Positions 1-64,000 of a DNA stretch of 64,000 bases are shown here, piece after piece. This DNA comes from Octopus sinensis (taxonomy: Eukaryota). The position numbers and the translations under genes were made by a program. The stretch is from contig NC_042997.1 of assembly GCF_006345805.1 (NCBI RefSeq), positions 205,654,001-205,718,000 on the forward strand, written 5' to 3'. The notes below the pieces were generated by a model. It was not told where the DNA came from and did no database searches. It saw nothing but the letters and a program-made list of their open reading frames with translations. Each line of letters starts with the position of its first letter. Position 1 is the first letter of the stretch.

Positions 1-220
1 GCAGTAACAAGACAACGACATACGTAGGGGAAACGGCATGAAGCATAGGAGAGCGAATAAATAAACATTGGAGAGAACTTAAGGAAGAAAAGAGCTGCCA
101 GCATGCTGAGCAGGAACATGGGGGCTCACTCAACAACATAGAAGTTCTAGCACACACCCCCAACACAATACAACATATGACAGAATAAGATCCGCATAAA
201 CAGTTATAAATATGAACTAA
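1..220 (+). mobile_element. Penelope-like element remnant (GIY-YIG endonuclease C-terminal part)
   Basis: Manual translation gives TTYVGETA*SIGERINKHW...QHAEQEHGG, similar to YIGETSRSIAERLNEH...HHGG at 28588-28842; contains a stop. Confidence 0.6.
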
Positions 221-1479
221 ATATAATACAATACACAGATAAACAAATGAAATTAACTATATACATTAACAAAATAATTTGAATTAAATTATACACAAAA
301 AAAGGATGGAAAAAAAGTAGGTATAAACACATGAACACAAAAAAATAAAAACAAATTAAATGAACGTGTATAAACAGGGGATACGGATAATACAGGCACT
401 TTCTCCCCCACCCCCACATACACTTACTGAACATAGACACACATAGGGGTATACGCATGCGCAAATAAAGACACATACAATAGGAATACAAAATACAAAA
501 TGGCTGACCGTTAGTAAGGAGAGACACACAAATAAGAAAGAAGAAAGCAAAGGACCACTGATGAGGTCACAGAAGTGTGACAAAAGAACTCTGGCTGAAA
601 TACAATTAATATAAAATAAAGCTGAAGTAAATTAACACCAAATATATAGTGCGTGTGTTTTTATTGGCTAAACTGGCAAAATAAGCATCCCCAAATACAA
701 CAATATCTGTTTCAACACATTTCACATCAAGAATCTAGCAAAACAAATATATAAAAGTACTTAAAAAGTTATTTGGAAATCATGAAGAGAAATGAACAAA
801 ATTGAGTCGTCCACATTTTAAAATCGAAAATTAAAAAAAAAATTTCCGAAATACTTTTCCCCATGTCACCCAACCATCACCACTTCCAAAGTTTCACTTT
901 TAGCATCACAGTCAACGCATGCGAAATGGTGAAAAGGGTTTCAAAACTTTGTGTTTATGCCGTAGACTGCAAGGAGATGGCGAGAGTAATTTTCGTTTTT
1001 CAATTGGGAATTTTTTTCAGAATCATAATCTCTGTATTTTGCCTCATATTTTGCAAAAAAAAAAAACAAATTTTGAAAAAAGTCAAAGATGAAGAAATTG
1101 AGGGATGGTGGTGGTGGGGTTATTGATATTTTGAAATGCCTATTTTCGCTGATCTTTTTTCAGATTTCTAATCTCTGTACCCAAAACAGGGGCTTCTGTA
1201 GAAAAAGAAAATAAAGGGAAGTTTTTTGTGGGGTACAAAAGGAAGTCTTGCCAAGATCCCTTCACTCAATCCAATTCTCTCTCATTCTCCCTCTCTTTCA
1301 CATTCCTTTATTATCGTCACTTATTCATTCCTCTATCTAAATTTGTCACAGATTGCCTGACCAAAAACTGTTGGTTAGAGCTCTAGTTAAGAATTTCAAA
1401 TGCCCAATACTATCTCATTATTACCATAATATTCTCTGACACCGGCAGCCTGAGTTTTTGCTGTTTCGTGCTGCACCCG

Positions 1480-2620
1480 CCCTCCCACCACCTCCACCAA
1501 CTGTACCGGAAGTCCCTATCCTCTGACCTCTATCGAATGTCTCTCCCATGAACACTTCTAAGGCTTAATGTTTCCCCCATCCCTACTTAGTGTTCATCTC
1601 CGATGTAAGGTAGTGATCATGTAGCACATAAAAATGATGGTGTGGTGTATGCAGGTTGAAGGTTATTGCACATACATGAGTTCTGCCAAATGCAAGCTTT
1701 CTTTCCAGGTACATGACGCTGCTGTCCCCCATCCCTGTGTCTCTCAGGCCACCCCTCCCATACCCACAGGGTTGGCACATTCAATGTTGGCACACTGAAA
1801 GGAAGGTTTGGTGAGATTGTTGAGATGCTCAAGCAGAGACATGTAGATTTGTGCTGCATCCAAGAAGTAAGGTAGAGAGGAGGTTCTGCTACATTTCTCA
1901 CAGGCAAAGCACACAGGTACAAGATTTTTCTGGGCTGGAAACACTGACAGGTTCGGGGGTATGGGTATAGTTCTTGCAGAGAAATGGGTTGATAAGGTAA
2001 TCAAGGTAGTCAGAGTCTGTGATAGAATACTGAAGATTAGATTAGTGCTGCAACATGGATTAGCAACCATTATCTCAGCTTATGCTCCTCAGTCAGGGCT
2101 ACCTGATGAACAGAAAGACACCCTCTTGCAGACTACCTCGTTGACGAATGACCGGGACCTTCCCTTTATGGCTGGTGATTTCAATGGACATGCTGGACAA
2201 CATGCAGGGGGTTTCCATGGCGTACATGGAGGCTATGGTTTTGGTTTCCACAACGAGGAGGGAACCAGGCTGCTGGAGTTCTGAGATGCAAATGGTTTTA
2301 TGGTTTGCAATACTAACTTCAGGAAACCTGCCAGCCACCTAGTCACCTACCGATCTGGCAGACACACTAGTCAAACTGACTACATCCCAGCCAGGAAACG
2401 AGAAAGATGGCAACTTATAAATGCCAAAACCTTCCTAGGTGAAGAATGTATCCCACAACATAGACTGGTAGTTAATGACTTCAGGATCAGGGCTAAATGG
2501 ATGCCCAGAAGATGATCAGCATGGAGGAGAAGGGTCTGGAAGGTTAAGGATTCTGTAAATGGACAGAGATTTAGAGACGTATTACACAAAGCTTTTGACG
2601 AAATAGAGGGGCATATAGCA
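1480..2620 (+). mobile_element. Degenerate RTE LINE 5' fragment (APE endonuclease)
   Basis: ORFs 1961-2284 and 2300-2515 (SAYAPQ, AGDFNGH, QHRLVV) closely match the RTE APE ORF at 14916-15881; has stops. Confidence 0.9.
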
Positions 2621-3162
2621 TCATTTACTATCGTCACTTATTCATTTATTCAATGTTGTCACATCGTCACTTAGTTCCCTAATTTTGTCACAGATTGGCT
2701 GACCAAAAATTCTAAGATTTTTCAGTTCTATTTCACTATTATCAGCATTTACTGTTTCATTAAATTATATTACCCAAAATCCCAAAAGAATATCTTTCTC
2801 CCTAATGTCTTGTCCTTGACCAGCCTAACTCTGGTCTCTCTCTCTTCCCTGTTTTAATAATCATTTGCTTCTCCAACACTTACCTCCTTTTCCACCTGAG
2901 TTACAGATTTTGATGTATGGGGTACCAAAAGATTCAATACTAATTTGGCTACAAACTAAACTTAATTTCCATTCACATATTTGCATTTAAAAAATTTAAC
3001 ATAATCCTTTCCTTAAATCAACTATCGTAAAAATTTTATACGATGACCTCACATTTCCTGTATGTGTGTGTACCTTAAAAGACATCAATCATCATGACAC
3101 CTTCACTCACTCACTCTGTCTCTCTGTCTTTTTTCTTTCTCTCTCTCTAACACACACATGCA

Positions 3163-3195
<33 letters not shown>

Positions 3196-3239
3196 CCATT
3201 TCATATACACGTACATACATCTTTCACTTTCTCATCTCG

Positions 3240-3430
3240 CATCGTTGAATGTCCACTTCCATGCTGGCATGTGTTGGACGGCTTGACTGAGGGCTTGCGA
3301 GCCAGGAGGCTACACCAAGCCTCAATCTGATCTGGCAAAGTTTCTACAGCTGGATGTCTTTCCTAATGCTAAACACTGTTAGAATGTAGTGGGTGCTTTT
3401 TATGTGCCACCAGCACGAGGGCCAGTCAGG
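3240..3430 (-). mobile_element. RTE 3'-tail/SINE-like fragment
   Basis: Similar to 12077-12260 (ccatgctggcatg...ctggatg.cttcctaa...gtagtgggtgcttttatgtgccacc). Confidence 0.7.
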
Positions 3431-4779
3431 CCCAAAAGAAGCTCCACTGGACAGAGAATGAAATTAGTATTCTACTCAACATCTGGCTTGACCATTCATA
3501 AAAAAGACCAACACACAAGTTATGTTGCTTCTAAAATTGTCTCACTTTTTGACAATCAAACAGTAAAACAAGTGGAATCTAAATTAAAGCATATTTCAAA
3601 ATCCTACCACCTCGTTAAGGAGCATCTTATAATACTCCACTTAATATTCACCAATTCTACTAAATGTAAACAACCTACTGCTATTGACTTGTTAACTGTT
3701 CAACCTACTAATGCCCACATACCAAAATCCAAAATCTGTTCACTCCATGACTACCATGACAAACAATTCCTAATAACCATCACTAGCAACATCACTACCA
3801 TCACGAATACCACTGCCATCACCATCATCATCACCACAAGCAACATCACTGCCATCACCATCGTTACCACCACCATTATTATCGATGCCAACGTCGTCGC
3901 CGTCACCATCGTCATCATCAGCTCCTACTACTGTCTCCACCACCACAACCTTTACCATTACCGTTACAACCCAGCAATAGGATGACTAACATCTCAGCCC
4001 AACCAAGCTCACCAGAAACAACCCTTACCACACCATTCCCAGAACCATTCACCTCTAATTCTTCCGTAAACAAACAATTACCACATATCCCACCCTCACA
4101 AATAAAACAGAACCCAAATATCTGCCATTATTTCTTCCATGAGACGATGTGTTTGTGACAAAACTGTCTGTTCACTCACCTCCCAGGAACTAGATGCATC
4201 CACTATGGAACATCCATGAACAGACAACCACATCACACTCCTCTTACACAAACAAAATGGAATCTCAATAGCTGCCGCTATTCTCTTCACAAGAGAATAT
4301 GTTTGCAACAAAGCTGTTCTTTTACCCACCTACCAGGAACTAGACGCTCCATTAGTAAATAGAGTGGCACTAAGAAAAGTGGTAATACTGTGAGTGCCCC
4401 CCCACCAGCAGGTGAAACCACACTAAACCTTCCCCTTATCCCAACTCCACAAAGTCCAATCACCACAATAACCGTATCATCTACTACGGCAAAAATGGTT
4501 CCTTTCCCCCATATAAACTGGGGAACTAAGAAAACTAAGCTGATAAAACAAATGAAATAATAAAATTATTTGTGACCACATCCAGCAGTGCAACAACTGC
4601 AGTGACTCAAGAAAACCAAGCTTCTTTTTTAGCCATGTTGAATCTGTTGAAAGAAATTCAGAGAAGTGTTCAAGCTCTACTACCAACCCAAAGTGAAAAA
4701 CACCCTTGCTACGGCCACTGAATAGCAACAACAACAGCAAACATGATGAGCAGATCCCGAAGAAACATAACAAAGCTGC

Positions 4780-7700
4780 TGTCTTAATGCCCAAGGTATG
4801 AACCCAGCCATCAAGGCTCAAAAATGGAAAATACTCTACATTGAGGGATGGATTGTAGCACACTCACATCCAAACCCTTTCTTTGTCCTAACGGAGACCC
4901 ACCTAAATGACCGTCATTTAGAGGCTGAATTGAAAATCAAAGATTTCACTGCCATTTGCACTGACAGGACAAGTCGAAGAACGGGTGGGATTGCTGTTTT
5001 CCTCTATTATTCTTTCAGCACAAATGCCAAGGATATTTTCTCTAACGGCTACTGTAAATCAGTCTCTGTACACAAATAGGGTAAAGACCTGTCTGTGGTT
5101 GGGCTCTACAGGCCCCCACAAACACCCTAACACTATTTCCAAAAGTGTCTCGAGAAGATCAAATCTTTCCTCCTGCAATGTAACCCAGGAAATATTCTGA
5201 TGATGGGCGACTTCAACCTATCATCTGTATACTAGTCCACTAATATCGTTAGATCAAGAACCTTCACCTCAAGCTCAGACAAAGCAGCAGTGAAATTACT
5301 TCACAAATTTATGGATAATTTTTTTCCTGTCACAATTTGTCCATGAACCAACCAGAAATAACCAAAGTGTCTTCGAATTAATGCTAAGCAACCATGCTAA
5401 CACTATTCATAACATCATAGTGGAAAGAACCCTCCTCTCTGATCATGACATAGTACTCTGTAACCTCAATCTTCATAAATCTTGGCATAAGTCACTAACT
5501 CCAGTGCACCCATTTGATAATATGAATATACAGAAATCAAACTGGAGTGTGATCACAAGGCTTATCGCAAGTGGATTGGTCCTTCAACCTTGCTTCCTTC
5601 AATACCACAACAAACACAAACGCATGGCCACTATTTGAGGACATAGTCACCCACATATGCTCAAAACACACACCCACAACTCATAAATAACAGCAGATGC
5701 AGAATTCCAAAACAGAGAAAAGCACTCACCAGGAGAATAAAAAGAATAAACCAAAAAATCAATACTCTAAAATCCCACCATTAGCAGCAGCCCCAATCGA
5801 GAATGTTAACAACCTTGGAATCAAGGAAGCAACAACTGCAGGACTGTATGAGATCCTCATAAATGACCAAAGGTCTGCAGAGGAAACCTCAGCTATTAAA
5901 AACATCAAGAATAATCCTAAGGTTTTTTTTATTCCTTTGCAAAAACACATAGGACCACTGTTTCCTCTATTGGCCCACTGATTGACGGAAATGGCATCCT
6001 TCACAGTGATGCCAAAGACATGGCTGAGATTCTGCAAAGTCATTACTGCTCTGTTTTCAGTGACCCTGATTCGGTTGACTCAAGAAGCTTTGCTTCTTTG
6101 AATCCTCAACATGTCCTTTCCGACATAACTTTTGATGCTACTGACATCCTAGCAACAATAAAAGACATCAAACCTGATTCAGCAGTGGGTCCGGACAGGT
6201 TCCCTGCTAGAGTGCTGAAGGAATGCAGATAGCAGCTTACAGCTCCTCTTGCAAATCTCTGGAAGAAATTACTTGATGCCGGTTTTATCCCTCAAAACCT
6301 TCTCTCCCAGTCAGTCATTCCTATCTTTAAAAAGGGGAATAAATGACTCCCTGTAAACTACCATCTAATCTCACTCACCCCACATATTATCAAAATATTT
6401 GAGAGAGTGCTGAGATCAAGAATAACAACCTTCCTAGAACAAAATCATCTCCTAAACTGCAACCATTATGGCTTTTGTGGTGAGAGGGACTATCTAACAC
6501 AGCTCCTCCACCACTTTGATGACATCTTAAATGCACTAAGTGAGGGCTCCAATGCTGATGTCACATACCTTGATTTCAGTAAGGCCTTTGATAGAGTCAA
6601 CCACAATATACTGTTAAAAAAACTATCCAACGCTGGAGTTGTTGGAAAGTTACTTCAATGGATCGGGTATTTCCTAACAAACAGGATCCAGCATGTTGTT
6701 GTTGATAGCATCCACTCAAGACCAGCAAAAGTCACCAGTGGAGTTCAGCAGGGTACTGTGCTGGATCCACTTCTTTTTATTGTCTATATCAATGACATTG
6801 CAGATTCCATTGAACATAGCACCATAAAAATATTTGCAGATGACTCTAAGCTCCAGAAAGTCATTAAGGGAGCATATGATCGAACAATGCTTCAATCGGA
6901 CCTATGCGCAGTAACTCAGTGGGCACAAAAAACAATATGCAGTTAAATGAAGAAAAATTTGAGCTAATCCACTTTGGAAAAGAGGGTACACTCAAACAAC
7001 CATATACACTACCGTCGGGAGACCTACTTGAACCGTCAGATAATATCAGAGACTTAGGTGTAGCTGTTGACAGCAACCTTAGCTGGGGAGTGCACATCAA
7101 CAAAAAAGTCGATGTTGCCCACAGAATGTGCCCATGGATCCTCAGAACTTTTCAATCTAAGGATCATGAAACCACCATCCTTCTCTTCTCCACATTTTCT
7201 AGGCCCCACCTCGAATACTGCTGCCCACTGTGGTCTCCCTACAAAAAACAAGACATAATGAGGATCAAAGAAGCACAAAGATCAATCACAAAAAAATAAA
7301 TGGTATGATGGAATTGATTATTGGGCTCAACTTATACAGCTGAAACTCTATTCTCTGCAATGCCACCATGAGCGATACATTATTTGCACCATGTGGAAAA
7401 TATTCCACCAATATCCAAGCCGCCTTGACTGGCTTCCGTGCCGGTGGCACGTAAAACGCACCAATCCGACCATGGCCATTTCCAGCCTCGCCTGGCACCT
7501 GTGCAGGTGGCATGTAAAAAGCACCCACTACACTCACGGAGTGGTTGGCGTTAGGAAGGGCATCCAGCTGTAGAAACATTGCCAGATAAGACTGGAGCCT
7601 GGTGCAGCCTTCTGGCTTCCCAGATCCCCGGTTGAACCGTCCAACCCATGCTAGCATGGAAAGCGGACGTTAAACGATGATGATGATCCAAATGATATCA

Positions 7701-8045
7701 GTATTATGTTTATAATTCACCCAAGACTAGGCCCCCCTACAAAGGTTGAGATCACATCACATAAGAACATTGCGACACAATTTCTTCACTGCAAATGGTC
7801 CTGCTCTTTTCAATGTTATCCCAAAAGAAATTAAAATAGGAAAAGAGCCCAAAACTTTCAAACGGTACCTGGACAAATTCCTCCAGGAAATACAACTGGG
7901 TATGTCTCAACCAGCAACAACTCTCTGCTTGAGCGGTCCATGGTGTCTTGAAATAATTAACTAAAAGACTTTTCCAAGTGGTGTTATTGAGTTAGTCATG
8001 GCTTGGGCTGATAATGGCTGAAACCAATCCAAGTTATCCAAGCTG
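4780..8045 (+). mobile_element. Degenerate CR1/L2-group LINE (APE + RT) with many stops and frameshifts; ORF1 remnants probably lie upstream
   Basis: Motifs LTETHL, MGDFN, SDHD, YLDFSKAFDRV, SGVQQGTVLDP, FADD, RPHLEYC across ORFs 4798-7964. Confidence 0.9.
7419..7685 (+). mobile_element. 5'-truncated RTE tail/SINE inserted into the LINE, with TSD ATCCAA
   Basis: Ends in (GAT)n; ATCCAA at 7413-7418 and 7686-7691; homologous to the RTE 3' end at 12061-12260. Confidence 0.85.
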
Positions 8046-8290
8046 ACCAAAGCCTTGTAAGTGGATTTCATACATGGAAACTGAAAGAAGCCTGTTGTAT
8101 GTGTTTGTACCCCAACCATTGCTTGACAATTGATGTTGCTGTGTTTAAGTTCCCATAGCTTAGTGGTTCAGCAAAAGATACTGATAGAATAAGGCTTACA
8201 AAGAATAAATCCTGTGGTCGATTTGTTCAACCAAAAGCGGTGCTCCAGCATGGACAGAGTCACATGACTGAAAAAAGTAAAACAATAAAA
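8045..8290 (+). mobile_element. SINE 3' portion
   Basis: gaccaaagccttgt...ggaaactgaaagaagcc body and gcggtgctccagcatgg 3' end followed by an A-rich tail. Confidence 0.6.
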
Positions 8291-8782
8291 AAAATTATGC
8301 CATTTTAATACTGAGCAAGGCTGGGTATCTCTGCTAGTTGTATTATAAAATAAACTCCTACAATGGACAGGGTTTTGAATATTCTGTAGTTTGGTGACGA
8401 ATTGTTACTTAAAGAATAAGAAAATATTATTCATGGAATTGTAATTGCTTTCCAGACTCCATGTTATGTCCAAACATCAGCTTAAATCTTCATTATTTTC
8501 AAAACTGATTAAAACCAAAAGAAGAACATTTCTGGCTTTGAGTAAATTCCAGTGAATTACTGGTATGTCAACAGTGCTTTACTTCAATGCTATATATACT
8601 GTCCTACAGAGTATATCTGCAGATGTGTACCCAACACTGTGGGTATAGATAAAAGGAGAAAGAAGAAAAGGAACTGGTCCAGCCAAACAATCTTTTTCTG
8701 TCCCCAACACATATTGTATACAGAATGTGTATATATGACGCTCAGTTTATATACAAGCTGCTTACTATACATACAGAATATA

Positions 8783-10019
8783 CAGGGGTTGGACAAAATA
8801 ATAGAAACACCTTAGCATCATAGCATCATAATTTTGAAATATCTATAAAACTGTCAAGAGCTTGTTTATTTTTATGTTTTTTTTATTTATAATTAGTGTT
8901 GCTTATCATCAGAAAAAGTTAATTAAAATTCGTTAAAATGACAGATCTATCGGACTTTCAAAGAGGTAAAAATTGCTGGTACTCGTATGACAGGCATTAG
9001 CATAATGAAAACAGCCGAAATGTTTGGTGCATCAAGAAGTATTGTCTTGAAAGTAATGACAGTGTTTGAGAAAGAGGGAAAAAGCTCCTTGTCGAAACAA
9101 AACTCCAGAAGGAAACCAAAACTTTCAGATAGGGACCATTGGACTCTCACACGAATTGTTAGAAAGGATCACAAAAGTACAGCTCCCAGAATTACTGCAG
9201 AGCTTACCTCGAGAACCCAGTTTCCTCAAAAACTTTTTTCCATGAGCTGTACAAAGCTGGATTTTACAGAAGGGCTGCAATCAGAAAACTACTACTTTAA
9301 AAAACAAAAGTTGCAAAGCATTTAGAGTAGAGTAAAAACCTACAGAATTGGTCCCTAGAGCAGTGGAAGAATGTAATTTTCTTGGACGAGTCATCCTTTG
9401 CCTACTTCCAAACACCAGCTGAGTATACGTGTGGAGACAGCCAAAAGAAGCATTTGACTGACTGCCTTCTTCTAGCTGTTAAACATGGAGGAGGATCTGT
9501 GATGTTCGGAGGTGGGGAGGCTATATCTTGGAAATCCGCCAGCCCAATGGTTTCCCTTCATGGCAGAATTAATAGTCAAGACTATTTAAGTATTTTATCC
9601 AATCAAATTCATCCTATGGCTGCGGAACAGATTCCGGAGGGAAACACAATCTTTCAGGATGATAATGCACCAATTCACACAGCTAAAGTTGATACTGAAT
9701 GGCACAAGGAACATTCTAATGAAGATGAACATCTTATCTGGCCACCACAGTCCCCCGGATCTCAATATTATTGAACATTTATGGTGCATTTTAGAAAAAC
9801 AATTAAGGAGTCAATATCTTCCACCATCATCACTCCAAGAATTGGAGACTGTTTTAGCTGAAGAATGGACAAACATTCCTTTGGAAACAATTCAAACTTT
9901 GTACAAGTCCATACCTCATAGAATTTAAGTCGAAATTACTACCAATAGCAGTACTACATCATATTAAAATAAATTTATTTGAAATTTTATGGTGTTTCCA
10001 TCATTTTGTCCTACTCCTG
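8783..10019 (+). mobile_element. Tc1-family DNA transposon (DD34E-type), frameshifted transposase
   Basis: Imperfect TIRs caggggttggacaaaataatagaaacacc / ggtgtttccatcattttgtcctactcctg with TA on both sides; motifs DES, KHGGGSVM, FQDDNAPIH, SPDLNIIEHLW. Confidence 0.92.
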
Positions 10020-10098
10020 TAGTATACACAAACAACGCATTTACATTAGTCTATATATACACATGGTATATACAGACAGGATGTTAACATTAGTCCGT

Positions 10099-10139
<41 letters not shown>

Positions 10140-10141
<2 letters not shown>

Positions 10142-12040
10142 CCAAAGAGACAGCCACAGTGCACCAGAGAAAAGGACCTCTCTTCCAAAAAGATGGCTCC
10201 CTCACAGGAAATCCCACGAGGATAAGTGAAATACTGAACGAACAGTTCCAAAGTGTGTTCACTACACCTCTAGGACACAGGCAAGTAAACAACCCAGAAG
10301 AATTCTTTGCCACTTTACCAGCGGCCAAAGAGGCAAAAATTGAGTACATCAACATCGAAGATGATGATATCACACTTGCCATTGATGAGATTGACACAAA
10401 CTCAGCTGCTGGACCTGATGGATTTCCAGCGATCCTTCTCAAATTGTGCAAACGAGCCCTTACAAAAACCGCTACAGCTTCTTTTTCAGAGCTTTTTTGC
10501 AAGTAGTAAGCTCCCAGTCAAATTGAAAGAGGGGGTAATATGCCCTATCCATAAGGGAGGAAGCAGAGCAGATGCTAAAAATTATAGGCCTATCTTTCTG
10601 ACCTCACACATCAGCAAAGTCATGGAACGAATAGTCCGCAAGAAACTAATCATGTTCCTTGAAGAAAATGACTTGCTGACTCGCACCCAGCATGGATTTC
10701 TACCAGGTAGAAGCTGCCTAACACAGCTCCTGCAACACTATAACTGGGTGTTAAAACAGCTACTAAATGGCTCAAATGTGGATGTGATATATCTCGACTT
10801 TGCAAAAGCCTTTGATAAAGTCAACCACGGTATGATTTGTCACAAACTGCATGGTCTTGGCATAGGCGGAAAACTTGGAGAGTGGCTGCACAACTTCCTA
10901 AAAGATAGAAGGCAGGCAGTTGTGACCAATTGAACCACCTCCAAGGAAACACAAATAACAAGCGGTGTTCCACAGGGCACTGTCTTGGGGGCCACTGCTG
11001 TTCATATTGGCCCTTTCAGACATGCTCTCAGTTGCTAAGATGGCCACCCTTGCTAGCTATGCAGATGACACAAAAGTCTCTCACACAATACAAAACCCTG
11101 GAAATGTTGCACATCTGCAACAGGAGTTGGATACAATATACAGGTGGGCTGAGGACAACAACATGCAGTTTAATGCAGGTAAGTTCCAGGCCCTGCGCTA
11201 CCGGCACACAAAGGTAAATGACATGCAGACTGGATACACTGGCCCGGGAAGAATTGCAATCCCTGAGTCAAAATCAGTGCGTGACCTGGGCATTGACATG
11301 AGCAATGATGCATCTTTCCAAGTGCATATTACTAATCTGGTGATAAAATGCAGACTGCTAGTTGGATGGATTCTCCGAACTTTCAGAACAAGAGAGGAGA
11401 CACTGATGGTCCCGTGGAAAACTTTCGCCCTCAGCCGCTTGGACTACTGCTCCCAACTATGGTCACCACACAATATAAAACTAACAGCAGAACTCGAAGC
11501 AATTCAAAGAAGCTACACAAAGAAGATCGTCTCAATGCAACATATCAGCTACTGGGAAAGACTGAAAGTATTAAACCTCTTCTCCCTAGAGCGAAGGTGG
11601 GAGAGATATGCGGTGATATACATCTGGAAAATCCTGGAGGGTCTTGTCCCAAACTTTGGCATTCAAAGTTACCCCAACCGCAGAACGGGGCGCCACTGCA
11701 TGGTACCAAAGATTCCAACATCACCATCAAAATACAGGACCAGATACTGTAACAGCTTGGGTTTCAGAGGACCACAGCTCTTTAACATCCTTCCTAAATG
11801 CCCGAGAGACTTGCATGGTGTAGATGTGGGTTTCTTTAAAACTAAACTGGATCTCTTCATGTTGGGGGTCCCAGATGAACCTACCTCACAACAGGAGACA
11901 CAGATGCGGGCAGCGGCATCAAACTCCCTTGTTGACCAAATGCCACGTATCAGAGGTGGATTCACATATTAGTGTAGCTCATTCAGCAGTGGTGCCCCAG
12001 CATGGCCGCAGCCTTCGGGCTAAAACATTTTTAAGGATTT
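10140..12040 (+). mobile_element. 5'-truncated CR1-group LINE (RT), frameshifted
   Basis: AAGPDG, NYRPI, YLDFAKAFDKV, YADD, RLDYCSQLWSP; flanked by (TA)n. Confidence 0.92.
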
Positions 12041-12227
12041 TATATATATATATATATATATCATCATCATCATCAATTAACGTCCGCTTTCCATGCTAGC
12101 ATGGGTTGGACGGTTCAACTGGGGTCTGGGGAGCCCGAAAGCTGCACCAGTCCAGTCAGATCTGGCAGTGTTTCTACAGCTGGATGCCCTTCCTAACGCC
12201 AACCACTCCGAGAGTGTAGTGGGTGAT

Positions 12228-12480
12228 TTTATGTGCCACCGACACAGGTGCCAGACGAGGCTGGCAAACGGCCACGCTCGGATGGTGTTTTTTATGTGCC
12301 ACCGACACAGGTGCCAGACGAGGCTGGCAGACGGCCACGCTCGGATGGTGTTTTTTATGTGCCACCGACACAGGTGCCAGACGAGGCTGGCAGACGGCCA
12401 CGCTCGGATGGTGTTTTTATGTGCCACCGACATAGGTGCCAGACGAGGCTGGCAGACGGCCACGCTCGGATGGTGTTTTT
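12228..12480. repeat. Four tandem ~63-bp repeats in the RTE 3' UTR
   Basis: atgtgccaccgaca...ctcggatggtgttttt starts at 12231, 12294, 12357 and 12419. Confidence 0.9.
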
Positions 12481-12750
12481 ATGAGGCTGGCAAACGGCCA
12501 CGATCGGATGGTGCTTGTTACGTGCCCACAGCACGGAGGCCAGTCGATGCGGTACTGGCTACGGCCACGTTCGGATGGTTTTCTTGTGTGCCACAGGCAC
12601 TGGTACCACAAAGATACAAATTCCATTGATGTTCATCTATTTTGATTGATTTTCACTTGCCTCAGCAGGTCTTCACAAGTGTCACAAGAAGGAAGGTATG
12701 CACAGGTGGATCGACTACGTCCCAGGTAGGGGCCACGGGATATGGCCTGA

Positions 12751-14724
12751 CTAGTCCTGCCGGGTCCTCTCATGCACAGCACACTTCCATAGGACTCGGT
12801 CTTCAGTCATTTCCTTGGTGAGACCTAAAGTTCGAAGGTCGTGCTTCACCACCTCGTCCCAGGTTTTCCTGGGTCTACCTCTTCCACAGGTTCCCTCAAC
12901 TGCTAGGGTGTAGCACTTTTGCACACAACTATCTTCAGCCATTCTCGTCACATGACCATACCAGCGCAGCCGTCTCTCTTGCACACCACAACTGACACTT
13001 CTTAGGTTCAACTTTTCTCTCAAAGTACTTACACTCTGACGATTATGAACACTGACATTACACATCCATCGGAGCATACTGGCTTCATTTCTTGCAAGCT
13101 TACGCATATCCTCAGCTGTCACGGCCCATGTTTCACTACCATGTAGCATGGCTGTACGTACACACGCATCATATAGTCTGCCTTTTACTCTTAGCGAGAG
13201 ACCTTTTGTCACCAGCAGGGGTAAGAGCTCTCTAAACTTTGCCCAGGCTATTCTTACTCTAGCAGTTACGCTTTCAGCACACCCACCCCCGCTACTGACT
13301 TGGTCTCCTAGGTAGCGGAAGCTATCAACTACTTCTAGTTTGTCTCCCTGGAACGTGGTAGAAGTTGGACTCTGCACATTTCCAGTGTTTATTTCTCCTG
13401 AGCATCTGCCACAGACAAAAACTATTTTCTTAGTTAGCCTTCCCTTGACATTGCTGCACCTCTTATGTGTCCATAGCTTACACTTGGTGCACCTTATAGA
13501 GTTTCTACCTACACCTTTTTTACAGATCGAGCAGGGCCATCTACCTGAAGTCGTTTGTGGTTGGTCCACCTTCCTACTTATTAGGACTTTGGTTTTGGCT
13601 AGGTTGATTCTAAGGCCCTTCGATTCTAATCCTTGTTTCCACACCTGAAACTTCTCCTCCAGTTCTGATAGTGACTCAGCAATTAGAGCAAGGTCATCAG
13701 CATAGAGGAGCTCCCAGGGGCATCCTGTCTTAAATTCTTCCGTTATTGCCTGGAGGACTATGATAAATAGGAGGGGGCTGAGGACTGAACCTTGGTGGAC
13801 CCCAACCTCTACCCGGAATTCTTCACTGTACTCGTTGCCAACCCTCACCTTACTAGCTGCGTCTCTGTACATGGCTCGCACAGCTCTCACTAACCATTCA
13901 TCTATCCCTAGTTTCCTCATTGACCACCAGATAAGGGATCGGGGGACCCTGTCAAAGGCTTTCTCTAAGTCAACAAAAGCCAGGTACAAGGGCTTACCTT
14001 TGGCTAGGTATTTCTCCTGCAGCTGTCTTACCAGGAATATAGCATCAGTAGTACTTTTCCCTGGCACGAACCCAAACTGCATATCATCTAAGCTAACTCT
14101 CTCTCTAATTAACTGGGCTATAACCCTCTCCGTAACCTTCATTACCTGATCCAACAGCTTGATGCCTCTGTAGTTATTTGTATCTAGGGCATCACCTTTA
14201 CCTTTGTAGCAGTTGACTATTATGCTGCTACACCAGTCCTTGGGTATGACTCCTTCGTGTATCACCTGGTTAACTATACGGGAGACTATGCTATAGCCGA
14301 CACTACCAGATATTTTGAGCATCTCTGCAGTAATTCCTGATGGGCCTGGGGCTTTCCCTGTCTTCATGCTTCTAATTGCCTTAGCTACCACGGAACTATC
14401 AACTCGGATAGCTGGTCCCTCTGTTGGGTCAACATTCGGCAGACTCTCTTTATCCCATTCATTTTCCTCATTCAGCAACCTTTCATAGTGGCGTCTCCAA
14501 GCTTCTCTCTTTGCATCCTCATTTAACGCAAGTGAACCATCCTCCATGCGAACACATTTCTCTCCTACCACATCTCGATTTTCTCTCACACACTGTCTTG
14601 CAACACGAAATACCTCAAGTCTTTCATCCTCACGGCGCAGGACATTGGCAAATTTTCTTTTATCTGCTTCCCCTCTGGCTAGATAGACCTGTCTCCTAGC
14701 TTCCCTTCTGGCAGTCTGATACAT
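12751..14724 (-). CDS. RTE reverse transcriptase with C-terminal Cys/His finger
   Basis: KAPGPSG, NYRGIKL, QFGF, FVDLEKAFDRV, GVHQGSVLSP, YADD, FRYLG, RGRPRKTW; 657 aa uninterrupted. Confidence 0.95.
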   Translation of the reverse strand: MYQTARREARRQVYLARGEADKRKFANVLRREDERLEVFRVARQCVRENRDVVGEKCVRMEDGSLALNEDAKREAWRRHYERLLNEENEWDKESLPNVDPTEGPAIRVDSSVVAKAIRSMKTGKAPGPSGITAEMLKISGSVGYSIVSRIVNQVIHEGVIPKDWCSSIIVNCYKGKGDALDTNNYRGIKLLDQVMKVTERVIAQLIRERVSLDDMQFGFVPGKSTTDAIFLVRQLQEKYLAKGKPLYLAFVDLEKAFDRVPRSLIWWSMRKLGIDEWLVRAVRAMYRDAASKVRVGNEYSEEFRVEVGVHQGSVLSPLLFIIVLQAITEEFKTGCPWELLYADDLALIAESLSELEEKFQVWKQGLESKGLRINLAKTKVLISRKVDQPQTTSGRWPCSICKKGVGRNSIRCTKCKLWTHKRCSNVKGRLTKKIVFVCGRCSGEINTGNVQSPTSTTFQGDKLEVVDSFRYLGDQVSSGGGCAESVTARVRIAWAKFRELLPLLVTKGLSLRVKGRLYDACVRTAMLHGSETWAVTAEDMRKLARNEASMLRWMCNVSVHNRQSVSTLREKLNLRSVSCGVQERRLRWYGHVTRMAEDSCVQKCYTLAVEGTCGRGRPRKTWDEVVKHDLRTLGLTKEMTEDRVLWKCAVHERTRQD

Positions 14725-14915
14725 TTCCCTGCTACCACCGTTCTTCCAGGCCTTCCAAGCCTGTTTCTTTTGTCTAATAGCCCTATCAACAATATTGTTC
14801 CACCACCATGTTATTTTGGGTCTTAAGGGGACTTTGCACCAGCCACAGATCTGGTCAGCGGCTTTCAGCAGGTTGTCCCTCAGAAACGTCCAGTTGTCTT
14901 CTACCCCATGTGTAG

Positions 14916-15881
14916 CTATACCCCTTCCACTTCGTCAAAGGCTTCAAGTAACATATCTCTAAATCTCTGTCCATTCGCAGGGTCTTTAAGCTTCCAGACC
15001 CTTCTTCTCCATGTTGGTCGTCTTCTAGTCGACCTCTTAGTCCTGATCCTAAAGTCACTAACTACCAGTCTATGTTGTGGGGTGCATTCTTCGCCCGGGA
15101 AGGTTTTGGCATTTATAAGCAGCCATCTTTCCCTTTTTCTGGCGAGGATGTAGTCGATTTGGCTAGCATGCCGGCCCGATCGGTAGGTGACCAGGTGGCT
15201 TGTTGGTTTCCTGAAGTTAGTGTTGCAGATCATAAGACTATTCGCATCGCAGAACTCCAGCAGCCTGGTTCCCTCCTCGTTGCGGGAACCATAACCGTAG
15301 CCTCCATGCACGCCATGGAAGCCCCCAGCATGTCGTCCAACATGCCCATTGAAATCACCAGCCACAAAGAGAAGGTCCCTGTCGTTCGTCAATGAGGTGG
15401 TCTGCAGTAGGGTGTCATAGAAACTGTCTTTCTGTCCATCGGGTAGCCCTGGCTGAGGGGCATAGGCCGATATAATGGTTGCTAATCTATGATGAAGCAC
15501 TATTCTAATCTTAAGTATTCTGTCACTTACTCTGATTACCTCAATTACTCTATCTATCCATTTCTCAGCGATAAGTATACCCACGCCACCAACCCCGTCA
15601 GTGTTCCCTGCCCAGAAAATCTTGTACCTGTGTTCCTTGCCTGTGAGGAACCTAGCAGATCCTCCTCTCCACCTTATTTCTTGCATACAACATACGTCAA
15701 CACGTCTCCGTTCAAGCATCTCGACTATCTCGCCAGACCTACCTTTCAGTGTGCCAGCGTTGAGGGTGCCCACCCTGAGGGGGTGGAAGGAATTGACCCG
15801 AGAGGCCCAGGGACGGGGAGCAGTGCCGTCATGTACCTGAAAAGAAGAAGAAAACTCGCATTTGGCAGAATTCATAAGCAA
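14916..15881 (-). CDS. RTE apurinic-like endonuclease domain
   Basis: GTLN, MQEIRW, GVGGVGI, SAYAPQ, GDFNGHVG, QIDYIL, QHRLVV. Confidence 0.92.
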   Translation of the reverse strand: MLMNSAKCEFSSSFQVHDGTAPRPWASRVNSFHPLRVGTLNAGTLKGRSGEIVEMLERRRVDVCCMQEIRWRGGSARFLTGKEHRYKIFWAGNTDGVGGVGILIAEKWIDRVIEVIRVSDRILKIRIVLHHRLATIISAYAPQPGLPDGQKDSFYDTLLQTTSLTNDRDLLFVAGDFNGHVGRHAGGFHGVHGGYGYGSRNEEGTRLLEFCDANSLMICNTNFRKPTSHLVTYRSGRHASQIDYILARKRERWLLINAKTFPGEECTPQHRLVVSDFRIRTKRSTRRRPTWRRRVWKLKDPANGQRFRDMLLEAFDEVEGV

Positions 15882-16659
15882 AGCAATGAACTTAAGTTCA
15901 ACCTGTTACACTGCACTAACATGTTTTTGCGCCGTATGGTCACCACCATATATAGAAGGGGTGGTATTGGTTTAAGGCCTTTAGGTGTTCATGGAAGAAA
16001 AGCAAAGGAAGGCAAGGTGAGATAAGGACTTCCGGTACTGGTGGTGGGGGCGGGAGGGCGGGCGCACTGCGCACTGGGAGAAGACGAGATTTAGGCGGCA
16101 GTAAGAAAGGCAAGATTTGAGATGGAAAGGTTTGCGGTCGTGTGCATAATTTTCTATGAGTGTAAGTTGGGAAAGATGGGTTAGAGAATTAAGCGACAGA
16201 GAGACCAGATTTGAGACGAGATGTTTTTTTGCGGTCGTGTGAATAAGTTTTTGTGAGCGAAAGTTTATATGCTTCAGCTAGCATTTGAGACGAAGGATAA
16301 CGTTAATATATGGGGGACACAATAATAAGGCTTGATGGTGATAATAATACTTGCAAAAACAATGAAAGAGGGACAGGTCGTGAACTTAAATATGACTTAG
16401 CTGATATTATTCATCGTCCTGCGGTTCGAAGTTCGTGTGTTATAGCCAGGAGGAAAGCAGTAATAAGGGCGGTCAAGCCTCGTGCGTAGGGTTTTATAGG
16501 GGAGGGGGATCGGAGGTGTGGGTAGAAGCCTGTGGCAGCGAGTGAAAGTGAAATATATATATATATATAGAGAGAGAGAGACAGTGATGTGCGTAGGGTT
16601 TTATAGGGGAGGGGGATCGGAGGTGTGGGTAGAAGCCTGTGGCAGCGAGTGAAAGTGAA

Positions 16660-16690
<31 letters not shown>

Positions 16691-16850
16691 CAGCGATAAC
16701 AGAGGGAGAAAACGACACCGCAGAGAAAGAGAGAGAGAGAGAGGGAGGGAGAGAGACATGGTGATAACAGAGGGGCAAAAACGACATTGCGCACTGGGAG
16801 AAGACGAGATTTAGGCGGCAGTAAGAAAGGCAAGATTTGAGATGGAAAGG

Positions 16851-16879
<29 letters not shown>

Positions 16880-16881
<2 letters not shown>

Positions 16882-18115
16882 CACTCAGTGAATAAGGAAT
16901 TTGAGGACATATGTTTTTGGGGTCACTGCCACGTTTTTTACTAACTCTGTATAATCTTTGTTTCAGAAAATAATAATGGCAGACCCTCAGCTTACTCAAG
17001 AAATGAAGAGGCATGCTGTTATTGTGGTTATAAAGGCTGAGAATAGTGATTTAGAAAAATCTTATGTTTTAAAAGTTGCCAGATCTTTCGTCTACAAAGT
17101 TTGTAAGGAAACAGAGACTGAATATGGAAACGTGTCACCAGTATCAAAGCATAAAAAAAAAACATTCTAAACACTCTGAAATCATCAGAACACTTGAATT
17201 TATCCAACAAGTTCAACAGACCATTGATTACACTCCCAGAAAGTCCATGAGGTCAATTGCAAAAGATCTCCATGTGTCAGAAGGAACAGTCAGTAATGTT
17301 GTCCAAGAAAACATCAGATATAAGTCTTATATGATGAGGAAAGGTTAATTTATGTTAGAAAAAGCAAAAGAAAATCACTACATCAGATCTAAAAGGATCT
17401 TAAACAAACTGAAAAATCCAGCAGAAGAAGATTTGATTTAGTTTTTCTCAAACGAGATCTAAAAGTTAACAGAAGAAATGACAGATGGTTATGTGCAAAC
17501 CCTTCTGAAATTCCAAGTGTTATGCATACAAAATTTCCTGAAACTATCATAGTTTTAGGGGTTGTCAGCAATGAAGGACATGTGATACCTCCTTACTTCT
17601 TTCCACAAGGCCTAAGAGTTAATTCTGCCGCCTACACTGAGGTCCTAGAAATAATTGTTAAACCCTGGATAGATAGTGTATACAATGGAAGGCCATATGT
17701 GTTTCAGTAAGATTCTGCACTATCACACATGGCTCTCGTAACACAGGAATGGATGGCTGAACATTTTCATGATCACATAACCCCTAACATTTGGCCTCCT
17801 AATTCCCCAGATCTCAATCTGTCGGACTATTACATGTGGAGCATTGTTGAGAAAGCGGTCAATGAATATACCCATAACACCAAAGATTCTATAAAAGCTG
17901 CCATAGTCAGAATGATGTCCAAAATGAATCAGGACCACTTGATTTGAGCATGTAGATGATTTAAATTTCAGGTAGAAGCAGTTCTTGAAGCTGAAGGTGG
18001 CTTCATTGAATAACATTATAGAAAAGAAGGTTTATTTTTATCCTCATAGCATTTTCTGATAAATAAAATTATTATCTGTTATTATATATCTGTTTTTTTT
18101 AATATCTTACACACC

Positions 18116-18118
<3 letters not shown>
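16880..18118 (+). mobile_element. Degenerate Tc1/mariner-superfamily transposon (DD37D/maT-like)
   Basis: KSMRSIAKDLHVS HTH, VLGVVSNEG, YVFQ*DSA, WPPNSPDLNLSDYYMW; ends in cacaccctg-TA. Confidence 0.85.
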
Positions 18119-18157
<39 letters not shown>

Positions 18158-18189
18158 GGTGTGTAAGATATTTGAGGACAGATTTATGT

Positions 18190-20135
18190 CATCAATTAAC
18201 GTCCGTTTTCCATGCTGGCATGGGTTAGACGGTTTGACTAAGGTCTAGAGAGCCAGCGGTTGCACCAGGCTCCATTTGGTCTGGCAGAGTTTCTATGGCT
18301 GGATGCCCTTCCTAATGCCAACCACTCTGAGAGTGTAGTGGGTGCTTTTTACATGCCACCAGCACTGGAACCAGTAAGGTGGGCTTGGCAACGATCACAT
18401 TCGGATGATACTTTTTATGTGCCACCGGCAGAGGAACAAGTCAAGGGGTACTGGCATCAGTCACGATCGGTTGTTTTTTTTTATGTGGCACTGGCACAGT
18501 ATCCAGTCAGGCAAACCACGTTTGAATGGTATCTTTGATGTGCCATCAGCATGGGAGCTAGCCAGAGGGCACCAGCCCCAGCTACGATGTTGGTTTTACT
18601 TGACTCAACAGGTCTTCTCAAGCAACACACTAGGGGCATTCTTAACAGAGCTGGACGTGCATGGCTGCCATCTCACTTTAGTTGCTGGGCCTTCTCAAAC
18701 ACAGTACATCTCCAAAGGTCTCCTGTCATTACCTCCGTGAGGCCCAATTTTCGAAGGTCATACTTCACCACCTCATCCCATGTCTTCTTGAGTCTACTTC
18801 TTCCACAGGTTCCTTCAACAGTTAGGGAGTGGTACTTCCTCACACAGCTGTCTTCATTCATACGTAACACATGGCCATACCAGCGCAGTGATCTCTCTTG
18901 CACACCACATTTGATGCTTTTTATGCACTTACACTCTGTCTTCTGTGCACACTGATATTACACATCCAGCGGATCATACTAGCTTCATTTCTTTCAAGTC
19001 TATGCATGTCCTCAGCTGTCACACCCCATGTTTCACGGCTGTGTAGCATGGCAGTTCACACGCATGCATCATACAGTCTACCTTTCACCCTGAGTAAGAG
19101 GCCTTTAGTTGCCAGGAGAGGTAGAAGCTCCCTGAGCTTTGACCAGGCTATTCTTATTCTAGCCGGTACACTCTCAGAGCAACCACTCCCGCTACAGATT
19201 TGGTTGCCTAGGTAGCGGAAGCTATTAACTACTTCTAGCTTCTTGCCCTGGCATGTGATGGAATATGTTTTTTGAACATCTTCAGTGTTTATTACCCCAG
19301 TGCATCTGCCACACACAAAAACTGTTTTCCTGGTTAACCTTCCTTTGATATTGCTGCACCTTTTATATGTCCAAAGCTTACACTGGGTACATCGCATGGT
19401 GTTTCTACCCACACCTTTTCCTCAGAACGAGCAGGGCCATCTACCTGAAGGGGTTTGCGATCTGTCAGCCTCCCTACCTGCTAAGGCTTTGGTTTTTGCT
19501 ACATTAACCCTAAGGCCCTTCGATTCTAGACCTTGCTTCCATACTCTAAACTTTGTCTCCAGTTCTGGTAGTGACTTGGCAATTAGAGCAAGGTCATCAG
19601 CATAAAGCAGCTCCCAAGGGCAGCCTGCCTTGAATTCCTGTTATTGTTTGGAGGACTATGAGAGGGGGCTGAAGATTGGTCCTTGGTGAACCCCTACTTC
19701 TACCTGGGATTCTTTACTATACTCATTGCCGACCCTCACCTTACTGACAGCATCCTTGTATATGGTTTGTGCAGCTCTCACTAACCACTTATCTATTCCT
19801 AGTTTCCACATTGACCAACAGTTAAGGGATAAGGGGACACTGTCAAAGGCTTTCTCCATGTCATTGAAAGCCAGGTACAAAGGTTTAACTTTGGCTAGGT
19901 ATTTCTTCTGCAGTTGCCTTACCAGAAATATAGCATCAGTGGTGCTTCTGCCTAGTACAAAACCAAACTGAATCTCATCTAGGCTAACTCTCTCCCTACT
20001 TAGTTGGGCTATGACCCTCTATGGTGCTGCTACACCAGCCATTGTGTATGACTCCTTCATTAACTACCTGATTTACAATGCGGGTGACAAGGCCATAATC
20101 CACACTGCCCGATATTTTAAGCATCTCAGCGGTGA
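18190..20135 (-). mobile_element. Degenerate 5'-truncated RTE LINE
   Basis: ORF fragments 19656-19880, 19056-19412 and 18673-18903 are homologous to 12751-14724; 3' tail at 18190-18540. Confidence 0.92.
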
Positions 20136-20160
20136 TTTATATATATATATATATATATAA

Positions 20161-20498
20161 GGGTAAAGACCCCCTTCGGTCATGAATGACCATGGGATTG
20201 CACCTAGAAAGTTACCCTCCTAGACACAAGTCTGGGCAAGGTTGTTTATGGAAGACCAGCAGTCGCCCATGCATACCGGCCTCCCCTCTCCACGTCACCG
20301 ATGTTGTCCAAGGGAAAGGCAAGGGCCGATACAGCTTGGCACCTGTGACGTCGCAACTCATTTCTACAGCTGAGTGAACTGGAGCAACGTGAAATAAAGT
20401 GCCTTGCTCAAGAACACAACACGCAGCCCGGTCCGGGATTCGAGCTCACAACCTCGCGATCGTAAGCTCGATGCTCTAACCACTGAGCCATGTGCCTT
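20161..20498 (-). mobile_element. tRNA-derived SINE
   Basis: Minus strand starts ggcacatggctcagtggttagagc (A box) and contains gctcgaatcc (B-box-like), then core cttgagcaaggcactt...ccagttcactcagctgt; flanked by (TA)n. Confidence 0.85.
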
Positions 20499-20517
20499 CA
20501 TTGAGCCATGTGCCTTG

Positions 20518-20551
<34 letters not shown>

Positions 20552-21189
20552 TATGTGTGTGTGTGTGTGTGTGTGTATGTATATATATATAAAATAAGGT
20601 AAGAAAATGGATTACTGTGCATACATAGTTAATTTATTTGTATCATAGTTTAAGGTGAAAATTTCAATACAAACATAATGTAAAACGCAAAAAGGAAAAG
20701 CTATAAGACTACATATATGTTTCAATTCCGGCCCCTTTTTAATTCAGAATTCAAAACATTTGGATTGAGTCAAATGTTAAGAATTGGTTATCATTTTCAA
20801 CTATATGGAGCAGAATCTCTTCAGGGTTCTTTTGAGTTTATAAAACAAAGGTTAACATATTTCTTCATATATATTATGTGTATGTATTTGCCTGGTATCT
20901 AAGTATTGACAAGGACCATGAGTAGGGAGTAGAGACTTCACATGAATGCAAGGAGTGTGGGTGTGGGAAATGCAGTGACTGGTAAAACCTTGGCATAAAG
21001 AGGGGGTGGGGGACAACAAGATAGCAATGGCACAGTGAGCAGGGCAGTGAGGACAGGATTGGAGGGCAAGAGATAAGCGTAGTGAATGAGAAAGAGGAGA
21101 GATGGAGTTCGGTTTGTTGGATGGTGGTGGGCGTGGTGGAAGCCATTGTGGTTCTGGAACTCAGTTTCTCTGAATTGGGTGGTTTATCT

Positions 21190-21700
21190 CAAGAACCTCA
21201 TATCACCAGACATTTCGGTCCATTGTCAATTCCTCCCTGAGGCCCAACATCCTGAGATTGGTCCTCACCCTTCCCTTCCATGTCTGCCTCGGTCTCCCTC
21301 TTCCACAGGTACCATCCACTTTCAGTGATAGGCTCTTCTTTATACAACTGTCCTCATTCATACGCATCACATGTCCAAACCAACATACTCTTCCCTCTTG
21401 CATGCTGCTCCTGACTCCCTTTATGCACAACATTTCCCTCAACACATTTGCACTTTGTCATACATGCACAATGATGTTGCACATCCAACAGGGCATACTG
21501 CTTTCGCTCCTCTCTACTCTGTGCATATTTTCTGCATTAAGAGCCTAGATCTCAATGCTCATACGCAAGCATCATACAGTCTACCTTTCACTTTGTGAGA
21601 GAGAGTCCTTTTGTGGCCATCAGAAATAAAACGTCTCTGAATTTCCTCCATCCCATTCTTATTCTAGAAACAATACTTTCAGAACATTCTCCACCATAGC
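21190..21700 (-). mobile_element. Old RTE 3' coding fragment
   Basis: ORF 21203-21445: WFGHVMRMNEDSC...GRGRPRQTW. Confidence 0.85.
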
Positions 21701-21719
21701 CTATTGGTTAATTATAAAT

Positions 21720-24128
21720 GAAAATACAATCATAACCTTCCACAAAAGTAGTAAAGTAATACAGCTATAGTAAAGAAGCTTAAAATTAACGAAATGAGAG
21801 TCTGGAAAATTGTCAAGAAATTTTAAGAGACTGGTTCCACCACTGACTGACCTAGACGCAAGCGAACAAGAATTCTGAAGACCTCTCAGCTTATCAAAAA
21901 AGTACCATGGAAAATATATGGTGAAGTCCTAGTTGATCCATTAGAAAACTAGCTGCCACAGTGAAAATAAATTGGAAATCAGTGTATCAGGTGCAGTAGG
22001 AGGATCTTAGGACCCAACCCTATAAGATGATCCACCATCATGATCTTACGTAAGTTTATAAGGTGATGTGACTGGAAAGAAGCCATCTTATCTTGCATCA
22101 GATTGCTAAAGACAAGCTTCCCAGCCTGGTGTTCCCTGTTGGAAAGAAACTTGACACCGAACAAACGGTAAACCATCAGAACAACCGACATTTTGAGTGT
22201 ATCTGGTTCTGTCAAGGATAGACTTATAAATCGATGTCAAAATCAACAATCAGTTATGGTTTGGGTGGCTGTGAAAGCCACAGGAAGGTCTCCCTTCATT
22301 TTTGTGCCCTCAGATGTTAAAATTAACATTAAAAATAACATTAGTGACATTCTAGAAGTTTAACTGCTTCCCTGGATGAATGAGCACTTTCATGGCATAC
22401 GAGGGGCGTTCAATAAGTAATGCCCCTGACCCACTTCCCATAGCAGTAGAGCAACAAAACTTGGCATAGTTATTAGTCTTTTTCTACATAGGAGCCAACC
22501 AGAGTTACGCATTTCTCCAATTGTTTGATGCAGCTCTGGAGACCGTTTTTGTAGAAGACCCAGCTTGGTCCTCCAACCACAATGTGACTTCAGAAATCAA
22601 GGTTGCATCATCTGGGAAACGCTTTCCTTTCAAAAACAACTTCATGGCTGGGAAAAGATGAAAATCAGAGGGTGCAAGGTCAGGAGAGTAGGGGGGATGA
22701 GGGAGGAGTTCATAGCTGCACGCCTGTGCTTCTGATCTGGCAACACGCGAGTTGTGGACCGGAGCATTGTCCTGCAGGAGGAGGATGCCTTTGCTGATCT
22801 TGCCCCGCCTCTTGATTTTGATAGCTTCTCTTAATTTCCACAAAAGTGAAGCATAATAGGCTCCTGTAATTGTGGTACCATTTGCCAGGAAATCTGTCAT
22901 CACTATTCCGTCCTGGTCCCAGAAGACTGTGAGCATGACCTTGGCAGCAGAGGGCTGCACCCTTGCCTTCTTTGGAGGAGGTGAGTCACGGTGCTTCCAC
23001 TGCATTGACTGGGCTTTGGTCTCTGGATCATAGTGATGGACCCAGGTTTCATCCTGTGTAATCAGTCTTTTGAAAAATTTTGACTCATCTTCTTGGCACA
23101 TCTCCAAATTCATCCTTGAGCACTCGACGCGTTCTTGCTTCTGGAAAGGTGTGAGCAACCTGGGAATCCATCTGGTAGACACCTTTTGCATATGCAAATG
23201 GTCATGAATGATAGTTTCCACAGACCCGGTACTAATCTTGACCTCATGGGCTATTTGGCGAATAGTTATGCGTCGATCTTCCAAAATGGCAGCCTCAACT
23301 TGACGGACAGATGCCTCATGAATGGCAGAAGTGAGGCGACCAGATCTGGGAGCTGTTTCCACAGAGTTCCGACCATGTTTGAATTCACGATGCCAGCGGT
23401 TTACAAGGTCATATGATGGGGCATCATCACCATAAGTTACTTTCATTTCATCAAAAGTCTCCTGTGGTGTGCGTCCTTTCAAATACAAAACCGGATCACT
23501 GCTCGACACTCAACAGGCTCCACTTCATACTTGACTCAGTTCAAGCACCTATAAATCAGAAACCATAATTAGTTCAGAGCTGTAATTTGCCACTTAATCT
23601 ATAGAGATATAAATAATTGCACATGCAAAATTTCAGCTAGATCAAACATCTGCAAGTGGGTCAGGGGCATTACTTATTGAACGTCCCTCATACGTTAGAG
23701 CTTACAACTGGACTTGGCACCATCCAACAGCTCCAAATAGACACAACAGTGGATTCAGAAAGACATTCCGTCGTTGTTAGTCAAGGACATATGGTCCTCA
23801 AGAAGCCCCAATCTCAATCCATTGGGTTTTTCTGTTTGGCCCATTTTGGTCTTGAGCACTCCCCAAGTTTGCTCAATGCTCTGGAGACAATACTGTGCCA
23901 GGAATGGGCTTTGGTTCCACAAGAACAATTGTGAACTGCATGTGTAGCATTTGCACCTAGAGTTGCATCTGTGTCTTGAAAAAGAGGTGGTCATATTGAT
24001 TAAATGTGGTAGAGTCATAATTGTGTTTCATTTACCATTGCATTGTAATGCTCTGAACCGAAATATAACAATATTTGGCTTTGGCAAAATTGGAAAAAGG
24101 TAGTTGCTTCAAATTTGGGACACAGTGT
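21720..24128 (+). mobile_element. Highly degenerate DD37D-like transposon split by a mariner insertion
   Basis: VMVWVAV...SPFIFVPSDVKIN before 22400 continues as QLDLAPS...WSSRSPNLNPLGFSVW after 23690; boundaries approximate. Confidence 0.65.
22400..23690 (-). mobile_element. Mariner (DD34D) transposon, ~1.29 kb
   Basis: TIRs cgaggggcgttcaataagtaatgcccctgacccactt / aagtgggtcaggggcattacttattgaacgtccctca with TA TSD; ORF 22505-23509 has WIPRLL, QDETW, QDNAPVH, HPPYSPDLAPSDF; both ORF ends look frameshifted. Confidence 0.95.
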
Positions 24129-24131
24129 ATG

Positions 24132-24185
<54 letters not shown>

Positions 24186-24276
24186 TGCATGAGTAGACAA
24201 AAGGAATGTGATGAGTAAACACACACACACAGATATTGTGTATATATATATATATATAGGGAGAGAGAGAGAGTGT

Positions 24277-24453
24277 GTGGTTGTATACTGTCAACTTAAC
24301 GTGACGGTCCCATAAGGGAATTACACATACCGTTGTTTAGCCCTAGGAAGCATTGACGCTTCTTGTTGGCCTTGACACATTTCCTGTGTCCTTATATATT
24401 TACGAAGGGGTGACAAACACCCCCAACACGTTAAGTTGACAGTATACAACCAC
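24277..24453. mobile_element. MITE-like element with perfect 27-bp terminal inverted repeats
   Basis: gtggttgtatactgtcaacttaacgtg (24277-24303) is the exact reverse complement of 24427-24453. Confidence 0.7.
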
Positions 24454-26222
24454 TCTATCGCTCCACCACCGTACATATCTCTATGAGATATTTAGAAATT
24501 TAATATTTCTGATATATTATATATATATATATGCAAGGTGTTAATATTTGTTTACACATCTCTAAAGAAATTTGATGCATAAGCACATTAGTGACAGAGG
24601 CAGTAGTAAAGCCAAGAGATGCAATATTTCATCCCCACTTAAACATGGCTGTCCTGTTAGTACCAACTTTACTGTGGTAGATGCCATGAGCTAAACCCTA
24701 ACATTGGACTTTTGGTGCAAGATAATTCCCTACTACCTCCAGCACTGGGACAAAAAGATCACATAATATCCACCTTGTTTGGACCTTGTCAATGATGGAC
24801 ACATGATCACTAGGGAGTGTCAATCTATATAACGCTGGAGGGGAGATGAATTACTGCTGTCTCTAGCAGTCGAGTGTCCATCATCGATAAGTTCAAACAA
24901 GGTGGAAATCACATGAACTGGTGGCCTTGGTGCTGAAGATTTATCTTTTTGCTACTGATATGAAGAAGAGGGCATTCCAAAAAGCCTATGTGAGGGTTTC
25001 TCTCATGGCAATTACCATACTAAAGTTGGTTCTCAGGGAACATCCTTGTTTAAACGGGGATAAATATTACCTCACACTAATAACTGACTGCATGGGAATG
25101 AAGAACAGTTGCAAGAAGAAGCAAAGAAAGAGGTCTTTACGTGGTCACTTGATCTGCTAAAATTAACAGCCAAATCTCTCTCACATCATACCTTGCTACC
25201 TTATAGTGTTTTGTGAATAAATGTGGGAAGTCTTAGCTAGAGAATGTACCTTGGGTCTTTATTTGGGACTTCTTCGTGCACAATGGAAACAACTTGGATT
25301 ACTTGAAACATTCTTCAGAACATCTGGAAATTGAATATTTCAAAGTGGACAAGGCTTGTCAGGGTCAAGTGTAAAGAGCTTCAACATCACCTTGATGGTA
25401 AATTCACCAGGCTTTTTAAAGGGCACTGGACCAAAGAGGAAATTTGTGGACATATTCCATCCATCCTGGCTTTTGATGCTCAATAAAGTATAGGGTTTGC
25501 TGACCAAGGCTATTTTGCTGAACCGTTGACCATATCAGATGTTAGATTTTGGAGATTTCCATACTTGGATAGGGAGAAAGTTCCACCCAATTACAACTGA
25601 TGTTATTGCAAGAGTCCCAGAACCAGAAACGGAGAGAAAGGGGGAAGGGGGACAGAGGTAATTGGTTTGGCATTTGTGAAATGGATCTTGGTTGTGGCAG
25701 CTAGGAATAGGAGGGGGAGGAGGGAGGAGGAGGAATAGAAAGGAAAGAAGAGAAGGAAGACATACAAGTATCTCTGCAGAATCAGGACCGACTCAGGGTC
25801 CAAAAAAAAAATACAACAACAACAACAACAAGCAAATCATTTTTAGCTTCAAATGTTACAATGCAATATTTCAGAAGCAAGAATTTGGTGATGGGAAATG
25901 GTATAATGAAAGGATAAAGCACAACAAGACATAATGAACAGCATTAAAGGTAGCATGAAGAAAGGTACCCAGGACATGCTGTGAAGTGGTTGGCACTAGG
26001 AATGGCATCCAGCCATAGAAACCATGCCAAAGAAGACACTGGGGTTCAATAAACCCTTGTGGCTCTTTGAAGCCAGTCAAAATGTTGCACCCATGAAAGT
26101 ATGGAACAAGGGCTGTAAGTGAGGATCGTTTCTATTTTCTTTTCTTTATTGCGGAATATTGGTTTTTGGTAAATTCCAAGAATATCAACATCAAACAACA
26201 AACAATAAATACATCAACCAAC

Positions 26223-26450
26223 CTTTACTACTTCTGTATCTTGAGGATAAACCACAAAGCAAACGTCTTTGATCCGGCTTGAATTTAGATTTGAGTAGCT
26301 TTTCACTGCTTCATACATAGTTCTGGGTAGTTCTTCAACAGGGTACTTCAATACCCCAGCTCCTAATATAGGAAATGCAAGACTTTTTGCTCCCAATTCC
26401 TCAGCATTTTCCAGACAAGTGGTTATTATTTGAGTCAAGTTTGCCAGAAT
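26223..26450 (-). CDS. Macrodomain module 1, exon C (PARP14/15-like macro C-terminal half)
   Basis: ttattag| acceptor, |gttggt donor, 228 nt, phase 0-0; ILANLTQIITTCLENAEELGAKSLAFPILGAGVLKYP...IKDVCFVVYP. Confidence 0.9.
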
Positions 26451-27061
26451 CTAATAAGAAATAATTGTTTGGTAATTGATAATGAACATTTTATTAAATT
26501 ATTTTCTTATTACAGGAAGAAACCATTAAGTTGTAATAAATATATCCTCCTCTCACAACTCCTCTCACTCCTACCACTTCTAAACACAACTGTCATTCCT
26601 ATCACTCTTTAGTCCTGCAAGGGACAAGGCAACCTCACTCATGATGCTGCTACAATAAAACAGACTCAATCCACCATGTTAAATGGTTGGTGAATGAAGA
26701 GAGACAATGCAGACCCAAGAGGAGTCTTTAGTGTTGTTGAGGACATGACAACCTCTCTAGTGCTCGTGCCATGACAGAGAAAAACTCACCAATACAGACA
26801 GTAAAACAGAGAAATATGTTTTAATATAGTCTTATTTATCAGTCACATAACTGTTGTTAGGCCATGAGGCTTTTTTCCTTCTATTTATATATAAAAGTGT
26901 CCTGTTCATCGATATCTTCTGCTTCCTTCCAATGATAACTTGGAAGAACAAATATTAAACAGGATGCTGACATTTGCTTTATGATTCTCACACAACATGC
27001 ATAAGGTTCTCTTCAAACATTAACTGTTTCAATAAATCAATATTATATGATTGATACTTAC

Positions 27062-27289
27062 TTTATTAGAGGAATATTCATCCCAGGGAGGTAATGCCAG
27101 ATGAAATACATTCTTACAGTTGAGGTTATATCCTTTAGTGATGGCTATTTTAAATGTAGAAATACCTTGAGGATATTTCTGGTTACATTCATATTGTATC
27201 TGTGAACCAGCAGCATTGAGAATAGATTTGGAGATAGCACCACAGTTAAGCTGGAGTTCTTTATTGGTGCTGTTAACGATGACATCAAC
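27062..27289 (-). CDS. Macrodomain module 1, exon B
   Basis: ttttgtag| acceptor, |gtaagt donor, 228 nt; VDVIVNSTNKELQLNCGAISKSILNAAGSQIQYEC...ITKGYNLNCKNVFH (not in the ORF track). Confidence 0.92.
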
Positions 27290-27570
27290 CTACAAAAGTA
27301 ATTAATGGTAAACAACTAAGGAACATTCTGTGGAGAGAAGAGAGATACATTGTTGCAGTTGATAATGTTGTTAAGAAAGGCTCTACAGAATGGCTGTAGT
27401 AAGTTTGAGGTTGTTAAAGTTAGCAAAAGATATACTCAAGATATCAGATGTGAAGGAAATAAAATGTTTGAGTTAGATTGAGAAAATGTTTTAATTAACT
27501 GTAATGATTCCTCATTTGCAACTGAAATAACAATTAAACGTAAATATGTTAAGTGAATCTATTTACTCAC

Positions 27571-27707
27571 AGATGCATTAGAAATTGAATCAGTCGATAG
27601 TTGTATTTTGATGCCAGCATTTTCTCTGGATGTCTCATTAGTTCTGGGCTCCACAGAAGAGGTTTCCTTTTGCGAAACATGAAGAGATGTGTTTGATGAT
27701 GTGGTGT
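27571..27707 (-). CDS. Macrodomain module 1, exon A (Ser/Thr linker + first strand)
   Basis: ttttcag| acceptor, |gtgagt donor, 137 nt, phase 1-0; DTTSS...GIKIQLSTDSISNAS joins VDVIVN in frame. Confidence 0.85.
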
Positions 27708-28569
27708 CTGAAAATAATAAACAAATATCAACATATGTACACTTTATACACACACACACACACACATATGTCATCATCATTTAACGTCCGTATATGTATT
27801 TCATGTTTGGATTTGGTTTGCAAGATTCTTTATGTGAGTTTGTGTGTTGAAGCATATTCTGTTGTGTCTGGGGAGAGTCATTTTCTTTTGGTGCCTTATA
27901 ATTTAACATACTCACTGCCAAAAATTTCCACTTATTTCTCCTTTTTATTTTGTTCAAATTTTCATTGCATCTTGCAACCTTTTCAATAGTCTTGACTCTG
28001 TCCGTTATTTACACTGCGTTCCTTTTTGTTTGTTTGTGCGCATGTGTGTGGGTCAGTGTGTGTGTGTGTCTATGCATGCATGTGTGTGTGTATGCATATG
28101 TATATATGTATGTATGTGTGTGCATCTGTATGTATGTAATCTGCATATTCATGTGCTTGCATGTCCGTGTTTGCGTATGTTTTGTGTATGTGTGTGTGAG
28201 TGTGTTTGTGTATATATGCACCTCTGTCTCCTTGTGTGTGTGTGTGTGTGTGTTTTGCCACTTTGTACCATGTTTGTATGTATGGATGTGCATTTCTATA
28301 TGTGTGGACACGTATCTCCATATGTGTCCTTGTGTGGAGTAAAGCGTGTGTGTACATATGTTCTTGTGTTTCAGTATCCATTTGTGTATGTGTGCCTGTT
28401 TGTTCATATAACCTATGTACCTATCCATCTGTATGTTGATCTGTTTATTTTCATATCCATATGCTTACATACATGTGCATATACACATATGTACCCACAC
28501 ACACACACATACATACCTCAATCTACATAACAGCCCACTAACTATTCTACTCTACCTGTGTAAACTGTG

Positions 28570-29640
28570 GGTATGGGCGTATGGTATCTACCATGTATAT
28601 TTCCTATTTAGTATTAGGAAAGTTTCATTTATAAGGACGTACTCCCGTATTTGTCTGAGTGTTGGGTCTTTTGATTGCTTGGATGAGATGCAGATGTCAA
28701 GTTGACCCAAGTTGCCTCCATGATGGTCTTTGGGATGTTGGTAGAGTATGGAGGACTGCTTTTTGTTGTCATATTGTCTCAAATGTTCATTTAGTCTTTC
28801 AGCTATGCTCCTAGATGTCTCCCCTATGTAAGTCATGTTCATGTCTTTACAGGCACCTTCTAAGCATCATATGCTGTAAACTACATTTCGAGTTCTACAG
28901 TTAATGCCAGGGCTAATCCTACATACCATGCAGTTATCATTGGTGCATATGGTATTCTTAAAGGGGTACGTCCTACATAGTTATGATCTGACGGAGTTCC
29001 CTGGCTTTTCAACAATCTTAATGTCGGGTTTGGTCTCCTTCAGAGCTTCCCTAAATCTACAGGCTAGTTCTCCATGGGATTTGGCCTCTACAAACATCAC
29101 TCCTTGATATTTCTCACTTTTATACCATGTGTTCACCCCGTTTGCTTTGTCACAAGTTCTTTGTATCCTATTCCATTCTTTGTTTCTATATCTAGGGCAG
29201 CTACCACTGGTATCATTACGTATAATGTTATCAGATTTATTTCTAGCACCCCTGTACACTCGAACCCTATCTTTTTGATCATATCCAGAGAACTGCATGC
29301 GGTGCATGAAGTTCTGTATGTGTTTTGTCGTTTCATAGGGTTCGCATAGTGGGGACACATTGTTCATTATTCTAATTAAGTCTGCTATCAGTATGGTTTA
29401 ATTTCCATGTTGTATGAGAAAGGTGAGTTCTTGTGAACGACATAGTTTGAAGTTATGGGTTCCATGTAATAAGAGTGGAGGAGCTGCACTCTTTTGTTCA
29501 CAGTCTCTAACCCAAGTTCAGTATCAAGTACAGGGAGTCCATTGTTGGGGTGCTTAGTGGGGTTTAATCTATAGTTACCTTGATACTTTGGTGGATGGAG
29601 TTAGCTATTTGCTGGAGGCTCTCCATTACGTTCTTCTCAG
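28570..29640 (-). mobile_element. Penelope-like element remnant (RT thumb + GIY-YIG)
   Basis: LPVLD, RMQFSGY, CRTRNVVYSI*C, YIGETSRSIAERLNEH. Confidence 0.8.
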
Positions 29641-29798
29641 TTTCTACATTAAGCGGACATTTCACCAGTGAGTGTGTAAAATTATAAGGCACAAAAAGAA
29701 AATGACCCTCCCCCGAGACACAACAGTATATATATATATATATATATATAAGCAACAGTAACTTCAAAAACCAGCCAACCATACACTTAACGCTTTAC

Positions 29799-29940
29799 CA
29801 GTCTGGGGTGCACATAGGCCAAATTGACTAAATCATTAGTTTTATTTGGATGCCATCATATTTTCTGGATGTCACTTTAGTTCTGGGTGTCATAGAGGAC
29901 GATTCCTGTTGAGGACTAAGAAGGTCTGATGGTTTGGTTC
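29799..29940 (-). pseudogene. Exon-A-like paralogous exon with in-frame stop (unit 1)
   Basis: ttttcag| acceptor; GTKPSDLLSPQQESSSMTPRTKVTSRKYDGIQIKLMI*SI aligns to exon A; 3' end uncertain. Confidence 0.6.
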
Positions 29941-30089
29941 CTGAAAATTAACAAATATAAACATACATACACACACACAAACATACACATTTTCAATCAT
30001 AAAGTCTGCTCTATTCTTTAGGTTGTGCTTCTCATTCTGATATATGTTATATTGATAATTCATATATATATATATATATCTTAGCTGGG

Positions 30090-30620
30090 CATAAGAACCA
30101 TCAGATGTGGTGTACAAGAGAGACAACTGCACACGACATCTGAAGAAGTTCCAATCTCTACCAGTGGGAGGAAGCTGTAGAAGAGGGAGGCCCAGGAAGA
30201 CATGGAATGAGGTGCTTAAGCATAATCATCAAATGATGGGCTACATGGAAGCAATGACTAGTGGTCGAGACCTTTGGCGATATGTCATACTTGAGAAGAC
30301 ATATCAAGCCAAATGAAATCATAGCTGTGGTCTTTGTAGGTGTCACCTACCTGCCAGCCATGCCAGTCTCACGTAAAAAGTACCATTTGGGGGTTGTGCC
30401 TCATAGAGGCCATGTGGTTGATGCTGGCATCATGTATCTAGCATCCATGCTGGTGGTAAATAAAAGCAGCCATTACATTGGTGGTTAGGAAAGGTATCCA
30501 GCTGTAGAAACCATACCATGTCAGACTGGAGATGGTGTAGCCCCTCACCTTGCCAGCCCCAGTCAAACCGTCCAACCCATGCCAGCATGGACAATGGATG
30601 CTAAATGATGATGATCATGA
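30090..30620 (+). mobile_element. Old RTE 3' fragment and tail
   Basis: GSCRRGRPRKTWNEV, then tail ending in (GAT)n. Confidence 0.8.
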
Positions 30621-32363
30621 TGTACATACGTATAGGCATGCCATCATCAGCATTATCCCCATCTACATTTCATGTCCATGCTGGCATAAGTTGAACAAAA
30701 TGATATATAAAGACACATTTGTCACAGCAAAAGTCATGTCCAAAAACTGTGATATATATTCCTGTCCATGCTGGGCCTTACGCCCACATTTGCCCCTGTG
30801 AAGCATCCCCTTCACCACATCTCATCTTCCTAACACCCACCCCTCTATTATACTCTTCTAACTATGGTCCTACTTTACTGCTGTAACCATTTGAGAGCAT
30901 TCATCACCACCCAAACCCTTTCATTAATACCAGTTGCATCTCTTTCATCATCATCTCCATCCATACAACCTTCCATCGATCATCCCTTTCTGTCCCTTCC
31001 CTAATCTTTCCCACCCATCCCTCTTAGCTACACCTTACTCTGCCAGGTTTCCTGTTGAACACTTCTCCTATCTGCAATCATTCTCAACACCCTCTCACAG
31101 CCATTGCTAATAATCCCTCCAATTTTCTGGCCCCACTCACTATAGCCACCCCCATGTATCTCTGACTCCCATCTCTTTCACAGTTCATCATCTCTGCTTT
31201 CCCTCTGCTGTCAGATCCTGGTCTTCATCTCTCTTCCTCCTCATCTATCAACAGATTGATGATTCTGCTGCTCTCCACCCTTCCTCTGAGGCTTTTTGTC
31301 ACCTCCTCCTTTCCGAGCCCCGTCAGTCTATCAACTCCACCTCAAACCATTGTTCCTCACTCTCTACAACCACCTCAAGCCCCATCTCTAACCTCTGCAC
31401 TTTTCATCTCACACTCTGATGCCATTACCCTCCCATTCCTTCTTTACTCATCCACAGTCTCCCTTATACTCCCCTTCTTGTAACTTGGGACTATGCTCTG
31501 GCACTCTATTACCACCATCTTTCTTCCTTCCAGATACTGTCATGCACCTTTGCATAAATATAAGGACGCCACGAGTCTCCTCTAGATCTATGTGCTTAAG
31601 CCTCTGGCAAACTTTAGACTTTCTAGCCCTGGCCTCAAGCCACCTCCCCACTCCCCAGTTCCATCAGGGGGCTTGCAAGATACTTGGTAACCTCACCAGT
31701 GCTGGTGCCATGAGAAAAGCAGGTTCCAGTCCACACTCTAAAATGGTTGGCATTATGTTGAGTATTCTAACTCTGAATATTCTTCGACCAAAGTAGATGG
31801 GGATGACAATGTGTTTGTCCCTTGCTAGGATGGCCGTCCAGTTATTTTTGGTCTCCTCCTCTGAGACAGACTGCACTTTGACAGTCCCATATTTCTTTCT
31901 TTAACCTGGCTACGTAGGCTTTGCTTTTCTAAACTGCTTCTAGGTATTTCTCTATTTGCTGCTGTGTTGCCTGCTCCACTTCCCTTCTTTTGACTTCAGT
32001 TGTTTTATATAGGACTGTCCACAAATTAATTTTTTGCGGGGCCAGTTCTATGAATGTTTAATACCATTTTTCTGCTACATTTTGCACTCTTGAATTCATT
32101 TCCATCAATAAAAAATGTCTTCACTTAATTCTGTGGTTACTCTTGCAAAGTTGAAATTGTTACGACTAGATTTGCATGTCTCATTCTTCCTCATTTTCTC
32201 TCTCTCTCTCTCCTCTTGTTTTTCCTCTGCCTAGGTAACCAAATACCTCCTTCACACCAGCACACCAATTTATGGCCTTTTTTGCGTACCTCTTTCTCTG
32301 TCCCTCGGTAACCATGTCTCTCCTCTATAGCAAGACATCTCTCTCTGCTTCTTTATTTCTCCG

Positions 32364-32826
32364 TCACACTCTAACACTTCATCATCTACTACTGGATCAC
32401 CTCCTCCAATGCCCTCTCTGCTATGGCAAGACCCCTCTTTCTGTCTCTCTGTCACACTCTAACACTTCATCATCTACTACTGGATCACCTCCTCCAATGC
32501 CCTCTCTGCTATGGCAAGACCCCTCTTTCTGTCTCTCTGTCACACTCTAACATTTCATCATCTACTACTGGATCACCTCCTCCAATGCCCTCTCTGTTAT
32601 GGCAAGACCCCTCTTTCTGTCTCTCTGTCACACTCTAACATTTCATCATCTACTACTGGATCACCACCTCCAATGCCCTCTCTGTTATGGCAAGACCCCT
32701 CTTTCTGTCTCTCTGTCACACTCTAACATTTCATCATCTACTACTGGATCACCACCTCCAATGCCCTCTCTGTTATGGCAAGACCCCTCTTTCTGTCTCT
32801 CTGTCACACTCTAACCTTTCATCATC
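32364..32826. repeat. 88-bp minisatellite, ~5 copies (unit 1)
   Basis: tcacactctaacatttcatcatctactactggatcacctcctccaatgccctctctgttatggcaagacccctctttctgtctctctg repeated. Confidence 0.95.
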
Positions 32827-33289
32827 TGACACAAGCTCTCCTCTTGCCCCTCTCATAATTCATTATCTTGGTGACCCTGCCAGCACTGGTGCCATGTAAA
32901 AAGCATCCACTGCACACTGTGAAATGGCTTGCATTTGGAAGGGCATCTAGCTGCAAAAATAATGCCAAAACTAACTTTGTTGTGCTAGTTCCACGTAAAA
33001 TGTACTGAGTCCACTCTGCTGAGTGGTTGGTGTTAGGAAGTGCATCCAGCTGTAAAATTCCTGCCAAACAGACAGAGTAGCGAAGGGTAGTTATTTTCCA
33101 CCTTGCCGGCTCCTGTCAACTGTCCAATCCATGCATGCTTAGAAAACAGATGTTAAACGATGATGATGATGATGATGTTGGCAGTGGTACTGGCAAACCT
33201 GCTGCAGCTGCACCTGATAACACAGGAACTTGAGGTAAACATGAATTCTGATCACGAACAGCCGACGAGAGAGAAGAAACCCTACTCCG

Positions 33290-34180
33290 TATGGAATTAC
33301 ATGGTCAGTTCCACTGTGGAACCAACAAATTAAAAGACAAAGAAGCATCATAGAGGTGGCGCAACAAGGGTGACCTAATCAAAAATACTGAAAGCCTAAT
33401 CATTTGGGCCCAGGACTCAGTGGAAAAGAATATATACCACACAAGTGCAACGGATCTCTGCAGAATGTCTAGGAAGAGGGTTGAAAGTGTGACTCACTGT
33501 TAGTGCTTGAGAAAGTCATGCGCAGGAAGAGTACATGCGTAGACACGACAAAGTAGCCCAAAACCTCCACTGGCTACTATGCCATAAGTATGGATATGAG
33601 GTTATGGGTGCTTGGTACCAACATACACCAAAAAAAGTAATGAACGAAAAGGGGAAGGCAAAAATCCTCTGGGACTTTGATTTCCAGACAGACAAAGTGT
33701 TAGAGAACTGAAGGCCAGATATAGAAACCTTTAGAAGGGACAAACAAAAGTGCCAAATAATCGATTTGGCAGGGCCAGGAGATCAACACATCATCATGAA
33801 ATAAAGAGAAAAAGGTTGATAAATATGGAAACCTGAGAATTGAGATTGCTAAGATGTGGCAGGTACAAGAGTCGAACATAAAGGTTATCCCTATTGTCAT
33901 TGGAGAATTGGGTTCATTACGATCCAAACTGAAAAAAAACATCTGAAGTCCTTAGAGATACTCCGCAATCTAGATGTATTGCAAAAGTCAGCATTACTTG
34001 GAATTGTGTAAAGTATTGTCTGCCAGAGGTCCTTCTTGTGACTTGACAAACACTGCAAACCCCGAGTAGACACAATATCTTCGATCAACAATCTCACGAT
34101 ATTGTATACTGTGCCACATCTATAATAATAATAGCAATCATAATAATAATAGTAATAATAATAATAATAATAATAATCAT
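33290..34180 (+). mobile_element. R4/Dong-like non-LTR 3' remnant (CCHC + restriction-like endonuclease) ending in (TAA)n
   Basis: CRM, RRHDKVA, KILWDFDFQTD, RPDI, IID, KVIPIVIG, LQKSALLG; frameshifted. Confidence 0.8.
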
Positions 34181-34209
34181 TAATCATTAATAATTAATAA
34201 TAATCATCA

Positions 34210-34580
34210 TCATTATTTAGTGTCCGCTTTCCATGCTAGCATGGGTTGGACCGTTCAACTGGGGTCTGGGAAGCCAGAAGGCTGCACCAGGCGCAGTCTG
34301 ATCTGGCAGTGTTTCTATGGCTGGATGCCCTTCCTAACGCCAACCACTCCGTGAGTGTAGTGGGAGCTTTTTACGTGCCACCGGCACAGGTGCCAGACGG
34401 GGCTGGCAACGGCCACGATCGGATGGTGCTTTTTATGTGCCACCGGGACAGATGCCAGACGGGGCTGGCAAACGGTCATGGACGGATGGTGCTTTTTACG
34501 TCCACCGGCACGGGGGCCAGTCGGGCGGTGCTGGCAACGGCCACAGTCGGATGGTGCTTTTTATGTGCCACCGGCACAGA
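34210..34580 (-). mobile_element. RTE tail/SINE copy
   Basis: Homologous to 12061-12600. Confidence 0.85.
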
Positions 34581-35101
34581 ATGATAATAATGATATTAAC
34601 ATTAATCATATTTATAATAAACAGTGTTTAATAGAGACGGTGTGACAAAACACCATAATATTCAATATCAACAAACAAATTGTTTACCTTTTGAATGAAA
34701 TCTTTCCTTTTCCTGTTTATTCATCATTCCTTCATTTTCGCCTTTATTTTGGAGATATTCTTCAAATTTCTGCAAAATTTAAAACCATGAGAATCATTTT
34801 TGTTTAATTTTTTGCTTTTTTTAAAGAGAAGAGATTTAATTTAACAAAAGACAAACAAAATATTTAAAATATTTAATGATTTATTTCTAATCAGTAATAA
34901 GGAAATAAGGAAAATTACTTTGTCACTCAGATCAAAGATATTCCATCCACGACCTTCCAGTCTACTGGGAGACATGGTGTTATAGTGGATGTGGCAGAAA
35001 AACCTTCCACTGTGACCACTGATGTGGTGTTAGTGAAGTTAAACATGTGGCAATGGTGTCTTCATGTAGCTGAAGTTGTATTGTTTCTTCTCTCCACTCA
35101 C

Positions 35102-35183
35102 CATTCTCATTAAAACTGCTGAGTCTTGTGTTTGCTGTTGAAATGTCTATCAAGAATGTTGAAGTTGAGGTTCTTTGGTGCAT
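35102..35183 (-). CDS. Candidate linker exon D (unit 1)
   Basis: Strong aatg|gtgagt donor in phase 1; acceptor either aag| at 35184 (82 nt, phase 0-1) or gatag| at 35147 (45 nt, phase 1-1); frame open in both units. Confidence 0.45.
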
Positions 35184-36479
35184 CTTGTGTAGCCAAGAAT
35201 ATTTGAGGAACAAAAGCAGAGAACAAGGTAATTATTTTCATATTGTAAGCAAGAAGGAGGAGGTGGAGGAGGTCCAACAATTAGGGTCATGGTCATTCAT
35301 AAGAGAGATGACAAAGGAAAAGAGAAAAGATTCAAAAAGAAAGAACTTCACAAACAGTTCTACAGTGGACAGGAATTTCCCCTATTTCTTCATTACAGCA
35401 TATGGACATAAAGAATGCCTTTTGGTATTAACACTGCTTCTGTTGCTATTAATTATCTTTAATAAGCCTTCAGGCTATTTGTGACATCAGTGTCTATATA
35501 TCGTTGACAGGGAGATTTGGCTGTTATGTTGCTACAGGGTGTCTGTCACTGATGAACCTGAGCAGAGCGAAAATACATGATCTGGCAGTTCTGGTGCCTT
35601 TAGAAGATGATTGTTGTCTACCAACAATATAAATTTGCATGCATTTATGGACCGTACGTCCATATGAGAGGTCCTCTCAAGGTAAATAAGGCAGTATTTG
35701 AGGTTCTAACACAACATCCACATTTAGTTGGATATAAAGATTGCTTTTGGTATTAATACTGCTTCTGTTGCTATTACTTTTAATTACCTTGATTTAGGTT
35801 CAGTCTCAATGTATGGCACCTTGAGCAAGTGTCTTTAACTATAGCCTTAGGCCAATCAAAGCTCTGTGATTGAGTCTGGTAGGCAGTAAATGAGAGACGC
35901 CATTCATACATATGTGTGTGTGTCTCCTTGCCTTTACATTATTTGTTAGCTATAAACGAGTGTCCCTGTTATGCAAGCAGTGTCCTTTGTTTCTAATAGT
36001 TTGTGATGTTCTTTAAAATGCAGAAATAGTTACCTCCCTTGGAATGGGGTGAGGGTTGGTGACAGGAAAGGCATCAAGCCATAGAATATCTAACTCCACA
36101 AATTCTATTGCACATGGGTTGTGGTGGTGGTGGTGGTGGTGGTGGTGGTGGTGACGGAGATGATGGTGATGAATAGGATGCATTCTGTTCTCATTACTTT
36201 TATTGTATTTTTTCAAAAGCTGTTACTGAAATTTTATGATCATCATCATCATCATAAATATATAAGAATGTATTTATGTGCATGTCATTAGACAGAACCT
36301 AAAGCATTTTATATTTGAGCCTCGATCTGTCCCCCTCTTTCACGTATAGGCCTCACCCTGTTCTGTTCGGCCTTCTCCAATGGTGATGGGGAAAATGCAA
36401 ACAACTTTTGACAGAAAAATAAATTCAGTTGAGCTGCCCTTCCCCCACAAAATGGATGACAAAACAGGAAGAACAAACA

Positions 36480-36757
36480 CACCGGTCAACCGCAGTTAAT
36501 GACATTTTGATTCATTTACTGCTTCTCTTAACACTCTTTTAAATAACACTTGCAGGAAAATTTTTTTCCCAATTTTTCCTTCAGTTCTTCTGTAGACTTG
36601 TTTTTAACGTGACAACCATTTATTTTATTGCAGTAAAGATTTACAGGGAGGTACCATAAATTGAATAGTTCTAGCCAATCTGTACCAAACAGATAAATAA
36701 TTTTGCTTCATGTGTCTCTCCTCGAAATGTGACATCGATACATGTTTTCTCCATCAA
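36480..36757 (-). mobile_element. Gypsy (Mag-like) pol remnant
   Basis: LFGTDWLELFNLWYLPVNLYCN. Confidence 0.6.
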
Positions 36758-36759
36758 AG

Positions 36760-37140
36760 CTTTATATGGAAGAGTATGAAAAGTACTGGCATGGGTGGAC
36801 ATCAACAGAGGACTTTTCCAGGGGGACAGTGTGTCTCCACTGATTTCTTTTCACTGTGAATAAAACTCCTTAAGTGAAATACAGCAGATGACAAAGTTGG
36901 GGTTTGATGTGGGAAGAGGTAAGCAAAAACTTTACCAGCAGGCATTCAGGAATGACTCAAAATTGTTAACAAATAGTGAGACAGAACTGGACAGCTTAAT
37001 CCAGTCTGTGCAGATTTTTGTGAATGATATCAAGATGGAGTTTGGACTCTCAAAATGTGCTACAGTGGTGATGAGACCAAGTAAGCTTGCCAGGACAGAA
37101 GGCATACTGATGTCATGTGGGGAAATTTATAAAATGATTC
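36760..37140 (+). mobile_element. R4/Dong-like RT fragment
   Basis: INRGLFQGDSVSPL; ELDSLIQSVQIFVNDIKMEFGLSKCA. Confidence 0.75.
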
Positions 37141-37241
37141 CAGATTCTTGTTTCTATTTTCTTCATTTCTTGACGAATATGCTTTTGGTAAATTCCAAAG
37201 ATATCAACATCAAACAACAAACAACAAAAACATCAACCAAC

Positions 37242-37469
37242 CTTTGCTATTTCTCTGTCTTCTTCAGGTAAAACCACAAAGTAAACATCTTTGATCTGGC
37301 TTGAATTTTGATCTGAGTAGTTTTTCACTGCTTCATACATTGTTCTGGGTAGTTTTCCAATGGGGTATTTCATTTCAGCCCCTAATATAGGAAATGCCAG
37401 GCTTTTTGCTCCCATTCTCTCAGCATTTTCCAGACAAATGGTTATTATTTGAGTCAAGTTTGCCAGAAT
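37242..37469 (-). CDS. Macrodomain module 2, exon C
   Basis: AG/GT bounded, 228 nt; ...SLAFPILGAEMKYP...IKDVYFVVLP. Confidence 0.88.
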
Positions 37470-38079
37470 CTAAAAAAAATAATTGTTTAGTAATTGATAA
37501 TGAACATTTTATTAAATTATTTTCTTATTACAGGAAGAAACCATTAAGTTGTCATAAATATATCCTCCTCTCACAACTCCTCTCACTCCTACCACTTCTA
37601 AACACAACTGTCATTCCTATCACTCTTTAGTCCTGCAAGGGACAAGGGAACCTCACTCATGATGCTGCTACAATAAAACAGACCCAAACCACCGTGTAAA
37701 ATGGTTGGTGAATGAAGAGAGTCAATGCAGACCCAAGAGGAGTCTTTAGTGTTGTTGAGGACATGACAACCTCTCTAGTGCTCGTGCCATGACAGAGAAA
37801 AACTCACCAATACAGACAGTAAAACAGAGAAATATGTTTTAATATAGTCTTATTTATCAGTCACATAACTGTTGTTAGGCCATGAGGCTTTTTTCCTTCT
37901 ATTTATATATAAAAGTGTCCTGTTCATCGATATCTTCTGCTTCCTTCCAATGATAACTTGGAAGAACAAATATTAAACAGGATGCTGACATTTGCTTTAT
38001 GATTCTCACACAACATGCATAAGGTTCTCTTCAAACATTAACTCTTTCAATAAATCAATATAATATGATTGATACTTAC

Positions 38080-38307
38080 TGAATCAGAAGAATATACATT
38101 CCAGTAAGGTAATACCAGATGAAATACATTCTTACAGTTGAGGTTATATCCTTTAGTAATGGCTATTGTAGATGTAGAAATACCTCGAGGATATTCCTCG
38201 TCACATTCATTTTGTATCTGTGGACCAGCAGCATTGAGAATAGATTTGGAGATAGCACCAATGTTAAGGTAGAGGTTTTTATTGGTTCTGTTAACGATGA
38301 CATCAAC
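38080..38307 (-). CDS. Macrodomain module 2, exon B
   Basis: AG/GT bounded, 228 nt, open; VDVIVNRTNKNLYLNIGAISKSILNAAGPQIQNEC... Confidence 0.9.
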
Positions 38308-38588
38308 CTACAAAAGTAATTGATGGTAAACAGCTAAGGAACAGTCCATGGAGAGAAGAGAAATACATTGTTGCAGTTGATATTGTTGTTAAGAAAGGCT
38401 CTACAGAATGGCTGTAGTAAGTTTGAGGTTGTTAAAGTTAGCAAAAGATATACTCAGGATATCAGATGTGAAGGAAATAAAATGTTTGAGTTTGATTGAG
38501 AAAATGTTTTAATTAACTGTAATGATTCCTCATTTGAAAATGAAATAACAATTAAACATAAATATGTTAAGTGAATCTATTTACTCAC

Positions 38589-38725
38589 AGATGCATCAGA
38601 AATTGAATCAGTCGATAGTTGTATTTTGATGCCATCATTTTCTCTGGATGTCTCATTAGTTCTGGGTGCCACAGAAGAGATTTCCTTTTGCGAAACATGA
38701 AGAGATGTGTTTGATGATGTGGTGT
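38589..38725 (-). CDS. Macrodomain module 2, exon A
   Basis: AG/GT bounded, 137 nt; ...ENDGIKIQLSTDSISDAS. Confidence 0.85.
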
Positions 38726-39589
38726 CTGAAAAAAATAAACAAATATCAACATATGTACACTTTATACACACACACACACACTCATATGTCATCATCATTT
38801 AACGTCCGTATATGTATTTCATGTTTGGATTTGGTTTGCAAGATTCTTTATGTGAGTTTGTGTGTTGAAGCATATTCTGTTGTGTCTGGGGAGAGTCATT
38901 TTCTTTTGGTGCCTTATAATTTAACACACTCACTGCCAAAAATTTCCACTTATTTCTCATTTTTATTTTCTTAAAATTTTCGTTGCATCTTGCAAACTTT
39001 TCAATAGTCTTGACTCTGTCCGTTATTTACACTGCGTTCCTTTTTGTTTGTTTGTGCGCATGTGTGTGGGTCAGTGTGTGTGTGTGTCTATGCATGCATG
39101 TGTGTGTGTATGCATATGTATATATGTATGTATGTGTGTGCATCTGTATGTATGTAATCTGCATATTCATGTGCTTGCATGTCTGTGTTTGTGTATTTTC
39201 TGTGTATGTGTGTGTGAGTGTGTTTGTGTATGTATGCACCTCTGTCTCCTTGTGTGTGTGTGTGTGTGTGTTTTGCCACTTTGTACCATGTTTGTATGTA
39301 TGGATGTGCATTTCTATATGTGTGGACACGTATCTCCATATGTGTCCTTGTGTGGAGTAAGGCGTGTGTGTACATATGTTCTTGTGTTTCAGTATCCATT
39401 TGTGTATGTGTGCCTGTTTGTTCATATAACCTATTTACCTATCCATCTGTATGTTGATCTGTTTATTTTCATATCCATATGCTTACATACATGTGCATAT
39501 ACACATATGTACCCACACACACACACACACATACATACCTCAATCTACATAACAGCCCACTAACTATTCTACTCTACCTGTGTAAACTG

Positions 39590-40665
39590 TGGGTATGGGC
39601 GTATGGTATCTACCATGTATATTTCCTATTTAGTATTAGGAAAGTTTCATTTATAAGGACGTACTCCCGTATTTGTCTGAGTGTTGGGTCTTTTGATTGC
39701 TTGGATGAGATGCGGATGTCAAGTTGACCCAAGTTGCCTCCATGATGGTCTTTGGGATGTTGGTAGAGTATGGAGGACTGCTTTTTGTTGTCATATTGTC
39801 TCAAATGTTCATTTAGTCTTTCAGCTATGCTCCTAGATGTCTCCCCTATGTACGTCATGTTCATGTCCTTACAGGCACCTTCTAAGCATCATATGCTGTA
39901 AACTACATTTCGAGTTCTACAGTTAATGCCAGCGTTAATCCTACATACCATGCAGTTATCATTGGTGCATATGGTATTCTTAAAGGGGTACGTCCTACAT
40001 AGTTATGATCTGACGGAGTTCCCTGGATTTTCAACAATCTTAATGTCGAGTTTGGTCTCCTTCAGAGCTTCCCTAAATCTACAGGCTAGTTCTCCATGGG
40101 ATTTGGCCTCTACAAACATCACTCCTTCATATTTATCACTTTTCTGCCATGTGTTCACCCCGTTTGCTTTGTCACAAGTGCTTTGTATCCTATTCCATTC
40201 TTTGTTTCTATATCTAGGGCAGCTACCACTGGTATCATTACGTATAATGTTATCAGATTTATTTCTAGCACCCCTGTACACTCGAACTCTATCTTTTTGA
40301 TCATATCCAGAGAACTGCATGCGGTGCATAAAGTTCTGTATGTGTTTTGTCGTTTCATAGGGTTCGCATAGTGGGGACACATTGTTCATTATTCTAATTA
40401 AGTCTGCTATCAGTATGGTTTAATTTCCTTGTTGTGTGAGAAAGGTGAGTTCTTCTGAACGACATAGTTTGAAGTTATGGGTTCCATGTAATAAGAGTGG
40501 AGGAGCTGCACTCTTTTGTTCACAGTCTCTAACCCAAGTTCAGTATCAAGTACAGGGAGTCCATTGTTGGGGTGCTTAGTGGGGTTTAATCTATAGTTAC
40601 CTTGATACTTTGGTGGATGGAGTTAGCTATTTGCTGGAGGCTCTCCATTACGTTCTTCTCAGTTT
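39590..40665 (-). mobile_element. Penelope-like remnant (duplicate of 28570-29640)
   Basis: Near-identical ORFs 39610-39864 and 40003-40389. Confidence 0.8.
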
Positions 40666-40818
40666 CTACATTAAGCGGACATTTCACCGGTGAGTGTGTA
40701 AAATTATAAGGCACAAAAAGAAAATGACCCTCCCCCGAGACACAACAGTATATATATATATATATATATAAGCAACAGTAACTTCAAAAACCAGCCAACC
40801 ATACACTTAACGCTTTAC

Positions 40819-40960
40819 CAGTCTGGGGTGCACATAGGCCAAATTGACTAAATCATTAGTTTTATTTTGATGCCATCATATTTTCTGGATGTCACTTTAG
40901 TTCTGGGTGTCATAGAGGACGATTCCTGTTGAGGACTAAGAAGGTCTGATGGTTTGGTTC
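40819..40960 (-). pseudogene. Exon-A-like paralogous exon with in-frame stop (unit 2)
   Basis: Duplicate of 29799-29940 with the same TAG at 40848-40850. Confidence 0.6.
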
Positions 40961-41921
40961 CTGAAAATTAACAAATATAAACATACATACATACACACAC
41001 ACAAACATACACATTTTCAATCATAAAGTCTGCTCTATTCTTTAGATTGTGCTTTGCATTCTGATATATGTTATATTGATAATTCATATATATATATATA
41101 TCTTAGCTGGGCATAAGAACCATCAGATGTGGTGTACAAGAGAGACAACTGCACACGACATCTGAAGAAGTTCCAATCTCTACCAGTGGGAGGAAGCTGT
41201 AGAAGAGGGAGGCCCAGGAAGACATGGAATGAGGTGCTTAAGCATAATCATCAAATGATGGGCCACATGGAAGCAATGACTAGTGACCGAGACATTTGGC
41301 GATATGTCATACTTGAGAAGACATATGGTCAAGGAATATGGCGACCTGGCAGCTGGAGTCTTAGAGTAGCTGTCCACCGAAGTTCCATATAATATGGGAA
41401 GGAAAAAGGAAAAGGAGGAAAATACAATGTTACTAAAACAAAGACACATTCACATGTAGACAAACAAATGGTTTGATTAGGGTATAATCAATTTGGCGAG
41501 GAAACTAAAGAGAAAATATTACGACGATGACCACCACAGATCTACAATGGAAGAATTCACCACGTGTAGTTGAGGGTAAAAGAAAACGTTGAACGACAGT
41601 AAGTACGTCCAAAATTTATAAAGCAGTGACATACATACATACATAGATACTTGTAGCAGACATGTATATACGTGCAGAGTGAAAAGAAATCACACTATTT
41701 AATGTGACGGACTACACTGCAAAAAATTAAAAAATCACTGATTTCATTTCTGTTTACAAACTTTCTCCGTGTCTACACTAAACATACGCACAAATCCTTT
41801 TATATATACACACGCAATATTTAAGAACAAAAGGAATATACACAAAAAAAGATCGAATTAAAAACAAATATTTTATATTTTACTTTTATCGTATTGTTGT
41901 TTACATTTTCTGTCTCTACGG

Positions 41922-43079
41922 ATGACCAGAAGCAACAGAATCGCCATGGTGGAATCCATAGCGGCGTGCGATAAGACTGGTCGCTGCTCCAAAATAGAAC
42001 ACTGCCCAGAAAATCACACCTGCCACATCTGTACGGAACCCGAAAATACGTTCCGTAATCGCTGGGTCGAATGTGGGACATGCCTCATCTCTGTCTGCCT
42101 CCAATGTGCCACGGACTTTCAGAAGATCCCAGGCCAAAAAAAGAGCCATCATAATGCTATGATGGATAGACTCTGGAAGATGGTTCAGCTTAAATCTTGG
42201 ACTTTTCAGTATCAGGCCTGCGCGCCTCCACAACCGACGATTGTGTCTCCCCCTGCCACTCCCGTGGAGGAGGCGGAACAGCAACAGCAGCAACAACAAA
42301 ATCAACCACAACTAGAGCAGCAGCAGCAGCAGCAACAACAACGACAGCAGCAACAACAAAATCAACCACAACCAGAGCAGCAGCAGCAACAACAGCAGCA
42401 ACAACAAAATCAACCACAACCAGAGCAGCAGCAGCAACAACAACAACACCAATTGACCAGTGCGGTTCTTGCAGAACTGCAACAATCGATCTGTGCTTTA
42501 AGAGGGGAAGTAGCAGGAATAAAAGCAACCATTCAGGTTGGACTCCACAATGAGGGGTCTTATCGGAATGCTCTGCTAAAGAACCTCCCTGTACCTGTAC
42601 CTCTTGTCGCATCTAAGACCGCGGATTCTGCTACCCATGAAGTCATTGCCATTGGGGTGCCTGAAGACATGGCTGATCTTCAGGCATTTGCTGCCAACTC
42701 AGCCAAAGACCTAGGCTGCGTTTCCCCAACGGGTGCTATCCGCCTTGGACGACCTGGCCCAAAACCTAGGCTCATCAAGCTGTCTTTTTCGGACCACACT
42801 GAGGCAACCTCTTACCATCTGGCCTCAGTTAAAGCTGGGCGTGAAAATCGGACCACCTTCCGAACACGCCCAGGCTTACCGTCCGATCTACGTCCGAAGC
42901 TACGTGTAGCGGCTTCCCTGAATAGGAACTCAGCTCTACAGGAAAGCTTCAGTCTTCGGGAAGATGGACAAATCTGGAGATTTGTCAAGACTGATGAAAC
43001 GTGGAAGAGAGATACCAGCTGGTCTGAGTGCTCTCTACCCACAATAACTAAAAAGACTACAGCAACTCAGGGAAACTAA
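41922..43079 (+). CDS. LINE ORF1 (Cys-rich finger, poly-Q repeats, coiled coil, RLG...RLIKLSF motif)
   Basis: 385-aa open ORF with CxxC pairs and RLGRPGPKPRLIKLSF. Confidence 0.85.
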   Translation: MTRSNRIAMVESIAACDKTGRCSKIEHCPENHTCHICTEPENTFRNRWVECGTCLISVCLQCATDFQKIPGQKKSHHNAMMDRLWKMVQLKSWTFQYQACAPPQPTIVSPPATPVEEAEQQQQQQQNQPQLEQQQQQQQQRQQQQQNQPQPEQQQQQQQQQQNQPQPEQQQQQQQHQLTSAVLAELQQSICALRGEVAGIKATIQVGLHNEGSYRNALLKNLPVPVPLVASKTADSATHEVIAIGVPEDMADLQAFAANSAKDLGCVSPTGAIRLGRPGPKPRLIKLSFSDHTEATSYHLASVKAGRENRTTFRTRPGLPSDLRPKLRVAASLNRNSALQESFSLREDGQIWRFVKTDETWKRDTSWSECSLPTITKKTTATQGN

Positions 43080-43135
43080 GCCAGGACAATCTGCCATCCT
43101 CCACACACCATCATAAACTGCGAGCAGGGTACAAA

Positions 43136-45901
43136 TTGTTGTCCTTAAATGCTCGCAGTTTATGCAACAAAATACATTTGTTCAACGCCTACGTCAGAAG
43201 TGTTGACCCTGACTTCATCACTGTCACGGAAACATGGGCGCATTCCTTACTCTGTGATGGGGTTTTCAACATCACGGGGTACAACCTCTTCCGTAAGGAC
43301 CGTACTAACCGCCGTGGTGGTGGTGTGATGGTCTACGTTCGTTCAAATTTTTTGGTAATTCCTTGTGCCGATTTGAACGAATCACAAGAAGAAGTTTTTT
43401 TCTGTGACGTACGTATGACCATGTCAACACTCCTGCTTGGCGTTGTTTATCGTCCCCCAAATTACCATCAGGACACACAGCTTTGCAACATCCTCCGAGC
43501 TGCAGCCAGGAAAACAGCCACTTATGTGTTTATTGCAGGCGATTTCAATCATCCTGAGATCGATTGGGAAACCTTCCGTTGGCCACAGAGTGCAAACGAT
43601 TTTGTTGAGCTTGTGCTGGACTCAAACTGGTCACAAGTAGTCACCTCTCCAACAAGAGGCGACAACACCTTGGACCTGCTCTTCACCACAACTCCTGAAG
43701 CGGTTATCAATTGCACTACGGAGGAACCTCTAGGTGACTCTGATCATGCTATGATCATCGCCAATCTGGCTCTTGCGGGCAACAAACACCTGAACCATCT
43801 CCAATCTGCTTCCTTCGATTGGAAGAGAGCAGATTGGAACCTGTACCACACTGAACTACAGCACCCAAACTGGCGTGAATTCTACAACTCTGGAGATGTG
43901 AATACTATACTCCAGAGTATCCTGGACTCAATATGGGCAGCATGTGCAGCATCAGTGCCACGTAAACAAAAAAAGAAGAACCGCCCCAAAAGGGCAATTT
44001 GGGAAACTTCAGCGGTCCGACTTGCCAGGAAGGAACGTCGGACTGCTGAACAGGAATACAAGTTGCATAAATCAGACACCAACAGGAAGAAGCGGAATAA
44101 ATCCTCCAACCATCTCAAGCAAGTGACAAAAAATGCAGTGCTTGAATTTGAACAGTGCATAGCAGCCAATCCTGACAGCAAGGTTTTCTGGAAATATGTG
44201 CATTCAAAGCAGAGACCTCACTCTCCAGTGGGCCCTCTTCGCAACCCTCACACGAACCAGATCACTGACGACCCCAAGGAATGCGCAGAACTCATTGCCG
44301 AGTGCTATGCAAACATATTCACTGTCGAAAGTCAAAATGTACCATCTTCACCATCACTAACAGCAAACTCCATAACAACTATGGAATTTACACCTGAAAT
44401 GCTGCGACGTCACCTTCAAAATAAGCGCAACTATGCCTCCCCTGGTCTCGATGGAGTTACATACCTGCTTCTCAAACGTGGCAGGCACTTCCTTTTACAC
44501 CAGCTTTCTATTTTCTTCCAGTACTGTCTCAACAATGGTGCTACTCCGGAGCAGTGGAAAACTGCCAGTGTCATTCCTCTGTTCAAAAAGGGTGACCGCA
44601 CATCACCTGTCAACTATCGCCCAGTCAGTCTCACTAGCTGTATTGCAAAACTGATGGAATCGTGTGTCAGAGAAACACTCTGGAACTTCTGGAGCTCTCA
44701 CAGTCTCATCCGACCCTCACAATATGGATTTGTCCCTAACTCCAGCTGCAGTGACCAGCTTGTCGAGTTCCTTGAGGACATTACTCAGATCACTGACAGT
44801 GGCTCATGGGTGGATGTTGTCTACCTTGACTTTGCTAAGGCTTTCAACTCTGTGCCACACAAAAGGCTTATGGTGAAACTCTCTGCAATGGGTGTGGGGG
44901 ATGACCTTTTTAACTGGTTGAAATCCTTCATCCTCAGCCGAAAGGAGGTAGTCACAGTTCTAGGACAGCACTCTACACCATATGAGATGTCATCGGGTGT
45001 ACCACAGGGATCTGTCCTTGGTCCCCTCCTGTTTGTGGCATACATTAATGACATAGATGCCAATTTAAAGAATGCCACAGTATTGAAATATGCAGACGAC
45101 ATCAAGCTGTACCTTGAAATCAAGAGGACTGATCCTGATGTCTACAACTCTTTCCTGCAATCAGACCTAGACACAATGCAGCAATGGATCACAGACTGGC
45201 AACTGAAACTGGCTGTGGACAAGTGTACCACCATGCATTTTGGGAGAAAAAACCCTGCGTCCACATACTCCCTTCACAACACTGATATCAAGAAATCCTC
45301 TTGCGAGCGTGACCTAGGCATCACTGTCAGCAGTGATTTGCGTTGGACAAAGCATATCTCTAAAATTGTCAAGAAGGCCGAGGGTGTCTTGGCATCACTC
45401 AGCAAGACTTTTGTTAGCCGCTCTCCAGCCATCTATTTAAAACTGTATACAGCTATGGTACGACCACACTTGGAATTCGCATCATCAGTTTGGAATCCCT
45501 ATCTTGCTCAGAACATTGACCTCCTGGAATCTGTCCAGAGACGTGCAACCAAACGCATACCCTCCATCAGACACCTACCATATTCTGAGCGCCTTGTTTC
45601 CCTGGGCATGGATTCACTGAAGCTCCGGCGTCTGGCGACGGACTTGGTAAGCACCCACAAAGTTATCAACCACCTCACCAACAACAACACTGAACACCTT
45701 TTTGATCTCCATGTGTCTAACACACGTGGACATGCCTACAAAGTCAGAAAACAGCACAGCTCCCATGACTTTCGGAAACATTTTTTCACGCTCAGGGTTG
45801 CTGAAGCGTGGAATAAACTGCCTGCATCAGTTGTTGACTGCCATGACACTGCATCCTTTAAGGCCCTCATGCTTCCCGAAATCCGTCGAAACTACACCTG
45901 A
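43136..45901 (+). CDS. LINE ORF2 (APE + RT), no AUG at the start
   Basis: LNARSL, VTETW, YRPP, GDFN, SDH, YLDFAKAF, SGVPQGSVLGP, YADD, TRGH, WNKLP; 921 codons uninterrupted. Confidence 0.95.
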   Translation: MLSLNARSLCNKIHLFNAYVRSVDPDFITVTETWAHSLLCDGVFNITGYNLFRKDRTNRRGGGVMVYVRSNFLVIPCADLNESQEEVFFCDVRMTMSTLLLGVVYRPPNYHQDTQLCNILRAAARKTATYVFIAGDFNHPEIDWETFRWPQSANDFVELVLDSNWSQVVTSPTRGDNTLDLLFTTTPEAVINCTTEEPLGDSDHAMIIANLALAGNKHLNHLQSASFDWKRADWNLYHTELQHPNWREFYNSGDVNTILQSILDSIWAACAASVPRKQKKKNRPKRAIWETSAVRLARKERRTAEQEYKLHKSDTNRKKRNKSSNHLKQVTKNAVLEFEQCIAANPDSKVFWKYVHSKQRPHSPVGPLRNPHTNQITDDPKECAELIAECYANIFTVESQNVPSSPSLTANSITTMEFTPEMLRRHLQNKRNYASPGLDGVTYLLLKRGRHFLLHQLSIFFQYCLNNGATPEQWKTASVIPLFKKGDRTSPVNYRPVSLTSCIAKLMESCVRETLWNFWSSHSLIRPSQYGFVPNSSCSDQLVEFLEDITQITDSGSWVDVVYLDFAKAFNSVPHKRLMVKLSAMGVGDDLFNWLKSFILSRKEVVTVLGQHSTPYEMSSGVPQGSVLGPLLFVAYINDIDANLKNATVLKYADDIKLYLEIKRTDPDVYNSFLQSDLDTMQQWITDWQLKLAVDKCTTMHFGRKNPASTYSLHNTDIKKSSCERDLGITVSSDLRWTKHISKIVKKAEGVLASLSKTFVSRSPAIYLKLYTAMVRPHLEFASSVWNPYLAQNIDLLESVQRRATKRIPSIRHLPYSERLVSLGMDSLKLRRLATDLVSTHKVINHLTNNNTEHLFDLHVSNTRGHAYKVRKQHSSHDFRKHFFTLRVAEAWNKLPASVVDCHDTASFKALMLPEIRRNYT

Positions 45902-48033
45902 TTATATATACACTTTAGATGAGTTGTAGTGCACCTGAGCACTGTACACAATTATTATTATTATTATTATTATATCAAGCCAAATGAAATCATAGCTGTG
46001 GTCTTTGTAGGTGTCACCTACATGCCAGCCATGCCAGTCTCACGTAAAAAGTACCATTTGGGGGTTGTGCCTCATAGAGGCCATGTGGTTGATGCTGGCA
46101 TCATGTATCTAGCATCCATGCTGGTGGTAAATAAAAGCAGCCATTACATTGGTGGTTAGGAAAGGTATCCAGCTGTAGAAACCATACCATGTCAGACTGG
46201 AGTCTGGTGTAGCCCCTCACCTTGCCAGCCCCAGTCAAACCGTCCAACCCATGCCAGCATGGACAATGGATGCTAAATGATGATGATCATGATGTACATA
46301 CGTATAGGCATGCCATCATCAGCATTATCCCCATCTACATTTCATGTCCATGCTGGCACAAGTTGAACAAAATGATATATAAAGACACATTTGTCACAGC
46401 AAAAGTCATGTCCAAAAACTGTGATATATATTCCTGCCCATGCTGGGCCTTACGCCCACATTTGCCCCTGTGAAGCATCCCCTTCACCACATCTCATCTT
46501 CCTAACACCCATCCCTCTATTATACTCTTCTAACTATGGTCCTACTTTACTGCTGTAACCATTTGAGAGCATTCATCACCACCCAAACCCTTTCATTAAT
46601 ACCAGTTGCATCTCTTTCATCATCATCTCCATCCATACAACCTTCCATCGATCATCCCTTTCTGTCCCTTCCCTAATCTTTCCCACCCACCCCTCTTAGC
46701 TACACCTTACTCTGCCAGGTTTCCTGTTGAACACTTCTCCTATCTGCAATCATTCTCAACACCCTCTCACAGCCATTGCTAATAATCCCTCCAATTTTCT
46801 GGCCCCACTCACTATAGCCACCCCCATGTATCTCTGACTCCCATCTCTTTCACACTTCATCATCTTTGCTTTCCCTCTGCTGTCAGATCCTGGTCTTCAT
46901 CTCTCTTCCTCCTCATCTATCAACAGATTGATGATTCTGCTGCTCTCCACCCTTCCTCTGAGGCTTCTTGTCACCTCCTCCTTTCCGAGCCCCGTCAGTC
47001 TCTCGACTCCACCTCAAACCATTGTTCCTCACTCTCTACAACCACCTCAAGCCCCATCTCTAACCTCTGCACTTTTCATCTCACACTCTGATGCCATTAC
47101 CCTCCCATTCCTTCTTTACTCATCCACAGTCTCCCTTATACTCCCCTTCTTGTAACTTGGGACTATGCTCTGGCACTCTATTACCACCATCTTTCTTCCT
47201 TCCAGATACTGTCATGCACCTTTGCATAAATATAAGGACGCCACGAGTCTCTCTAGATCTATGTGCTTAAGCCTCTGGCAAACTTTAGACTTTCTAGCCC
47301 TGGCCTCAAGCCACCTCCCCACTCCCCAGTTCCATCAGGGGCTTGCAAGATACTTGGTAACCTCACCAGTGCTGGTGCCATGAGAAAAGCAGGTTCCAGT
47401 CCACACTCTAAAATGGTTGGCATTATGTTGAGTATTCTAACTCTGAATATTCTTCGACCAAAGTAGATGGGGATGACAATGTGTTTGTCCCTTGCTAGGA
47501 TGGCCGTCCAGTTATTTTTGGTCTCCTCCTCTGAGACAGACCGCACTTTGACAGTCCCATATTTCTTTCTTTAACCTGGCTACGTAGGCTTTGCTTTTCT
47601 AAACTGCTTCTAGGTATTTCTCTATTTGCTGCTGTGTTGCCTGCTCCACTTCCCTACTTTTGACTTCAGTTGTTTTATATAGAACTGTCCACAAATTAAT
47701 TTTTTGCGGGGCCAGTTCTATGAATGTTTAATACCATTTTTCTGCTACATTTTGCACTCTTGAATTCATTTCCATCGATAAAAAATGTCTTCACTTAATT
47801 CTGTGGTTACTCTTGCAAAGTTGAAATTGTTACGACTAGATTTGCATGTCTCATTCTTCCTCATTTTCTCTCTCTCTCTCTCCTCTTGTTTTTCCTCTGC
47901 CTAGGTAACCAAATACCTCCTTCACACCAGCACACCAATTTATGGCCTCTTTTGCGTACCTCTTTCTCTGTCCCTCGGTAACCATGTCTCTCCTCTATAG
48001 CAAGACATTTCTCTCTGCTTATTTATTTCTCCG

Positions 48034-51000
48034 TCACAAACTAACATTTCATCATCTACTACTGGATCACCTCCTCCAATGCCCTCTCTGCTATGGCAAG
48101 ACCCCTCTTTCTGTCTCTCTGTCACACTCTAACATTTCATCATCTACTACTGGATCACCACCTCCAATGCCCTCTCTGTTATGGCAAGACCCCTCTTTCT
48201 GTCTCTCTGTCACACTCTAACATTTCATCATCTACTACTGGATCACCTCCTCCAATGCCCTCTCTGTTATGGCAAGACCCCTCTTTCTGTCTCTCTGTCA
48301 CACTCTAACATTTCATCATCTACTACTGGATCACCACCTCCAATGCCCTCTCTGTTATGGCAAGACCCCTCTTTCTGTCTCTCTGTCACACTCTAACATT
48401 TCATCATCTACTACTGGATCACCTCCTCCAATGCCCTCTCTGTTATGGCAAGACCCCTCTTTCTGTCTCTCTGTCACACTCTAACATTTCATCATCTACT
48501 ACTGGATCACCTCCTCCAATGCCCTCTCTGTTATGGCAAGACCCCTCTTTCTGTCTCTCTGTCACACTCTAACATTTCATCATCTACTACTGGATCACCT
48601 CCTCCAATGCCCTCTCTGTTATGGCAAGACCCCTCTTTCTGTCTCTCTGTCACACTCTAACATTTCATCATCTACTACTGGATCACCTCCTCCAATGCCC
48701 TCTCTGTTATGGCAAGACCCCTCTTTCTGTCTCTCTGTCACACTCTAACATTTCATCATCTACTACTGGATCACCTCCTCCAATGCCCTCTCTGTTATGG
48801 CAAGACCCCTCTTTCTGTCTCTCTGTCACATCTAACATTTCATCATCTACTACTGGATCACCACCTCCAATGTCCTCTCTGTTATGGCAAGACCCCTCTT
48901 TCTGTCTCTCTGTCACACTCTAACATTTCATCATCTACTACTGGATCACCTCCTCCAATGCCCTCTCTGTTATGGCAAGACCCCTCTTTCTGTCTCTCTG
49001 TCACACTCTAACCTTTCATCATCTACTACTGGATCACCTCCTCCAATGCCCTCTCTGTTATGGCAAGACCCCTCTTTCTGTCTCTCTGTCACACTCTAAC
49101 CTTTCATCAACTACTACTGGATCACCACCTCCAATGCCCTCTCTGTTATGGCAAGACCCCTCTTTCTGTCTCTCTGTCACACTCTAACATTTCATCATCT
49201 ACTACTGGATCACCTCCTCCAATGCCCTCTCTGTTATGGCAAGACCCCTCTTTCTGTCTCTCTGTCACACTCTAACCTTTCATCATCTACTACTGGATCA
49301 CCACCTCCAATGCCCTCTCTGTTATGGCAAGACCCCTCTTTCTGTCTCTCTGTCACACTCTAACATTTCATCATCTACTACTGGATCACCACCTCCAATG
49401 CCCTCTCTGTTATGGCAAGACCCCTCTTTCTGTCTCTCTGTCACACTCTAACATTTCATCATCTACTACTGGATCACCTCCTCCAATGCCCTCTCTGTTA
49501 TGGCAAGACCCCTCTTTCTGTCTCTCTGTCACACTCTAACCTTTCATCATCTACAACTGGATCACCACCTCAAATGCCCTCTCTGTTATGGCAAGACCCC
49601 TCTTTCTGTCTCTCTGTCACACTCTAACATTTCATCATCTACTACTGGATCACCTCCTCCAATGCCCTCTCTGTTATGGCAAGACCCCTCTTTCTGTCTC
49701 TCTGTCACACTCTAACATTTCATCATCTACTACTGGATCACCACCTCCAATGCCCTCTCTGTTATGGCAAGACCCCTCTTTCTGTCTCTCTGTCACACTC
49801 TAACATTTCATCATCTACTACTAGATCACCACCTCCAATGCCCTCTCTGTTATGGCAAGACCCCTCTTTCTGTCTCTCTGTCACACTCTAACATTTCATC
49901 ATCTACTACTGGATCACCTCCTCCAATGCCCTCTCTGTTATGGCAAGACCCCTCTTTCTGTCTCTGTCACACTCTAACATTTCATCATCTACTACTGGAT
50001 CACCTCCTCCAATGCCCTCTCTGTTATGGCAAGACTCCTCTTTCTGTCTCTCTTTCACACTCTAACATTTCATCATCTACTACTGGATCACCTCCTCCAA
50101 TGCCCTCTCTGTTATGGCAAGACCCCTCTTTCTGCCGCTCTGTCACACTCTAACATTTCATCATTTACTACTGGATCACCTCCTCCAATGCCCTCTCTGT
50201 TATGGCAAGACCCCTCTTTCTGTCTCTCTGTCACACTCTAACATTTCATCATCTACTACTAGATCACCTCCTCCAATGCCCTCTCTGTTATGGCAAGACC
50301 CCTCTTTCTGTCTCTCTGTCACACTCTAACATTTCATCATCTACTACTAGATCACAACCTCCAATGCCCTCTCTGTTATGGCAAGACCCCTCTTTCTGTC
50401 TCTCTGTCACACTCTAACATTTCATCATCTACTACTGGATCACCTCCTCCAATGCCCTCTCTGTTATGGCAAGACCCCTCTTTCTGTCTCTCTGTCACAC
50501 TCTAACCTTTCATCATCTACTACTGGATCACCTCCTCCAATGCCCTCTCTGTTATGGCAAGACCCCTCTTTCTGTCTCTCTGTCACACTCTAACCTTTCA
50601 TCAACTACTACTGGATCACCACCTCCAATGCCCTCTCTGTTATGGCAAGACCCCTCTTTCTGTCTCTTTGTCACACCCTAACATTTCATCATCTACTATT
50701 GGATCACCTCCTCCAATGCCCTCTCTGCTATGGCAAGACCCCTCTTTCTGTCTCTCTGTCACACTCTAACCTTTCATCATCTACTACTGGATCACCACCT
50801 CCAATGCCCTCTCTGTTATGGCAAGACCCCTCTTTCTGTCTCTCTGTCACACTCTAACATTTCATCATCTACTACTGGATCACCACATCCAATGCCCTCT
50901 CTCTTATGGCAAGACCCCTCTTTCTGTCTCTCTGTCACACTCTAACATTTCATCATCTACTACTGGATCACCTCCTCCAATGCCCTCTCTGTTATGGCAA

Positions 51001-54000
51001 GACCCCTCTTTCTGTCTCTCTGTCACACTCTAACCTTTCATCATCTACAACTGGATCACCACCTCCAATGCCCTCTCTGTTATGGCAAGACCCCTCTTTC
51101 TGTCTCTCTGTCACACTCTAACATTTCATCATCTACTACTGGATCACCTCCTCAAATGCCCTCTCTGTTATGGCAAGACCCCTCTTTCTGTCTCTCTGTC
51201 ACACACTAACATTTCATCATCTACTACTGGATCACCACCTCCAATGCCCTCTCTGTTATGGCAAGACCCCTCTTTCTGTCTCTCTGTCACACTCTAACAT
51301 TTCATCATCTACTACTGGATCACCTCCTCCAATGCCCTCTCTGTTATGGCAAGACCCCTCTTTCTGTCTCTCTGTCACACTCTAACATTTCATCATCTAC
51401 TACTAGATCACCACCTCCAATGCCCTCTCTGTTATGGCAAGACCCCTCTTTCTGTCTCTCTGTCACACTCTAACATTTCATCATCTACTACTGGATCACC
51501 TCCTCCAATGCCCTCTCTGTTATGGCAAGACCCCTCTTTCTGTCTCTCTGTCACACTCTAACCTTTCATCATCTACTACTGGATCACCTCCTCCAATGCC
51601 CTCTCTGTTATGGCAAGACCCCTCTTTCTGTCTCTCTGTCACACTCTAACCTTTCATCAACTACTACTGGATCACCACCTCCAATGCCCTCTCTGTTATG
51701 GCAAGACCCCTCTTTCTGTCTCTCTGTCACACTCTAACATTTCATCATCTACTATTGGATCACCTCCTCCAATGCCCTCTCTGCTATGGCAAGACCCTCT
51801 TTCTGTCTCTCTGTCACACTCTAACCTTTCATCATCGACTACTGGATCACCACCTCCAATGCCCTCTCTGTTATGGCAAGACCCCTCTTTCTGTCTCTCT
51901 GTCACACTCTAACATTTCATCATCTACTACTGGATCACCACCTCCAATGCCCTCTCTGTTATGGCAAGACCCCTCTTTCTGTCTCTCTGTCACACTCTAA
52001 CATTTCATCATCTACTACTGGATCACCTCATCCAATGCCCTCTCTGTTATGGCAAGACCCCTCTTTCTGTCTCTCTGTCACACTCTAACATTTCATCATC
52101 TACTACTGGATCACCACCTCCAATGCCCTCTCTGTTATGGCAAGACCCCTCTTTCTGTCTCTCTGTCACACTCTAACATTTCATCATCTACTGCTGGATC
52201 ACCTCCTCCAATGCCCTCTCTGTTATGGCAAGACCCCTCTTTCTGTCTCTCTGTCACACACTAACATTTCATCGTCTACTACTGGATCACCTCCTCCAAT
52301 GCCCTCTCTGCTATGGCAAGACCCCTCTTTCTGTCTCTCTGTCACACTCTAACATTTCATCGTCTACTACTGGATCACCACCTCCAATGCCCTCTCTGTT
52401 ATGGCAAGACCCCTCTTTCTGTCTCTCTGTCACACTCTAACATTTCATCATCTACTACTGGATCACATCCTCCAATGCCCTCTCTGTTATGGCAAGACCA
52501 CTCTTTCTGTCTCTCTGTCACACTCTTACCTTTCATCATCTACTACTGGATCACCACCTCCAATGCCCTCTCTGTTATGGCAAGACCCCTCTTTCTGTCT
52601 CTCTGTCACACTCTAACATTTCATCATCTACTACTGGATCACCTCCTCCAATGCCCTCTCTGTTATGGCAAGACCCCTCTTTCTGTCTCTCTGTCACACT
52701 CTAACATTTCATCATCTACTACTGGATCACCACCTCCAATGCCCTCTCTGTTATGGCAAGACCCCTCTTTCTGTCTCTCTGTCACACTCTAACATTTCAT
52801 CATCTACTACTGGATCACCTCCTCCAATGCCCTCTCTGTTATGGCAAGACCCCTCTTTCTGTCTCTCTGTCACACACTAACATTTCATCATCTACTACTG
52901 GATCACCTCCTCCAATGCCCTCTCTGTTATGGCAAGACCCCTCTTTCTGTCTCTCTGTCACACTCTAACCTTTCATCATCTACAACTGGATCACCACCTC
53001 CAATGCCCTCTCTGTTATGGCAAGACCCCTCTTTCTGTCTCTCTGTCACACTCTAACATTTCATCATCTACTACTGGATCACCTCCTCCAATGCCCTCTC
53101 TGTTATGGCAAGACCCCTCTTTCTGTCTCTCTGTCACACTCTAACATTTCATCATCTACTACTGGATCACCACCTCCAATGCCCTCTCTGTTATGGCAAG
53201 ACCCCTCTTTCTGTCTCTCTGTCACACTCTCACATTTCATCATCTACTACTGGATCACCTCCTCCAATGCCCTCTCTGTTATGGCAAGACCCCTCTTTCT
53301 GTCTCTCTGTCACACACTAACATTTCATCATCTACTACTAGATCACCACCTCCAATGCCCTCTCTGTTATGGCAAGACCCCTCTTTCTGTCTCTCTGTCA
53401 CACTCTCACATTTCATCATCTACTACTGGATCACCTCCTCCAATGCCCTCTCTCTTATGGCAAGACCCCTCTTTCTGTCTCTCTGTCACACTCTAACATT
53501 TCATCATCTACTACTAGATCACCACCTCCAATGCCCTCTCTGTTATGGCAAGACCCCTCTTTCTGTCTCTCTGTCACACTCTAACATTTCATCATCTACT
53601 ACTGGATCACCTCCTCCAATGCCCTCTCTGTTATGGCAAGACCCCTCTTTCTGTCTCTCTGTCACACTCTAACATTTCATCATCTACTACTGGATCACCT
53701 CCTCCAATGCCCTCTCTGTTATGGCAAGACCCCTCTTTCTGTCTCTCTGTCACACTCTAACATTTCATCATCTACTACTGGATCACCACCTCCAATGCCC
53801 TCTCTGTTATGGCAAGACCCCTCTTTCTGTCTCTCTGTCACACTCTAACATTTCATCATCTACTACTGGATCACCTCCTCCAATGCCCTCTCTGTTATGG
53901 CAAGACCCCTCTTTCTGTCTCTCTGTCACACACTAACATTTCATCATCTACTACTGGATCACCTCCTCCAATGCCCTCTCTGTTATGGCAAGACCCTCTT

Positions 54001-55886
54001 TCTGTCTCTCTGTCACACTCTAACCTTTCATCATCTACAACTGGATCACCACCTCCAATGCCCTCTCTGTTATGGCAAGACCCCTCTTTCTGTCTCTCTG
54101 TCACACTCTAACATTTCATCATCTACTACTGGATCACCTCCTCCAATGCCCTCTCTGTTATGGCAAGACCCCTCTTTCTGTCTCTCTGTCACACTCTAAC
54201 ATTTCATCATCTACTACTGGATCACCACCTCCAATGCCCTCTCTGTTATGGCAAGACCCCTCTTTCTGTCTCTCTGTCACACTCTCACATTTCATCATCT
54301 ACTACTGGATCACCTCCTCCAATGCCCTCTCTGTTATGGCAAGACCCCTCTTTCTGTCTCTCTGTCACACACTAACATTTCATCATCTACTACTAGATCA
54401 CCACCTCCAATGCCCTCTCTGTTATGGCAAGACCCCTCTTTCTGTCTCTCTGTCACACTCTCACATGTCATCATCTACTACTGGATCACCTCCTCCAATG
54501 CCCTCTCTCTTATGGCAAGACCCCTCTTTCTGTCTCTCTGTCACACTCTAACATTTCATCATCTACTACTAGATCACCACCTCCAATGCCCTCTCTGTTA
54601 TGGCAAGACCCCTCTTTCTGTCTCTCTGTCACACTCTAACATTTCATCATCTACTACTGGATCACCTCCTCCAATGCCCTCTCTGTTATGGCAAGACCCC
54701 TCTTTCTGTCTCTCTGTCACACTCTAACATTTCATCATCTACTACTGGATCACCTCCTCCAATGCCCTCTCTGTTATGGCAAGACCCCTCTTTCTGTCTC
54801 TCTGTCACACTCTAACCTTTCATCATCTACTACTGGATCACCTCCTCCAATGCCCTCTCTGTTATGGCAAGACCCCTCTTTCTGTCTCTCTGTCACACTC
54901 TAACCTTTCATCAACTACTACTGGATCACCACCTCCAATGCCCTCTCTGTTATGGCAAGACCCCTCTTTCTGTCTCTCTGTCACACTCTAACATTTCATC
55001 ATCTATTATTGGATCACCTCCTCCAATGCCCTCTCTGCTATGGCAAGACCCCTCTTTCTGTCTCTCTGCCACACTCTAACCTTTCATCATCTACTACTGG
55101 ATCACCACCTCCAATGCCCTCTCTGTTATGGCAAGACCCCTCTTTCTGTCTCTCTGTCACACTCTAACATTTCATCATCTACTACTGGATCACCTCCTCC
55201 AATGCCCTCTCTGTTATGGCAAGACCCCTCTTTCTGTCTCTCTGTCACACTCTAACCTTTCATCATCTACAACTGGATCACCACCTCCAATGCCCTCTCT
55301 GTTATGGCAAGACCCCTCTTTCTGTCTCTCTGTCACACTCTAACATTTCATCATCTACTACTGGATCACCTCATCCAATGCCCTCTCTGTTATGGCAAGA
55401 CCCCTCTTTCTGTCTCTCTGTCACACTCTAACATTTCATCATCTACTACTGGATCACCACCTCCAATGCCCTCTCTGTTATGGCAAGACCCCTCTTTCTG
55501 TCTCTCTGTCACACTCTAACATTTCATCATCTACTACTGGATCACCTACTCCAATGCCCTCTCTGTTATGGCAAGACCCCTCTTTCTGTCTCTCTGTCAC
55601 ACTCTAACATTTCATCATCTACTACTGGATCACCACCTCCAATGCCCTCTCTGTTATGGCAAGACCCCTCTTTCTGTCTCTCTGTCACACTCTAACATTT
55701 CATCATCTTCTACTGGATCACCTCCTCCAATGCCCTCTCTGCTATGGCAAGACCCCTCTTTCTGTCTCTCTGTCACACTCTAACCTTTCATCATCTACTA
55801 CTGGATCACCTCCTCCAATGCCCTCTCTGTTATGGCAAGACCCCTCTTTCTGTCTCTCTGTCACACTCTAACCTTTCATCATCTGA
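48034..55886. repeat. 88-bp satellite array, ~89 copies (unit 2)
   Basis: Same monomer as 32364-32826; ORF-track periodicity is 88 nt. Confidence 0.98.
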
Positions 55887-56539
55887 CACAAGCTCTCCTC
55901 TTGCCCCTCTCATAATTCATTATCTTGGTGACCCTGCCAGCACTGGTGCCATGTAAAAAGCATCCACTGCACACTGTGAAATGGCTTGCATTTGGAAGGG
56001 CATCTAGCTGCAAAAATAATGCCAAAACTAACTTTGTTGTGCTAGTTCCACGTAAAATGTACTGAGTCCACTCTGTTGAGTGGTTGGTGTTAGGAAGTGC
56101 ATCCAGCTGTAAAATTCCTGCCAAAACGGACACAGTAGCGAAGGGTAGTTATTTTCCACCTTTCCGGCTCCTGTCAACTGTCCAATCCATGCATGCTTAG
56201 AAAACAGATGTTAAACGATGATGATGATGATGTTGGCAGTGGTACTGGCAAACCTGCTGCTGCCACCAGCATGGCAGCTGTTTTCTCGCTGTTGTTGTCA
56301 CTTTTTCTCATTAATTTCTTTTGTTCCTGTGATGGTGAAATGGGATGACAGAAGCAAGGCAAAATCGCTTTCCTAGGCCTCACATGCACTATTGTTGATG
56401 TTGTTGTTGCTTTTAAGACTTGGCTGTTCTCTCTTCTGGGGGACCAGCTCTTCTTTTCAATGGATGAACAATTCTCGTTCCCCACCCTTGTTTTTTAGCC
56501 CAAACAATTACCAGAATGGCCCCTAAAGGCTACACATGT

Positions 56540-57620
56540 GGGAAAACTAAAATGACGTCATTTTGCTTGGGAAGGATTGCCAGATAGTTTAATTAAATTC
56601 TTGCATTTCTGTGACTTTTATGCTAAAAACTGTGGCTTTAAGTCCAACATAAAATTTACGTCTAGTTTTTCAAAAACTAGCATTGATTATTTGGACACAA
56701 AAGTTAAGTTTTCTGGAGGCAGAATAGTGACAGAGTTACTTTGCAAGCCCATGTCATCCTACATTTACTCCCACCACCGATCATCCACAGCATATAATTT
56801 GGTCAAATCCCAAATCCCAATAGTTGAGGATAAAACAGATTCGTACTGACATAAGGGATTACTAGAAACATGCAAATGTTTTTGCACATCATTATGTCAA
56901 ATGCAGTTACAGTGAATCACGATTAATGGAAACAGCAAATGACATAGCTAAGATTAGCCAAGAAAGTTAAGCCCAATTCACACATAATTTTAGCAAACAC
57001 AATAGAATGTGTGACAGAAATGCTTTAGTGATTAACTGGCATCAAAATTTCACTGGCATTTCAAAAGCGTTGAAAGAAAGTTACCAGCATGTTGCAGAAA
57101 AATATCCTTGTTTCAAACAAATATTTCTTCAGCCACCCATTGTAGCCATTCGACAGAGTATAAGGGACCTTTTAACCTCTACTTCTAACTCCGAGAAAAC
57201 TAACATTGGGGTATCTGCACGCAGTACCTTGAAAAACAGCCGCAAGAGAGGTAAGCCCTCTTCATTGCGCAACAACATGAGTCAAGTCAGGAATCATAAC
57301 AGAAATGTTATGATTTATACAGAAGGTGGGAAATGTAGAGCTTTACATTTTGCCGTGTTCATGGCAGAATGCACGAAATGCAACTTGGTTTATGTTGGTT
57401 GCACAACAGAACAATTAAACAAAAGACTTAATTGGCACAGATATGATGTCAAGCACAATAACAGTAGTTGGACAGAACTTGCCGAATATTTTGCATCAAA
57501 TGGCTGCAATTTTGAAACAGACTTGAAAGGGCATGATGAGTTATTACCATCACGCCCTGGAGGAATGAATAAAATGACAGGAGAATTTCATCATATTTAC
57601 ACAAAACTATTTGATTAAAT
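56540..57620 (+). mobile_element. Degenerate Penelope-like element (RT + GIY-YIG)
   Basis: IKFT, IDYLDT, CKP; ECTKCNLVYVGCTTEQLNKRLNWHR. Confidence 0.8.
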
Positions 57621-57931
57621 ATGCTTCTTTGTTTTCCTTTCCTTTCTCTTTCAGTCTTTTCCTTTTTGCTGGTTGTAAACTTGAAAATTGAAGATTGATG
57701 ATGTCATTCCATCAACATGAGAATGCTGGTTGCCTCGTTCAAATTTTGGATTTGAATTTCTATAATTTTGAATTTCTATGTATCACTTTACATTTTGAAC
57801 TCAACAAAGCGAAGCAAGCTGTCAGAATATCGTGCAAACCAAAAGAATATCTATTGCAATCACATCGTGATCTTTGTATTGTCTATTTACGTTTGTGAAG
57901 AGTTATGCCAATCCTTTTTAAATCCTTTTAA

Positions 57932-57967
<36 letters not shown>

Positions 57968-58169
57968 TTTTAAAAATTTTATCATTATCCCCATCACAGT
58001 TGTAGTGGTGGTGATGGTGACAATGATAAAAATAAAAATAATGATAATATACTGCAGCTGCTAATACTACAAATACTACAACAGCTACTATTCTGATAGC
58101 ACAGGAACTTGAGGGTAAACATGAATTCTGATCACGAACAGCCGACGAGAGAGAAGAAACCCTACTCCA

Positions 58170-59000
58170 TATGGAATTACATGGTCAGTTCCACTGTGGA
58201 ACCAACAAATTAAAAGACAAAGAAGCATCATAGAAGGTGACCTAATAAAAAATATTGAAAGCCTAATCATTTGGGCCCAGGGCTCAGTGGAAAAGAATAT
58301 ATACCACACAAGTGCAACGGATCTCTGCAGAATGTGTGGGAAGAGGGCCGAAAGTAATGCTTGAGAAAGTCTTGCGCAGGAAGAGTTCAAGCGTAGACAC
58401 GACAAAGTAGCCCAAAACCTCCACTGGCTACTATGCCATAAGTATGGATATGAGGTTATGGGTGCTTGGTACCAACATACACCAAAAAAAGTAATGAACG
58501 AAAAGGGGAAGGCAAAAATCCTCTGGGACTTTGATTTCCAGACAGACAAAGTGTTAGAGAACTGAAGGCCAGATATAGAAACCTTTAGGAGGGACAAACA
58601 AAAGTGCCAAATAATCGATTTGCCAGGGCCAGGAGATCAACACATCATCATGAAATAAAGAGAAAAAGGTTGATAAATATGGAAACCTGAGAATTGAGAT
58701 TGCTAAGATGTGGCAGGTACAAGAGTCGAACATAAAGGTTATCCCTATTGTCATCGGAGCATTGGGTTCAATACCATCCAATCTGAAAAAACATCTGAAG
58801 TCCTTAGAGATACCCTGCAATCTAGATGTATTGCAAAAGTCAGCATTACTTGGAATTGTGTAACGTATTGTCTGCCTAAGGTCCTTCTTGTGACTTGACA
58901 AACACTGCAAACCCCGAGTAGACACAATATCTTCGATCAACAATCTCACGATATTGTATACTGTGCAACATCTATAACAATAATAGCAATCATAATAATA

Positions 59001-59052
<52 letters not shown>
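58170..59052 (+). mobile_element. R4/Dong-like RLE remnant (duplicate of 33290-34180)
   Basis: CRMCG, RRHDKVA, ILWDF, IPIVIGALG, then (TAA)n. Confidence 0.8.
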
Positions 59053-59054
<2 letters not shown>

Positions 59055-59570
59055 CCAGATCTGACTGGACTGGTGCAGCTTTCGGGCTCCCCAGACCCCA
59101 GTTGAACCGTCCAACCCATGCTAGCATGGAAAGCGGACGTTAAATGATGATGATGAATAATAATAATCATTAATCATTAATAATTAATAATAATCATCAT
59201 CATTATTTAGTGTCCGCTTTCCAAGCTAGCATGGGTTGGACCGTTCAACTGGGGTCTGGGAATCCAGAAGGCTGCACCAGGCCCAGTCTGATCTGGCAGT
59301 GTTTCTATGGCTGGATGCCCTTCCTAACGCCAACCACTCCAGGAGAGTAGTGGGTGCTTTTTACGTGCCACCGGGACAGGTGCCAGACGGGGCTGGCAAA
59401 CGGCCATGGACGGATGGTGCTTTTTAAGTTCACCGGCACGGTGGCCAGGCAAGGCTGGCAACGGCCAAGATCGGATGGTGCTTTTTATGTGCCACCAGCA
59501 CGGAGGCCAGTGGGGCGGTGCTGGCAACGGCCACAGTCGGGTGGTGCTTTTTACGTGCCACCGGCACAGA
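59053..59570. mobile_element. Two tail-to-tail RTE-tail/SINE copies (59053-59156 +, 59200-59570 -)
   Basis: gttgaaccgtccaacccatgctagcatggaaagcggac and its reverse complement ~60 bp apart. Confidence 0.8.
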
Positions 59571-60065
59571 ATGATAATAATGATAATAACATTAATCATA
59601 TTTATAATAATCAGTGTTTAATAGAGACGGTATGACAAAACACCATAATATTCAATATCAACAAACAAATTGTTTACCTTTTGAATGAACTCCTTCATTT
59701 TCGGCTTTATTTTGGAGATATTCCTCAAATTTCTGTAAAATTCAAAACCATGAGAATCATTTTTGTTTAATTTTTTTGCTTTTTTTAAAGAGAAGAGATT
59801 TAATTTAACAAAAGACAAACAAAATATTTAAAATATTTATTGATTTCTTTCTAATCAGTAATAAGGAAATGAGGAAAATTACTTTGTCACTCAGATCAAA
59901 GATATTCCATCCACGACCTTCCAGTCTACTGGGAGACATGGTATTGCAGTGGATGCGGCACAAAGACCTTCCACACTGACCACTGATGTGGTGTTAGTGA
60001 AGTTAAACATGTGGCAATGGTGTCTTCATGTAGCTGAAGTTGTATTGTTTCTTCTCTCCACTCAC

Positions 60066-60147
60066 CATTCTGATTAAAACTGCTGAGTCTTGTGTTTGCT
60101 GTTGAAATGTCTATCAAGAATGTTGAAGTTGAGGTTCTTTGGTGCAT
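60066..60147 (-). CDS. Candidate linker exon D (unit 2)
   Basis: Duplicate of 35102-35183 with the same donor and acceptors. Confidence 0.45.
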
Positions 60148-61399
60148 CTTGTGTAGCCAAGAATATTTGAGCAACAAAAGCAGAGTACAAGGTAATTATT
60201 TTTTGATATTATAAGCAAGAAGGAGAAGGAGGAGGTCCAACAATTAGGGTCATGGTCATTCATAAGAGAGATGACAAAGGAAAAGAAAGAACTTCAAAAA
60301 CAGTTCTACAGTGGACAGGAATTTCCCTAATTTCTTCATTACAGCATATGGACATAAAGAATGCCTTTTGGTATTAAAACTGCTTCTGTTGCTATTAATT
60401 ATCTTTAATAAGCCTTCAGGCTATTTGTGACATCACTGTCTATATATCGTTGACAGGGAGATTTCGCTGTTATGTTGCTACAGGGCGTCTGTCACTGATG
60501 AACCTGAGAAGAGCGAAAATACATGATCTGGCAGTTCTGGTGCCTTTAGAAGATGATTGTTGTCTACCAACAATATAAATTTGCATGCATTTATGGACCG
60601 TACGTCCATATGAGAGGTCCTCTCAAGGTAAATAAGGTAGTACTTGATGTTCTAACACAACATCCACATTTAGTTGGATATAAAGATTGCTTTTGATATT
60701 AATACTGCTTCTGTTGCTATTACTTTTAATTACCTTGATTTAGGTTCAGTCTCAATGTATGGCACCTTGAGCAAGTGTCTTTAACTATAGCCTTAGGCCA
60801 ATCAAAGCTCTGTGATTGGGTCTGGTAGGCAGTAAATGAGAGACGCCATTCATACATATGTGAGTGTGTCTCCTTGCCTTTACATTATTTGTTAGCTGTA
60901 AATGAGTGTCCCTGTTATGCAAGCAGTGTCCTTTGTTTCTAATATTTTGTGAAGTTCTTTAAAATGCAGAAATAGTTACCTCCCTTGGAACGAGGTGAGG
61001 GTTGGTGACAGGAAAGTCGTCAAGCCATAGAATATCTAACTCCACAAATTCTATCGCACACAGGTGGTGGTGGTGGTGGTGATGGAGATGATGGTGATGA
61101 AGAGGATGCATTCTGTTCTCGTTACTTTTATTGTATTTTTTCAAAAGCTGTTACTGTAATATCATCATCATCATCATCATAAATATATAAGAATGTATTT
61201 ATGTGTATGTCATTAGACAGAACCTAAAGCATTTTGTATTTGAGCCTCGATCTCTCCCCCTCTTTCACATATAGGCCTCACCATGTTCTGTTGGGCTTTC
61301 TCCAATGGTGACGGGGAAAATGCAAACAACTTTTGACAGAAAAATAAATTCAGTTGAGCTGCCCTTCCCCCACAAAATGGATGACAAAACAGGAAGAAC

Positions 61400-62195
61400 A
61401 AACACACCGGTCAACCGCAGTTAATGACATTTTGATTCATTTACTGCTTCTCTTAACACTCTTTTAAATAACACTTGCAGGAACATTTTTTTCCCAATTT
61501 TTCCTTCAGTTCTTCTGTAGACTTGTTTTTAACGTGACAACCATTTATTTTATTGCAGTAAAGATTTACAAGGAGGTACCATAAATTGAACAGTTCTAGC
61601 CAATCTGTACCAAACAGATGAATAATTTTGCTTCACGTGTCTCTCCTCGGAATGTGACGTCGATAAATGTTTTGTCCATCAAATGTAATCTGTCGCCCGT
61701 TACACCACATGCTATTTTCGCTGTTTTGCGTAATCTCAGTTTACCAATTTTTCCCAAGTATCTGCATTTATAATGAAGATGTCACTACCTGCATCTAACT
61801 GTAATTTGGTATTCACATCATTTATCTTTCATGCACGAATTTTCTTGTTTCTCCATCACAATCGATCTCCGCTGAAAACATCTTAGAACTTATTGTATTT
61901 GAGCTTTGCTGTCTTGTTCTACAATGAGAACTCCTGTGTCCCAGCTTATGACAACTATAGCACTTTTTGTTTTTAAAAGGACAATCCTTTTCGTAGTGTA
62001 GGCCTCCATAACCATAACACAGTTTGGGGCCTGATACTTTTTTGGATTCTGTTTTCCAGGGCAACACATTTGAAGTTTTGCAGATGTCTTTATCCGGCAT
62101 TATTTTCACATCATTTACTATAGTCTGACATTCTTCAGTGAGGGTCTGTAGAGATGAATCCTGGTTTGCTTGCTCCATTTTCAAAAGAATCCTTG
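61400..62195 (-). mobile_element. Gypsy (Mag-like) gag-pro remnant
   Basis: ORF 61822-62184 with zinc knuckle CYSCHKLGHRSSHC; LFGTDWLELFNLW downstream. Confidence 0.75.
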
Positions 62196-62199
62196 CCTG

Positions 62200-62420
62200 G
62201 TAAAAACTTTACCAGCAGGCATTCAGGAATGACTCAAAATTGTTAACAAATAGTGAGACAGAACTGGACAGCTTAATCCAGTCTGTGCAGATTTTTGTGA
62301 ATGATATCAAGATGGAGTTTGGACTCTCAAAATGTGCTTCAGTGGTGATGAGACCAAGAAAGCTTGTCAGGACAGAAGGCATATGGATGTCATGTGGGGA
62401 AATTTATAAAATGATTCCAG
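62200..62420 (+). mobile_element. R4/Dong-like RT fragment
   Basis: ELDSLIQSVQIFVNDIKMEFGLSKCA. Confidence 0.7.
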
Positions 62421-62518
62421 ATTCTTGTTTCTATTTTCTTCATTTCTTGCAGAATATGCTTTCGGTAAATTCCAAAAATATCAACATCAAACAACAAACA
62501 ACAAAAACATCAACCAAC

Positions 62519-62746
62519 CTTTGCTATTTCTCTGTCTTCTTCAGGTAAAACCACAAAGTAAACATCTTTGATCTGGCTTGAATTTTGATCTGAGTAGTTT
62601 TTCACTGCTTCATACATTGTTCTGGGTAGTTTTCCAATGGGGTATTTCATTTCAGCCCCTAATATAGGAAATGCCAGGCTTTTTGCTCCCATTCTCTCAG
62701 CAGTTTCCAGACAAGTGGTTATTACTTGAGTCAAGTTTGCCAGAAT
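62519..62746 (-). CDS. Macrodomain module 3, exon C
   Basis: AG/GT bounded, 228 nt; nearly identical to module 2 exon C. Confidence 0.88.
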
Positions 62747-63344
62747 CTAAAAAAAATAATTGTTTAGTAATTGATAATGAACATTTTATTAAATTATTTT
62801 CCAATTACAGGAAGAAACCATTAAGTTGTAATAAATATATCCTCCTCTCACTCTTACCACTTCTAAACACATCTGTCATTCCTATCACTCTTTCGTCCTG
62901 CAAGAGACAAGGCAACCTCACTCATGATGCTGCTACAATAAAACAGACCCCATCCACCGTGTAAAATGGTTGGTGAATGAAGAGAGACAATGCAGACCCA
63001 AGAGGAGTCTTTAGTGTTGTTGAGGACATGACAACCTCTCTAGTGCTCGTGCCATGACAGAGAAAAACTCACCAATACAGACAGTAAAACACAGAAATAT
63101 GTTTTAATATAGTCTTATTTATCAGTCACATAACTGTTGTTAGGCCATGAGGCTTTTTTCCTTCTATTTATATATAAAAGTGTCCTGTTCATCGATATCT
63201 TCTGCTTCCTTCCAATGATAACTTGGAAGAACAAATATTAAACAGGATGCTGACATTTGCTTTATGATTCTCACACAACATGCATAAGGTTCCCTTCAAA
63301 CATTAACTGTTTCAATAAATCAATATAATATGATTGATACTTAC

Positions 63345-63572
63345 TGAATCAGAGGAATATTCATTCCAGTAAGGTAATGCCAGATGAAATACATTCTTAC
63401 AGTTGAGCTTATATGCTTTAGTGATGGCAATTTCAGATGTAGAAATACTTCGACGAAATTTCTGGTTACATTCATCTTGTATCTGTGGACCAGCAGCATT
63501 GAGAATAGATTTGGAGATAGCACCAATGTTAAGCCGGAGGCTTCTATTGGTGCTGTTAACGATGACATCAAC
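63345..63572 (-). CDS. Macrodomain module 3, exon B
   Basis: AG/GT bounded, 228 nt, open; VDVIVNSTNRSLRLNIGAISKSILNAAGPQIQDEC... Confidence 0.9.
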
Positions 63573-63849
63573 CTAGAAAAGTAATTAATGGTAAACAGCA
63601 AAGGAACATTCCATGGAGAGAAAAGAGATACATTGTTGCAGTTGATATTGTTGTTAAGAAAGGCTCTTTCAGAATGGCTGTAGTAAGTTTGAGGTTGTTA
63701 AAGTTAGCAAAAGATATACTCAAGATATCAGATGTGAAGGAAATGTTTGAGTTTGATTGAGAAAATGTTTTAATTAACTGTAATGATACCTCATTTGGGA
63801 ATGAAATAACAATTAAACGTAAATATGTTAAGTGAATCTATTTACTCAC

Positions 63850-63986
63850 AGATGCATTAGAAATTGAATCAGTCGATAGTTGTATTTTGATGCCAGCATT
63901 TTCTCTGGATGTCTCATTAGTTCTGGGTGCCACAGAAGAGATTTCCTTTTGCGAAACATGAAGAGATGTTTTTGATGATGTGGTGT
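63850..63986 (-). CDS. Macrodomain module 3, exon A
   Basis: AG/GT bounded, 137 nt. Confidence 0.85.
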
Positions 63987-64000
63987 CTGAAAAAAATAAA

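Follow-up and report, generated by a model that had tools for sequence, protein, structure and literature searches.

What gene do the repeated macrodomain exons of this octopus locus belong to, and why have they multiplied? The window, i.e. the whole stretch of DNA that was analyzed (64,000 nucleotides of Octopus sinensis contig NC_042997.1, positions 205,654,001 to 205,718,000), carries an array that a first-pass annotation described as three-exon modules of a macro-PARP-like gene, changing in number like an accordion. We assign a probability of roughly 0.7 to a reading in which the window covers the central part of an octopus PARP14-like gene and tandem, frame-preserving copies of macrodomain 2 (MD2), diversifying in exon B, would act as predicted ADP-ribose readers feeding a mono-ADP-ribosyltransferase (mono-ART), likely in immune defense.

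The repeated module and its gene

All nine exons of the three A-B-C sets (137, 228 and 228 nt) are found on the minus strand with AG/GT ends, and each set has a stop-free translation in one of three frames, as the first-pass annotation had it. Exon A (module 3, 63850..63986; module 2, 38589..38725; module 1, 27571..27707) encodes a linker and the first macrodomain strand, and the hypervariable exon B (63345..63572, 38080..38307 and 27062..27289, in the same order) encodes the N-terminal half of an MD2-type macrodomain, including loop 1. Exon C is of an internal type in modules 3 (62519..62746, with loop 2 one residue shorter) and 2 (37242..37469), and of a terminal type with an intact Gly-x-Gly loop 2 in module 1 (26223..26450); the second loop-2 Gly is present in module 1 and absent in modules 2 and 3. 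In a profile search with a Pfam Macro (PF01661) cut-off of 22 bits, exon B of all three modules (E 3e-10 to 3e-12) and exon C of module 1 (27.9 bits) score above the threshold, but exon C of modules 2 and 3 stays under it (13.6 and 15.8 bits). The array was also said to run off the window end; exon A of module 3 starts 14 bases from that end, and the RefSeq model has more modules upstream (modules flanking the window were read from RefSeq proteins only). A degenerate exon-A copy, A' (29822..29940, minus strand), retains an acceptor but has an in-frame stop and no donor where expected, and a second lies at ~40842-40960; the stop rules out A' as a functional exon.

The module has four exons rather than three. 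A, B and C sum to 593 nt, which is not divisible by 3, and joining C directly to the next A gives 28 stops, so a linker exon, D, overlooked in the earlier reading, is required to restore the frame. It measures 82 nt after module 2 (34688..34769, minus strand) and 55 nt after module 3 (59678..59732, minus strand), the 27-nt length difference being in frame, and both copies run from phase 0 to phase 1. Splicing the 11 exons (A-B-C three times plus two D) yields 638 residues with zero stops, and exon C contains two compensating 3-nt indels. The A-B-C-D module begins and ends in phase 1, and whole modules can therefore be gained or lost in frame.

Junction use in transcripts, on which the first-pass annotation had made its reading depend, finds backing in contigs from four runs that we took, by guess, to be RNA: the C-D join with GT-AG ends appears in 4/4. 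Because these contigs were aligned at 85% likeness, the whole family is pooled and the support for the junction is family-wide; the join with short D is not copy-specific, as the paralogue P0045 has a similar linker. Position 38202 carries a base private to exon B of module 2; its share of the depth is no more than 23 of 7442 units in run X15 and 24 of 214 in X17, and runs X7 and X14 lack it. With phases closing through D and the C-D join present in RNA-type contigs, a set of separate small genes was rejected.

The 638-residue product matches residues 507-1144 of XP_029633854.1 (P0001) exactly, which upholds the proposed macro-PARP-like identity: this is the RefSeq model of O. sinensis PARP14 isoform X1, and it has a PARP catalytic domain (PF00644; E 1e-32 to the PARP14 ART). 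The annotation had reported no WWE or PARP catalytic exons, and this is correct for the window, though not for the ART domain in the RefSeq gene model. Queries taken from the C-terminal ends of 18 paralogues and the N-terminal ends of 6 matched nothing in the window beyond exon D and macrodomain cross-matches, so that no exon for a catalytic, WWE or KH domain was found, and positions 1-26222, downstream of the array, contain no further exon of the gene; the link from array to ART thus rests on the predicted RefSeq model. Sister genes of two species also carry an ART domain after the terminal module.

XP_029633854.1 has four internal-type modules (one partial) and one terminal macrodomain. It begins inside an N-terminally truncated MD1 and includes one half module, and it is probably incomplete. 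Only 21 residues separate its last macrodomain from the ART domain and PF02825 is not listed, so no WWE is present. Neither RRM nor KH occurs in this model, which starts within MD1; PF23085, which we take to be an RRM family, is listed for the sister genes P0009, P0015, P0018 and P0045. The ART domain keeps the His and Tyr motifs and has Ile opposite the Leu of human PARP14, at the position taken to be that of the third catalytic-triad residue. Its residues are those of a mono-ART (non-polymerizing) type, a predicted activity that follows the Leu-for-Glu rule for mono-ART enzymes given in PMC13224862.

Module type and duplication history

Among PDB entries the module is matched best by the second domain in 3vfq and 3q71 (E 1.6e-24), and in a tree of macro-PARP domains the MD2/MD3 split (SH-aLRT 99) places the octopus modules with MD2, none of them joining the MD3 clade. 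The 56 octopus modules form one clade (support 100/99); the outgroups in that tree are long-branched and unreliable, so the MD2/MD3 assignment depends on the PDB matches and the MD2/MD3-split tree. Both lines support identifying the module as PARP14 macrodomain 2, of reader type and with predicted binding, MD3 being absent. In 56/56 modules the loop-1 Asn is invariant, and so is the Gly that corresponds to human G1044. Hydrolase macrodomains have a Gly-rich loop 1 and an aromatic residue in loop 2 (PMC10221186; bioRxiv 10.64898/2026.08.12.744356). The octopus modules have a single loop-1 Gly, and all 56 close loop 2 with Leu or Met, which does not fit a MacroD/MD1-type hydrolase and agrees with the reader type originally proposed. 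A loop-2 deletion is found in 11 of the 56 modules, in both species.

Modules 1 and 2 are spaced 11.0 kb apart (duplication unit 1, 26128..37149, ~11.0 kb) and modules 2 and 3 25.3 kb apart (unit 2, 37150..62426, 25.3 kb with inserts). Since ~13.9 kb of the larger spacing consists of inserts, the underlying unit is again ~11 kb; the ~11-kb duplications described earlier hold at this level but not for the spacing as it stands. Present in unit 2 only are a LINE retrotransposon (41327..45971, plus strand, antisense to the gene; ORFs of 405 and 949 aa encoding endonuclease and reverse transcriptase, with an ATT tail) and an insert with a weak GIY-YIG ORF (56264..58092), which may be Penelope-like. 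An 88-bp VNTR has 89.3 copies in unit 2 (48028..55884) and 5.3 in unit 1 (32358-32827).

Modules 2 and 3 are mutually closest relatives and both have private residues, while exon C of module 1 belongs to an older lineage (pS 0.16 vs C2 and C3). Among the octopus paralogues, gene models have 0-5 modules each. Modules 1-3 of P0002 and P0006, from assemblies of two species, match in order at 97-99%; an O. vulgaris orthologue of the expanded window gene was not found, the best match being 84-88%. Duplication of MD2 recurs independently in other molluscs and in a hemichordate. These comparisons support an accordion of the kind first suggested, as change in module number that appears between genes and between species. 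Unequal crossing-over is the likely source of the tandem copies of the four-exon MD2 module. An older gene may have had two modules, internal and terminal, as in P0012 and P0009, with the internal one amplified recently and one exchange point in the B-C intron of module 1.

Probable diversifying selection on exon B

Exon B differs by 9.6-11.0% between the window copies, while its flanking introns differ by 1.8-4.7%. The three-copy count gives 33 nonsynonymous vs 3 synonymous changes (omega 3.4-3.7, one-sided p 0.011-0.019, with heuristic counts at multi-hit codons), and maximum likelihood gives an omega of 3.6 (LRT p 0.016 with F3X4, 0.007 with F1X4). The nonsynonymous rate is 4.1x the intron rate (p 2e-9) and the synonymous rate equals it (p 0.73). 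The test uses three DNA copies, with exon B chosen after inspecting three exons, and the internal N-vs-S result is borderline once corrected (~0.02-0.05). No significant nonsynonymous excess was found in exons A and C of the three copies, and family-wide entropy in B (0.60) is not above that in C (0.63). Exon B of the window gene shows omega > 1, read here as diversifying selection, a new signal that the first-pass annotation had not noticed.

The changes are not spread evenly: 10 of the 33 fall within the 10 codons of loop 1, the distal-ribose loop (p 0.008), and 0 of the 33 in the 12 codons of the Gly and helix 1 (p 0.003). B2 and B3 have some residues that occur in none of the 52 modules examined from other genes, which rules out import from the sampled paralogues. 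A-to-I editing is excluded as a source, since the differences are genomic.

With Asn, Gly and helix 1 held constant the pocket would be preserved, and variation in the neighboring loop-1 residues could fit changing ADP-ribosylated targets or evade an antagonist. In the internal modules, where the phosphate loop is shortened, binding may be weak; they could contribute avidity or serve as decoys. Diversified B exons would in this way retune predicted readers that feed the mono-ADP-ribosyltransferase, and the locus is likely an immune ADP-ribose reader multiplied and retuned against pathogens, with binding and immune role both predicted.

Alternative explanations and known systems

Could modules 2 and 3 be highly divergent alleles, kept by balancing selection on exon B and assembled in tandem? 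C2 and C3 are just 1.3% apart, one 2.5-kb spacer block differs by 1.1%, spacer differences are of the indel type typical of haplotypes, and the expanded gene has no O. vulgaris orthologue in view. However, other spacer blocks are 4-7% apart, the four internal-type modules of the model, of which one is partial, and its terminal module exceed what two alleles can supply, and a sister array keeps the same order in two independent assemblies. We consider false duplication quite unlikely, and the selection signal holds even if it occurred. Decay is less likely still: the extra modules would be by-products of a recombination-prone cluster, and the exon-B excess would reflect relaxed constraint together with introns homogenized by gene conversion. 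The loop-2 residue lost from internal modules, their sub-threshold exon C, the debris (A' pseudo-exons and the half module) and the scant copy-specific RNA signal fit such a history, but relaxation yields an omega of at most 1, not 3.6, and exon-B synonymous sites evolve at the intron rate. In addition, neither the core strands nor helix 1 show any change, frame and splice sites are intact in 11/11 exons, the exon C indels and the D length difference keep the frame, and the loop-2 deletion is shared between species.

A real, selected array might instead owe its divergence to something other than a pathogen, its copies coming to read different ADP-ribosylated proteins of the host in signaling linked to stress, DNA damage or transcription, which we regard as unlikely. 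PMC13224862 describes PARP14 roles in genome stability and transcription and notes that MD2/MD3 targets are not known even in humans, and an octopus PARP14-like protein is up in captivity with no defined infection, according to PMC11431876. Conflict accounts better than stable specialization for the repeated turnover, the hypervariability of the surface loops and the fact that many lineages amplified independently, and in PMC8195618 Aplysia PARP14 lies in a co-expression module interpreted as immune. A bolder form of the pathogen-driven reading, which we consider unlikely, is that octopus macro-PARPs together make up a diversified system of intracellular recognition. Phase-symmetric MD2 modules with hypervariable loop-1 residues would be amplified in the germ line and then recombined by splicing, which would give each animal a reader repertoire for pathogen-specific ADP-ribosylation, with loop-2-deleted copies as decoys. 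RefSeq isoforms X4, X5 and X7 leave out modules or join them as A/B or B/C hybrids, for which the short-read support may represent mis-mapping.

The preferred reading, an amplified and retuned MD2 reader, would point to an ongoing conflict between host and pathogen over ADP-ribose in cephalopods, and to MD2 amplification as a strategy that invertebrates have used repeatedly. No interferon system is known from octopus. The gene was already annotated, and duplication and selection are established for vertebrate macro-PARPs; here selection singles out particular loop-1 residues of an MD2 domain, and the natural variants (three window copies, 56 family modules) can be used for testing the basis of reader specificity.

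Human PARP14 (ARTD8) has the order RRM/KH-MD1-MD2-MD3-WWE-ART, and possession of three macrodomains is considered ancestral for macro-PARPs. The octopus module resembles it in its MD2 type, the Asn-Ser start of loop 1 and the G1044-equivalent Gly, and the model has an MD1-like domain upstream and a mono-ART-type domain downstream. It differs in lacking MD3 and WWE, in carrying MD2 about five times and in the shortened loop 2 of internal copies; the canonical layout with MD1-MD2-MD3 and WWE is not that of XP_029633854.1. RefSeq names shorter isoforms of the window gene PARP15, and as in mammalian PARP15 (MD2-MD3-ART) the reader macrodomains lead directly to the ART without WWE. PARP15, with MD2 and MD3, is confined to mammals (PMC10221186, section 3.1), whereas the octopus gene has MD2 copies only, in an octopus-specific clade; PARP15 identity was rejected on these grounds, and the likeness is convergent. 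Further parallels are the octopus sister genes XP_036364520.1 (P0002), P0045, P0012 and CAI9716700.1 (P0009), which have the same module and linker in 1-5 copies per model; the window gene is set apart from them by modules 2 and 3 being nearest each other, with private residues. Elsewhere, Daugherty et al. 2014 (PMC4038475) describe positively selected macrodomains in primate macro-PARPs and duplicating macro-PARPs in primates and bats, and Perina et al. 2014 (PMC4245714) report that PARP14-like genes are clustered in lancelet and sponge. Gene birth and death, chromosomal clustering and positively selected macrodomains are, on these accounts, common to the octopus and those animals, in which, as far as these accounts go, variation is in gene number or among 1-3 macrodomains. 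In the octopus, unlike those systems, one reader module is amplified within genes, up to five times, and selection can be measured between the copies of a single gene.

Repeat structure and gene identity

The minus strand of the window carries three macrodomain-like exon sets (motif search and self-BLAST). As reported in the first-pass annotation, exons A, B and C measure 137, 228 and 228 nt in 3/3 copies and are bounded by AG and GT; every set is open in one of three frames; the macrodomain assignment passes the Pfam Macro cut-off for all three B exons and C1, but not for C2 and C3. The description of a three-exon module overlooked a linker exon, D. Exons A, B and C total 593 nt, with A starting in phase 1 and C ending in phase 0, which prevents one set from splicing straight to the next; set-to-set splicing without D is ruled out by 28 stops. 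Homologue mapping of the spacers placed D after module 2 (34769-34688, minus strand, 82 nt) and after module 3 (59732-59678, minus strand, 55 nt). Spliced in silico, the 11 exons including D encode 638 residues with no stop, so that what is repeated is a module of four exons with symmetric phases. A degenerate extra exon-A copy occurs in each unit (29822-29940 and 40842-40960, minus strand), left over from an earlier partial duplication.

The gene is real and already annotated: the spliced product matches, without a difference, residues 507-1144 of XP_029633854.1 (P0001), the predicted RefSeq model ‘PARP14 isoform X1’ of O. sinensis, in agreement with the suggestion of a macro-PARP-like gene. 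This predicted model runs from a truncated domain like MD1 (the first PARP14 macrodomain) through four full modules and one half module to a C-terminal catalytic domain (ART). The ART matches human PARP14 (E 1e-32), has Ile where PARP14 has Leu and is predicted to be of mono-ART type. The 26 kb of window beyond C1 yielded neither ART nor WWE nor any further downstream exon, as had been observed for WWE and PARP catalytic exons, so the ART link rests on the predicted model and sister genes. The best structural match of the module is the second domain of PDB entry 3vfq, and the module falls in the MD2 clade, separate from MD3 (SH-aLRT 99; quick tree, 63 rows). By the criteria in excerpts of PMC10221186 and bioRxiv 10.64898/2026.08.12.744356, hydrolase-type features are missing from the module, consistent with the proposed reader type. 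Judged from sequence, the product is most likely a mono-ADP-ribosyltransferase bearing a row of MD2 readers, both predicted.

Duplication units and mobile elements

Duplications of ~11 kb had been proposed. This length holds for unit 1 (26128-37149, 11.0 kb), but unit 2 reaches 25.3 kb with inserts because of a 4.6-kb LINE, an expanded VNTR and a 1.8-kb insert. The LINE (41327-45971, plus strand), antisense to the host gene, encodes endonuclease and RT in a pair of open ORFs of 405 and 949 aa and carries an ATT-repeat tail; it looks young, and its insertion postdates the duplication. The strongly strand-skewed 88-bp VNTR, a candidate location of unequal exchange, has 89.3 copies in unit 2 (48028-55884) and 5.3 in unit 1 (32358-32827). 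The insert found only in unit 2 (56264-58092) is possibly a Penelope-like fragment, with a weak GIY-YIG ORF under the cut-off (56971-57618, E 0.003).

Where aligned, spacer blocks are 93-99% identical between units. Over most of its length the B-C intron shows 0-4% difference between copies; C1 and its downstream flank diverge by 10-13% from the other copies, synonymous sites included (pS 0.16). By tree and identity comparison, the closest relatives outside the window gene are the two modules that the octopus models P0012 and P0009 (CAI9716700.1) each have. These sequences suggest an older internal-plus-terminal module pair, P0012/P0009-like, of which the internal module was amplified more recently; an exchange probably took place within the module 1 B-C intron.

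The intron downstream of the array contains an open mariner/Mos1-type transposase ORF (22505-23509, minus strand, 334 aa). More endonuclease/RT retroelement ORFs and fragments occur at 12751-15905 (minus), 10289-11972 (plus) and 6347-6946 (plus); a 727-aa retroelement ORF has a weak PHD/C1-like stretch beyond the RT. A SINE-like repeat is dispersed through the window (7422-7687, 12060-12600, 18189-18561, 34200-34580 and 59190-59570); its tails are tandem repeats of 62-66 bp, and its depth in the mapped sequencing runs is extremely high.

Divergence of exon B and signal in putative RNA runs

Exon B diverges by 9.6-11.0% between copies, compared with 1.8-4.7% in adjoining introns. The count over n=3 copies, with exon B picked after inspection and multi-hit codons counted heuristically, is 33 nonsynonymous vs. 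3 synonymous changes (omega 3.4-3.7; one-sided p 0.011-0.019), and omega is 3.6 under a codon model (LRT p 0.016 or 0.007). The nonsynonymous rate is 4.1x the intron rate (p 2e-9), from which the synonymous rate is not distinguishable (p 0.73). Exons A and C of the same copies have no significant nonsynonymous excess, and family-wide entropy is not higher in exon B than in exon C. Loop 1 (10 codons) holds 10 of the 33 changes (p 0.008), and the 12 codons directly after it, a Gly and helix 1, hold none (p 0.003). This invariant Gly (56/56 modules) corresponds to human G1044 by 3vfq offset arithmetic (from a portion of PMC10499325); the G1044 region of human MD2 contacts the distal ribose, according to a passage of PMC9477163. 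Modules 2 and 3 have 7 private residues each, absent from 52/52 modules of other genes.

Whole modules would be gained and lost by unequal crossing-over, permitted by phase symmetry. Selection would hold the pocket core constant and vary the surface beside the distal ribose, which may be the contact place for a modified target or antagonist. Vertebrate macro-PARPs (parts of PMC4038475 and PMC13224862) and co-expression in Aplysia (a section of PMC8195618) suggest, by analogy, an immune driver. A PARP14-like protein elevated in the mucus of captive octopus (extract of PMC11431876) is the single octopus mention found in open-access papers.

Four runs from three studies, RNA by guess (none recorded as RNA), were mapped to 33300-38800 at 85% likeness, pooling signal over the whole family. 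Exon joins were recovered in these putative RNA runs at family level: the C-D join with GT-AG ends in 4/4 runs, joins spanning the B-C intron in three and a short-D-to-A join in one. Exon bins are far deeper than neighbouring intron bins in three runs, with a modest excess in X17. The B2-private base at 38202 accounts for at most 23/7442 depth units in X15, 24/214 in X17 and 0 in X7 and X14, and the linker of octopus model P0045 is short too, similar to the window short D; the joins are therefore a family-level signal, not array-specific. In RefSeq isoforms X4, X5 and X7 (named separately from the runs) a module is left out, or exons from separate modules are spliced together in frame, and isoform models P0003, P0004, P0007 and P0058, placed on the window exons, have whole-module skips and in-frame A3-B2 and B2-C1 joins. 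Either combinatorial splicing or read mis-assignment could produce such models, which are treated as a lead only because short reads cannot be reliably assigned among near-identical exons; combinatorial splicing of variable readers seems quite unlikely.

Module number and comparison with other animals

The exon B search yielded 44 proteins out of 52 candidates, 39 of them named O. sinensis or O. vulgaris. From 53 proteins 94 near-full modules were cut, and removal of 11 isoform duplicates, 3 fish proteins and identical rows left a 62-row tree, in which 56 octopus-type modules (54 named Octopus) form a single clade (100/99). The suggested accordion is upheld as a difference among gene models: octopus models have 1-5 modules (five in P0045 and in P0002, XP_036364520.1), and the O. 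bimaculoides PARP14-like model P0091 has MD1 and ART with zero MD2 or MD3 modules, a value that could mark the lower limit of the accordion or come from a gap in the annotation. P0002 and P0006, from two species, agree in order over modules 1-3 at 97-99% identity, so such arrays are not confined to one assembly. No orthologue of the expanded window gene was found in O. vulgaris (best match 84-88%). A loop-2 deletion occurs in 11/56 modules, in both species.

MD2 has also been duplicated independently in Argonauta, Littorina, Gigantopelta and the hemichordate Glandiceps. Among 138 further representatives, drawn from top hits and biased to multi-domain proteins, 13 were counted as having four macrodomains and none as having five, and in 17 two macrodomains of one protein share at least 50% identity; ten of these representatives are named, from scallops, abalone, starfish, brittle star, hemichordate and cod. 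Independent within-protein macrodomain duplications were seen in P0066, P0063-P0065, P0068, P0147, P0175 and P0253, whose host groups are Argonauta, gastropods, a hemichordate, echinoderms and cod.

In the open-access literature, the scope of our search, neither amplification of MD2 nor selection on it was found described for cephalopod macro-PARPs. Three tandem macrodomains are the ancestral layout according to passages of PMC10221186, whose supplementary trees, from RefSeq metazoans, may include these octopus proteins, and a sponge has clustered duplicates with 1-3 macrodomains (excerpt of PMC4245714). The octopus gene belongs to the macro-PARP family in the broad sense; it is not PARP15 and, having neither MD3 nor WWE, departs from the canonical PARP14 layout. 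Octopus is the extreme of a recurrent pattern rather than a unique case.

Follow-up and report, generated by a model that had tools for sequence, protein, structure and literature searches.

Probable joint action of gene conversion and selection on tandem macro2 cassettes of a PARP14-like gene in Octopus sinensis

In Octopus sinensis, exon B of the tandem macrodomain cassettes of a PARP14-like gene differs between copies more than the introns beside it; the reading frames are intact, intron divergence is flat and the copies are of mosaic ancestry. The most probable explanation (roughly 0.7) is that short-tract gene conversion homogenises the introns, whilst selection would reject conversions that erase amino-acid differences and favour further substitutions at some of the surface codons. 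The original prediction, made from the window (the whole 64,000-nucleotide stretch analysed), had named two alternatives, diversifying selection or homogenised introns beside a protected exon. Both mechanisms are retained, but not the either/or: the data need the two together, since the introns appear to be converted and tree-free tests point to selection. Exons are probably more divergent than introns because the copies are mixed by conversion, whereas their amino-acid differences are kept by selection, which also adds further ones.

The exons B1, B2 and B3 are parts of tandem macro2 cassettes (M1, M2 and M3; Table 1) in one PARP14-like gene of a larger family. Mapping of the protein P0002 places six macro2-type cassettes in the window gene, and the contig carries 48 macro2 cassettes beside about 22 PARP catalytic exons. 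P0002 comprises macro1, macro2 cassettes and three PARP exons, all on the same strand, with matches to Pfam PF01661 and PF00644; it contains WHGT, GEGVYF and IYVTF motifs, and its best PDB matches are PARP14 and PARP15 catalytic domains. Mono-ADP-ribosyltransferases are recognised by an H-Y-non-Glu triad. By its sequence the gene is classed as a PARP14-like macro-PARP, with macrodomains and a PARP catalytic domain predicted in one gene. Exons matching N-terminal RRM/KH domains lie upstream, at 205838-205863 kb of the contig, but the reading frame is interrupted immediately ahead of macro1, and the annotated protein begins within macro1. The layout departs from canonical PARP14: no match to macro3 or WWE was found in the P0002 model, which has one macro1 and six macro2-type domains, and a rough motif search found a WWE-like motif only in some paralogues.

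Exons B1, B2 and B3 are each 228 nt long, have AG/GT ends and match Pfam Macro, and the phase is 0 at every A/B, B/C and C/D exon junction. Exon C1 of M1 is 98% identical to exon C of L015, which lies in a neighbouring gene. Database isoforms join A3 to B2 (P0004) and B2 to exon C1 (P0008), although near-identical repeats invite mapping errors. Combinatorial exon arrays of the Dscam or serpin type are recognised by alternative in-frame joining of variable exons in RNA. Two exon-B copies on the contig carry frameshifts and one exon C of the window gene is broken, so that decay or mis-assembly may affect some of the copies; frameshifts occur in cassettes M4 and M5.

Table 1. Features of cassettes M1 to M3, in window positions
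Feature	Position	Strand	Remarks
Exon A, M1	27571..27707	-	linker and first macrodomain strand, phase 1-0; identical to P0002
Intron AB, M1	27290..27570	-	
Exon B1	27062..27289	-	loop 1, helices 1-2 and strands after; macro2-type; phase 0-0
Intron BC, M1	26451..27061	-	
Exon C1 of M1	26223..26450	-	loop 2 (FPILGAGVLKYP) and C-terminal half; phase 0-0
Upstream flank of duplicated unit	27720..30300	.	GIY-YIG element fragment; neutral yardstick
Degenerate exon-A copy in upstream flank	29822-29929		
Linker exon D, M2-M1	34688..34769	-	phase 0-1
Exon A2	38589..38725	-	
Exon B2	38080..38307	-	
Exon C2	37242..37469	-	loop 2 FPILGAEMKYP
Linker exon D, M3-M2	59678..59732	-	
Exon A3	63850..63986	-	
Exon B3	63345..63572	-	
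Exon C3	62519..62746	-	

The predicted contrast between a fast exon B and slow introns is borne out. In the first multiple alignment, which supplies the pairwise figures for M1 to M3 but wrongly aligned those copies whose intron BC is replaced and has an unreliable row for exon C of M4, B1 and B2 differ at 18 of 76 residues, with 23 non-synonymous differences over 174.6 sites (0.132) and two synonymous over 53.4 (0.037). B1 and B3 also differ at 18/76 (non-synonymous 0.130, synonymous 0.022) and B2 and B3 at 16/76 (0.107 and 0.064); the hot-spot peptides quoted for the three exons are present in the sequence. About two intron differences had been quoted, which is exact for 26701-27040 against 37719-38058 (2/340), but this is the most conserved part of the intron, and introns AB and BC of M1 and M2 differ as a whole at 23/889 positions (2.6%). 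The upstream flank of the duplicated unit differs at 40/2577 (1.6%). Exon B exceeds the introns significantly in all three pairs (Fisher p 6e-7, 3e-5 and 7e-5); the excess of non-synonymous over synonymous change inside exon B is weak (p 0.08, 0.02 and 0.61). Between M1 and M2, exon C is more divergent than exon B, mainly through synonymous change (0.171, with 0.112 non-synonymous).

Family statistics come from a BLAST projection of copies on the contig, with 45 copies in the codon table and no stop codon across it. Exon B has a synonymous diversity (piS) of 0.113 and a non-synonymous diversity (piN) of 0.120, a ratio of 1.06. The claim that it changes almost only by amino-acid replacement holds for the recent history of the window gene, whose private variants in exon B number 15 non-synonymous to one synonymous, but not for the family. 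The prediction was to be given up if dN/dS did not exceed one once more copies were included; because family-wide piS is close to piN, this came about by half, the exon-wide ratio being about 1 while an excess at individual sites persists. Nor is rapid change special to exon B: across the family exons A and C and the PARP-domain exons likewise exceed the introns in diversity, with piS of 0.11-0.18 in exons against 0.04-0.05 in introns, and in exon C piS exceeds piN. At four-fold sites diversity is 0.196 in exon C and 0.092 in exon A, compared with 0.02 in intron centres. The intron profile is U-shaped, intron AB (0.038 over the family) having about 0.013-0.02 at its centre and 0.05-0.06 at its edges. 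In exon B, 21 codons are invariant, and serine at codon 8 is reached via two distinct codons.

Intron centres are 1.3-2.2% apart in all bins, while exon A divergence climbs from 1% to 28%. Neighbouring partitions have barely correlated distances (Spearman -0.03 to 0.43), and the trees of introns AB and BC and of exons B and C were compared for congruence, which was not found. Site pairs less than 10 bp apart have a four-gamete incompatibility of 0.18, which rises to 0.40 beyond 30 bp (permutation p 0.0005); linkage falls off over about 30 bp, and across 60-nt windows the nearest relative of M1 changes between distant loci. The flat intron divergence and the short reach of linkage point to short-tract gene conversion as the likely process. 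A recombination signal in the homogenised regions and an exon peak in both synonymous and non-synonymous diversity, the marks of families in which conversion and selection meet, are both present.

A recent wave of duplication in which exons are under positive selection and conversion plays no part, the accelerated-exon model of snake toxin genes, would also yield low, nearly star-like intron divergence, a closely similar M1/M2 flank and synonymous differences near the intron rate in the window pairs. It is very improbable, however, given that 944 of 2850 intron-only site pairs (33%) are incompatible, that four-fold diversity in exons C and A lies far above that of intron centres, and that the upstream flanks form 23 families, unalignable between genes, while cassette introns are still about 4% apart. 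The cassettes are, moreover, shared between species: 13 of 19 in O. vulgaris lie 0-5 residues from one O. sinensis cassette at the protein level (three are identical), and others occur in O. bimaculoides and in Argonauta, where the two copies in P0059 are near-identical to each other in protein sequence.

Strong purifying selection on introns, for splicing or RNA-structure elements, would make exons merely look fast, and the centre of intron BC (26720-27010) is indeed 96-100% identical in 39 full-length of 40 scored genome matches. This idea, which has as little probability as a duplication burst, was rejected on the closest pairs, whose introns vary at least as much as their exons (16/878 against 7/591; 18/835 against 7/593), and on the flank, the introns of M1 and M2 being no more conserved than that transposon-containing stretch. 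Of 47 copies on the contig, 15 have the centre of intron BC interrupted or replaced, and an inverted-repeat search of the cassette introns gave no strong or convincing pairing elements. Almost no weight can be given to an assembly or polishing artefact that makes introns alike: several unplaced contigs duplicate copies on the main contig exactly and single-base frameshifts occur, but the introns are 2-4% apart rather than identical, exon variants recur in the proteins of an independent species, and collapse is not expected to give a U shape or a synonymous excess.

Support for selection towards amino-acid diversity comes from tree-free tests and from the private variants of the window gene. 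The ratio in exon B is 15:1 (p 0.045), and private variants occupy 15 of its 160 non-synonymous sites, against 31 of 879 sites in the introns (p 0.003). Exon C has two non-synonymous private variants and exon A three non-synonymous and one synonymous, with no excess in either. Four exon-B codons carry seven or eight residues, which was reached in 0/344 neutral-plus-conversion simulations. Among such nulls, which are equilibrium Moran models whereas the data show an excess of rare variants, 0/168 reached the observed hot-spot counts or 131 non-synonymous variants, and with gamma variation in mutation rate 0/176 reached four codons with at least seven residues or 131 such variants, and 1/176 a piN/piS of 1.09. 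Some null runs did reach a non-synonymous to synonymous variant ratio of 2.98 and a piN/pi4 of 2.1 (maxima 3.78 and 4.22). A tree-based codon test (own grid implementation; M0 omega 1.78, 2dlnL 147) was discarded as inflated: neutral conversion alone gave 2dlnL of 18-133, with omega of at least 1.78 in 2/36 runs, and because it mimics such values tree-based dN/dS is unreliable for these copies. Positive selection has probably acted on exon B of the window gene.

Conversion with protection alone, in which old exon differences are kept without accelerated substitution and hot spots are tolerant surface positions, would suit the family piN/piS of just 1.06, the higher piS of exon C and the correlation of hot-spot entropy with distant domains, and simulations of it attain high residue counts (top-four sum 27-35). 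The same runs, however, put piS well above piN (0.129 against 0.084; 0.296 against 0.188), where the data give 0.094 against 0.111, and neither the private excess in exon B nor the two codons for serine at codon 8 is expected, so that this explanation is unlikely. Simulations without rejection of amino-acid-changing conversions gave an exon-B piN of 0.009-0.039, against 0.111 observed; those with rejection gave 0.026-0.31, and a U shape at 150-nt tracts. Protection models at the observed piN overshoot synonymous diversity (four-fold 0.12-0.37 against 0.05 observed), and no simulated parameter set, with 3-4 replicates each, matched all statistics. A mutational bias of exons, whether through CpG hypermutation or through conversion from the cDNA of transcripts with A-to-I editing, is scarcely credible. 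RNA editing is heavy in cephalopods and per-site exon variation is 2-5 times intron variation, but both forms were rejected on the mutation spectrum: all twelve change types are raised, CpG-type changes are 12/177, and A>G in exon B (0.42 per A) does not exceed C>T (0.54 per C). Gamma variation in mutation rate likewise fails to yield the hot spots.

The best structural match of the cassette domain is 3q71, the PARP14 macro2 fold (rmsd 1.7 A); alignment-based structure prediction had a pLDDT of 85 (single-sequence, 43), and variable residues were located by secondary structure and alignment. Gly17 of exon B, invariant in 45/45 copies, aligns to PARP14 G1044, a numbering checked against V1032, V1092, M1108, F1129, P1130 and I1132 in PMC6008491. 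Hydrolysis requires a hydrophobic-aromatic pair in loop 2, according to section 3.1 of PMC10221186. The macro1-type G-I/V-F/Y was found in none of the 43 cassettes, among the 48 on the contig, that yielded a loop-2 motif; macro1 carries GIFG/GVYG. With macro2 as nearest solved relative, the loop-1 glycine and no loop-2 aromatic pair, the cassettes can be assigned on sequence grounds to the PARP14 macrodomain 2 type, and are predicted to be non-catalytic ADP-ribose readers. The hot spots had been placed at the substrate-site segment; they do include loop 1 around the G1044-equivalent glycine, but also track the generally variable positions of 304 distant macrodomains (Spearman 0.61). In primates, positively selected macro-PARP surfaces are separate from the ADP-ribose site, according to the available text of PMC4038475. 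The variable cassette surfaces are predicted to recognise different modified targets or to escape pathogen antagonists.

Mixed and diversified, the cassettes would provide a large set of predicted ADP-ribose readers, each slightly different from the others. In mammals macro-PARPs have an antiviral role; octopus is not known to have adaptive immunity. An improbable extension is that octopods made the macro2 reader an immune-receptor-like repertoire: some 50 cassettes shuffled by conversion, whose exons B and C, being in frame, splicing could recombine, each variant with its own ADP-ribosylated target or evaded pathogen antagonist. The results suggest that octopus has a candidate immune family, unreported so far, that is strongly expanded and diversifying, and they provide a clean genomic case of conversion versus selection where ordinary dN/dS tests mislead. 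For the determinants of target specificity in reader macrodomains, ~50 near-identical macro2 domains, with 20-25 surface positions varying around an invariant core, would form a natural test panel.

The evolutionary pattern is known; the octopus macro-PARP repertoire is undescribed in the literature found, where no such expansion was reported, although genome-paper supplements could list one. A mucus proteome lists a PARP14-like protein (PMC11431876, in the part available). Vertebrate PARP14, PARP15 and PARP9, as covered in excerpts of PMC4038475, PMC10221186, PMC10499325 and PMC13224862, have in common with the octopus gene the order macro1 - macro2 - PARP, in octopus possibly with RRM/KH in front as in vertebrates, the macro2 fold, a macro1 with hydrolase motifs and a macro2 without the loop-2 aromatic; the same excerpts describe positive selection and gene turnover in primates and other vertebrates, and four clustered copies in lancelet. 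Unlike these, octopus has six macro2 domains in tandem in the window gene, 48 on the contig with its ~22 catalytic exons, and a gene model (P0002) without macro3 and WWE, and its copies are conversion mosaics, whereas vertebrate macro-PARPs are orthologues diverging between species.

Gene conversion that is countered by diversifying selection, or works alongside it, is also described, in the sources as far as available, for MHC, immunoglobulin V, RHCE/RHD (the Innan model), clustered protocadherins and insect serpin exon-9 arrays (PMC3966226). Octopus resembles these families in its raised non-synonymous and synonymous diversity at selected exons, homogenised surroundings and tandem variable exons, but its unit is an intracellular, predicted ADP-ribose-binding domain within an enzyme, in a cephalopod. 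Snake three-finger toxin genes (PMC2474615, as excerpted) likewise have introns more similar than exons and a patchwork of short exon segments; in contrast to these, the octopus product is not a secreted toxin, and four-gamete tests in its introns directly indicate conversion.

Exon B in the window (C1:205,654,001-205,718,000, G000, within a 2.72 Gb genome) matches the Pfam Macro domain and is 100% identical to Octopus sinensis database proteins named as PARP14/PARP15 isoforms. Mapping of the gene's database protein, P0002, onto 264 kb around the window recovered a single minus-strand gene, in which macro1 is followed by six cassettes, M6 to M1, and then by three PARP-domain exons. Each cassette runs exon A, intron, exon B, intron, exon C, and short linker exons (D) join one cassette to the next. 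Of the six, M3, M2 and M1 fall inside the window. M5 has a frameshift in exon B and M4 a broken exon C; RRM/KH exons lie further upstream, and a frame break precedes macro1. Sequence comparison places the cassette with the PARP14 macrodomain-2 type, and so does its fold, as the model of a paralogue, P0028 (pLDDT 85), finds its best match in the solved structure 3q71 (rmsd 1.7 Å). All cassette-internal exon junctions are phase 0 and cross-cassette exon joins are present in database isoforms, which offers a lead that splicing may occur across cassettes.

The three PARP-domain exons are duplicated in tandem further downstream (L069/L070, C1:205,626,649-205,643,363; 97% identity), possibly as an alternative 3' end or a fragment. 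The last cassette has an exon C that shares 98% identity with that of L015, which belongs to a neighbouring gene, and just 87% with those of the upstream cassettes in its own gene, possibly reflecting position-specific conservation beside the PARP domain. Several cassettes are preceded by a degenerate additional exon A. The interval between M3 and M2 holds an 88-bp tandem repeat which has expanded strongly since the unit was duplicated.

Features within the window (positions in the window)
Feature	Position	Strand	Remark
Exon B of M1 (B1)	27062-27289	-	
Exon B of M2 (B2)	38080-38307	-	
Exon B of M3 (B3)	63345-63572	-	
Exon C of last cassette	26223-26450	-	
Degenerate additional exon A	29822-29929, 40842-40949	-	contains a stop
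88-bp tandem repeat, M3-M2 interval	48028-55884		89 copies
88-bp tandem repeat, equivalent M2-M1 place	32358-32827		5 copies
LINE-type element	12754-15905	-	nearly intact, in long intron downstream of M1; ORFs for endonuclease and 727-residue reverse transcriptase with PHD-like finger
Decayed relatives of LINE-type element	1472-2619, 18683-20020		
Segment in M2 unit	41326-45972		about 4.6 kb, missing from M1 unit
GIY-YIG fragments and DDE transposase fragment	28591-28866 (-), 56971-57615 (+), 9331-9771 (+)		last two below curated cut-offs

B1 and B2 differ at 18 of 76 residues; at the base level, 23 of the differences are non-synonymous and 2 synonymous (pN 0.132, pS 0.037), which confirms the counts of the original prediction; the values are pN 0.130 and pS 0.022 for B1/B3, and 0.107 and 0.064 for B2/B3. 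The near-identity claimed for the introns holds in the stretch quoted (2 of 340 positions between M1 and M2) but is weaker over the two introns combined (23 of 889); the upstream flank of the duplicated unit differs at 40 of 2577. In every one of the three pairs, exon B does diverge faster than the introns (p 6e-7 to 7e-5). The bias towards non-synonymous change within exon B is weak (p 0.08, 0.02 and 0.61 for the three pairs), and exon C of M1 and M2 is more divergent than exon B, with synonymous divergence (0.171) exceeding non-synonymous (0.112).

A protein search of the genome returned 71 matches, from which 67 loci were fetched, a split match being counted once and three weak ones omitted. 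C1 carries 48 of these, in regions around 41, 205-208 and 211 Mb. The statistics exclude the 19 on unplaced contigs because several of them duplicate C1 copies exactly. A 5'-truncated C1 copy was likewise excluded, leaving 47 (45 or 44 for codon counts, which exclude frameshifted or broken copies). A search with a PARP-domain exon returned 30 matches, of which 22 lie on C1. Homology between genes is limited to the cassette, the upstream flanks forming 23 families. Over the C1 copies, piS and piN are 0.113 and 0.120 in exon B, 0.162 and 0.198 in exon A, and 0.176 and 0.113 in exon C, against 0.038 in intron AB and 0.048 in intron BC; the intron profile is U-shaped, from about 0.013-0.02 at the centre to 0.05-0.09 near exons. 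A like contrast is found for the PARP catalytic exons (L088-L117), which are more diverse than their intron (0.099 and 0.084 vs 0.050). Since piS as well as piN is high, the contrast is family-wide and extends beyond non-synonymous changes; the proposal that exon B changes almost only in amino acids thus fails for the family, although it fits the variants private to the window gene. The PARP catalytic exons also vary non-synonymously, including at residues directly after the HGT motif, with a tree-based signal that is uncalibrated.

Among 31 cassettes with a window-type intron BC, intron centres are 1.3-2.2% apart in every exon-distance bin, as exon A rises from 1% to 28%. Distances of cassette partitions hardly correlate. 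The share of site pairs that fail the four-gamete test grows from 0.18 to 0.40 as their spacing reaches 30 bp (permutation p 0.0005), and among intron sites alone 944 of 2850 pairs fail it. The nearest relative of M1 switches among distant loci between successive 60-nt windows. Constraint could also hold introns alike, but this is unlikely because the closest pairs have introns as divergent as their exons, a flank containing a transposon is conserved at least as well as the cassette introns, and 15 of 47 copies carry a replacement or an interruption in the middle of intron BC. The change spectrum is not enriched in A>G or CpG changes. Together, these observations lead us to infer that short-tract gene conversion makes the introns alike. 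A second cluster near C1 41.0-41.4 Mb (L011, L017, L027, L041, L054), some 165 Mb from the main one, has the same intron sequences, through either long-range conversion or scaffold misplacement.

Tree-based codon tests on exon B gave omega 1.78 and 2dlnL 147. However, 36 neutral-conversion simulations reached 2dlnL 18-133 and omega of up to 2.14; because neutral conversion mimics the signal, these tests are given little weight. In exon B, 21 codons are invariant, ten show at least five residues and four at least seven (11, 16, 33 and 68); its distinct variants number 131 non-synonymous vs 44 synonymous. In a tree-free test, none of 168 null runs reached the observed hot-codon and variant counts, although some attained the non-synonymous to synonymous variant ratio and piN/pi4. 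With gamma-distributed mutation rates (n=176), no run reached the count of codons with at least seven residues or the 131 variants, one reached the count for at least five, two the top-four sum and one the piN/piS ratio; all of these nulls assume equilibrium, and the data have a surplus of rare variants. No stop codons occur among 45 exon-B copies, where about 7 would be expected among 175 variants, as estimated from site counts. Exon-B variants private to the window gene number 15 non-synonymous to 1 synonymous (p 0.045), with 0.094 per non-synonymous site vs 0.035 per intron site (p 0.003); exons A and C of this gene have no such excess. The non-synonymous-rich divergence of exon B is therefore real in the recent history of the window gene.

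Forward simulations were calibrated on the intron centres (3-4 replicates per set). Without selection they gave exon-B piN of 0.009-0.013, and under positive selection combined with free conversion 0.022-0.039, vs 0.111 observed. Of the two explanations originally offered as alternatives, diversifying selection or intron homogenisation with the exon protected, the data call for both in combination. Only simulations that reject residue-changing conversions raised exon diversity, with the U shape appearing at 150-nt tracts; at the observed piN they overshoot four-fold synonymous diversity (0.12-0.37 vs 0.05), so that no parameter set matched all statistics. Selection against residue-changing conversions would allow exon differences to persist. 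In O. vulgaris, 13 of 19 cassettes lie 0-5 residues from one O. sinensis cassette, three being identical; M1-M3 differ from one another by 16-18 residues, and every O. vulgaris cassette is at least 10 residues from them.

In the P0028-based model, codons 8-17 form loop 1, codons 18-27 and 30-38 helices, and codons 65-70 the loop following the HLxL strand. Gly17 aligns with human G1044 (numbering checked against residues named in PMC6008491), which has been mutated as an equivalent of the pocket-blocking G832E (PMC10499325). Gly17 is invariant among exon-B copies, and its neighbours 10, 11, 13, 15, 16 and 18 are variable. The hot spots do include loop 1, but others sit on helices, and exon-B positions that vary also tend to vary across 304 distant domains (Spearman 0.61). 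In primates, selected surfaces away from the ADP-ribose site are described (PMC4038475). Loop 2, in exon C, is also variable and is without the aromatic residue that has been tied to hydrolysis (PMC10221186), so that the cassettes are predicted to be ADP-ribose readers. The variable positions may alter specificity, or may provide escape from antagonists.

Related cassettes are found in O. bimaculoides and also in Argonauta hians, where they form tandem copies that are nearly identical; proteins of other molluscs and deuterostomes contain no more than four or five macrodomain stretches, and these have diverged. A search of article texts found no published account of an octopus macro-PARP expansion. 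Positive selection and turnover of vertebrate macro-PARPs, and four clustered copies in lancelet, have been described (PMC4038475, PMC10221186, PMC10499325, PMC13224862), and three macrodomains are given for the ancestral form (PMC10221186). The octopus macro-PARPs contain a real, amplified array of macrodomain-2 cassettes, probably shuffled by conversion and diversifying. Gene conversion acting together with diversifying selection has precedents in MHC, immunoglobulin V, RH, protocadherin and serpin arrays (PMC3966226), and snake toxin genes combine conserved introns with patchwork exons (PMC2474615).

Follow-up and report, generated by a model that had tools for sequence, protein, structure and literature searches.

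A shortened diphosphate loop in the repeated second macrodomain of a PARP14-like gene from Octopus sinensis

The described system closest to the modules analysed here is the second macrodomain (MD2) of human PARP14 (PDB 3Q71, 3VFQ, 5O2D; also PARP9 MD2). Like them, it sits after a canonical MD1 and before the PARP domain, has a non-GDI first motif (EGV in the place of the octopus DSI), lacks hydrolase motifs and belongs to a class with a diphosphate loop of the form PxxGxGxLxxP. It has been solved with ADP-ribose (3Q71), and its KD for an ADP-ribosyl peptide, 6.8 μM, was the best of the three PARP14 macrodomains (MD1 137 μM, MD3 15 μM; PMC6008491). The diphosphate loop clamps the pyrophosphate (PMC5413906), and in PARP14 MD2 a shift of the loop adjacent to Pro1130 blocks ADP-ribose binding (PMC6008491). 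In human PARP14 a single MD2 precedes MD3 and a WWE domain, whereas the octopus gene has up to five MD2, no MD3 and, by a Pfam search of its protein, no WWE domain. Two of the octopus modules differ further in a loop that is one residue short and in the loss of the aromatic residue or His at the adenine cap.

A second comparison is MacroD2, an MD1-type hydrolase. A preprint (bioRxiv 10.1101/2021.05.08.443251) places the engineered low-affinity mutant G188E, citing primary work, in a class with <20% of wild-type affinity, and reports that D78A retains 40-60% of affinity, that F224A binds like wild type and that I189R binds equally or better. Folded macrodomains that stand beside a binding-competent relative are also described, as only macroH2A1.1 binds ADP-ribose while macroH2A1.2 and macroH2A2, together with GDAP2, are natural non-binding macrodomains (PMC8580838). 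The octopus copies differ from the macroH2A proteins, which are histone variants, in lying in tandem in a transferase. The macroH2A1.2 form arises from an alternative exon.

At the level of the family, PARP14-like genes are described as duplicating often and in clusters (PMC4245714, PMC13224862), and the macrodomains of macroPARPs as positively selected, with MD2 and MD3 non-catalytic and MD1 activity repeatedly lost (PMC10221186, PMC10470015, PMC10499325). The recurrent macrodomain inactivation reported for mammalian PARP14 and viruses (PMC10221186) is a parallel in that the function of a macroPARP macrodomain was lost under positive selection; it differs in that MD1 hydrolase activity was lost there, whereas a loss of binding in an amplified MD2 is predicted here. 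The accession list of that paper has one O. sinensis protein, and its available text does not mention a shortening of the diphosphate loop. A PARP14-like protein has been recorded in the mucus of O. vulgaris (PMC11431876). Our search of the octopus and cephalopod literature on PARP14 and macrodomains, which covered few subscription journals, returned nothing on a short loop or on the expansion.

The window, a stretch of 64,000 nucleotides of O. sinensis DNA, holds exons of a PARP14-like gene, all on the minus strand. RefSeq models of the O. sinensis PARP14/15 isoforms X1, X3, X4, X5 and X7 match these exons at 100%. The modules are tandem copies of MD2 with four exons each, referred to as DSI (137 nt), VDV (228 nt), loop (228 nt) and linker (82 or 55 nt). 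All module exons are open with canonical splice sites, and the three loop exons, 228 nt each, are in phase 0-0 with AG/GT ends. The positions in the window are:

26223..26450, minus strand: module 1 loop exon, with the intact loop FPILGAGVLKYP at 26375-26340, its Gly codon at 26357-26355 and Tyr at 26249-26247; last macrodomain before PARP
27062..27289, minus strand: module 1 VDV exon, 228 nt
27571..27707, minus strand: module 1 DSI exon, 137 nt, with DSI at 27591
34688..34769, minus strand: linker exon after module 2, 82 nt, end of the last helix
37242..37469, minus strand: module 2 loop exon, 228 nt, phase 0-0, with Tyr-to-Leu at the F224 equivalent (37271-37269) followed by one added codon (PEED)
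37362..37394, minus strand: module 2 diphosphate loop FPILGAEMKYP, one residue short, with the Glu codon at 37376-37374, inside the segment 37355-37400 flagged in the preliminary description
38080..38307, minus strand: module 2 VDV exon, 228 nt, loop 1 and helices, positively selected, with VNR for VNS (Arg codon 38289-38287)
38589..38725, minus strand: module 2 DSI exon, 137 nt, linker and first strand, with DSI at 38609
59678..59732, minus strand: linker exon after module 3, 55 nt
62519..62746, minus strand: module 3 loop exon, 228 nt, with the short loop at 62671-62639 and Leu at 62548-62546; differs from the module 2 exon at 3 nt
63345..63572, minus strand: module 3 VDV exon, 228 nt, positively selected
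63850..63986, minus strand: module 3 DSI exon, 137 nt, with DSI at 63870

The gene order is M3-M2-M1-PARP, opposite to the numbering of the modules, so that module 1 is the last, PARP-proximal macrodomain. In the protein a partial canonical MD1, which carries STGIFG, is followed by two MD2 encoded outside the window, by modules 3, 2 and 1 and by the PARP domain; a search of the downstream part of the window (1-26222) found no PARP exons. The protein P0002, with 100% identity to the window exons, has six Macro stretches and a PARP domain, the make-up of a macroPARP; modules 1, 2 and 3 correspond to about residues 976-1150, 751-925 and 535-710. The PARP domain contains HGT, GVYF and IYVTF motifs, which we take to be the H-Y-I mono-ART triad, and has putative mono-ADP-ribosyltransferase activity. 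The layout is MD1-(MD2)n-PARP and not the ancestral MD1-MD2-MD3 order; judged by its sequence, the gene is a PARP14-like derivative rather than the three-domain archetype.

The repeat unit is ~11 kb long, and insertions together with an 88-bp satellite bring the distance between modules 2 and 3 to ~25 kb. The satellite lies in introns at 48028-55884 and 32358-32827, with 89 copies in one repeat unit and 5 in the other that are 97-98% identical. A degenerate extra DSI exon of ~120 nt, whose acceptor looks intact and which has an in-frame stop at the would-be Asp codon, runs downward on the minus strand from 29940 and again from 40960. Elsewhere in the window, long open frames with endonuclease and reverse-transcriptase-like motifs at 12754-15905 (minus strand) are presumably an RTE-like LINE, with a decayed copy at ~18683-20137, and a 334-aa open frame at 22508-23509 (minus strand) resembles, in our judgement, a mariner-type transposase. 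An assembly artefact is unlikely, as the introns of the copies are 0.8-3.1% apart and carry separate insertions and the same loop occurs in O. vulgaris. The 100% matches of the RefSeq models and the short loop in the O. vulgaris proteins P0007 and P0008 exclude chance or an error in a single assembly.

To class the macrodomains we built profiles from seeds taken according to position in 90 proteins with three domains. Seed agreement was 72, 87 and 81 of 90, and domains with a margin of <10 bits, 23 in number, were left out. The census set consisted of the best 150 of 7,622 matches in a 50%-identity library; two mammal-like matches were set aside and 487 distinct domains were cut out. With these profiles modules 3, 2 and 1 scored best as MD2, by 29, 32 and 57 bits. 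The closest solved structure to a single intact octopus module was human PARP14 MD2 (3Q71, E 6e-28), and an intact module of the paralog P0009 matched the fold of that domain with Z 29.4 and an rmsd of 1.6 Å over 189 residues. PARP14 MD2 is the proper comparison for these modules, in place of the hydrolase MacroD2 to which they had been referred in the preliminary description. Neither N(6x)GG[VLI] nor G[VIA][YF]G, the motifs of MacroD-type ADP-ribosyl hydrolases (PMC10470015), is found in modules 1-3, which do not have the signature of that class. The loop-1 Gly and the conserved Asn that mark a reader are invariant in 49/49 octopus MD2, modules 2 and 3 included. A full-length diphosphate loop with the G188-equivalent Gly is present in module 1 and absent in modules 2 and 3. 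The octopus set contained 9 MD1, 68 MD2 and no MD3 (0/77 domains). Amplification of MD2 is by itself ordinary, since at least two MD2-type domains, nearly all with the Gly, occur in 47/138 non-octopus proteins in the best 150 of 7,622 matches, a set biased to multi-domain matches.

Six-frame translation bore out that the loop of modules 2 and 3, FPILGAEMKYP (from 37394 and 62671), is one codon shorter than FPILGAGVLKYP of module 1 (from 26375). The flagged segment was also correctly identified as the diphosphate loop, and its Gly is kept in 185/189 non-octopus MD2-type domains in the best 150 of 7,622 matches. The loop has 11 residues in 187 of these 189 domains and 12 in the other two, and none has 10. 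Among the same best 150 of 7,622 matches, 10-residue loops occur in 13/97 MD3 and 2/100 MD1, where the motif is less well aligned at its far end. The lost codon is not placeable from the DNA, as removal of either GGG or GGT from module 1 leaves 5 mismatches. The exon nevertheless stays at 228 nt, modules 2 and 3 having gained one codon near its 3′ end (VVYPQDTEVVK versus VVLPEEDREIAK). The preliminary description read this gain as a balance for the deletion, a reading that does not hold, as 5/12 short-loop exons are without it. Compensation of exon length was rejected on these counts, the extra codon being present in 7/12 short-loop exons and 0/38 intact ones; from the distribution among exons, it is a later change on the short-loop lineage and not a required balance.

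The collected loop exons numbered 53 distinct sequences, 50 in the Octopus set and 3 from outgroups. The short loop was found in 12 of the 50, in two species and several genes, the O. vulgaris carriers being P0007 and P0008. Argonauta hians P0105 has GAGVLKYP, indicating that the intact loop is ancestral, and the apparent species pairs P0003_131/P0007_159 and P0010_733/P0008_848 indicate that the deletion is older than the split of O. sinensis and O. vulgaris. Synonymous distances in the loop exon, 0.13-0.16 between module 1 and modules 2 or 3 and 0 between modules 2 and 3, agree with a deletion that predates the split. A first tree scattered the short-loop exons and needed 5 changes, but a single short-loop clade was not rejected in an AU test (p 0.49) that masked the loop columns and omitted two long-branch rows. 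Gene conversion carrying the short loop onto several backgrounds was dropped on the strength of this test. Rescue of the Gly by A-to-I editing of GAA was likewise set aside: the longest fold-back match in the window is 14 nt, both A's are locally unpaired (pairing 0.01-0.03, a weak test) and the loop would stay short anyway. The first MD2 of the gene (P0002 residues 278-289, outside the window) reads GPEMKYP, with Ala changed to Pro in the slot predicted to replace the Gly.

We examined the modules in AlphaFold models. For P0005 (76-row alignment), 10-residue blocks of module 2 have pLDDT values of 79-98, with 93 in the loop, and the order of strands and helices is that of module 1, giving the alpha/beta/alpha fold of a macrodomain; the model of the paralog P0009 repeats this. 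The helical turn of the loop is formed by G-V-L in module 1 and by A-E-M in module 2, where the preceding coil is one residue shorter, and the P0009 model agrees. Ala is thus predicted to occupy the G188 slot and Glu the adjacent I189 slot. The column of the I189 slot varies widely among octopus sequences (Lys 15, Val 11 and Thr 7 among 49), and O. vulgaris P0008 has Lys at the loop slot where modules 2 and 3 have Glu. The models are ligand-free, and from them we only infer binding.

The parallel with MacroD2 G188E drawn in the preliminary description stands in part. The loop is the same, the Gly is gone, and a plain left-anchored alignment sets Glu at the place of the Gly. In the register of the models, however, Ala takes the Gly slot and Glu the I189 slot, where O. 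vulgaris has Lys, and the octopus change combines a deletion with substitutions. The statement that G188E abolishes binding was also too strong, given the <20% class in which the available preprint text places the mutant. A literature search for a paper pairing a PARP14 macrodomain with G188E returned none. On the models, the change is best described as one residue deleted, the Gly slot changed to Ala and an acidic neighbour, and not as a natural G188E.

Other positions of the pocket bear on binding. The replacement of GDI by DSI had been taken as a further sign of loss; DSI is present in modules 1, 2 and 3, hence also in the module with the intact loop. Asp at this first motif is found in only 34/185 non-octopus MD2, versus 87/95 MD1 and 81/95 MD3 (best 150 of 7,622 matches). 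With Asp this rare in MD2, EGV in a PARP14 MD2 that binds and affinity kept in D78A, we rejected DSI as evidence of lost binding. At the adenine-stacking position, Tyr is changed to Leu in module 2 (37271-37269) and module 3 (62548-62546), and the extra codon adjoins. The aromatic at this F224 equivalent is missing in 12/12 short-loop exons (10 Leu, 2 Cys), while an aromatic or His is kept in 32/37 scorable intact Octopus exons and 173/188 other MD2 (best 150 of 7,622 matches). The short loop and the aromatic loss are probably one inherited haplotype and therefore not independent evidence. As F224A and I189R still bind in MacroD2, neither the aromatic loss nor a change at residue 189 would be sufficient alone. 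The pyrophosphate is contacted through backbone amides, which a shortened loop might still supply, and this counts against lost binding. The role of the loop, the conservation of its Gly and the affinity of G188E together make weakened binding a fair expectation. With a shortened clamp, Ala in the Gly slot and an acidic neighbour, ADP-ribose binding is probably strongly weakened.

The VDV exon, which encodes loop 1, is under positive selection in the short-loop copies too, and this is probably the firmest new result. Pairs of modules show 11-14% nonsynonymous and 2-6% synonymous differences in this exon, compared with 2.6-3.2% in the two adjacent introns together and 0.8-3.1% in five other intron stretches. 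In pairwise counts on three exons, made before any recombination screen, nonsynonymous differences amounted to 23/169, 23/170 and 18/168 versus 23, 28 and 26 of 874 in adjacent intron (Fisher p 5e-8, 6e-7 and 5e-5), a rate ~4-5 times that of the introns in all three modules; synonymous sites did not differ from introns (p 0.67, 1 and 0.12). In comparisons with module 1 the dN/dS ratio within the exon was 3.8-7.9 (M1-M2 and M1-M3, p 0.003-0.04); the M2-M3 ratio, 1.7-2.1, is not significant (p 0.20-0.35). Assigned to lineages, modules 1, 2 and 3 have 13, 9 and 9 nonsynonymous changes versus 2.3, 1.9 and 2.9 expected (p 3e-5, 0.0013 and 0.009), and they carry 3, 5 and 6 private residues absent from all 50 exons of other genes. 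Module 2 has VNR for VNS beside the conserved Asn, a change seen in 0/50 exons of other octopus genes and 0/190 non-octopus MD2 (best 150 of 7,622 matches). Of the 24 variable sites in the exon, four lie in loop 1 past the Asn-Ser pair (positions 10, 11, 13 and 16) and one is that Ser. The same comparison found no nonsynonymous excess in the DSI or the loop exon. Positive selection in the short-loop modules means that they are not simply decaying. Of the three, module 1 is the most strongly selected, so that selection is not confined to the copies with a short loop.

With the loop exon of module 2 as query, a search gave 40 proteins out of 81 candidates, including 27 from O. sinensis, 10 from O. 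vulgaris and 1 from O. bimaculoides. The octopus PARP14-like family is large (P0001-P0040, P0147, P0184), with MD1, one to five MD2 and no MD3, and many of its O. sinensis members lie on one 213-Mb sequence. The short loop is present in 11/42 protein models, and 11/11 of these also have an intact module, a co-occurrence that is only suggestive as the 11 include five isoforms of one gene and many are partial. Models with a single complete loop never have the short form (0/20), and the last module is intact in 8/9 short-loop models with a PARP domain. The isoform models X3, X5 and X7 (P0001, P0004, P0006) join exons of different modules into hybrid domains. In X7 the loop-1 exon of module 2 is spliced to the intact loop exon of module 1, in a model of the kind that near-identical exons and short reads can create.

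Our preferred reading, to which we assign a probability of about 0.45, is that modules 2 and 3 have become pseudo-readers, which keep the macrodomain fold but bind ADP-ribose less well, and that their surface is being adapted to other partners. By sequence, both modules descend from a variant loop exon that predates the split of the two Octopus species and in which a residue of the diphosphate clamp and the adenine-stacking aromatic have been lost; according to the models they still fold as macrodomains. The shortened clamp probably weakens ADP-ribose binding strongly. By homology, the reading of ADP-ribose may be left to the intact module 1, erasing to the upstream MD1 and writing to the PARP domain. 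Once freed from the ligand, the extra copies would have had the surface formed by loop 1 and the helices reshaped by positive selection. In the weakest step, this surface might serve to recognise something else, with pathogen or host proteins that steer the transferase as the likeliest candidates. The invariance of the loop-1 Gly and Asn in the short-loop copies counts against this explanation.

The same invariance (49/49 octopus MD2) favours a somewhat less probable account, in which modules 2 and 3 continue to read ADP-ribose through a remodelled pocket, the choice of sites is tuned by selection on loop 1 and the tandem array adds avidity. This account would fit the intact fold of the AlphaFold models, the equally strong selection on the intact module 1, the placing of 4/24 variable VDV sites in loop 1 past the Asn-Ser pair with one more at the Ser, and the binding kept by MacroD2 F224A and I189R. 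It could also draw on the 47/138 non-octopus proteins in which MD2 is repeated, nearly always with the Gly (best 150 of 7,622 matches), although a 10-residue loop occurs in 0/189 non-octopus MD2 in that set. An acidic side chain now lies beside the pyrophosphate site, module 2 has a private Ser-to-Arg change adjoining the conserved Asn, and 0/20 single-module models have the short loop alone; we consider continued reading unlikely on these grounds, though well worth keeping in view.

The preliminary description had suggested that the amplified copies could be decoys or protein-binding sensors, a proposal to which the positive selection lends indirect support. A role as decoys or acceptor pads appears improbable. 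The modules would serve as bait for pathogen antagonists of macroPARPs, which would suit the rapid change of their surface as part of an arms race, yet no such antagonist emerged from the analysis. As acidic surfaces they might instead accept the enzyme's own ADP-ribosylation, human PARP14 being reported to modify its own MD2 and MD3 through a linkage that may be to glutamate (PMC10499325). The short-loop exons here gain Glu (GAEM, PEEDRE), but O. vulgaris P0008 has a loop Lys instead and the extra codon is missing in 5/12 short-loop exons.

The isoform models raise another prospect, which we regard as doubtful, that the gene is a splice-diversified pathogen sensor. Equal-length exons of the same phase would pair fast-evolving loop-1 exons with ADP-ribose-blind or ADP-ribose-reading loop exons, giving a hybrid repertoire that might bind foreign proteins and aim the transferase. 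Birth-and-death decay, with redundant copies losing the pocket by drift and persisting as mere spacers, would accord with the very recent duplication (introns 0.8-3.1% apart), the many partial and frameshift-like models in the family and the dead extra DSI-like exon within the repeat unit, but it has little to recommend it against nonsynonymous change in the VDV exon at ~4-5 times the intron rate, which is not a product of drift, exons that are all open with canonical splice sites and a short loop retained in two species and several genes.

Duplication of PARP14, amplification of MD2 and positive selection on macroPARP macrodomains are already known. What appears to be new, relative to the octopus and cephalopod literature searched, is an MD2 that occurs naturally in amplified form, has a shortened diphosphate loop and is still under adaptive change. 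The short loop is a detail likely to surprise a macrodomain specialist, yet the family is known for duplication and fast change. Modules 1, 2 and 3 offer a natural series of close sequences for testing the contribution of the loop Gly and binding by the selected surface, and the octopus modules bear on what the reader domains of macroPARPs recognise. If the copies are ADP-ribose-blind yet functional, they would be a case of a reader fold put to new use in invertebrate immunity, as a variable module for recognition.

Follow-up and report, generated by a model that had tools for sequence, protein, structure and literature searches.

The LINE copy in this stretch of Octopus sinensis DNA probably expresses its second open reading frame (ORF2) as an extension of its first (ORF1), the best reading of the junction being -1 ribosomal frameshifting on the slippery heptamer G_GGA_AAC to give an ORF1-ORF2 fusion. 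Coordinates refer to the window, the whole 64,000-nucleotide stretch that was analyzed, and every feature lies on its forward strand. ORF1 runs from the ATG at 41922 to 43079 (385 aa; frame open 41862-43079) and closes with the codons CAG GGA AAC TAA, which put the heptamer, the predicted shift site at 43070..43076, in X_XXY_YYZ register, with the UAA stop directly 3' of it at 43077..43079. ORF2 is open over 43052..45901 (949 aa) in the -1 frame relative to ORF1, and the two overlap by 28 nt (43052..43079). An earlier note on this DNA had claimed both the in-register heptamer at the end of ORF1 and a -1 frame open from 43052 into ORF2, and both claims hold. Because ORF1 ends on a heptamer plus stop, and ORF2 lies one base back and lacks an early AUG, fusion by a -1 slip is likely. 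Canonical in-frame heptamers occur across the element at 10 per 1308 codons; this makes the chance of one below 1% at the final codon of ORF1 and about 7% anywhere in the overlap. In PMC5009743, G_GGA_AAC ranks with the heptamers most prone to shifting, and a stop close by is described as potentially important.

The element is a full-length copy of a family here called A, at 41800..45971; its 5' end is approximate, other family A copies aligning from 41800-41803, and an (ATT)n tail at 45951..45971 forms its 3' end. The copy is young and intact, and at least 148 copies bearing the junction occur in genome G000. Dispersed copies, 5' truncation, a simple-repeat tail and the lack of an LTR mark an APE-type LINE, as do an ORF2 with APE endonuclease and reverse transcriptase (RT) and an ORF1 modeled as RNA-binding in type (RRM-CTD). 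The element is presumably of the CR1 group, a label based on its motifs; the best named relatives, at 31%, are bird proteins annotated as uncharacterized or jockey-like. Protein searches of the same genome for further families, with five queries (other or own), returned families A and B on top. Sixteen odd-looking places in it were fetched, and the 15 listed hold family B junctions; none of 47 candidates for viral contigs proved to be one.

Within ORF2, the APE endonuclease (Pfam PF03372, PF14529) spans about 43142-43747 and the RT (PF00078) about 44591-45277. The frame matches human L1 ORF2p with an E-value of 6e-18, and a structure search with the APE domain alone gave no useful match. The first in-frame AUG, at 43328..43330, is residue 93, and the glutamate of the TETW motif (43229..43231, residue 60), aligned to E43 of human L1 ORF2p, lies 5' of it, just as the earlier note had placed the first ATG behind TETW. 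A start at that AUG would thus lose the E43-equivalent glutamate. AUGs at 43149, 43162, 43234 and 43257 are all out of the ORF2 frame, and no ORF2-frame AUG overlaps or adjoins the ORF1 stop in the manner of SART1-type stop-start coupling. ORF2 has no usable AUG start of its own, and near-cognate non-AUG starts are possible.

The ORF1 protein has a Cys/His-rich N-terminus, Gln-rich repeats, a predicted coiled coil, RRM and CTD domains, and a disordered tail ending in QGN. A model of its C-terminal 179 residues (pLDDT 84) finds human L1 ORF1p as its best fold match (E 8e-5, TM 0.40). A model of ORF1 on three sequences reached pLDDT 42, with Atlas matches below 0.9, and PHD matches were weak and fell on 2 of 15 ORF1 relatives. 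CR1 subgroup 5 and L2 subgroup 6, with a PHD and a type II ORF1, share with this element the Cys/His-rich N-terminus, coiled coil, RRM and CTD as well as an APE-RT ORF2, as far as the available text of PMC4120745 describes them; the words "frameshift" and "overlap" are absent from the main text of that article.

Heptamer and stop are intact in 95 of the 100 family A copies listed. Both are kept in the sister family B, from which 134 of 346 fourfold sites differ, and in L217, a relative at 50-57% identity in which the stop is UAG and silent sites are near-saturated (35 of 52 fourfold sites differing). The flanks of the junction vary in family B and L217 while the heptamer stays. The codon 5' of the heptamer is CAG, CTG, ATG, TTG or TCG (Q, L, M or S), in copy counts where the same locus was possibly counted twice, and its third position is always G. 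Judged from sequence, the conservation of the heptamer at the nucleotide level exceeds the apparent needs of the protein.

The trace of the heptamer extends to distant ORF1 relatives, whose tails were counted in protein sequences rather than DNA. The variable tail contains GN, EN or KN in 96 of 104 (GN 78, EN 13, KN 5), and shuffled tails had GN in 13.5 on average and at most 26, against the 78 observed. A tail GN never follows a residue lacking a G-ending codon (0 of 78, 17% expected, P 3e-7), compared with 8 of 37 for GN in the protein body, and the EN and KN tails have fitting preceding neighbors in 13 of 13 and 5 of 5 cases. In 64 of the 78, GN is followed by 1-23 further residues before the end, and the signal is therefore independent of the stop; in 48 of these 64 an amino acid with codons beginning in G (G, E, D, A or V) comes next.

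Junctions of distant LINEs show the same association in DNA. Among the 25 clusters with a -1 overlap, a canonical heptamer occurs in register in 16 and in the two other registers in 3 and 2; +1-overlap clusters have none (0 of 8). Synonymous-codon resampling predicts 6.1 in-register heptamers in -1 overlaps, against 16 of 24 found (P 3e-6), although the clusters are related on a tree built by a quick method, so that P values overstate their independence. KN, GN or EN is spelled as a heptamer in 20 of 25 cases inside overlaps versus 14 of 198 outside. The distance from these heptamers to the downstream ORF1 stop reaches 259 nt, and the -1 frame is open throughout. Five of 31 -1 clusters lack any heptamer; the relaxed heptamer set was picked after GGA AAA C sites had been observed. 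An in-frame AUG at least 8 codons before the first motif occurs in at least one member of 11 of the 31, and L217 has one 2 codons before that motif. All 8 clusters whose frames are the same have UGA-C at the junction, against a background of 0.08, and UUU-C stands right before the stop in 4 of 9 +1 clusters; from their sequences, both are predicted to be other fusion-making signals. Conservation of heptamer and frame across copies, a check proposed in the earlier note, is thus seen in family A, family B, L217, about 100 ORF1 relatives (at the protein level) and distant LINEs.

Folding of the RNA revealed a strong 15-bp hairpin at 43112..43164, 35 nt 3' of the heptamer (z -7.9), but no conserved stimulator. 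The hairpin occurs in family A only, the same window having z from -0.7 to +1.0 in family B and -0.4 in L217, and we rejected it as a stimulator: it is too distant, is missing in those relatives, and is only the second-strongest of 116 windows of the element. No conserved structure was found 5-9 nt 3' of the heptamer; at +4..+55 the A and B lineages have z from -1.0 to +1.8. L217 has a hairpin at +4..+55 (z -3.5), and structure 5-9 nt past the heptamer is present only in L217, L220 and L236. Over 51 sites the mean z is -0.35, with 7 sites below -2. A possible weak pseudoknot arm at 43083..43090, which could pair with loop positions 43138-43145 of the hairpin, does no better than chance and was also set aside: 40-260 of 300 shuffles are equally good, the 8 pairs require the allele of the window, whose G at 43085 occurs in 25 of the 100 copies listed, and other copies, which have an internal mismatch, pair at 6-9 of 12 positions. 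No pairing of the 3' tail behind the shift site was found (rank 55 of 276 and 135 of 283). The earlier remark that there is no clear downstream pseudoknot is borne out, since none is clearly conserved.

In the mechanism we propose, the majority of ribosomes would terminate at UAA and free ORF1p, while a small share would shift -1 on the heptamer, read CUA (43076-43078) as the next codon, and cross an 18-codon linker into the endonuclease, for a predicted fusion of about 1326 aa. The outcome would be abundant ORF1p and a scarce ORF2 enzyme tethered to it. Because a conserved stimulator was not found, we propose a low slip rate on the bare heptamer, with possible help from the stop next to it or from hairpins particular to some lineages. 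The frameshift fusion of the earlier note is supported: the layout, the missing AUG and the conservation of heptamer and -1 register speak for it, frameshift and fusion being what we infer from them; a retrovirus-style 3' stimulator was not found conserved.

The main competitor, itself unlikely, is termination at UAA with reinitiation of ORF2 at a nearby non-AUG codon, a route proposed for L1 and SART1 that yields separate proteins. The ORF1 stop adjoins the ORF2 start, in-frame near-cognates precede the first motif (CUA 43076, CUG 43091 or 43118, UUG 43136), and the failure to find a stimulator also speaks for it. Precedent is given in PMC2881922 and PMC3708506, where ORF2 translation in L1 and SART1 depends on ORF1 translation, and of PMC5009743, where mammalian L1 ORF2 is thought to start independently of its AUG. 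Reinitiation, however, needs neither a fixed heptamer nor a register; it does not account for GN away from the stop in most ORF1 relatives or for heptamers of distant LINEs that lie far upstream of the stop and are followed by an uninterrupted -1 frame, and none of the post-stop near-cognate codons is kept in L217.

Two further explanations are much less probable. If what is conserved is the C-terminal ORF1p peptide [SQ]-G-N, the heptamer might be a by-product, with ORF2 made otherwise; S or Q does stand immediately before 61 of the 78 tail GN, in relatives known as protein only, a pattern that shared descent could also give. We consider this very improbable, as the DNA, where seen, spells G GGA AAC every time while the preceding residue varies, EN and KN substitute for GN with fitting neighbors, the bias toward G-starting codons after GN is a nucleotide pattern, and the enrichment inside overlaps is at the codon level. 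Slightly more improbable still is joining at the RNA level, with polymerase slippage adding a base or splicing connecting ORF2 to ORF1 or to an AUG farther upstream. A GGGG lineage of family B, which fuses the frames, makes up 22 of 72 matches, and CAG/G at 43068-43071 resembles an acceptor. Yet each of the 11 GGGG loci looked at proved to be the same truncated copy, which sits inside an RTE-like element and was amplified together with that flank, and the flank also occurs at a GGG locus; we therefore rejected the variant as a natural in-frame fusion lineage. The added base occurs in 0 of the 100 family A copies listed, and family B has no AG at the acceptor-like position. Three single contigs from four presumed-RNA runs bridge the junction, and contigs of these runs, which lose rare variants, contain no splice joint or indel there.

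Frameshifting on the heptamer resembles viral and LTR-derived -1 sites of the G_GGA_AAC type (PMC5009743) in its canonical in-register heptamer, short -1 overlap and polymerase gene without its own start after a structural gene. Here, in contrast, the host element is non-LTR, no pseudoknot or stem is conserved at 5-9 nt, no protease would free the enzyme, and the site is known from sequence. Closer in type are Dictyostelium TRE5-A and TRE3-A, APE-type non-LTR elements of another lineage in another host kingdom, whose ORF2 is stated in PMC5911963 to depend on a -1 frameshift. For Paramecium non-LTR Groups 1-3, a separate ciliate clade, the portion of PMC5405496 consulted suggests +1 frameshifting, reinitiation or read-through, resembling our +1 and UGA-C relatives, and proposes no -1 shift. 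Mammalian L1 and silkworm SART1 likewise have a bicistronic LINE RNA with ORF2 dependent on ORF1 translation, and L1 has an RRM-CTD ORF1 fold like the one modeled here, but according to PMC2881922, PMC3708506 and PMC5009743 their ORF2 begins with an AUG and reinitiation makes separate proteins, whereas the present element lacks such an AUG and has a conserved slip site. No published statement of a -1 shift in CR1-group LINEs was found in the literature searched.

How LINE ORF2 is translated is an old open question, and the answer so far, reinitiation, comes chiefly from L1 and SART1. We lean toward the view that CR1-group LINEs are widely gag-pol-like, with ORF2 an extension of ORF1p: lineages would swap a -1 bare heptamer, UGA-C read-through and +1 UUU-C, the slip site would move along ORF1 while fusion is kept, and the coiled coil of ORF1p would bring the enzyme into the particle, unlike in L1. 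A heptamer working without a conserved stimulator would matter to the recoding field, and ORF2 annotations begun at the first AUG would cut off part of the endonuclease. If true, the fusion would change how particle assembly, protein ratio and cis-preference are seen in a very common group of LINEs.

The LINE in the window, carried in a host genome of 2.7 Gb, is full-length: it starts near 41800 and closes with an (ATT)n tail (45951-45971). Its ORF1 opens at the ATG at 41922, encodes 385 residues, and ends in the codons CAG GGA AAC TAA (43068-43079), placing the slippery heptamer G GGA AAC in register as the earlier note had claimed. The -1 frame said there to lead into ORF2 is indeed open throughout, from 43052 to 45901, and its product comprises an APE endonuclease and a reverse transcriptase (RT). 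The earliest ATG of ORF2, at 43328 (residue 93), lies as described behind the TETW motif, whose glutamate aligns with E43 of human L1 ORF2p, a residue we take to be catalytic. Because the whole element holds only 10 canonical in-frame heptamers in its 1308 codons, the chance of finding one at the very last ORF1 codons is below 1%.

We presume the element to be of the CR1 group, a label set from its motifs. The C-terminal half of ORF1p is predicted to form an RRM + CTD fold (pLDDT 84), with L1 ORF1p as the closest structure, and 2 of 15 ORF1 relatives give weak PHD matches; a PHD plus RRM-CTD layout agrees with CR1 subgroup 5 or L2 subgroup 6 in PMC4120745. The family to which the copy belongs, family A, is young: its junction has at least 148 exact flank matches, with GGGAAACTAA intact in 95 of the 100 matches listed, and identity among these copies is a sign of recent copying only. 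Elsewhere in the window, tandem repeats of a roughly 88-nt unit, strongly skewed towards C over G, form a long array at 47900-56000, and the minus strand of 39610-40419 holds broken frames resembling a GIY-YIG/RT element, presumably Penelope-like from its motifs.

The heptamer and its frame, whose conservation the earlier note proposed to check, are kept in the same -1 register in two more distant relatives. Family B, a sister family in the same genome, keeps GGGAAACTAA with register unchanged at 81% endonuclease identity and with 134 of 346 four-fold sites differing; counts from pattern searches of family B are not a measure of conservation, because the search pattern fixes most of the heptamer. 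The metagenome locus L217 (ORF1 50%, endonuclease 57%, 35 of 52 four-fold sites differing), which a quick tree places with the window element (SH-aLRT 99), ends its ORF1 in CAG GGA AAC TAG. The codon preceding GGA in families A and B is CAG, CTG, ATG, TTG or TCG; the encoded residue varies and the terminal G is constant. At no fewer than 12 places in the octopus genome (L188-L193, L195, L199, L202, L212-L214) stands an amplified composite, in which a family B copy that lacks its 5' end lies inside an RTE-like RT region; its junction is mostly GGGG and once GGG; the in-frame GGGG variant, considered as a fusion lineage, was rejected as a single nested event.

A profile search for ORF1 returned 116 representatives of 50% clusters, 104 with the conserved end motif and 12, without it, left out. 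The tails of 96 of the 104 hold GN (78), EN (13) or KN (5), with GN lying 2-36 residues past the end motif and 0-23 ahead of the stop; shuffled tails gave 13.5 GN on average, with a maximum of 26. Residues with no G-ending codon (D, N, H, C, F, Y or I) never precede GN in the 78 tails (17% expected, P 3e-7), as against 8 of 37 times in the ORF1 protein body. S or Q precedes it in 61 of these 78, relatives known from protein alone. GN is followed by the stop in 14, and a G-starting codon is possible next in 48 of the 64 others. These patterns match the footprints that G GGA AAC, G GAA AAC and A AAA AAC would be predicted to leave. In the bird protein P0015, FKL stands 39 residues ahead of the first endonuclease motif, as would be expected of a -1 reading of U UUA AAC plus stop.

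Among the best 80 of 253 metagenome loci (29-57% identity; 45 clusters at 70%), the canonical heptamer is in register in 16 of 25 clusters with a -1 overlap, against 3 and 2 for the two alternative registers, and in none of 8 with a +1 overlap. Since many of these sites coincide with protein motifs (AKNL, ENF), synonymous codons were resampled in 24 of the 25 clusters, one 4-nt overlap being dropped: the heptamer occurs in 16, against 6.1 expected (P 3e-6, optimistic, as are all cluster P values here, because clusters share ancestry). With relaxed first triplets, a set chosen after the fact from PMC5009743, the figures are 22 of 24 and 9.7. KN, GN and EN are spelt as a heptamer in 20 of 25 cases within overlaps versus 14 of 198 outside (27 of 31 clusters; L294, L295, L296 and L304 left out). 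In L250 and L304, -1 overlaps lacking the heptamer, G GGG GAA replaces the ENF site as a non-canonical candidate.

A blind junction rule was applied to 89 loci (the 80 plus 9 of 17 extra; 53 clusters), with 17 loci unclear and 2 at contig edges. It placed 31 clusters at -1, 26 of them with a heptamer; in 11 of the 31, some member has an AUG at least 8 codons upstream of the first motif. All 8 same-frame clusters read UGA-C, 7 of them UGA-CU (background 0.08); their junction is a single UGA then C (L246, L252, L261, L267, L297-L300, L303, L305), a leaky-stop context. Of 9 clusters at +1, 4 have UUU-C 6-18 nt ahead of the ORF1 stop (L249, L265, L272, L273, L278-L281; UCC UUU CG, CCU UUU CGU, CCC UUU CCA), presumably akin to a viral +1 motif, 3 resemble broken -1 copies and 2 have none. 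L297-L313 are animal-type LINE contigs that were binned with bacterial and archaeal genomes, likely through contamination.

The earlier note saw no clear downstream pseudoknot, and our search agrees: a possible pseudoknot arm at +7 pairs perfectly in the window's allele alone, and shuffled sequences do as well. A 15-bp hairpin in family A (43112-43164, z -7.9) begins 35 nt past the heptamer and is absent in family B and L217; the usual spacer is 5-9 nt, and in one case a nearby stop matters, according to PMC5009743. At +6, L217 shows a hairpin (z -3.5), folding after 51 sites gave a mean z of -0.35, and pairing of the 3' tail behind the predicted slip site was not found. A second strong hairpin lies within ORF2 at 43791-43860 (z -5.9, top of 116 windows). 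U UUU UUA is followed at canonical spacing by a clear H-type pseudoknot in L220 and by a hairpin in L236. GUGGUAGG occurs exactly 12 nt past the heptamer, with Val codons fixed, in 14 of the 15 loci selected as being of this type (L218, L219, L221, L224, L229, L230, L232, L239, L243, L253, L254, L266, L282, L289) and with one change in L259; it is a candidate stimulator or -1 frame constraint.

Turtle CR1 reportedly showed a short ORF overlap in 1997, so an earlier suggestion of a CR1 frameshift is possible. No description of -1 frameshifting in CR1-group LINEs was found in the full-text literature searched, and "frameshift", "overlap" and "slippery" are absent from the main text of PMC13343379. 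A -1 frameshift is stated for TRE5-A and TRE3-A in PMC5911963, and a +1 shift and read-through are suggested for Paramecium elements in PMC5405496.

Reinitiation at a non-AUG codon would account for the missing AUG of ORF2, but it leaves unexplained the heptamer, its register and its independence from the stop, and we consider it improbable. Two other readings fit worse. That the conserved thing is a peptide motif seems very unlikely, and a joining of the frames at the RNA level slightly more so: in contigs from four putative RNA runs the junction has neither a joint nor an indel, and three contigs span it in one piece. The junction feature is real, and the comparative evidence supports the fusion by -1 frameshift that the earlier note had put forward. 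The most probable mechanism is that a few ribosomes slip into the -1 frame on the heptamer, at a low rate, which would yield an ORF1-ORF2 fusion of 1326 residues beside abundant ORF1p.
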